Both the position numbers and the translations under genes were made by a program. 39,296 nucleotides of DNA from Neolecta irregularis DAH-3. Its lineage: Eukaryota. The notes beneath the pieces were generated by a model that did no database searches, was not told the DNA's origin, and saw nothing but the letters and a program-made list of their open reading frames with translations. Positions 1 to 39,296 of this stretch are shown here, piece by piece. Location of the stretch: contig LXFE01000183.1 in assembly GCA_001929475.1 (NCBI GenBank), positions 1-39,296 of the forward strand, in the 5' to 3' direction. Positions within the stretch are counted from its first letter, which is position 1. Each line of letters begins with the position of its first letter.

Positions 1-180
1 ACTACTCCAACTCTATCTACAACTGCAACTACTCCAACTGCAACTACTCCAACTCTATCTACAACTACAACTACTCCAACTGCAACTACTCCAACTCTAT
101 CTACAACTACAACTGCAACTACTCCAACTGCAACTACAACTACAACTCCATCTACAGCTACTCCATCTCCATCTCCAACT
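1..180 (+). repeat. 42-nt minisatellite (about 3 copies plus degenerate tail) encoding TTPTLSTT(A/T)TTPTA
   Basis: Units at 1-42, 43-84 and 85-~132 (ACTACTCCAACTCTATCTACAACT(G/A)CAACTACTCCAACTGCA), decaying into CCATCT hexamers. In frame with SSF1. Confidence 0.9.
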
Positions 181-942
181 ACAAGCCTGCGCATCGCCCA
201 CTGCCCGCGCGGCCCCACACTGCACTTTGCCGTGACCGCCTATTCCCTCGCCCGCGACATCGCCCGCTCCCAGCCCGCGCCCGTCTGCGTAAACAACCTG
301 CTGCACGCGCCCCCGCTGCTCGTCCTCGCCGGCTTCCACGATTCCTGCCGCGAGTCGGCCCTCGTCGCCTCCACCTTCCAGCACCTGTTCCCGCCCATCG
401 TCCCGCACTCCACGCCCCTCGCCTCCATCCGCAGAGTCCTCCTCCTCGCCCGCCTGCCAGACGCCTCCATCCTCCTCCGCCACTACGCAATCTCCACCGC
501 CCCCACCGCCCTCTCCCGCCCCATCCGCAGAATCGCCCGCCCCTCCGCTCCGCTCCCAAACCTCGCAAACATCACCGACATTGCTGACTATGTCCTCCAC
601 TCCTCCCTCAGCGATTCAGAGATCGACGACGATCCTACTGTAGAGATCAAGCTAACCCCAGATGCCACAAAACTACCCACTCCCGTCCAGCAGCGTGCAG
701 TAAAACTCGTAGAACTCGGACCCCGTCTCGCCCTCCGTCTTACGAAAATAGAAGAGGGCTTGTGTACCGGAAAAGTATTGTACCACTCCTTGATCTCCAA
801 GACAAAAGAGCAGGAAAATGAACTCGACCAGAGACACCAACAGAGGAAAGCACAAAAGGAAAAGCGCAAAAAAGAGCAGGCCCAAAATGTAGAAAGAAAA
901 CGGAAAAAGCAGAAAAAAGATGGCAGCGACAGCAACGAATAG
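1..942 (+). CDS. SSF1: Ssf1/Peter Pan Brix-domain 60S ribosome biogenesis protein (5'-partial; frame open from base 1)
   Basis: Frame +1 is stop-free from 1 to TAG at 940-942. It contains TSLRIAHCPRGPTLHFAVTAYSL, TFQHLFPPI, IRRVLLL, LRHYAI and QRAVKLVELGPRLALRLTKIEEGLCTGKVLYH (Brix signature), then a Lys/Gln-rich tail. Confidence 0.92.
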   Translation, partial: TTPTLSTTATTPTATTPTLSTTTTTPTATTPTLSTTTTATTPTATTTTTPSTATPSPSPTTSLRIAHCPRGPTLHFAVTAYSLARDIARSQPAPVCVNNLLHAPPLLVLAGFHDSCRESALVASTFQHLFPPIVPHSTPLASIRRVLLLARLPDASILLRHYAISTAPTALSRPIRRIARPSAPLPNLANITDIADYVLHSSLSDSEIDDDPTVEIKLTPDATKLPTPVQQRAVKLVELGPRLALRLTKIEEGLCTGKVLYHSLISKTKEQENELDQRHQQRKAQKEKRKKEQAQNVERKRKKQKKDGSDSNE

Positions 943-1002
943 GATATCCGAGATCAATATACTCGACAATCTATACATTCTTGAATACTCAATATAAACA
1001 CC

Positions 1003-1895
1003 CTACTGAATCAAACATTCAGTGGTCCGATGCTCTCTTTTCAGCGTCCGACTCTTGCTAGCACCAACTTTGACCTGCGACTTTTGCTTCTGCGCCCGTT
1101 TCCGATCCCTCAAAAGCTCTTCATCAGAAGCCCGTAACCATTCATTCTTGATCCGCGCAACAGGTGGTCGGCCATTGACTACCCCCAGAGCTACAAATTG
1201 CTACACCAATAAGCCTCACCATCACACATTTCCATTACCTTGGGAGTAGGAAGTAAGCTCGCGAATCCATACGTTTGTGGAAAAATAAACTTTAGTACCA
1301 AGCGAGCTACTTCAGGCGCATTCCAAATCATCTTTTCAGCTCCAATAACTCGACAAACTGCAGAAACTATCACATAAACCAAAAGAAATACAACAAGGAA
1401 CTTGCATAGAATGTAAATCCCCGTACTGTTTAACGCTGAAATACCCAATCTTTCACTATCGATAATATACCGATCCCATTCGACGTCTCCTCCAATGGTA
1501 GGCGCATACCCATACGTTGACTCATCAACAGTCGTACCAGCAGTAACCTCTAAAAAGTGGTACCGATTCAATGAATACGGATCAACACTTCTAATAGTCC
1601 ATAACCCCTCCCCCGAAGAAATCCATCCCATCCCTCCTTCTTCATTGCTTTTCCTCTTCTTATTCTTCGTAGCGGATTTACAAAGACTCATGAATTCAGG
1701 CGATAGTAATACTATATCTACCACCGTCTCGCCTAATTCATTTCGACAAGTTCCTTCATTGTTAATGTACCGTTTCAATTCTTTTTTTATCAAAAGTTCG
1801 ATTTGGAAGAAGGATGAAGGATCGATTTTGTAGTGGTTGTATAGCTCTGTTTTGGTTTTTGAAGAGAGGCGGGGTGGGGATTGGATGTGGGGCAT
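1003..1895 (-). CDS. Hypothetical protein, about 284 aa, two exons (1895-1239, 1200-1003), one hydrophobic segment and basic patches
   Basis: 234-aa ORF from ATG 1895. A 38-nt GTAATG...TGTAG intron (1238-1201) joins PTPK to QFVALGVVNGRPPVARIKNEWLRASDEELLRDRKR..., stop at 1005-1003. No family recognised. Confidence 0.6.
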
Positions 1896-1943
1896 GATGC
1901 TGTATGTTTGTATAGATGTGAATCGCGGATGACGATTTGATAA

Positions 1944-2038
1944 ATGTTGCTCGTTGAAGATGATGTCGCTCGTTCAAGATGATGTCGCTCTTTGAAGATG
2001 TCGCTCGTTCAAGATGCTTGAAAATGTCGCTCGTCAAG
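1944..2038. repeat. Five-copy 15-19 nt tandem repeat (ATG)ATGTCGCTCGTTCAAG
   Basis: Copies at 1944-1959, 1960-1978, 1979-1997, 1998-2013 and 2024-2038, just upstream of the ATG at 1895. Confidence 0.85.
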
Positions 2039-2680
2039 TCAAAGATGCTACTTTGATATCGTGCATGTGGTCGTAGGCCCACCAGACTATTTATGCCATC
2101 CCAAGTCGATTATTTGTCAATGACGTCCTTCAAGAGCGCCGCTAGCGATTTTCTCAGCGTGTGATGTGACTCAGCTAGAGGTATTTCATCTCCCCTGATA
2201 ATGAACCGTTAAGCATATACTATATCCAGAAACCTTTTTAATCCCTACCTGTATTCTTGTCCCAGTAGTTCCAAGAACCCCATTCGTCTCATTTTTATAA
2301 AAGTTCTGCTAGTTGCATGATTACGAGGATGAAACTAGTCATTGGTGGGTTTTGTGGCCCGTGTCACTGTCCATCAAAATCATTTTAGAAGCCGTTTAGA
2401 CCAGCCTTGCCACTCTGTGATATATTCAATGGTCTCTCAAATGTTAATGGAAATATTTAAAAGACGTTTATATTACTTGGCAAGTAATATTCTAAAACCT
2501 GGAAGCAGATTGAAAGGATCCGCGTTACTACACACTGCTTTATAACATAGTTTTCATTGCTAGACTATTTCTAGTGGACGGCCTCTGTCAACATTGAATC
2601 TCGCAAAGCAAAGTCAATTCGAATCAGGTTTAGCTATTTATCGTGGAGAAGCACATGACTTTACAACTCTACGACACTTC

Positions 2681-3567
2681 ATGCTCGTTGACTATGCTTC
2701 TTCATCCGAGTCGGATTCCGACCCCCAAAAAAGGTATGAAATCGGGAAACAGTCTCTAAAGACAATCCTTCCCCCACCAAAGAAATCGAGAAAGACTGCT
2801 GTTGGGACAAAGCGGATTATAATAGATTTACCTGCAACTCCTCTACCAAATACTCTAGAGGAGCCTCCTGCGAAACGTATACGAACGGGTGGTAAAGGAT
2901 CAGGATTATCTGCATTGCTCCCTGCACCAAAAAGATCAGGGCTAGCGAAACCTGATGCTGCCAGTGACAAACTAGATGAACCTCCTTTGACCACGATCAG
3001 TTTTGTTCCGCATAGCGTTAAGCGAAAAGCTGCTAATTCTTCAACACAAAAGCCTTGTAAAACAGCAGTGGAACTTTTTCCAATGGGTATCAAACCTTAT
3101 TTCGTGAGCATCGATTAATCCCAGGCGACTCTCTCATTCACAGACCGAAAATCAACTCATCGATACCCTCGGCGTACAAACCCTTGCCTGACTTGAAGCC
3201 CAAACTCCCTTCTCAAAAGCGTCATGCGTCGCCTTCTCCAGACCCAGTTGAACCGCATCCCCAGATCCAAGAGGTACGAGCTAATGAACCGCTCTCAGAA
3301 GAAGCTCTACAATTCATGCACGGCCGCCGTCAACCATCCAAACCAGCAGATATACTAACCTACAATCTGGCCGAAACCTACCAATCAAATGAAGAATATA
3401 GAACTACAGCCGAAGAAACTCCTCAACCAGTTCGAGCCATCGGTTCCGGAAGACATCAAATCACACAATTACTCCATGCTGTACAAAATCAAAAAGAAAG
3501 CTTTGAAGAGCAATTTGCCCGGAACCGCCGCGCAAAGAAGGAAGCGGGGAAAAAGTATGGGTTTTAA
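2681..3567 (+). CDS. PRCC-family (mitotic checkpoint regulator, MAD2B-interacting) proline-rich protein; exons 2681-3086, 3125-3567
   Basis: N-terminal MLVDYASSSESD, GSGLSALLPAPK motif, and C-terminal GRHQITQLL...NRRAKKEAGKKYGF typical of PRCC. A 38-nt GT-AG intron (3087-3124) joins the two ORFs in frame. Confidence 0.85.
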
Positions 3568-4239
3568 GGGTTAGGCGTTTCTTTGGAGTTAAAACTGGCC
3601 CAAGAATAGAAAACAGGGGAAAAGAGTATACTACCATTGATTACGTTTTTGAGGTTTGTTGTCGGAGATTGTCATGTTGATATCAATATGTAATGTTTGT
3701 AACCTGCTTTGTATCAAGGCAAAATGAGTAACAAGATTCAGGAGTATGGTCGACATTGGAACGAATCATAGATTGTGATGGATTTAGTCCATTTCAAACT
3801 GGATGGTTTTAAATGTGGGTCGCTGTAGGACTGGGTTATTAGCATTAATTTACAAATCATAATGAAGAAACTTTTTATGGTAAACATAATATTAACTCAA
3901 CTGGAGAAAGACACTCTAGAACAAAAAACCCTCAGAATCAGCAATACGCAAGCTGGAATGATTGCAACTCTTTCTCGACCAGTTCTGTGTGATTTGATAC
4001 CCAAGGAATATATACACGTACAAAACCCTTAGTTAAAGAGAGAAGAGAGGACAGACGAGAACAGCTGAGAAAGAAGGTCAAAAAAAATACAAATTTTCAC
4101 GATTCTACAAGAAAGAGGAAACATCTGTCCGGTCTTATTGAATGAAAAAAAACGCCAGGTATCCAACCATCCAAGAACAAAACTAAAGAGAAATAAATAA
4201 CCCATAAAGAGAGAGAGAGAAAAAACATTTGAGCAAAGT

Positions 4240-6046
4240 TCACTGCACGTACAGAATCAATTTGGAATTGCGTTTGGCTGTGGAGAGATCCTCGTCGTTG
4301 AGTAAATTCACATAATCACCAGTCGCATCGTCTTTATACCGGATCATACCAAACCGTCCATTTAATCGATCCATTAACTTATCTTGAAGTTGGTGAAAGG
4401 TGACGTCCAAAGGGACTCGAATGGCGATAACATCATCGCTGTGAAATATTTTGATTTTGAAAAAGGAGGGTTGAATCTGGGAACCAGTGCTTGAATTATT
4501 GGTTCGTACTGTTTCTGTCCTTGTCATTGCCGGTGGAATAGAAACCGATGGAGTAGAACTGAAACTAGCTTTATTGGTGGCTAAAATAGTTGGTGAGTAG
4601 TATTTAAAGCATGTACCTCGAGAGCTGGGTCTTTCAGAGATTCGAAGACCAGTGACTTTTCCGCTTTCGCTGTTCACACTACTTCGAGCACTGTGCTGGA
4701 ATGACTCTCGGGCAAAAACAGGCTGAGGCATGCTTGTTGTGATATGTGTACTCTCGACGTCCCCTTCCCGCGGACTGAAGAAATTGCAAATGAGACGACC
4801 ATGTGAAATGTACTCTGGCAAGCTGCAAATCTCCCGCACGTAAAAGTCCAAGTCTTGGCGGCGCTGACTAGTGATCTGATCGTTGACAAAAGTCACCGGC
4901 CCGGGCATGTATGGTAAAACACGCTGGGTGCCAGTCCGCCCTGCTTCAACGGGAAATTCTTCAAGAAGAGCAATTTGTAGATCGTAAAAATCCTCATAGT
5001 ATCGGCAGAGGTTCCGATGTCGTCCATCTTCCATTTCAGCTCGGACCATGAACCAGTAACGTCCATGATCATGTGCGTATCGATCGACAGCAGCACTTTG
5101 CGCTGCTAATCTAATGCTAGTAGAAGAACCGATTGATGGACGATGATCAGAAAGCCCATGCGAACTAGCCTTTGATGATGGACGATGATCATACTGGGAA
5201 CTCGGAGGAGTCGGGAGCCGCTGTTTGTTGAACTGGCTATTCACATTTGCAGAAGCTCGGACTAACGATGGTGATCCCTGTTGCAGCGTCTTTTGTTGAT
5301 CAAAGTCGAATTTGCCAAGGGAAATGCTCGAGTTCTTGTAATCTGCGGCCATTCTCTTCCATTCTTCAACTTTGGGAACCCCTGCTCGTTGAATCAGATC
5401 GGGCATGTCTTCAATTGGTTTCCCGGTAGCCATGTCTCTGATTTCAATGAAAGATATAGGTATCAGTCCTGGTCCACCGAGACGTCCAATTGGCTTAGCA
5501 ACGAACCACTCGTGGTTACTCTGAGCGATCACGATGATTGCTTCTCCGGCTTTTGCATCAAGCTCATCCGGTCGTTCAGCAACAAAATCGTACTGCACAA
5601 CGCCGTATAGCGGCTGCCCTTTTCCAATAGTAGATTGCCTTTGATCCGACTGATAGCCTTCGACAAACCCTGAATCAGCGACTCTGGATGACCTACTCTC
5701 GCGTTCATTCCGTCCAAGCTCCTCGAAATACGAAACGGGGACCAGACCCCTCATATTTGACACAGGATTGCAAGCTTCCCACCAATCCGGATCATTTTCT
5801 CTTCCTATAACATGGAAAAAATCGCCTTTAGAAAATGCCATCTCCATGGAAGAGTGCGGAGTATAGTCATACAATGCTTTGATGACTCTCTTTGGAGGCA
5901 ACATTGGGATGTCATGTCTTATTGAACTGATAGTAGATATGGTGTGAGATCGCTCGGATCGTTCTCCTTTGAGAGACCTTCTCAAACCCTTGATGAAAAA
6001 GTCAGCCTTTTGAAGAGAGAAAGAATGTATTGCGCACCTTGATCAT
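4240..6046 (-). CDS. BEM1: Polarity scaffold Bem1/Scd2 (SH3-SH3-PX-PB1)
   Basis: KALYDY..FSKGDFFHV and YGVVQYDFVAERPDELDAKAGE SH3 domains, KPIGRLGGPGLIP, PX (RYYEDFYDLQIALL) and PB1 (KIKIFHSDDVIAIRV). Exon 1 MIK (6046-6038), introns 6037-5989 and 4616-4581. Confidence 0.95.
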
Positions 6047-6803
6047 GATGGTGAAATGGAGGGTAAATTTGTTGGGTCAGGATTGAATGCAGGTAGGGAT
6101 AATGGGGTTGCAGTAGAGAGGCTGAGACGCCAGGGGGATGGTATAGCTGGTGGAGGGAGGGAGGACGGCTGTGGGAAAAAAGGGTGAAACAAGCACAGGA
6201 CAAGTCGCGAACTTGGCGCGACCTCTATTTGGCAATTCCGGGCGCGATGTTAGATAGACAGTATACAGCCCGTGCGGTAGTACAAGTGTAGAATGACAGG
6301 AGAGCCCAAGGAGAAAGTGTGTGTGCAATGTGACAAAAGAACAGTGGACGCGGATTAGGATCTATACTAGTGTTGTTGTAAGACACCTGCTCAAAGAGCA
6401 CTCCGTGCCTTTGTTATTCATTTCCATCCAAGACACCTCCCTTGCCTTTCTCGCAAAGTAGCAGAACACACTCGTGGCTTCCTGAAATTCCGCCGGTTAA
6501 GGAGAAAGCAACGCGGCGAGCCGGCGATGGCCACAATTCTCCATTTTCGGTCTTCAACACCAATCGGACAAAGAACTCGTAACGATAGCTTACTAAATTG
6601 TGGGAATTTCAGATATACAGGAATAAGAGTTACCAGCCTATTGTCTCATTGGCTCTTTTGCTGATCCAATATCGCAATTCCCGGGAACCTGCTTACTAAT
6701 GTGGGGGGTATTGTGAGCTTGGGGTGTCAGGACTATTAGCTCGAGTAGACTTGGGCTGGAGAATTTCGCACAAGATGGTTGCTTAGTGAAGTAACTACTT
6801 TAT

Positions 6804-6860
6804 ATTATTATGTGGTAATGGCCTAGTCTGCTAATCAGGCTAGGCGATTCTTATAATAAT
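6804..6860. other. Intergenic imperfect hairpin / inverted repeat
   Basis: ATTATTAT(6804-6811) pairs with ATAATAAT(6853-6860); GCCTAGTCTG(6821-6830) pairs with CAGGCTAGGC(6836-6845) with one G.U, around a 5-nt loop. Confidence 0.6.
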
Positions 6861-7498
6861 CCTGCGTGCGCTCAATCTGCTCCTCATTGGTTCCATCTTC
6901 AACGGAATTGCCTGCCTGGCCTACCAATGCCCCCATCTGGACATTGGTTGCTTCTTGCGATCTCCCACATTATTACTGATCTTCTAACACTAGTGCAAAC
7001 TATTGGTGTTGGTACCTGATCGCCGATGGTGGCTCGGGGATCCTTTCCTACCGGTACCTTCTTCATATTTCATTTCAAAATGAAATGCAATGTAGGTACC
7101 GTATTTTGCCGTGAAATATTTATTGTACAAGGGTACATACCCTGACCCCTGACCCCTGACGTGTACAGCCTGCAAAGTACTTGAATTAATTCACTGAATG
7201 TTACTACCATGACAAAACGACCGCTATCTACATACGTCGATTCTTCCTGAAAGCCCAACCAATGACCATTCAAACGAAATTTACTTCAAATCCAAATTCA
7301 AGATTCTGATTGGTAAATTCAGGTGAAGCCAAGCGCTTCTGTTTTAGCGAGGCACCCCAGGAGTCTGTCGATGACAAAAAATCAAAGGGATATCGAGCTA
7401 AGATAAACGAGGAAGGATGTCAAGAAAATCTATATATGTCCCGATAAGGAAATTTCCGCAGAATGAGATAAAGTTTGATTCCTGCAATTGAACCGGTT

Positions 7499-9127
7499 CT
7501 AAATCTGTCCTTTGATATCGATCTTGAGTTGTGACAACTTAGCCCGTTCAACTCCTTCAAGAGCGTCCTTGGTGCTGATTGCCTTGTAATCGCTATCGAG
7601 AAACGTCCCTGCTTCTCGTTCTTGGAGAAACTGTATGCATTCTGCTTCATTTTCGAAACCTAATTCGTCTGCTATAAAGCGGACTGTTAAATATGGTCTA
7701 TATCTCCAATATTAGTTCATATAAAAGATAATCATACGCTTTGCACATCGTACAAAGAGCATTGACACGCTCACGCACGATGAAACAATCCATAAGATAG
7801 CCGCCCATGTTAGGGGCATTTAAATAGAGAGAGAAAAAACGATGATAATTAGAAGTTGCTAGGGCAGACCGTACTTCGAGGGCATGTAGAATAGCTGGGT
7901 CAGATTTTTCAACAGGAGTTAGCTTTGAAAGAATATCATTGACATCTTGAAAATCAACTTTGAAGACCAAAGATATAGACCTGCATGATTTCGCGTGTGA
8001 AGTAGGTATAGTATCCGATATGCAAGAAACTCGAATTGGTTACCTTTTAGACCATGCTCATATAACGAAACAAGCTGTATGCTTCAGACTATGACTTCCG
8101 CTTCAAAAAAGAACTTACTTGTGTTTGACACTGATTATATTCGCCCAAATCACCCTGTGCCTGTCAGTCCTTCATTTGGCAACCGATTGCTAAAGATACC
8201 TTCTCCAGTGCAACGCGAGCATGGAGTTCATACACAGTGACGGTAAATTCATTCTTTATCCGCTGGACCTGGAATCTTCAGCCAATATAACAAAGTATTT
8301 GTACTGTCAAATCCTGCCGCAGACTTTTAAATTGATCGCATATATATGCATAGTTGCTTTCCTTTCTCCATTTCTTCTTAAGCAAGTCCAAAGTCTTTTT
8401 AAGAATAGGCAGAGGGCGTACAGTTTCAGGATCCGGCGCTGAAGTTAACCGTAGATACCGTTTCTCAAGCGTTTGACATCGACCAACAATGGTATCTTTA
8501 TCCCAATCGATAACATCCTGGAATATTAGCGGGCTAAATATATTTAAGGCAGGCATTATTACAGTGCATGCTACTTCATATATTGGCGGTAGGTGATCAG
8601 TAGGCTTGCGATCCTCATCGAATCTTCTCGCCCGTTTCTCTCGTCTCTGTACTTCCACTGCATTATCGACGTACAGTGGCTGAATGGAGTTGCTGCAGAA
8701 TTAAATGAGCGAACGTTGCGCCATTCTCATACCTTTTGCGTTTCTTTTCCTTCGTGTTCTTGTCCAGCTGCTGTTTCCGTTTGGTCAAAATTTCTAATTC
8801 TTTGTTATCCCAATCCTCTTCCCATACTCTGTCCTCTTCGAAAGCCTGAGTAATTAGTCTCTTTAATTCTTGCTCGATTGCGGGTTTCTCGGGGTCGCTA
8901 TCTTCTATATCTTGGAAACATCGACCAACGAACTTCTTGAGTGAATCTGGCCACTAGATAAAATGAGATGAAGGATGCGGCAATAACGCGCGCCTGTGTT
9001 TTTGGGCGCTGTTGCTGGAGTTCTCCGGGAGGCCGCAAAGTCGTCCGCGCAGTAACAGCCGTATAGGCAGGACCTATATAATCGATTAGGACAATCATGC
9101 AAGGCGCTCACACGTACGTGAGACCAT
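7499..9127 (-). CDS. THP3: SAC3/GANP/THP3-family PCI protein (Thp3/LENG8-like), about 10 exons
   Basis: [86 protein letters not shown] and C-terminal IDIKGQI*. Nine 34-45 nt introns restore the frame. Confidence 0.92.
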
Positions 9128-10064
9128 TTAATATATGTTCTCTGCTTCCCTGAAGCCCAGAAATATATTTCAGATAATAATCGTGGGGATCGAGTGGAAC
9201 GGGAAAGGTGCGCAGTTGATTTCTGGGGTTCGAAAGTGGATCGACAACACAGCACCGGAAGAGGTATACCTACAAGAGGGACTTATTCCCGTACATAGTG
9301 TAAGGCTATATCAATGCCACGCTATGCTCTCAAATGTTTTCTTCAGTTCTATGGAATAGTGTCATCTTTCGCAACGATTCCAGTTTCATCCACCCCATGT
9401 GACCATTTTCTACCACCCTGAATATTCTGCCTTCATGGAAAAAAATATCAACGATTGTGACATGCAGGTACCTTGGTCAAGAACCGCTTGTAATTTTGCT
9501 ATATTCTCAGCTGATGCCTTGCCTTTTAGCCAAAAAGCGGGACCAAAGCGAAGAAATAACCTTGCAGCTGAGCCACTTGCCATCCCTGTATTAGTAAGTG
9601 ATCCCTTAAGGTTCAACGTTTTGGTCCGTAGAATATTGTATGATGAAATATACTTCACAGTCTTCTTATGGTTCTACATACAGATTTCTTTTCCGATTGT
9701 GTAGATCATATTCCGTATCTATGCAAATGACTTGTGAAAATTGTGACGCTTCGAGATTGCTTATAATATTTGACTGGAGACAATGTACAATACTTTGTCA
9801 GCTGCGAATGGTTACGAAAATGATATGGTAATCTTTTGGAGGATATTTAAAGGGGTCCCTTGTTTGGCTTTTTCTTTAGTCGGTATCTATGTTTCTATAA
9901 CCGACATGGCTATTCCAGTTTCCTATAAGTAGACCTGTAGGTGCTTGCTTGTAGGACCGGGTGAATAGTGCTCTATTCATCCAGAAAAGGAATCTAGGAA
10001 TCATTTTTCTCGTTGTTATTCAGGTCCCATAAGTCTGCAAAGCTCTATAACTGCAGCCTGCGTG

Positions 10065-12355
10065 TTACATGCGCCATATTGAATCTGCAACATCCACTAC
10101 TTGACTCATCTCCTTGACATCGTGTACGCGGACAATATTTGCCCCCCCAGCAACACAAGCAGAAACAGCACTAGCTGTACCCCAAGTCCTCTCATGGGGG
10201 TTTGTAACACCGGTTATTTTACCAATAAATAACTTCCTGCTTGGTCCAACAAGACAAGGGAAGCCGTGTAGGGTACTTTTAAACTCAGCCATTCTTCGTA
10301 AAATTTCAATATTTTGCTCTTTCGTTTTGGCAAAACCAAGACCTGGATCGAGGATTATATTCCATCGTTTTACTCCAGCTTTTATAGCGAGTTGTATACG
10401 TTCTTTGAGTTCATTGGCGATGACTTGTATCAGGTCACCGTCATACTTGGTTAGACTGGTCATTGTTTCAGGAACTCCTCGCATATGCACCAGACAAACA
10501 GGTACATTCAGTTTGGCCATCGTGGAGAACATTTCAGGATCAAAGGCTCCAGCGCTAACATCATTAATCATTGTGGCCCCCGCCTCGATGGCTCTTCTCG
10601 CGACTTGAGCTCGGTAGGTGTCAATACTTATGGGAACATCGATGCCGGCTTCTCGGATAGATTTGATAGCGGGTATAACACGGTTCAACTCTTCGTCGGC
10701 ACCGTAGTCAAGCGCATTTGGTCTAGACGATTGACCACCTATGTCGACGATAGTAGCGCCCTCTTTTACAAACCTTTGGACAGTCATGACCACATTGTCC
10801 AGACTATGTTTTCCGCCGTCCGAAAATGAATCCGGAGTCAAGTTCAATATCGCCATAATAGCTGTAGAATTTTTGCAAGGCGAAAAAGCTACTCGTGGGG
10901 AAGTAAGAGTTTTTGTGGTTAATCTAGATAAAGCTTTGTCGATTCTCGACAATTGTGTCGGATGAATGAGATCCGGTGCAAGGCTGAAGGTAAGCAATGA
11001 TATGAGGTCAAAAGATACTCAGACAAGGGCTTTAGCACGAATTCTCTTTCCATCATCAACGGATGGGGTACAACCAATTCGTCTGTAATGATTTCTTCAG
11101 TTCCGTACAACAATATGTCGAGGTCAATTGAACGTGGTCCATTGTTGATACTAGCTATTCGTCCAATATCATTTTCGATCTTTTTCAATCGAACCAACAA
11201 CTCTTTGGGGTGGAGACATGTTTTTACCTGTAAGTTGTAAAAGATCGGCAATGAATAGAAGATATAAGCATACCTTACAAACTCCATTGATGAAATTTGG
11301 CTGATCAGTCACATACATCGGATTTGTTTCATATAACATAGAGGTATCAACAACGCTAATGCCAGTAGATTCGAGACGCTCAATGGCAGTCTGAAGATTT
11401 TGTACACGATCTCCAAGGTTGCTCCCTAATGCTATGTAAGCATCTACGAAGTCGGATTCTCCAGATGGAGGTCCTATTAGGTCTCGTGTGATCTGGACTC
11501 CAGGTGCTTTTGCAAAGCTGAGAGCACTAGGCTTCTCCGCGCTTACTGAAACTTCCTTTATACCCGGAACAGCTCGGATAAGATGAGGGATGGATGTAAC
11601 TAACGCCTCAATTGTAAGGTATTTGGAAGTCTCAATATGCTTAAGGTTAGAAATGCACTGAACTAAATAAATGGGTGTACGTCAGAGATAGTGTCTATCA
11701 TTTCGCGTAATTTGCATTCCTGTTCGTTTCCGTCACCCTTGTGGAAAACAAGGTCTATGTCAACAAATTGCTTCTCCAGTCTTTCGCAAGGATTCACTCC
11801 GATAATAGTGGCCAGTCGCAGTTGTTTAACAAAAAGCATGGCTTTTTTCTCATAAATTCCCCTGATAACTTCACAACCAGATGTTGCTGCCCTTAGAAGT
11901 GCATGTGGCTTCTCAACCCTAACTTTTGCCCATGGCACTCCTGTCGATGACTTGGTAATCATATCGCCAATTTTCTTTGCCAATTCATGCGTACTGGCAT
12001 GCTCTTCTGATTCGACCTGTTGAATCACCTGTTGTGTGAGAGTCCCATAGTGTAATGAATGTCCGATATGGTCTGTTAGTCCGGCCTTGGCAATGGAGGA
12101 TCGCAACCATAACGAGATAATAACCGGCTGATCAAGAGGACGATGCCATTGATCTAAACCGACCTTTGCTTTCAACTGAAGATCACGGACATATATGAGA
12201 TCATTTGGATCAACCGAGTAGGCCATTGGATATATCGAGACTGCTGTTGGATTATGACGTTGCTGCCGCAGACCAAGGCTGAGGGCTGGATATCGGCAGC
12301 CTTCAAAGGGTACAAAAGAGTGAAAAGACTGGTGGTTGAATAGCGAGATTCTCAT
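10065..12355 (-). CDS. FOL1: Trifunctional folate synthesis protein (DHNA-DHNA-HPPK-DHPS); second in-frame ATG at 12226
   Basis: DHNA (SLHYGTL, EKPHALL, IIGVNPCERLEKQ), HPPK (AYIALGSNLGDR, GPRSIDLDILLY, PHPLMMEREFVL) and DHPS (IMAILNLTPDSFSDGG, DPGLGFAK, GPSRKLFIG, IVRVHDV). Three introns of 41, 46 and 35 nt. Confidence 0.96.
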
Positions 12356-12606
12356 TCATCCTAGAAACAAGTGAGGTCCCTTGGAAGGAAGAGGGTTATC
12401 CCAAGGATTAGATATCGGGGCAAGAGCGAGGTCGAACAAATGTCTTAGGCTGAATTTCTGGTCTTGGACCAGAAAAACCATCAGTACAATACATATGACA
12501 TACATTACTAATTGTTTTACACTAGTTTGAAACTGCATTCAGTGCAAAGTGACATTGGGAAGGATCTGGGTACCAGTCTGTCCTTCTCTTTGACCCGAAG
12601 TACTAT

Positions 12607-15600
12607 CTAAAGAAATCTGAGCTGAATTACTAAAAGACCCCATGGAATTTGCGTGTGGCGTATCACTGATTACTGATGGTACTGGTGAACCTTTGTTAGC
12701 CACGGGATCGGCGGGTTTGGTCTAATATGAGTTAGGCAGTGATATTGAAAGTTGCAACGCTGCTACCTTTGAAGGCTTACATATTCCCATAGCTTTTGCA
12801 AGTATATCCTTTATTTTTAGAGACTTAACTGGAGTTGATACAGTAGTTGCAACATTTGCAACTTGGACCAAAGGTGGAGCGCTAATCGGATAAGCATCAT
12901 TGAGCAAATTCGCAACACTCATCGTTTTAGGTTGAGGTGATACTTGTGGTTCGAGAGAGCTGGACTGCGTTATGTAAGACTGTAGTAAGGGATAGTCAGT
13001 AAATGCACGGGGTGGAGGATTTAAAGTCCATGCGGCAGACCCTGGGATGTGCCTCTGAAAGAAAATAGAGTAAACATCGATCATTAATTCGTCGATATCT
13101 GCTGGAGGAATCAGTCCCGCGTTGAGCTTTCTGAATTCAAAAATCTCTCGTAGTAAACCCACTTCTGAAGATACAGTATCAGTTTCTGCATAGAAGCGTT
13201 CAAGAATGGGGGCGGTCTGACTAAACTTCTCCTGGTTGATCTTTCCAAGAAGGTCCTCAGTGTGAGATATCCTATATTTATCTCGGATTATCTGGCATAG
13301 TCAAATGACTTTGCTAAAATGACCCACACCTTGATATAGACTTTGCATAAATACTCCCATAAACCAGAGACGTCCCAAATTTGATTTGTACTACGCCTGA
13401 TCTTCTTCGCTAACGCAAGTAGAGTTTCCAGATCGTGATCAGATTCGATCATTTGTAACGAGAAATAGGCATATTTGTTTGTGTGAATGAAGAAACGACC
13501 AGGCCTAGATGATTAGTAGCAATCACATATCTTCTTTTTTGCCTTTCGAATTCCGACCGCCAGAAAGGAAAGAGCTTAGTTCCTGTTGAGGCTAACAGTC
13601 CCATTTCTTTGCGGGCTTCAATGATGTTTCCAAACACTTCCAGTTGAATCTTTGCATGCTACCTTTCAGCATTTCCTTTAGCAATTAGAATTTATACCAT
13701 GTATGTTGAACGATGGTGTCGCACGCTGGTATTCATAGTGACCAGCTTTTGTAGGCAATTTTGTATTAAACAGAAGAATGACGTCCGATAATCTAGTTCA
13801 ACACACTCAATTGCGGGGCAGTATCGTGTATCTTTTATCAAGTCTGTTGCGGAAACCGGCTAAAAATTAGACTTTTTTCAAAGAGTTGCATACATCAATT
13901 TTATTAGAAAGCACAAGTTTGGCGGACGAAGTAAAGAGTTTGTAATGAGGCTCAAGCAACCGTTGTTCTTCATTATTACTGTCGCTTGAGAACACTGGGG
14001 CTCGTTCAGTGGACATTCGTAGAAACCGAATTGCTTTTACTGGATCTTTGTTAAGTTTCAACAAACATTTCCCAATGTTGTAATCAAATCTTCAATTAGT
14101 GTCGCTGGAAGTGGAAAATACCTCCAATCATTCGGAAACTGCTTAGCAGCCATGAAATAGCACTGCATTGCACAACTTACCGCCTGTTTGTAGCCAATTC
14201 CATGATAAGCAGGATTATGTTCAAGTTGAGTTCCGTCTCCTCGGCTATATAACCGGATAAGATTGCATTTGAACGCTTCAAGAGCCAAGGGTTCGTGTGC
14301 TATGCCATATATATGGTTCCCCATCTCGAAGAAAAGACCCGAAAGAGTCATTTGGGACGGAAGTTCTTTAGAGGTGGAAGTATTGAGCACGAGCGTAACA
14401 GCCGCCATAAAAGATAAAGTTGCTTTCTGAGTTCATCAAGAAACTGTAGAGAAAGATTTGTCAAACCTTTTGCAACGCTACTATCTCGCTCTGTTCTTTC
14501 CTAATTGCATCGGCACTCCAGGACATATAATCTTCGACCAGAAGCACATATGTATGTGCCAAAGCATACCAAACTTCCGGTTTCAGATGATCCACCGCGA
14601 GCGCCCACTTATGGTAAGCCCAAAACAAACACTGGTGTTTGCTTACCCGAAGATTATCCTGGGCATATTCGAGTTCAGATGTTTCCCGATTCTGTGTAGT
14701 ACTTTTACGATTCTTATACTGCGTGATGCCTGTCTTACCCATAATGAAGTAGGTTATGAAGAGAGCTAATGTTTGAGCAAAAGAATGCTGATTCGACACC
14801 CTCACTTTGATCTACTTTGGATTCAAACCCTCCGGGAAGTTGTAAAACAGTGCCTCTACCCTTCAAAGATTCGAACAAAGCGTCGGTTCGAATGTGGCCC
14901 TCTATGTAGGTATCAATAACCGTAAGGTCCGTCTTCAATGCTATAAGGTCAGTGACAACTTGAACAGGGCGAATACGGCTTGATGCTATCGGGGGCGGAC
15001 CAATTGCTAAACCCACCTCCCCAAGTGCAGACCAGATAGGATTTTGAGGAAGTATCAATTGCCAAGGTTCGACAGTCGGGATAAGCGGGAGTAACAAAGC
15101 TGCAATAACAATTGCAGATGATCCCTCAAGGGGCTGTTGAGGTGACCCGTGGTCCGTCAGTAGCCATGACTTTTCGAACTGAAAAGTCAAGATTAGACAA
15201 AAGGGAAGAGTTACCGTCAAATCATATCGACATTGCAAACATTGTAGAAGATCGGCGATTACCATAGTGTCTCGCTCAGAACTTACAAGCTCGACTTGTA
15301 AAAGATCGAGGAAGGCTCCTGTTAATCAGTAATTAGCCACTCGGTATATGATACCCCCTAAGAGAAAGCAATAACTTCGTGACCCGAGTTCTTGATGAAC
15401 CAATGCGAGAAAAGTAAGAGGATAAGCTCGATATTTCACCATTTCCTGATAGCTTACATCTTCGAGTTCAGATATTTTTTCGCTTAATGCCGGTTTATAG
15501 AGCATGTAAAAAGCGATCCACAAGCCGACAAACATATCTCTCATAGCATGCAAAAATTCTTTTCCAGGTTTTCGAGCCTCTGGCAAGTCTTCGTTTTCTG

Positions 15601-18431
15601 CAACTGTATCTTCGTAATAAGCAAAGACCAAGAGGAATCGAATAAGCCAAAGTATGCTTGACATGGCATCCTTCCTTTCTGTGGCATCCAGATCTCCAAC
15701 AATATCCGGGTGGCTTTCAAGGATTTGAAGCAACAATCGTGTATTCTCGGTAGTCTTACATCAGTCATCGGATATTCGATCATTATTACCATCCGAAGGC
15801 TTGTAAGTATTTCAGTCCTAGGATCGCGATGTAAATCAGATGTATTAAAGGTCAAACTTTGTGCAACCAGCTCGAAAATTCCAAAAAGACACTTCAGAGC
15901 GTCTGTGTACCGCTCTTTTTTTATGTATGCCTGTATTGATTACTAAAACAGATGTCTAGAAGGCATACATCTTCAAGTAATCGCCATAGATGAAGACGAA
16001 ATTCCAGACTCGAATCAGCTATAAACCGGCGTATTGTTATCATGGCTTCCCTTTCAGACCCATTGACCTGCATCTCGCCTTCGTATAGTAAGATGGGCTC
16101 AATTTCGCGAATAACATCTTCAGAACTATCTGGACCTGTACCTTCGAACACGCGGGTAAAATGATGAATTGTGCGAAGTTTGGATATTTCTTCACTTGTC
16201 CTCTTAAGTGAAATCGAACAAATCGCACGGCTGCAAAGTAAGCAGAATTTGCGAAGCAATTTGAACCTATTGGGAGCTTGAAGCTCATAGTTTGCTGGGT
16301 CGTCAACTCCAAGAAGAAGCTCATAGATGCCGCTGTATATTTCCAATATTAGACCCGGACATTCACCAGTACACTGTAAAAGGACAGCACTACACCACTC
16401 GAACCTTATGTCAGAAGAATAATTATATATATCAAACCTCAGTAGTGTCATATGAGCATCAGACTCATTTTTTCGATCAGTATTGAGACTACAAAAGAGT
16501 TCTCCAACTAGAGTTCTCCATTTGGTTGAACGTAGATTTTTATCTTGCATAAGTGCTTCCCAAACAAGATCGTTTTCATCGTTTTGCTTAACCAAGATCG
16601 CATCCATAAGATCGTCCAGATAAATTTCGAACAGAGCTTGGGCCCATTTGATTTTTGCTAAAATCTGCATTTCGCCGGGATAACATGACTGGAGTTCTCG
16701 AAGACAATGATCTTCAATGATGAGTGCAACTTCGGTAACTAACGTTTTCATATTTTGTGTCCAGGGACAGGACATATAATCCGATTGGGAATCGGTCAGC
16801 ATTTTGAACCACGCTATCATTGTCTCCCACAAATGCATAGATGCACCATTTACAAGGGACATAAATCCCTCTGCATCAGTCTTCGTAGAGCAGCCAGAAG
16901 GACTCTGAGCCCGAGCAGATTTCTTGGCTAAATCGAGAAGCATCATTTCCGAACTGCTGATTTGCGGTCTCGCTGGCTCATGAGTGACATTAAAAACCTC
17001 AAGGTAAGAATCGTTCCAATCGCGTAATAAAGATTTGAAGTCATCCAGGATTCGATGGTCTGGATCTATTATTGAAGCTTGTGTATTGAAGGCCAGCGCA
17101 TCTGGAGCAGAAACACTTAACCCAACAAACCCTACAATCTCGTTCAAATTGGCGAGGAAATTTCGATCCGCACAGTCTAAGCCAGAGATACTTTCTCTTC
17201 CACGAGCTCGTTTGGCAGATCTTCCCCAAGCATCTTCATCACCTCTACGTTTTGAACCAATTTCTGGGGAGTGCGGAGGAATTTGTCGATCAGTGGACGG
17301 ACTGACAGGCGCAAGAATGCCTTTCGGTTCTGAAACATCCTCATTGTCTAGTGGAAGAACTATTGTGACAGGGAAGTATTCCTCTGAATCTGGAAATCTG
17401 AAATCTGTCATTCATTGAAACCGGTGAGTGTACGTTGTGCATAGAGCCCGCCTTACGCTCAGGCCGATTGAGTATAATGTTCGCTTCTTCGGCTTCAGCT
17501 GGAGAATGTGAGACCTGCAATCAAATCTTTGGCTCGAAAATCAGCTCGGAAGATCTACAACATTGATACCATTGAATCGATAATCTCGGTCGCAAATTCC
17601 CTGGAATTCCTGTCGCAGAAAAAATGGTTTGTAGTGTCTCAAATGAAGAACAAGCTCTATCTCTCAGTGTCTCGTAAACCTGAAGTAAGAAATTTATAAG
17701 TAAAAAAGTAATACAGCAAAAAGATCAACCAATGCTTGTGATTGACGCGGAGAACATTGAACAAGGTCTCCAGAAGCAGACGGCGAATTCTTCATACCAC
17801 ACACAATACATTCCAGAGCAAACCGAGTTAGTCGAGGAAGCTCCAGGATTGATGTGACCTCCGCCGTCTTGTACCATAAAGATTCGTCATCAGGATCGTG
17901 TAGCAGAGCCTAATTGCGGTCAACTAGCCGAAGACAAAGCGAAGGTAAACTTACCGTAGAAAATTTGTCCACAGCCAGAACAAGGACATTTTCATTAATC
18001 CTCTCTGATGGAGTCTCGCTCTCAGCTCTATCGATCATAAATAAACCATGGTTCTTGTATGCTAAATAGAGCAAAAGTTGAGCTGCGGAACTTTTAGCAG
18101 ACTTAATGCTCTACTATTATAAGTGAAGCAGCTTTGGGGTATTCAGCACGCACATCTGATTCAATTCTTTTTAAAACTTCAAGTTGAAACAATTCATCGT
18201 ATAAAGAGGCTGCCCGATCCCAGTGTCTCTGATGGTGTGCATCTAATGCTTTCTGGTAAAGTTTCAACGCTTCCTCAACCTATCTTGGTCGGCCTTTTTA
18301 TATTATGATAACAGACTTGCACTTCCTGAGTTTTAAGCTCTGCTTCGGTCTCAGATATGGGGACCGCATTGATTGCAGTGAATGTTGACTGGACTCATGA
18401 GCCCAACATGTATAAAGAGCAATTTTACCAT
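12607..18431 (-). CDS. HIR3: HIR complex subunit Hir3/CABIN1-like, about 22 exons (3' end approximate)
   Basis: N-terminus M|STFTAINAV..EVQVEEALKLYQKAL, YLAYKNHG, LEPHYKL, HRSTY and WRSEFERPGRFF match the Hir3 family. About 21 introns of 32-45 nt. Confidence 0.85.
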
Positions 18432-18679
18432 CTCAAGTCCTACCCGATCCTCCTTCGATCATATCCAGTGTATCTCCGAGTTAAGAAGAATGCTAATCAA
18501 CCCTGATGGTCTGGTCACGAAATCGGCAGCCCACGGAAGATGGTATAATGAAAAGTGTAAACACCCAAATTGCATCTAACTTTAACCTCCACGCTGGATA
18601 TTCAGGTTATACTCTTAATCTATAAAATTACCAATTGAAAGTCAGTTATCTGAAGGTCTTATTTATTCAATATCTGTAG
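18432..18679. promoter_or_regulatory. Compact divergent promoter region HIR3 / ChAPs gene
   Basis: 248 bp between opposing start codons; TATAAA at about 18621. Confidence 0.5.
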
Positions 18680-21238
18680 ATGGAATTTTTGCGAAATGTT
18701 CCGGAGTAATGTTTCTTACACACTGGGTATGCTGCTGACGTATAAGGTTTCTCGAAACAGAACCCGAAGAATCAATTCTCGCTCGAAATATTCAAGTATC
18801 CCAATGGAAAGAACTCGGCCCACCAGATCTCGTTCATCTCACGAAAAACCAGATTGTCGGAAGTCGCAAAGAGGTTCGGAGCACCGATTAAATGGTATTT
18901 AACTGATAAATGAAGGTGGGGTCTTACCATTTCGTTTCTGGAATTGACTCATCTTCTTCTGCAACAATTGCCGCATATATAAATTCTTTACAGTATGCGT
19001 TCGCACAGAACCAGTCATTCTTTGGAAAGAATCAAACCTTGAAGTTGACGAAAGGGGTTTATTGTTGTTTCAACGCATTCTCGAAACTTGATATGAGGGT
19101 TTCCGTAACCATCCCTGGATCCGTGGAAACTTTTGCCATAGATGATCGTGGGAGAAAGTAATAGTCCACTTTAAAACATCTCACTTAAACAAATCAGGAC
19201 TGAAACAAACTCTCAACTATGGATGGAAACTTATCTCTCATCAATTCTGAGATCCTTGAAATATTCGAATAAAGATAGTTCGGCGAAAGTGGTACGAAGG
19301 TTAAATCCTCTAGAAAACCTGGAAGCGGAACAACGATTTCTTGATGCTGCTGAAAAGCTCTTTTTCAAAGGTGTAACACCCAGGCTATCGTATTGAATTG
19401 ATCATCAAGGTCCTTTTCTTGGCTGCGAGGTCGATATCCAAATTGCTACTCTGGTCTCGAATCATTTGACAGATAGTCTAATGCAATATTTTCGAATGAG
19501 TGGTCGATGGGAATTTGCTGCGAATATGTTCGAAAAGTTGCGCATGAAAGAGCCACAAGTCGCGATCCTCCTGGCACAAACTTACCTCGAAATGGGTATG
19601 GCATTATTTAAAAAATATGATCCGACGTTTAGACGAGGAGGTCAAAGCTGTGAAGCTAATGAGCTCTTGCATAAAGACTCTCCCGATGAATTGGTTGCTC
19701 CTTGATTTGCAATCATCATTTCTTCGATCCAAAAATGAAAAGGAAATTGCATTACAGTGTGCTAATAAAGCCGTCTCTGCTGCACCCGTCGAATTCAGAT
19801 CGTGGGCCACATTGACGGATTGCTATATTGAATCTGAAAAATATGATCTGGTAGCTTCCCTCCCCTCTTTAATGCAGCTTATTATCCAGGCTCTTTTAAC
19901 TTTAAACTCGTGCCCAATGCTGAACGTTTTTGATCGAGACGATGTCAAAATGCCTCCTCACAAAGCGGAGAACCTTCCAATACCCGCAGACTGTGATTTG
20001 CCAGAGATAATTCATGAAGACGATATCTCAAGAGACGAAATCGTGAATTTCTAATTGACATTAGACTTACGGCTAGGCCGACCAGTCGTTAATCCGACTG
20101 CCTTCTCTGACACTTCGAGGAACATACGCACAGGCATATACCAGACTGACAATTCTTCTTGAGAAGATTGGTTGGGATGAACTGTTGAAAGTTCGCTCGA
20201 TGGTCTTCGTTATGGAAGAAGAATATCGAAACGAGAAAAGCAAAAACGCCATGGCAACTAGTGCACAGAAGATACAAGAACCAGCTGGACATGCAGAGAC
20301 GATACCTCAAATTGAATCAGATAAAAAATCCACAGACTTTGAACCAACCGCTTCTGCCGAAGAGATAAACGACGAAGGTGCGGCGAAGGAAACTACGGAA
20401 GATGATGAAAATTCCAATAGCGCTGTCTGTACATCCTTGCAGAATCATGACGCCGATTCTGGAGTTACTGATGATGACTATCGCTCAACATATGGGGTTG
20501 AAAAACCAAGCCAAATTATCGAACGTCAACTTGATCAACCAGCAATTGTAACACATACCGTAATCTCAAGAATCGAACATCCAGTTGACTGAAAATAGAA
20601 TGGTAATACGGATGCACCCTTCCATCATAAAAGACTGTGCGAAAGGTGGTTGGATCACCTCTTCATGGTCCTCTACGAGGTAGGATTTTGCTGTTAACAT
20701 AATCACTTATTATTCAGGACCTTCGTGTTTATACAATTTGGAGAGCCGAAATTGCTCACTTCAGGACGCAAACGATGATGTATCAGAAGAATGCCCTTGA
20801 ATGGGAAATTCTCGGTGATCTAGCCAGCCGGCTTCACCATAAGGTACCTGATTCTTCCAATTGCCAATCTAAAGTTAGAACGAAGCAATAGAAGCGTTTT
20901 CAAAGTGCCTCGAACTCAAATTTTCGACGAAGGCATGGAAAAGGCTACTTGACTATTTTGAAGAGGCCCAAGACTTTTCTAATGGGTTGACCGCAATTTC
21001 AAAATTGACTGCCTTCAATCATCGATGGTATTCAGAGGTAAATAAATCTATTCTAGTCGATTCCTCTAATATTCAGTTTTCGCCTGATCTGATAGATTCA
21101 TTCAGAAGGATCATGGCGAGGGAAGGTATGGTCAAGGTCAGAAGCACAATGGCTGCCAGCACAATGACCGCAGGTTCACGGGAATTAATGAAGAGATATC
21201 TTCAGTTACAATGGGTAAATGCTTTTGAAAAATATTAG
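18680..21238 (+). CDS. BCH1: ChAPs-family exomer cargo adaptor (Bch1/Bud7/Chs6), about 12 exons
   Basis: ELGPPDLVHL, GSYHFVSGIDSSSSATIAAY, YCCFNAFSKLDMRV, ALLTLNSCPM, IGWDELLKVRSMVFVMEEEYR, KRLCERWLDHLFMVLYEDLR and HRWYSEFSP. Confidence 0.92.
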
Positions 21239-21919
21239 TGGATAGTTCCTGTTAATATCGTGTCAAGAGAATTTAGGGGTATTATAAAGTTGCAGAGTCG
21301 ATTTGTTGTTAACTATGCTCCCTAATGATTCCATTTCTTCTTTTTCATATTTTTGTTGGTATTTGCATTACTTACAAATGAACACAAATATTCAGTCTCA
21401 CAAACGAATGAGCGACTCTGAAAGCCATCGAGAGGCCGGGCAATCGATGGATCCTTCAAATTCCAACGCAAGATCTTAGACGGATTAATAAAAAAAAGAA
21501 AAACACCTGACAATCGAATTGCAAAGTTCCACAATGTCATAGTACCTTCCTTAAAGATTGGTTACTGAAAAGAGAACTTAGAAACGACGATACTGTGAAG
21601 AGATTGTCTCTATGGATCGACAAAACGAAGGGCAGTCGAGCGTTTAAACTTTGTCCACGTAGAGGCTGGTCTGATAAAGTATATACCATTGATCTTGGAT
21701 GAATGTATCGCAACACCCTGACAAGTAGGGCTCCTAGAGTATTTTTTGTTACACGAGAACGTTATCGAAGCCCATGATCCAAAGCTGCGTAAAATCTGTA
21801 GAAACCACAGCACTGGATGTTACATGTTTGATAATTTTCTTAAAAACGTGACTTCCTTGTAACGAAGATTATACGTTGATACAAATGACTGCCTGAATTG
21901 TCAAACTCCGGACCAGTTA

Positions 21920-23493
21920 ATGCCGTCCAACAACTCGCCTGTATTTGTTCTCGACAACGGCGCCGCCTTCTCAAAGGCTGGGTATGTAAATTCGATATGT
22001 AAGTGAGTATCTAAAAATAAAATAAAGCTGTTGATATCGCAGTGTGATTCCTAATTGCTTGGTCAAATCGAAAAACGATCGCAGGGTGTTTCTCGGCAAT
22101 GAAATTAGCCAATGTCGAGATTTCTCGTCATTGAGATTTCGGAGGCCTTTTGAACGAGTATAGAGGATGCGATGCAATCCAGAATGACGTTATAGGGCTA
22201 CTTAGTTAGCTGGGAGACTCAGAAGGTCTTGTGGGACCAAATGTTTGATGATTTCAACGTAGGGATAATTCAACAAATTGAAATAATGTCAAGATCGATC
22301 CGACAGAAACTACCTTGATACTTACAGAACCTGCGCATAATCTCCCAATGATCCAAACTGCCACTGATCAGGTCATATTTGAAGAGTACGGCTTCATGAA
22401 TTATTATAGGGCACTAGGTATCATGTTTGAACCCTGGACATGGCTGAAAATTCAGGTGCCAGCCTCGTGCCATGGAATTCGGCACTGGGTGTGTCGACTT
22501 CTTCATCTACAGATAGATCTCCGTTAGCCTTGATAGTTGACTGCGGGTTCAGTTTCACACATATCATTCCTATAGTCGAAGGGGTAGTTTCTTGGCCCAA
22601 CGTCAAACGGTATGGCCCGTCATTTCACGATGATTAAATCATGGAAGTATCAACATGGGCGGAAAATTTTTGACAAACTATCTAAAAGAATTGATATCTT
22701 TTCGACACTATAACATGATGGACGAAACATACCTAATAAATCAAATCAAGGAAGCATGCTGTTACGTTTCAACTCAATTTGAGAAAGATCTCGAGGCTAG
22801 TCACAAAAGCAAGCTTAATTCCATTGTTCAGAATTATATTTTGCCCGACTATGGCCAAAATAAACTTGGCTATATTGCCGTGGAACCTTTCGATAAGGAC
22901 TCCGATGATCAAGTTCTGACTCTTGCAAATGAACGTTTCGTTGTTCCGGAACTAATATTTTCTCCAAGTGATATAGGTAGGATACTGTTCTCTTTAATTT
23001 TTGATGACGACAGGATTGAAACAAGCCGGAATCGCTGAGACAATTATGCATTCAATAGCATCATTTACAGAAGATATTCAAGCCATGTTACTGCACAATA
23101 TTGTCCTGGCTGGTGGAACTTGCAAATTTGCAGGGTTTCAAGATCGCATGTAGATATTCTTTTTATATTCTCATCTGATTTCATTAGATCGAGAGAATTA
23201 CAATCATTAGCGCCAACAAGTTCGCTTGTTCGAGTGATTATGCCACAAGAGTATGGTACAGTTAAACTACAGCACTGACAAGCAGTCCTCAAACATGTAT
23301 CTGGACGGGTGGTGCAGATCTGGCTTGTGATCCTTCTTCTTTAAATGAAGTTACAGTGACGCTTGAAGAATATGCGGAATACGGTTCTTCCATATGCGAA
23401 CGAAAGTTTGGCAGATACGGGGTGCAGACACCAACCGCGGGCAACTCGAGAGCTGTTTCAGTCTCTTCAGAAGATTTCAATGAGGACGAATAA
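21920..23493 (+). CDS. ARP6: Actin-related protein 6 (SWR1 complex), 9 exons
   Basis: VLDNGA..KAG, RPFERGYLVSW, QVIFEEYGF, VDCGFSFTHI, GGKFLTNYLKELISFRHYNMMDETYLINQIKE and LANERFVVPELIFSPSDIG. Eight 35-40 nt introns. Confidence 0.95.
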
Positions 23494-23854
23494 GTGAGGT
23501 ACTGCAAGGTCCTCTGTACCTGATGAGCAACTTCTGCCCATGACGTGCTTGTATTCACAGGAATGTATTAATATTGATATCGCGTTAGCGTCCAGCAAAT
23601 GTAACTAAGATCATCTGGTGTATAGTAAGCAATAGACGCTCAAGCCATGGATGATGATCAACACATTCATTCTTGACGTCTCCCAATTTAGCACCTGCAC
23701 AAAAGGAGCTTGGTATATTGCCAGCTTTTTCCAAGCCAGAACGAACACGTATAGAAATTCGAAATTACCGGATCAGCTGTTCCCGCTGCTCTGCATCATA
23801 ATTTCTGTCTCATTTCATCTTTACATTTGTGCACGCGATAACGGAGTAACTGCA

Positions 23855-24469
23855 ATGATTTCAAGCTTACCCGAAGACGATCCGCCGTCTTATATTGAAG
23901 TCTTCAAAAGTACAAGAAAATGGAGCCTCGACATTGTCCTCTATGATTCGCAATTTCATAGGATTGAAGATCCCGATGATCTCGAGCAGGATGGGGAAGA
24001 ATCTCAACAACTCGAAGAGTTCGATCGAGATCGTCTTGAAATCGAGCTAAAGGATTTACAACCGGATATTATCGAGACGTTCTGCCAACTTACAGGTCGT
24101 AAAGGGGAGGCGGTTAGAAATATGGTATTTTTCTTGGCAGTGACTGGTGACGTGATATCGAAAGAAGAGAAAATTAGATCTGTAATTATCTGGCATAATG
24201 AATTCCAGCGGCCTGCGGGTGTTGTGAGCAAGCTTGATAACACTACAATCAGGGTGGTTATAAATCCAGGTAAAACCTTGTATGCAAGTCCTGACGAACT
24301 AGATTGGAACATATTCGGTGGGGTTCTTTCTCATTGGCCGACAAAAATTCCGAGACGTCGAAGTAAAAAGTTATGTCGCAGTATATTACTCGTCATGATA
24401 TTTATAAGTTTGGTCATAATATTTTTCGCAATTCGGAGCTTTGAAGATGAGAACAGTATGGTGGACTAA
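23855..24469 (+). CDS. Intronless hypothetical protein (about 204 aa) with N-terminal PPSY motif and C-terminal transmembrane helix; upstream in-frame ATG at 23651 possible
   Basis: Part of a 272-aa ORF. MISSLPEDDPPSYIEVF start, acidic patch, then RRRSKK followed by ILLVMIFISLVIIFFAI near the C-terminus. Confidence 0.65.
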   Translation: MISSLPEDDPPSYIEVFKSTRKWSLDIVLYDSQFHRIEDPDDLEQDGEESQQLEEFDRDRLEIELKDLQPDIIETFCQLTGRKGEAVRNMVFFLAVTGDVISKEEKIRSVIIWHNEFQRPAGVVSKLDNTTIRVVINPGKTLYASPDELDWNIFGGVLSHWPTKIPRRRSKKLCRSILLVMIFISLVIIFFAIRSFEDENSMVD

Positions 24470-24804
24470 AGTGGCTCATCGTCTCAGATTATTTATACAA
24501 TTCAGGAGATTATCAGGAGAAAGAAATAACGACAACGATAATTGTTAAAATTCCTTAATGCACCACATTACATGGTTCGTTGCAGGACACGATGACCATC
24601 TCATCAGCTCGGGAAAGGCTTGAAGAATACCTTGAACTGTAAGAACTGGTTGGGTCCAAGGAGCGATTGAATGAAAGCAGATATTTGCAAGCAGACCGTT
24701 GCTTGCCTTGGCTAATTATCTATAACTGAGTAAATTCATGGTTGTGTTTGATAGGTTGAAGGAAACCAGCACAGTGTGATAGGATCTCAATTGTACTATT
24801 CCCT

Positions 24805-25636
24805 CTATGGCACGAGTTTCTTCGACCACACTAGCTGCTTTTCAATATATTTACCCATGATGTCGACTTCTATATTCACTCTATCATCCCGTTTTTTGAT
24901 AGGAAGTGCGATCTTTGCCTGTGTATATGCTATAATCATTATACTGAACTCTGAATCAGTAACAGAAGTAACGGTAAGGGATGTTCCATCGACACAGACG
25001 TAACCTTGAACTGTCAGTTCCTGTTGGATGATCCAAAATAACCTTTCTCAACGATGTACTTCATCACTGACCGGTCATCTGGACATAGAGTAATAACCAA
25101 CGAGTTATCATCTGGTTCCATTGAGACTATTTTTGCAGTTGTATCAACATGACCCTAGATTTAATCAACATAGGTCCTCATGCAGAATGTTTCACTTGAA
25201 CGAAATGACCACCAAACCTTCCTTGACTTGCCATAGCCCTCTCTAAGTTCACTAGAGATCCTAGAGTCAAGTCCCCCAGATTCGTCCTGCGCAAAGTTTC
25301 GGGGCTAAGACCTAGCTTAAACGTAGATTGATCAAATTCGGTAATCGTCAAGCAGGTTCCTATATAGAAATCAATAAAAAGTTGCTCCAGAATCATACCA
25401 TTGATAGATATGCTATCCAGTCAAACAACATCAATTATAGCTTAGAGAGGTACCTATCTCCCAAATGCGCATCTCCAAGAATGGGTGCGGAGTCAACGAT
25501 AGTCAACGAACATCCATTGCCACCACTTTCAGAGATGTCATCAAATTTTAATTCTCCAACTCCTTTTCAAGTCAGTTCTCTTATCCGTGATAGAAATAAT
25601 TATACGGCCCATGTGTTCAATGATTCCTGTGAACAT
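24805..25636 (-). CDS. RIB5: Riboflavin synthase (alpha-chain type), 6 exons including a 14-nt microexon
   Basis: MFTGIIE N-terminal signature, GDSISINGTCLT, VNLERAM..RFGGHFVQGHVD, KGYVCVDGTSLTV and VNIEVDIMGKY. Confidence 0.95.
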
Positions 25637-25772
25637 GATCTTGATTAAAAGTGAATCGTTGATGCTGACCCTCCGAAATCTAAAGTGAGTGGTTGCTAAT
25701 TAAGGGCAATTGTTACGCATAGCTCTCCAACAACTGATAGAGTCGCCATCCTCAAGAAGCACCAATAACAGA
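25637..25772. promoter_or_regulatory. 136-bp divergent promoter region RIB5 / PUP2
   Basis: Opposing ATGs at 25636 and 25773. Confidence 0.5.
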
Positions 25773-26703
25773 ATGTTTCTTTCAAGATCAGGTCATTATC
25801 GCTCATTATGGCTCTCAACTAATCTGGTCTTAGAATATGACCGTGGAGTGAACACATTTTCTCCAGAAGGCCGATTATTTCAAGTCGAGTATGCAATAGA
25901 AGCTATCAAAGTATTCATCACGGCCATCAACATCTAAAACCTTAGCTCGGTTCAACGGCGATTGGCGTGTGTACTGCAGACGGTGTTATTCTTGGTGTTG
26001 AAAAAAGAGTTCATTCGACCTTATTAGAAAGTTCAAGTATCGAGAAAATCGTCGAGATTGATAGGCATGTGGGATGTGCTATCAGCGGACTAGTTGCTGA
26101 TGGACGTTCGATGCTGGATCATGCGAGAGTTCAATGTCAGGTATGTGTCGCTTGAACATAGAGGGAGTAACGAGCTAGTATCATGCTTTCACATATGATG
26201 AACCGATTAAAGTTGAGAGTGTTACACAGGCGGTTTGTGATTTGGCGCTACGGTTTGGTGAAGGTGAGGATGGAGAGGAGAAGGTCATGAGTAGGCCTTT
26301 TGGGGTCGCATTGCTGATCGCGGGTGTTGATGAGAATGGTCCTCAGTTGTACGGGATCTCTTGTCTGGCTTTTGGGATTGAGAAGCATAGGTACCACGCT
26401 GATCCTTCTGGGACATTCTATCGGTTCGATGCCAAAGCAATAGGGTCTGGGAGTGAAGGCGCACAAACAGAACTGCAAAATGAATACCACAAAGTATGTT
26501 CCTCAGGGTGCAATTGCTTACTGATATAGTCAATGACACTTTCAGAAGCTGAGGTATTAGTTCTGAAGACACTAAAACAGGTTATGGAAGAGAAGCTTGA
26601 CTCAAAGAATGTTCAGTTAGCCAGCATGACATCGACAAATAACGGAACATTCCACATCTACACGGACGAACAAACCGCAGAAGTGGTTGCCAGATTAGCG
26701 TGA
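25773..26703 (+). CDS. PUP2: 20S proteasome alpha-5 subunit, 6 exons
   Basis: [77 protein letters not shown] and [10 protein letters not shown]. Confidence 0.97.
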
Positions 26704-26784
26704 GATAGAAAATGGTAGAGGAGTTGTATATGTCCATATAACGAATGGTTCCAGTAACCCCCCTCGTTCTCTTCACAACTTCTT

Positions 26785-27992
26785 CTATTGACGAATTTCT
26801 TCATCTCCTTCGTCTGCGATTTCTCCTTCTTGAGGCTTTTCCTTATCTAGTTCTTTCTCTTGCATTACAGTGTCAACATAATTCACCGGATCACTAATGG
26901 AATCAGGTACATCTCCCTCCTGATACCCTTCAACCCAATGATCATCAGTAAGCACTTGAATATTTTCCTGCTTGACTTTCTCGGTTGATGTTTCCAGTGC
27001 ATCAGAAGGAAGCGTAACAAGGTCTGAGGGAATCAAGTCATCTGGAGATAAGCAAAATATATTATGAATGGAAGACAAACACATTTCCGATATAGCCATA
27101 AATCGTTTATACAATGCAGATTCGTGCTTCCCATTAATCCTTTCTAATAAAAACCAAAGTACCTCAACACTCCAGAAGGAGTCCTGATGCTCAAAATATG
27201 CATGGGCAAAGATTCTATAAAGTCTTCTCATGATGGAACCAAAATGTCGAACTGAACCAGCTGGAACAGACAGTCTGCAACCATGAAATCAACATTTCCT
27301 GGAGTGACATACCTTGAAGGAAACTGCCTTGAACAAAGCACAGAAGTCGCATTTTCAAGCGTATGAAGCATATAATCAATGGCACAGCATTCTTTTGGCT
27401 GTTCATGAACAGCGCAAAGGTACTGCCATTCTGAAGCCCGCATTTCAGGACAGCGTTGAGAGGTACACGGGTTGATCGGATCTGTGAGTAATGCGACTAT
27501 CAATGCATTTAAATCTAAAGAGAGTCGACTATCTCATTTAGAATTCGACCAAAACTACAATTGATACCGTATCCATTCATATATCCAGATATTCTGCTCG
27601 ACGCCTTCAGGTGTTCTGGCGAGTTCATTTGCTTGTGCACGAGTGAGGTTGTGCAAATCTGTAGCTTCAAGCTTTGAAGCCAGATATTCTTCCAACTGAT
27701 AAGCCGATTCAATTTCAGACAGAGGTACTGGTTTAGGTGGATGCATATCCTATATGGAAATCGGATTTTGTCGAAAGCAAATATATTATACCTCAGCCTT
27801 GGCACCTATCCTTATCCTTCTGACTGATTTTTTCGATGGATCAGGCGCGGCAGAAAATGAAGGAATTGGTTCTGTAGCATCGCTTATTGATTGAAGATCT
27901 GCTGGAGCCGAGTCACTGCCATAATCTTCAGACGAAGGAGGTGGAGACTGCTTAAGTTCGAAGGAGGGGACTGAACGCTCCATTGCCGTCAT
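26785..27992 (-). CDS. MOB4: Phocein / MOB4 (fungal Mob3), STRIPAK subunit, 6 exons
   Basis: PEGVEQNIWIYEWIRR, CPEMRASEWQYLCAVHEQPKECCAIDY, FPSR and RRLYRIFAHAYF are phocein-class motifs rather than Mob1/Mob2. Confidence 0.9.
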
Positions 27993-28099
27993 TTATGCTG
28001 GTTTCTAATTTATTGATGCTCTGTAGGTATTTCGGAAATTTTGGAGGTGTGGTACGGCGGTTCTCTACACGTTTCCTTCCTTAAGATCACGCAGCTACT
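27993..28099. promoter_or_regulatory. 107-bp divergent promoter region MOB4 / HIU hydrolase
   Basis: Opposing ATGs at 27992 and 28100. Confidence 0.5.
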
Positions 28100-28468
28100 A
28101 TGGCTGGTTCAGAAGGAGATCATATCACTTGTCATATTCTGGATACTGCCCATGGACGGCCGGCCTCGGATGTCAGGACAACACTGTATCGGTTCGTGGC
28201 CGAAGTTCCTTTAGAGATCGGGACAGCCTGTACGAATAAAGACGGGAGAATAGGAAAATGGCATCGCTCAAACGAACAGATGTTTCAGTTGGATATAGAT
28301 GGGCTATTCAAGATCAGGTTTGAAAGTGGTGAGTACTTTGAAGCACTGGGGGAGGAAACGTTCTTTCCTTTTGCCGAGATTGTTTTCCGGGTGTACAAGG
28401 GAGAAAGACATTACCATGTCCCGCTGCTGCTATCCAATCACTCATATACAACCTATCGGGGCTCGTAG
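28100..28468 (+). CDS. 5-hydroxyisourate hydrolase (transthyretin-like), intronless
   Basis: ITCHILDTAHGRPA, TNKDGR, FFPF and HYHVPLLLSNHSYTTYRGS with the diagnostic C-terminal YRGS. Confidence 0.96.
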   Translation: MAGSEGDHITCHILDTAHGRPASDVRTTLYRFVAEVPLEIGTACTNKDGRIGKWHRSNEQMFQLDIDGLFKIRFESGEYFEALGEETFFPFAEIVFRVYKGERHYHVPLLLSNHSYTTYRGS

Positions 28469-28672
28469 ATGGATATACTTTGTAATAGTTGTACATGTGG
28501 GCGCTCGACGGCGTATCCGCAGTGAATTTGCAGTCACGGGTAGACTGTATGCGTACTGTATGCGATTATTGCCCTGATGGAATGCAATGCGTATAAAGGA
28601 CATGGGATACTGCTGAAATCTGTCGCGCTGACGTATGCCTGAACATCTTTTCTCTCTTCCCCAACCTGTGCC

Positions 28673-30198
28673 ATGACCACTGATCCACCCAAACAGGACT
28701 TCTCGTCTTCGGCAATCATCGATGATGACGAGGAACCCATGAAAGACGTCGATCCAGATGCAGAAATCATGAATGAACTCTCCCACTCGTCCGTACAGGA
28801 TATCAACAACAGAGCACGTCTCATAGACAACGACATAAAAGTACACAAACTGCCCAATGCCTGTACTAACAGCCGTTTCAGGTCATGCGCTCAGAATATC
28901 AACGTTTAACCCATGAAGTTTCGACCATGAAAGAGAGAATCAAGGAAAATACAGATAAAATTGAACAAAATAGGACTCTTCCATATCTCGTAGGAAACGT
29001 CGTCGAGCTCTTGGACCTAGACCCTGCCGACCTGGAAGAAGAGGAAGACGGTGCAAATGTTGATTTGGATGCTGCGAGAAAAGGAAAGTCAGCAGTCATC
29101 AAGACTTCAACTCGACAGACGATATTTCTTCCTCTCATCGGTCTCGTTGATCCATTCAAGCTAAAGCCGGGCGATTTGATTGGCGTAAACAAAGATTCTT
29201 ATTTGATTCTCGACACATTGCCTGCGGAATATGATTCAAGAGTCAAAGCTATGGAAGTCGACGAGAAGCCTACAGAAGCTTACACGGATATCGGGGGACT
29301 TGATAAACAAATCGAGGAACTGGTTGAAGCTATCGTGCTGCCAATGAAAGAAGCCGACAAGTTTATAAAATTGGGGATTAAACCGCCTAAAGGTTAGGTT
29401 CTTCCAAATTGTGAATTAATGTTAGGTGCACTGATGTATGGACCTCCAGGAACAGGCAAAACACTGCTAGCAAGAGCCTGTGCCGCTCAATCAAACGCAA
29501 CATTTTTAAAATTGGCTGGTCCACAACTTGTTCAAGTAATTTCTCATCCAATATCTCTATTCATATCATAAGATGTTTATTGGCGATGGGGCAAAATTAG
29601 TTCGCGATGCTTTTGCTCTCGCAAAAGAAAAGGCACCGGCGATCATCTTCATCGACGAACTTGATGCCATAGGCACTAAACGGTTTGATTCCGAGAAATC
29701 TGGAGACCGAGAAGTACAAAGAACCATGCTGGAACTCTTGTCTCAGTTGGATGGATTTGACTCTGATGATCGGGTAAAGGTTCTCGCTGCCACAAACCGA
29801 GTTGATACGTTGGACCCTGCACTTTTGAGAAGCGGCCGGTTGGATAGAAAGATTGAATTTCCGTTACCTAAGGAAGATGCCAGGTTCGATGGCTTTCGAC
29901 CAATAATGCTAATTCTTCTCAGAGCACGAATTCTGCAAATTCATTCGAGAAAGATGACTGTGGATGAAGATGTCAATTGGGATGAGCTGGCCAGAAGTAC
30001 AGATGAGTACAACGGCGCCATGTTAAAACAGGTCTGCGTGGAAGCTGGTATAGAGTTCTTTACTATTTATTTGGTTGACTTTCTCTAGGTATGATTGCTC
30101 TCCGAAGCGGCGAAACACGGATCAGTCACGAACATTTCATGGACGGAATTCAAGAAGTCTTGATGAAGAAGAAGTCATCTGGGTCCTTCTATGCATAG
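28673..30198 (+). CDS. RPT5: 26S proteasome AAA ATPase Rpt5 (subunit 6A), 6 exons
   Basis: [33 protein letters not shown], Walker A GPPGTGKT, Walker B IIFIDE and C-terminal HbYX (FYA). Introns at 28841-28881, 29393-29425, 29536-29572, 29884-29922 and 30048-30088. Confidence 0.97.
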
Positions 30199-30681
30199 TT
30201 ATTCCCCACATGGAATTTCAATATAATTGTCTCATTAACAAATGTTATTCTGTGCAATCCATACAAACAGAACTACTAATCAAATGCAACAGTAAGAAAC
30301 CTATTATTCCTCACACACAGCTTCGGCCGACAAGTAAAAAATGTTTTTGATGCTTGGTCACTCCCTGACGAACCCAAACTTGTCGACGTACCTCTAAATA
30401 TAAAGACAATATGCCTTCCCGAAACTTATAACAGAAATGCAAACAGATATCGCAGAAAAAAAAAGCCAAGACAACAATGAAGGAGAGAACAGTAACCAGT
30501 TTTTTTTATCGCATTTCTCGACCGCCAAATTTTCTCATAAATGCAAACTAGATATGATAAGGGTCTATAAGATCTCTTCCATTAAAGCGAAACCATTCAT
30601 TTGGATTGGGTGTTTCAGAATTAAAGAGTGTAAAGATACGACTCGTAAGTCGTTGACAGAAAAACCATGAGAAACTCAAAA

Positions 30682-31896
30682 TTAAGCCAAAATTGACGAG
30701 GCACGGAGGTTCGGCTCGGTACATCGACAAATTGATGGATGGGAACAACCTTCCCATACTCGGAAATGGCAACGATGTTTGTCCCGGGTAAACGATGGAT
30801 CAACTCCACATAGCGAGTCTACGGCACGCCGATGCTCCCATTCTTGATGTTGGGTCTCTGGTGACGGACGCCCAGCATAGGGCGACGGAGGTGGATACGG
30901 AGCATAGGTGCTTTGACGTTGCTGTTGACGTTGATATGACTGCCGCTGTTGCCGATGCTGTTGGTTGAAATATAGCGATTGCTGTCTTCGTTCCTCGGCC
31001 TTGAGAGTTGCAGATTTTTCCCATGTTTTCCACGATTGTTCCCAAACTTTCCAACCCTTGTTAAATGTTTCTGAATTAAGCCGTCCCTCGATCAGGTTGA
31101 ACCACTCTAGTTCCAGCCGATTGATTTCGTTGATTTCGAGACCAGTAACTTCAGCCCAGGATTTATTAGTGAAAGTATTGTCATCGAGGAACTTGTTCGC
31201 AAAAACAAGAGCAATTGTCAGGTACCGATAGGTCTGCTCATGAAGCGAACCTTCGCATGTGACATGATTCCTCATTCGGTGCTCAAGATAGGTGAGTGCG
31301 AGTAGGATTGTACTGCTTGGCAGCCGAGTTGAAGAAAGTACTTGCGAAACCCATTTCTTGAACTGGCTGGGGACATAAGTGGTAGGCGATTGGTAGTGGT
31401 CATTTTGGTAGATCAAACTTGACGACATGGACGCAACATACTCAGCCATCTGCTCTTGATCATAGTCAAGTTCTGCGGACACGCCACCCGTAACTTGCTC
31501 GTGTTTTGCAGGCTTCTCATTATGCTGCATTGGGGACATGTGTAGGACTTGTTGATACCGATCAAACATAGGAGCTGGATGATCTCGGGGATCCAAGCCA
31601 GGAGGCTGTATGTAGTAGCTTCTCTGCCGATGAGGGGCGGGCGGATGACTTGGATTAAACGCGGGATTCCAGGGAAATTGATAAGTACTATCCGATGAAA
31701 CCTCGTATTGATAACTGACTCCTTTCGAGGCCAAAAATGGATCTCTGAACGTGTATTGCGGAACCTGCTGGCGCTTTATATCATAATTTTCCGGGAATCC
31801 GAGAAGATATGCTTGAGAAGGATATTCATGCTCTGGAGGCGTGTATGGCGGGGTAAGTTGAATAGGATAATAAGATGGGACCGGCATAGCCAACAT
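30682..31896 (-). CDS. CLG1: Pho80/Pcl-family cyclin, Clg1/Mug80-like
   Basis: GGVSAELDYDQEQMAEYV, FKKWVSQVLSSTRLPSSTILLAL and ANKFLDDNTFTNKSWAEVTG cyclin box, with Pro/Gln/Tyr-rich flanks. First in-frame ATG at 31896. Confidence 0.88.
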   Translation of the reverse strand: MLAMPVPSYYPIQLTPPYTPPEHEYPSQAYLLGFPENYDIKRQQVPQYTFRDPFLASKGVSYQYEVSSDSTYQFPWNPAFNPSHPPAPHRQRSYYIQPPGLDPRDHPAPMFDRYQQVLHMSPMQHNEKPAKHEQVTGGVSAELDYDQEQMAEYVASMSSSLIYQNDHYQSPTTYVPSQFKKWVSQVLSSTRLPSSTILLALTYLEHRMRNHVTCEGSLHEQTYRYLTIALVFANKFLDDNTFTNKSWAEVTGLEINEINRLELEWFNLIEGRLNSETFNKGWKVWEQSWKTWEKSATLKAEERRQQSLYFNQQHRQQRQSYQRQQQRQSTYAPYPPPSPYAGRPSPETQHQEWEHRRAVDSLCGVDPSFTRDKHRCHFRVWEGCSHPSICRCTEPNLRASSILA

Positions 31897-32099
31897 GAGG
31901 TCTAAAAGTGGATCGCAAGTATATATATCGGCTCGCAATGTGACTAATATCGAAGTCAGCCTGGGGTACTGACACCAGCGGGTCTAAGATGGTGTGGTAC
32001 CTTCCTGGCGCTCTACCTGGCACCGCAACGAGGCTTCTGGAAGCAAAAATAGAGTGGAAAAAGCAAGAACAAAGACAAAGAAGACTTGTTCTGGTCTTC

Positions 32100-32123
32100 T
32101 TAAGTTGTGATTCGTCTGAACAT
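32100..32123 (-). promoter_or_regulatory. Candidate uORF (MFRRITT*) in the cyclin 5' leader
   Basis: ATG TTC AGA CGA ATC ACA ACT TAA; the only minus-strand ATG I found between about 32280 and the cyclin start. Confidence 0.45.
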
Positions 32124-34194
32124 AGAAAGGATGCAGGATGGAGTCGTAGTCGTTTTCGTTTCCGCAGCAGCCGAGGGCCAAACAAATGACTCGGCCAATC
32201 GACTTAACCTTAGGAAGACGCTTTTCTGAGGGGAGGATTGGGTGTTAGGAGGGGTTGGGTGATAAAGTCGGAGGGTAGGATAGAATGGGAATGAGGGTGG
32301 GAGTTGGGGTGGATAAAAGGAGATGAGAAAAAATGACAGAGGGCTTTGGAAGGTCAGACACTCTGAGACACGGACTAGTTCACCCAAACAGATCCCTGCG
32401 ATGCTATTTCGACTGAGCCGGTCCCGATCCAACCCGTGCTATTGCAAGTGTGAAATGGAAAGAAATTTGTAAAAGAACAGCAGGCTTCAGATCGAAAAAA
32501 GCAGGCAGGATATAGAGGCAAACCAACAAGGTAATGTGGAGAAGAACCCTTAAACGATTTTCTATATACGCCTCCTAGTCATATGCTACTCTTCCTGCCC
32601 TCCTTGGATTGTTTCTCCTTGTCGTCTGCATTCGTAACTCCTTTCGTCGAGAAGACCCTTTGGGTATTCATCTCTTAACCTTATGTGGACTCGAAAAAAT
32701 TGTTATACTTGGCAATCCCCCATTGACCGCCGAACTGCAATCTGGATGCCTGTTTTCTAAACAGACAAATCGTCATCAACATTTTAATCAATCCCGTTGT
32801 GTCTTGGAAATAATACACGCACCTATCCCTGAGACTTTTCCTCAACTCGAACACGCAGAACCAGCGAACGAATAGGGTAATCAATGGAAGGCATTCCACA
32901 AATGAGGTTGGCCTCAGAACAAACGCCAGCTAAAATTGTGTTTAACAAGATTTGACAAATTGCCTCCTATTTTCAGACATCCCCGCAATCAAAGTACCAT
33001 CACAGATGAATCACCAAGGATTCTGGAAAGTTCAGAATTAGGTCTACTCACTCAGAGCGATCTGCTCGGCCAAACTCCACCGCTCTCGCGATGTTTTACG
33101 TTTGCCACTGGTTGACGTTCGACGTTCCTAGCTTTGGTGGGCTTCTAGACTAAATCATTCGGATAAACAATGGGATGGGGACGTTTGTTATCAGGGGAAA
33201 TGCAGGATCCTCCCGAAAGCTTCTTTATAAGTTGAGCAACTGAAGACGAGTACTCGTACCTTTTATCGAAAATGAAAATGAATTTCGGATCCACAAAACC
33301 CGCTTTTGAACTGACGTGGTCACTATCAATCCGAATCTCGCGGATCTTACCGGATCATGCTAGCTTCACAAAAACTTGATTAATCTTGGAAGCAGATGGT
33401 TTTCATATGTAGCCCTCAAGAGAGGCTATGCCCAAGACAGGAATGCTAGTGTTTTTCACCTTTCCATGTCATAGATGTTTGTACAAATCTTACGCATGTG
33501 AACTCCCGTTCCTCTTAGCAATGAGCTGGAGACATGAGAATGGTCTTCGATCAATGACTCGAAGCTTTAGCATACGATCGTATTCTCTTCATCACTATGT
33601 ACCGAACTTGTCGGAGTACACTGCAGGACATCAATATATGCAGAGATGGTACAGTCTTATGTCACAGCGCTAGTTAGAAGACGAGCTATGCGTTTGAAAT
33701 TAATCAAACCTGCCTGGTCAGCCTTATTTTTTCTGATCGTCTAAGAGCAATAGCACATGTGATCCACAATCCATTTTATATATAAGGGTGCCTCATAGTG
33801 GCTGTCTAGTATCTTGACAAAATATAATTCTCCATTCCACGACGAACCATGCCATTGTAGAATGGAGGATATCCGACCGTGATAATAATAGATATATAAC
33901 AGTTCCAGGAACCAATTTACCTTTAGATATACAGAACTCTCCTCGACTGGTTGTGATTTGTCTGTGAGATGGTGGGCAGATCCATATTTGTTATATGATC
34001 AGGATGATTTGATTAAAAAGACAAAGTGAAGTTGTTTGAGAAGGATTGCATGTGTTACAAGATGACCGGTTTGAATCGTACGCAGATTTTCATATTCTTG
34101 AATATACAACGCTAATTTTTGCGGTTATTGCACGAACTTGTCGCGTATTACTCGTGACTTGGCGTTTGGTAACCTTGGAAGTCTGCGGCAAACC

Positions 34195-34952
34195 ATGACT
34201 GATATCCTTAACGCATCGGCTGTCGATATCATAAAGAAAATCGCATATTCGAAGGTTGGGTTCCCAGAGCTACGATCCCCAGCAATATTCACACCCAAAG
34301 AAATTGAAATCCTAGGTTTAATAGAGACCCTCGAAGCTTTGAATCTCGAGCACCACTCAGTCTTACCTTCACCTGTCTACTATCCAAGTGATGATCTTCA
34401 GGAAGCAATCGATCTGTATAAGCACCATCAGGAGATCCTTGTGAGTGTTTTGAGAGCGAGTGAAGTTTTATCGATGGTGTATCATGATACGTATTATTCA
34501 GACGAAAATTCAGCATATTTAACAGTTCAGACAGTATCGACCAGTTGTAGGAAGGCGCGACAAGCTATGCTCATCGATATTACTAAACGGAGAGACCCTA
34601 CGAGCATTAGAGCGCGACCTCAAAAATGTTGAAAGACTTATCGATTGTACCGGTGCAGTCCGAAAAGCTATCTGATATCAATAGCTCAACTGAAGCTCAA
34701 TCAGCAGATAATTTATCAAATACAAATAGCTCTAAAATCTCCAAGGCTTGATCAGGAACAAGTTAACAGGCAACAGGGAGCTTTTCATGACCTTTCTTAC
34801 AAGCTAGAGTTAACACACGACTAAAGGTTACAAAGCAGAAACATGACATTCTACGAAATACCTTTAGTGGACTGCTGCTTGAAAGCGGGGTAAAATGGAC
34901 CATTGATAAGAAACTTTGTAGAGCAATGGCAATTTGCGGGAAAGAGTATTAG
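34195..34952 (+). CDS. CENP-H (Fta3/Mcm16-like) inner kinetochore protein, about 213 aa, 4 exons
   Basis: Introns 34491-34530, 34647-34684 and 34770-34807 (GC-AG) give ..TPKEIEILGLIETLEALNLE..GRRDKL..coiled coil..ILRNTFSGLLLESGVKWTIDKKL, matching the CENP-H C-terminal xGLxxxSGVxW.xD..L pattern. Confidence 0.75.
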
Positions 34953-35346
34953 ATAGCCAATTGTCTGATAGTATTAATATTCGTTTAATTCCGTAACAAA
35001 TCTATCAATAATGTTGCTCGTTCCTCGGGCATAAGAGTCTATTGCTTTGATACGGTGTATAGCAGCTGAGAAACGGTTATTCAAAAATTACTCAACTATG
35101 TGAAGAGAATTACGTTCTCGATTGAAGGAACGAAAGACTTAACATGTCTTCCTCAATTTAACGTGTCAAATACGCATAGTATGCTTTGCCTGAAATCAAG
35201 TCGTCGAGTCGAAAATGAGACAAGAAAAGAACCGGACTAACGAGGAACCTAGGAGGTCCTGTCATGGGATAACAAGTATTTAATTGATCTCTAGACATAA
35301 CTCCTCCCATAACTCATCCAGTAAATCCTCCATAAAATTCCCATTT

Positions 35347-38300
35347 CTATACACCAGTGTCAGGATCATTCTCTCGCATATTTCCGTCTTGACCATCGGT
35401 GGGTGACAAATAATTTTGTTCCACCGGACTTTCAATTTTGTCAGAACCTTTATTGCTTCTTCGAGTAAACGTTCTCTTAAACTTATTGAGAACTGGTACG
35501 CTAGAAGACGCCGTATTTTGGCTTTGTCGAGGTTGCGATTCTTGAGCGGTTTTTTCGAGATCTGAATATGAAAGTGTCCGAGACATTCGCCGGAATACAC
35601 CAACTCTAGAAGATCGTTGTTTAGAGTTACGAGGTTGGGGTGCAGCAGGCGCTGATTGCTTGTCGGGTTCTTCCTCTAGCATAGACGTAGTATTTGTAGC
35701 TTTCGTAGCTTGACTTGGAACAGTGCCAGCTTGTTTTTTCCACATGCTTGCATAAATACCGTCTTGTTCCACCAAAGAACGATGGTCTCCGCTCTCAATG
35801 ATTTCGCCGTCTCGGAGATATAATATCAAATTCGCGTTGACGATACTACGATATTTAGTGACTGCAATTGGCAGGTATATACGTTGATAGACGATGAGCA
35901 ATTACCAAAGTGGTTCGACCAGCACAGAGTCGCTTGAGAGCCGATTGAACTTCAAGTTCAGTGTTTGAATCAATAGCGCTTGTAGCCTCGTCAAGCAAGA
36001 TGATATAGGGATCTTTAATAATGGCCCGAGCAATTGCAATGCGTTGTAGTTCCCCACCGGATAGTTTTTGACCCCGTTCTCCAACGCTTGTTTCATAACC
36101 TTCAGGGAAACTCAAAATGCGCTGGTGAATTTGTGCTGCTTGACAAGCTGCATAAATTTCAGAATCTGTTGCCCCGCGATTGGCATATTTCAAGTTGAAC
36201 ATGATGCTATCGTTGAACAAAATGGTGTCCTGGGGTACGATGCCTATATGTGAACGAAGACTGTGAAGTGAAACACCTCTAATATCTTGTCCATCGATTT
36301 TTATTTTTCCTGATGTAGGGTCGTAGAATCTGAACAATAGTCGAAAAATACTACTCTTTCCAGCACCGGATTCACCTAGTGATATTAGAAATAGAATTTA
36401 AGGAAGACCTGCCAACAAGTGCAATGGTACTGCCAGCAGGAACCCTAAATGACAAATTCTTCAGTACTGATTTCAATGAAGTGTAACCGAACGATACATT
36501 CTCTGTCCGGTCAGTTACCTATCACAACGTCCATATTACCGAAGGCAACTTCCCCATTAGGAACCCGAAGAGTTTCCGCGTTGGGATCGTCGGCGATTGT
36601 AGGAATCTCGTTGAGCTTCTTGTTGGAAAAAATGGCAAGGTGGAGGTACCAGTTCCAATAGCCTCTCAGCGTCAATAAACTGATTTTGGAGGCTTTTGTA
36701 ATAACTAAAAGTAAGTACACGTTTGTCTCTATGAGACTATACTTAGCAAAGAACTTCATAGGCCTTTCAAGTTGCTGGAGATAAGTTAAGAGAGTGACAA
36801 AATCTCCCACAGTAGCTTGGCCTTGGGCAATTCGGTATACAAAGATAGCACAACAAATGAGTCGGCCAGATGAGAAAATGCCTTCCTCAAAGATCCAAAT
36901 GAAATACATCATAATGTAGTAAATCTTTTCGCTCTTGAGAGTACTGCTAACAGCTTCATTGAACCGCCCATTCTCATACTGATCGCCATTGAATGCCTGG
37001 CTACTGTTAGCCAGCGAAATTAAAACAATTATTACTTTAATTGTTTCGTAATTGACCACGGAATCGTTGCGGATGGCTGCTTCGTTTCTTCTCAGACAAA
37101 CCAGGCGTCTCCTTTCTTTTTTTCGCTTTCTGACCATTCCTACAAAAATGTAGGTCCACGAAACCATTACGATAATCACAACTAAGGCATAGTATGGATC
37201 ATAAAAAATGATAAAGTACGCTATAGCCTAGCATATCAGTTAAAAGAATATCACAGGAAAATAAATACCACTACCAAATCGATTAGATTGGGGACCATGT
37301 GGAAGGAAAGATCCGATATGAAAGATGAAATACTCTCGCCGTGATCGAGACTTCGAAGAACATCGCCAGTCTTCTTACTTAAATGGAAGTCCAACCCGAG
37401 ACTCTGAACATGTTCAAAAGATTTTGTAGCAAGCATCTGAGTTGAATATTGTTCGATACTGAGCCAAAGCGTTTGGCGAATAGTGAACAAAAAACCAGAC
37501 TGAAAGAAACGAACGGAAAGGTAGAGGAATAAAGCTCCCCAAGGAATAACTTTGATTGGTGAAACGGCCAACATCATCAATTTATCGGTCAGATTACCGA
37601 GTGTATAGGGCCCGAGAACATTCATGCCTCGTTCAATCATCATAATCGCAATGCATATAACAAAGTGAATTTGGAGTCTTCGATCGTATTGTGGCCAAAG
37701 ATAAGGAAAGAGTTTCTAAATAAGTCAACTTTTTGAACGCGAAACCAGAAGGTGCCTTGAATCCTTTCACGTAGTCCCAAAAAGGCTTTTCAGATACGTT
37801 TTTAGCGTCGCTATCCCCTGCCCCGGAGGCATCACAAGAACCTTGTGAAGTTTCAATTGCACCATACCCCGCTTCATTCGCGAGGAGAGGTGTGTCTTTA
37901 AGTTTAAAATAGCGAAAAACTCTTTGAAGAGAACGCCGTCTAATGAGGAGATAAAGCAAATTTAAAGTGGCCAGGGTCGAGAGACGAACCAGCGTCGAAG
38001 AAAGGTGCAAGATACTCCAGACATTCATAGTCTGCTGATAAACTCCGAACTCAAGAATCAAGATCAAGGATTCACCGAGTAAAGCAACAATCCAACTACC
38101 AAGTAAATCCCAGTCGATATGGGAATTAAATTTTCGATCGCGCATATTGAGGAGAACCATTCCCCAGACGAAAATGCTAGCGATAAGGTAGATCTTGAAA
38201 GTTTAGTGAAAGAATAGATTGACGATTAAACGACATACAACAAAGTCTTCTTCGGGCTGCCAGGCCAGATGTAAAGTTTGTTGAACAACCAAAAAGACTC

Positions 38301-38508
38301 CATCACTAATCTATATCTTTAGGGAAGAAAATTCCTGATCATTGATACGTACATATGTGCATAGCAAGATGACAGTCAAGACGGTCAGGGGCCATATGCT
38401 AGGGGCGGCTGGAATATGCAGTTTCTCTTTACTTGGAGGCGGGATAATCGAAGTGATGATGTGCGTCAAGAAGACAAGCAGTGGGGTTATATAATGGACC
38501 GTCGCCAT
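35347..38508 (-). CDS. HMT1: HMT1/ABCB6-like ABC half-transporter (N-terminal TMD0 + TMD + NBD), about 11 exons; upstream in-frame ATG at 38622 possible
   Basis: [39 protein letters not shown], Walker [43 protein letters not shown] and IAHRLST. Confidence 0.88.
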
Positions 38509-39244
38509 CCTCTCTGCGCAGGAAAATGCGATACGAGAAGAATAATATTCCGAACACTGAAGACTCGTAATGCTGGCCAGGTGATCTAATTTTATATAGG
38601 GCCTGCCGAGAAGGTTTAGCATTTTTGTTAGTGTAAGTCCTTGGTCTGAAATCTGAACGCTGGCTGGTAGAGAAAGTAGAACGATAGGGGGTCCTTTCTA
38701 TCGCTGTTATTGCTGGAAAAGTTTGCTGTATAAACATTTCGAGCGAATTTCTGACCTTTTAAGACTCGATCGCCGTAGTTGCCGATTGTTGAAACATACA
38801 AATTGACAGGTTGGACAAATATCAACAGCCCAATGACCATACCACATGAACGGTTCCGTCGTACAACAACACAAATTTGATTCCAATTGATCCATTCAAG
38901 CAAGAATTGGTCGCCCACAGATGGTCTAGACAATGATAAAGGCTTAATTAGCAGTGCAGTTTTCTATAATACTTGAAAGACACATCCTATCCTGGAACAG
39001 TCTAGGACATTTGATGCTGGGCTAGTTGTAATTAGTAAGACCTGGTTTCGCAAGAGATTTATTTACCTATTGGCATATCCAGAGTCGCACACCACGTATT
39101 AAAGGGCCAGGAAAATACACTCTATATGATGTTACATCAGCGCTAGCACAGTACATTTATCAAGGAAAATAAACATTGTACGAGTTAATCATCTCTGGGG
39201 ATTATGCGTGACTATTGGGAATCGATTCCACCCAGACTTGCTAA

Positions 39245-39287
39245 CAAGTAAGCAAGTCCAATTCTGGACTTTGGACTTGCTTGCTTG
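39245..39287. repeat. 17-bp inverted repeat with 9-nt spacer
   Basis: CAAGTAAGCAAGTCCAA (39245-39261) versus TTGGACTTGCTTGCTTG (39271-39287), one mismatch (a G.U pair in RNA). Confidence 0.85.
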
Positions 39288-39296
39288 CATATTTCA

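Follow-up and report, generated by a model that had tools for sequence, protein, structure and literature searches.

Tiny introns with reduced splice signals are already known from other lineages, and Lim and Burge reportedly set out an information-theoretic view of short-intron recognition in 2001. Ciliates, myxozoans, dicyemids, and microsporidians, mostly parasites or ciliates, have ultra-short introns of 15–30 nt. Schizosaccharomyces, Pneumocystis, and Cryptococcus combine GT-AG ends and intron definition with a CTRAY-like branch motif near the 3' end and little or no polypyrimidine tract. Lim et al. 2021 term the 63-bp introns of Cryptococcus "relatively short" (PMC8476143), and the shortest mean intron among the 61 species of Iwata and Gotoh 2011 was 56 bp (PMC3033335). 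Intron length has been treated as a quantitative recognition feature whose share of the information exceeds 30% in some species and whose weight is greater in fungi and plants (Gotoh 2018, PMC6157073; Iwata and Gotoh 2011, PMC3033335).

We analyzed a public scaffold of Neolecta irregularis DAH-3, a 39,296-nt stretch referred to here as the window. Neolecta appears to share the traits listed above for Schizosaccharomyces, Pneumocystis, and Cryptococcus, and, like Pneumocystis, it is rich in introns (PMC7940399 counts 4202 in 1211 orthologs for Neolecta), but its introns are smaller and vary far less in length than theirs. As a further difference, G at +5 is not conserved in Neolecta. Compared with the ultra-short-intron lineages, Neolecta is a free-living, fruiting-body-forming ascomycete with introns of 33–42 nt that keep a recognizable branch motif. 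Our literature search found no published description of Neolecta splice signals.

Intron set and lengths

Introns were called by spliced protein alignment that was blind to splice signals beyond GT..AG and allowed sizes of 20–400 nt. We note that GC donors were permitted only later, so the terminal dinucleotides of the firm set are partly built in. Cross-species protein support was obtained for 29 introns in four genes of this one 39-kb scaffold, namely RPT5, ARP6, the ChAPs gene, and an ABC transporter gene (Table 1). These introns have a mean length of 37.9 nt (SD 2.2, n = 29). In the exact-boundary test, banning each intron lowered the alignment score by 4–92 units in 28 out of 29 cases, with a margin of 11 units or less for four; the remaining intron, ChAPs intron 8, fell outside the short test window. 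The introns of the window are thus real, very small, and nearly uniform in length at about 38 bases. For the whole genome, supplementary data of Lim et al. 2021 (PMC8476143) give 19,467 introns totalling 806,929 nt, from which we compute a mean of 41.5 nt.

For RPT5, the same five introns were recovered with all three homologs tried (120 fetched), and their lengths are identical to the 41/33/37/39/41 nt that had been obtained by hand-splicing. The hand-spliced ARP6 list of 40/38/35/38/38/37/38/35 nt was likewise reproduced exactly. All eight ARP6 introns came from two of the five proteins tried, and the last six from the deposited model; two distant homologs gave seven of the eight along with spurious gaps of 24, 26, and 82 nt, which were left out of the firm set.

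Five extra introns (41, 42, 45, 55, and 55 nt) were based on deposited models alone, and one of the two 55-nt introns is contradicted by homology. This rejected GT-AG candidate in the ABC transporter gene (36376–36430) deletes six residues just upstream of the Walker A loop. With GC donors permitted, four of five homologs placed a 37-nt intron here, which is likely a GC-AG intron.

In 22 other regions, a donor-blind model predicted 65 further introns; 58 of these restore the frame. Counting homology-supported, deposited-model, and predicted introns together, the window holds about 92–99. The original prediction of about 90 tiny introns of 32–49 nt was therefore right in number, but its size range was slightly too wide for the firm set. 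Its outer coordinates, 1201 and 38352, each coincide with an end of one of these introns.

Table 1. Introns of the window. Rows with a donor come from protein alignment or deposited models, and rows without one are predicted by the donor-blind model. CS, cross-species alignment; BT, exact-boundary test; DM, deposited model; ban, alignment-score units lost when the intron is banned.
Gene	Intron	Position	Strand	Length (nt)	Donor	Support or remark
RPT5	1	28841..28881	+	41	GTACAC	3/3 homologs; ban 21; branch-like CTAAC
RPT5	2	29393..29425	+	33	GTTAGG	3/3 homologs; ban 83–92
RPT5	3	29536..29572	+	37	GTAATT	3/3 homologs; ban 23
RPT5	4	29884..29922	+	39	GTTCGA	3/3 homologs; ban 65–66
RPT5	5	30048..30088	+	41	GTATAG	3/3 homologs; ban 46–50
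ARP6	1	22003..22042	+	40	GTGAGT	Not in DM; 4/4 cross-species homologs; ban 16–28
ARP6	2	22158..22195	+	38	GTATAG	Not in DM; CS; ban 62–81
ARP6	3	22259..22293	+	35	GTAGGG	5/5 proteins; BT
ARP6	4	22418..22455	+	38	GTATCA	4/5 proteins incl. DM; ban 4–11, smallest margin; alternative 7 nt away
ARP6	5	22610..22647	+	38	GTATGG	5/5 proteins; BT
ARP6	6	22977..23013	+	37	GTAGGA	4/5 proteins; ban 41–42
ARP6	7	23150..23187	+	38	GTAGAT	5/5 proteins; BT
ARP6	8	23251..23285	+	35	GTATGG	5/5 proteins; ban 7
ChAPs	1	18706..18746	+	41	GTAATG	DM P0345 only
ChAPs	2	18874..18915	+	42	GTTCGG	DM P0345, Lipomycetaceae homologs; BT
ChAPs	3	19158..19197	+	40	GTAATA	CS, BT
ChAPs	4	19371..19409	+	39	GTGTAA	CS, BT
ChAPs	5	19596..19632	+	37	GTATGG	CS, BT
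ChAPs	6	19851..19889	+	39	GTAGCT	CS, BT; in frame, stop-free
ChAPs	7	20043..20076	+	34	GTGAAT	CS, BT
ChAPs	8	20560..20598	+	39	GTAATC	CS
ChAPs	9	20680..20717	+	38	GTAGGA	CS, BT
ChAPs	10	20844..20878	+	35	GTACCT	CS, BT
ChAPs	11	21038..21076	+	39	GTAAAT	CS, BT
ABC transporter		38311..38352	-	42	GTACGT	DM; weak homolog support (2/5)
ABC transporter		38194..38238	-	45	GTATGT	DM; 1/5 homologs; uncertain boundary, alternatives 41 and 48 nt
ABC transporter		37716..37770	-	55	GTGAAA	DM; 1/5 homologs; uncertain boundary, alternatives 30, 42, 82 nt
ABC transporter		37228..37268	-	41	GTATTT	DM, 4/5 homologs; ban 6–8
ABC transporter		36997..37035	-	39	GTAATA	DM, 5/5 homologs; in frame, stop-free
ABC transporter		36705..36742	-	38	GTATAG	DM, 5/5 homologs
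ABC transporter		36616..36649	-	34	GTACCT	DM, 5/5 homologs
ABC transporter		36503..36539	-	37	GTAATA	DM, 5/5 homologs
ABC transporter	Likely GC-AG	36376..36412	-	37	GCAGGT	4/5 homologs, GC donors permitted
ABC transporter		35846..35882	-	37	GTATAT	DM, 4/5 homologs
Unnamed	2 predicted	1201-1238, 1900-1933	-			
PRCC	2 predicted	2524-2563, 3087-3124	+			
SAC3 family	8 predicted	8954-8987, 8693-8732, 8269-8304, 8161-8199, 8075-8118, 7946-7980, 7698-7737, 7499-7538	-			Lower confidence
FOL1-like	3 predicted	11640-11680, 11274-11316, 10984-11018	-			Pfam pieces
Unnamed, 12533..13893	7 predicted	13860-13893, 13659-13697, 13505-13557, 13292-13329, 12722-12758, 12666-12703, 12533-12573	-			Lower confidence
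Large unnamed, 14427..17558	10 predicted	17515-17558, 17398-17433, 16231-16266, 15931-15968, 15755-15789, 15319-15354, 15179-15214, 14812-14848, 14608-14646, 14427-14466	-			3 unneeded for frame
Unnamed, 17680..18428	5 predicted	18389-18428, 18280-18316, 18111-18153, 17910-17954, 17680-17714	-			Lower confidence
Weak candidate, 21475..21931	5 predicted	21893-21931, 21813-21847, 21718-21752, 21546-21585, 21475-21511	-			Model score 12; doubtful
Unnamed, 24456..24680	3 predicted	24456-24487, 24544-24585, 24639-24680	+			
Riboflavin synthase	4 predicted	25413-25453, 25360-25398, 25155-25195, 25005-25042	-			Exon ends match Lum_binding profile coordinates
Proteasome alpha subunit	3 predicted	25911-25945, 26141-26178, 26494-26529	+			Profile positions 4–69 then 71–127 across 26141-26178
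Mob1/phocein	4 predicted	27750-27791, 27529-27567, 27275-27312, 27042-27080	-			
HIUase/transthyretin	3 predicted	27988-28026, 28047-28085, 28282-28317	+			2 unneeded for frame; low confidence
Cyclin	2 predicted	32085-32121, 31961-32000	-			
Unnamed	2 predicted	34491-34530, 34647-34684	+			

Donor signal

Donors in the firm set were weak, with G at +5 in 10 out of 29, A at +3 in 23, G at −1 in 16, and GTAAGT in none; information beyond GT amounted to 1.9–2.1 bits. Among the 58 frame-restoring predicted introns, 20 had +5G and two had GTAAGT, which puts the +5G frequency of the window near 34%–35%. A hand count of +5G in 33 out of 88 introns agrees with these figures, as the firm set, the hand count, and the donor-blind predictions all lie at 34%–38%. 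The claim of almost no 5' splice-site consensus was borne out in this respect but is a little overstated, as 27 of the 29 firm donors carry +3A or +5G, compared with 33% of 322 exonic GT sites, and GTA begins 23 of them, compared with 17% of exonic sites.

Misplaced boundaries, whether from hand-splicing, the aligner, or the deposited annotation, could make ordinary donors look weak. Homology contradicts one deposited intron and gives little support to three others, and four firm introns have small boundary margins. In addition, a gene finder without signals recovered only 13–15 of 34 introns exactly, which shows that alternative GT..AG pairs abound. We nevertheless consider such an artefact highly improbable, as independent homologs give the same boundaries, alternatives lose alignment score in nearly every firm intron, and the three estimates of +5G frequency coincide. 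Moreover, the same aligner applied to RPT5 loci (17 of 80 environmental loci) found +5G in 24 out of 30 introns, a significant difference from Neolecta (Fisher p = 0.0006), although these control introns come from related organisms, where they occupy only a few orthologous positions, and so do not count as independent. Since the method yields canonical donors there, the weak Neolecta donor is not a product of it. The control introns were 55.6 ± 9.0 nt long.

Plant introns are longer and U-rich. Their 5' splice sites carry little information at +5 and +6 (0.27 and 0.21 bits according to PMC10599564), as in Neolecta, and show negative coupling between −1G and +5G, whereas no −1G/+5G compensation was seen in the introns of the window. 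This missing compensation and the low +5G frequency relative to the control loci would both fit a change in the early spliceosome, be it in the U1 5' end, in the U6 ACAGAGA box, or in a factor such as U1C, Luc7, SNRNP27K, or the U6 methyltransferase. In that case, the weak donor would stem from other reading machinery and not from relaxed selection. Iwata and Gotoh 2011 (PMC3033335) describe G at "+4", which we take as +5 here, as very strong in fungi, a further point in its favor. On the other hand, a preprint survey of 230 Saccharomycotina and 10 outgroups, Neolecta not among them, reports U1 ACUUACC and U6 ACAGA as invariant wherever identified despite repeated donor shifts (10.1101/2023.05.04.539401), which makes an snRNA change unlikely a priori. 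The leftover preferences at the donor, +3A, −2A, −1G, and a slight +5G (30 out of 86 compared with 20% in decoys, p = 0.001), also all lean toward the canonical consensus. We therefore regard altered machinery as unlikely.

Branch motif and acceptor

A YTRAN/yTnAy motif with its A 5–16 nt from the 3' end was present in 21 of the 29 firm introns, compared with 8.3 ± 2.5 in shuffled sequences, none of 500 reaching the observed value. Together with the GTA donors, this motif shows that the splice signals of the window are weak, not missing. The putative branch A is predicted at +29.3 ± 2.0, or 8.5 ± 1.5 nt from the 3' end, a tight spacing that is partly circular because the picks used a distance prior. 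Such a distance leaves no space for a polypyrimidine tract. The acceptor was the first AG at least 5 nt past the putative branch A in 28 out of 29 introns, and the donor was the nearest GT at least 22 nt upstream of it in 22 out of 29, both thresholds having been picked post hoc. Introns showed only a slight excess of A+T (64% compared with 57% in exons).

Length as a predictive feature

We ranked 6266 GT..AG pairs, 29 of them true introns, in a leave-one-gene-out test. Length was the best single feature (average precision 0.15), followed by branch (0.04), donor (0.03), and acceptor (0.02). Donor, acceptor, and branch without length reached 0.14, so sequence signals alone do not identify these introns, while the combination of donor, length, and branch attained 0.80, which leaves some recognition information unaccounted for. 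All 29 true introns fall among 252 GT..AG pairs sized 33–42 nt. Compared with the systems of information-theoretic studies, length is the largest single contributor in Neolecta, supplying about 4.8 bits where roughly 7.8 are needed. The original prediction that introns are defined mainly by the distance from GT to branch to AG is thus supported in part, as regards length, but it underrated sequence signals that are present, if weak.

High-scoring pseudo-introns, defined with the length term, were somewhat rare in coding sequence, with three found compared with 8.1 ± 2.8 in synonymous shuffles (1 out of 100 as low). The shortfall is small, and dinucleotide bias may explain it (GTA 99 compared with 117 ± 7.5 in shuffles). 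In-frame, stop-free introns were not underrepresented in the firm set (4 out of 29).

The narrow length might have arisen through deletion bias alone, with the spliceosome taking no notice of it. Deletion bias or genome compaction against a size floor would then have narrowed intron length passively, and exonic elements, RNA structure, or transcription coupling would be recognized instead of distance. The incomplete precision of the combined model and the small A+T difference between introns and exons are consistent with this, as is the convergent intron shrinkage with reduced motifs in compact parasite genomes that Hadjez et al. 2026 describe (PMC13644364). However, the near failure of the three sequence signals without length, the scarcity of pseudo-introns in exons, and the choice of the first usable AG past the branch, a distance-type rule, all argue against it, and we consider a purely passive origin doubtful.

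Probable intron definition near the lower size limit

We think it probable, with some reserve, that the window holds bona fide U2-type spliceosomal introns, GT-AG apart from one likely GC-AG, about as small as a conventional spliceosome can handle, and that three weak signals kept at fixed distances mark each of them. The first would be a minimal donor, GT then mostly A, with weak A and G as the last two exon bases; the second a loose yTnAy motif about 29 nt downstream of the donor; and the third the first AG 6–12 nt past the branch A. Under intron definition of this kind, the 5'-site and branch complexes would bridge a distance near the steric minimum. Few rival GT or AG sites would fall within the allowed window, and selection on donor positions +4 to +6 may have relaxed, the snRNAs most probably being ordinary. 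Because spacing hardly varies, geometry would carry more information than any single sequence signal. Across the window, a near-constant intron length of about 38 bases thus goes with an intron start signal that is unusually weak for a fungus, and spacing therefore seems to provide much of the information by which these introns are marked.

Intron boundaries in four genes

We placed introns with a spliced protein-to-DNA aligner that admitted any GT..AG interval of 20–400 nt at a flat penalty and contained no splice-site model. For RPT5 this gave five introns of 41/33/37/39/41 nt, identical with all three homologs aligned (120 fetched), and for ARP6 eight introns of 40/38/35/38/38/37/38/35 nt, from two homologs. 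Both series match exactly the lengths listed in the original prediction, which had been made by reading the sequence. The deposited ARP6 model (343 residues) yielded the last six of the eight introns; it begins at an internal methionine, and the first exons and two introns absent from it were aligned by four cross-species homologs. Two more distant ARP6 homologs recovered seven of the eight introns. The ChAPs gene has 11 introns of 34–42 nt in its deposited model, ten of which were confirmed by Lipomycetaceae homologs. For the ABC transporter, six of the ten introns in the deposited model were confirmed in four or five of the five homolog alignments (150 homologs listed); the homologs disagreed with one another over three N-terminal introns and spoke against one deposited intron. 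In total, 29 introns had cross-species support (hereafter the firm set), and five came from deposited models alone. We discarded as alignment-gap substitutes the intervals that single distant homologs proposed: 24, 26, and 82 nt in ARP6; in ChAPs, 60 and 117 nt, one long substitute from each homolog; and 25, 25, 30, 38, 41, 42, 45, 48, 82, 88, 90, 124, and 127 nt in the ABC transporter.

All 29 firm introns start with GT and end with AG, the only class the aligner admitted; with GC donors admitted as well, it placed one GC-AG intron, at a site where the deposited model has a longer GT-AG intron (feature table). A second 55-nt deposited intron in this gene is doubtful. By eye, an in-frame GC-AG intron of 40 nt could begin at a GC dinucleotide 40 nt upstream of its acceptor. 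None of the 34 listed donors starts with GTATCC, as a U12-type donor would under the consensus given in a section of PMC3033335 (donor [AG]TATCCTT, branch TCCTTAAC).

Misplaced boundaries are an unlikely source of this pattern, because homologs agree on the boundaries, scores fall when introns are forbidden, and the same aligner gave a different outcome at control loci. Forbidding each firm intron in turn lowered the alignment score by 4–92 units with both homologs in 28 of 29 cases, with four margins of 11 units or less and the 29th intron outside the short test window. As expected of U2-type GT-AG spliceosomal introns, removal reopened the frame and made homology to orthologs collinear, and exact boundaries were needed in 28/29. 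The control comprised 17 of 80 environmental RPT5 loci, picked where the match span implied introns, and returned 30 introns of 36–81 nt. Because these occupy few orthologous positions, they are non-independent, a limit on both comparisons with Neolecta: G at +5 in 24/30 control versus 10/29 firm donors (p = 0.0006), and a significant length difference (55.6 ± 9.0 versus 37.9 ± 2.2 nt).

The 80 loci came from a metagenome scan for a close RPT5 relative, in which top identity was 84%. Separately, an environmental RPT5-like protein (P0009), whose contig was not among the 80, was 91% identical to the queried RPT5 exon with 88% of the exon aligned, closer than any named species. The match suggests that environmental data include a near relative of Neolecta.

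Features of the window (positions in nt)
Feature	Position	Strand	Observation
Coding repeat, 42-nt period	1-184	plus	2.7 copies, 98% match
Tandem array, 19-nt unit	1944-2016		~4 copies, 78% match
5' part of ARP6 absent from deposited model	21947-22195	plus	First exons and two introns; deposited model starts at internal methionine
Riboflavin synthase gene	~24840-25570	minus	Two lumazine-binding domains
Predicted intron, proteasome gene	26141-26178		Proteasome profile 4-69, then 71-127, across it
Likely GC-AG intron, 37 nt, donor GCAGGT	36376-36412	minus	4/5 homologs; restores six residues
Deposited ABC intron (model P0195), 55-nt GT-AG	36376-36430	minus	Removes six conserved residues just before Walker A loop
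Other deposited ABC intron, 55 nt	37716-37770	minus	Doubtful; homologs propose 30-, 42- or 82-nt alternatives

Gene content and introns in the rest of the window

Domains found on reading-frame pieces of the window are fungal housekeeping domains: Brix, PRCC, an SH3-SH3-PX-PB1 scaffold, SAC3, a fused FolB-HPPK-DHPS enzyme, ChAPs, actin-related protein, riboflavin synthase, proteasome alpha, Mob1/phocein, HIUase, AAA ATPase, cyclin, and ABC transporter. One ARP6 exon used as a query matched, at 100% identity, the entry "Actin-like protein arp6 [Neolecta irregularis DAH-3]", and another gene of the window gave locus tag NEOLI_001270. Rfam and tRNA scans returned no Rfam families or tRNAs in the window. 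Passages of a 2026 paper (PMC13263728) name riboflavin, whose synthase gene lies here, as the pigment colouring N. irregularis fruiting bodies; that work includes 75-bp paired-end RNA-seq data, and the fungus is not amenable to culture. Two repeats were also seen: a 19-nt tandem array in the short spacer separating two divergent genes, which may be a promoter element, and, at the window's truncated 5' end, a 42-nt-period coding repeat for Thr/Pro-rich sequence that precedes the Brix domain.

For the remaining genes we used a second, donor-blind model trained on the 29 firm introns, which in cross-validation placed ~26 frame-restoring introns correctly and three wrongly. Across 22 other regions it predicted 65 introns, including one implausible 265-nt intron and some in weak gene candidates. 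Among the 58 predictions that restore a frame, 20 donors have +5G and two are GTAAGT; their lengths are uninformative on intron length, since the model constrains them. Several predictions agree with Pfam profile coordinates, as in the proteasome gene (feature table), with the Pfam search on 86 short reading-frame pieces giving usable coordinates for few exons only. Together, firm, deposited, and predicted introns put the window total at ~92–99, close to the "about 90" originally estimated. Two other sources of introns were rejected: a signal-free gene finder based on codon usage and GT..AG placed only 5–15 of 34 introns exactly, depending on settings, and the trained model run over whole strands chained through the entire window (170 and 155 "introns") and was replaced by the region-by-region runs.

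Splice-site signals

Firm introns were 33–42 nt long (mean 37.9, SD 2.2, n = 29, with 20–400 nt permitted), a narrow, unimodal distribution at a lower limit. Their donors retain one part of the typical fungal consensus (GTRNGT/GTAAGT) and largely lack another. The purine at +3 is kept (A 23, G 3, T 3, C 0), and +5G, strongly conserved in that consensus, occurs in only 10/29. GTAAGT was absent from the 29 donors, which comprised 21 distinct hexamers without preference at +4 and +6; exons ended with G at -1 in 16/29 and A at -2 in 18/29. The claim that there is almost no donor consensus goes slightly too far. Beyond GT, donors carry 1.9 bits relative to base composition and 2.1 bits relative to 322 exonic GT sites, +3 alone supplying 1.4 of the latter, and A at +3 or G at +5 was present in 27/29 firm donors versus 33% of exonic GT sites. 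We found no compensation between -1G or exon-end AG and +5G (p = 0.43–1.0), and none that was significant between +3 and +5 (p = 0.14).

The remaining signals are also reduced. At the acceptor we saw only "not G" at -3, with G at exon position +1 in 14/29, and introns are only slightly richer in A+T than exons. A branch-like motif is real but loose, its sites being predicted: YTRAN with its A 5–16 nt from the 3' end occurs in 21/29 firm introns versus 8.3 ± 2.5 after shuffling (0/500 shuffles equal). This position-restricted test was clearer than an unconstrained motif search, in which a yTrAy-like motif stood just 3.2–3.5 SD over shuffles. With the learnt motif, the distance of the putative branch A is 29.3 ± 2.0 nt to the 5' end and 8.5 ± 1.5 nt to the 3' end, a tightness partly built in because the picks used a distance prior. 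The ~5 bases between branch and 3' site are too few for a pyrimidine tract, in line with the earlier remark that such tracts are often absent. With thresholds picked after the data were seen, the acceptor was the first AG at least 5 nt past the putative branch A in 28/29, and the donor was the closest upstream GT at a distance of 22 nt or more from it in 22/29.

Coding sequence also appears depleted of intron-like intervals. In 13.4 kb, three pseudo-introns scored above the tenth percentile of real introns, versus 8.1 ± 2.8 in synonymous-codon shuffles (1/100 as low as observed), which hints at selection against cryptic introns, with dinucleotide bias as an alternative cause. An A follows GT at only 17% of exonic sites, and in nine gene segments GTA was rarer than in synonymous-codon shuffles (99 versus 117 ± 7.5), a rarity compatible with either cryptic-donor avoidance or plain TA avoidance. 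Introns of Paramecium show a deficit of in-frame, stop-free lengths; here no such deficit was seen, with 8/29 firm introns of a length divisible by three and 4/29 that in addition lack a stop, in a sample too small to judge it.

Information carried by length and sequence

We ranked all GT..AG pairs of 20–300 nt in the four pre-mRNAs by each feature, training on three genes and testing on the fourth in turn. There were 6266 pairs, 29 of them true, so 7.8 bits are needed for recognition. Length supplies ~4.8 bits in true introns, and the 252 pairs of 33–42 nt include all 29. The "ruler" of the original prediction is therefore apt in an informational sense.

Average precision in leave-one-gene-out ranking
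Features	Average precision
Length	0.15
Donor	0.03
Branch	0.04
Acceptor	0.02
Donor + acceptor + branch	0.14
Length + branch	0.53
Donor + length	0.50
Donor + length + branch	0.80

The best-supported explanation is a conventional spliceosome acting on introns at their size floor. Under this explanation, each intron would be defined by weak donor and weak branch signals at fixed spacing, and selection on +4 to +6 may have been relaxed because few competing sites fall within the permitted window. It is possible that the narrow length is purely passive in origin and that recognition uses unmodelled cues, since donor, length, and branch together reach 0.80, not 1.0. Altered U1/U6 or associated factors, which the original prediction had put forward, are less likely, because the pairing sequences of U1 and U6 are given as invariant in passages of a survey of 240 species other than Neolecta (10.1101/2023.05.04.539401). 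We consider it improbable that a steric ruler set from the branch site is the chief means by which Neolecta selects donors. In such a scheme the branch complex would form first and the nearest GT(A) ~26–32 nt upstream would then be taken almost regardless of U1/U6 pairing at +4 to +6, through a lineage-specific change in early-spliceosome proteins or snRNA handling. If true, donor recognition in Neolecta would depend less on sequence than in any other fungus.

Comparison with other lineages

The general phenomena are already known. In short introns, length is accepted as a source of information, above all in fungi and plants (passages of PMC6157073 and PMC3033335); a conserved donor G is called "very strong in fungi" in a passage of PMC3033335, and plants carry little information at +5 and +6 (passage of PMC10599564). 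Extreme shortening with reduced splice-site motifs has arisen repeatedly in ciliates, microsporidia, dicyemids, and myxozoans (passage of PMC13644364). Neolecta resembles the ultra-short, fixed-length class of ciliates, myxozoans, and dicyemids in its narrow lengths (33–42 nt, SD 2.2) and reduced motifs (~2 donor bits beyond GT, only "not G" at acceptor -3), but differs in size, typical introns of that class being at most 30 nt and the Neolecta minimum 33 nt.

In the literature on Neolecta, judged by titles, abstracts, and passages, we found no treatment of its splice signals. The genome paper (PMC5309816) used RNA sequencing of fruiting bodies, annotated 5,546 genes, and reports RNA-seq support for 99.4% of them, and we saw no junction data in it; "intron" and "splic" are absent from its main text, and intron data are absent from one of its supplements. 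Cisse et al. 2021 (PMC7940399) count Neolecta introns without describing signals. Lim et al. 2021 (PMC8476143) give, in a supplementary entry on this assembly, 19,467 introns with a summed length of 806,929 nt, from which we compute a genome-wide mean of 41.5 nt; a main-text passage singles out Cryptococcus, at 63 bp, as short.

Our firm set covers 29 introns in four genes on one scaffold, with predicted branch points. Neolecta is an early-branching ascomycete used for studying how complex multicellularity arose. In this window, introns are misplaced by gene finders that expect ordinary fungal signals, and deposited models include one wrong intron and one truncated gene, and such errors carry into ortholog and intron-evolution studies that reuse Neolecta gene models. 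If the pattern is genome-wide, the introns of Neolecta are probably the shortest and most uniform of any fungus outside the microsporidia, and its donor consensus is probably among the weakest in fungi. It would then be a natural system, within a lineage near the well-studied fission yeast, for testing to what extent spacing can stand in for sequence in splice-site choice.
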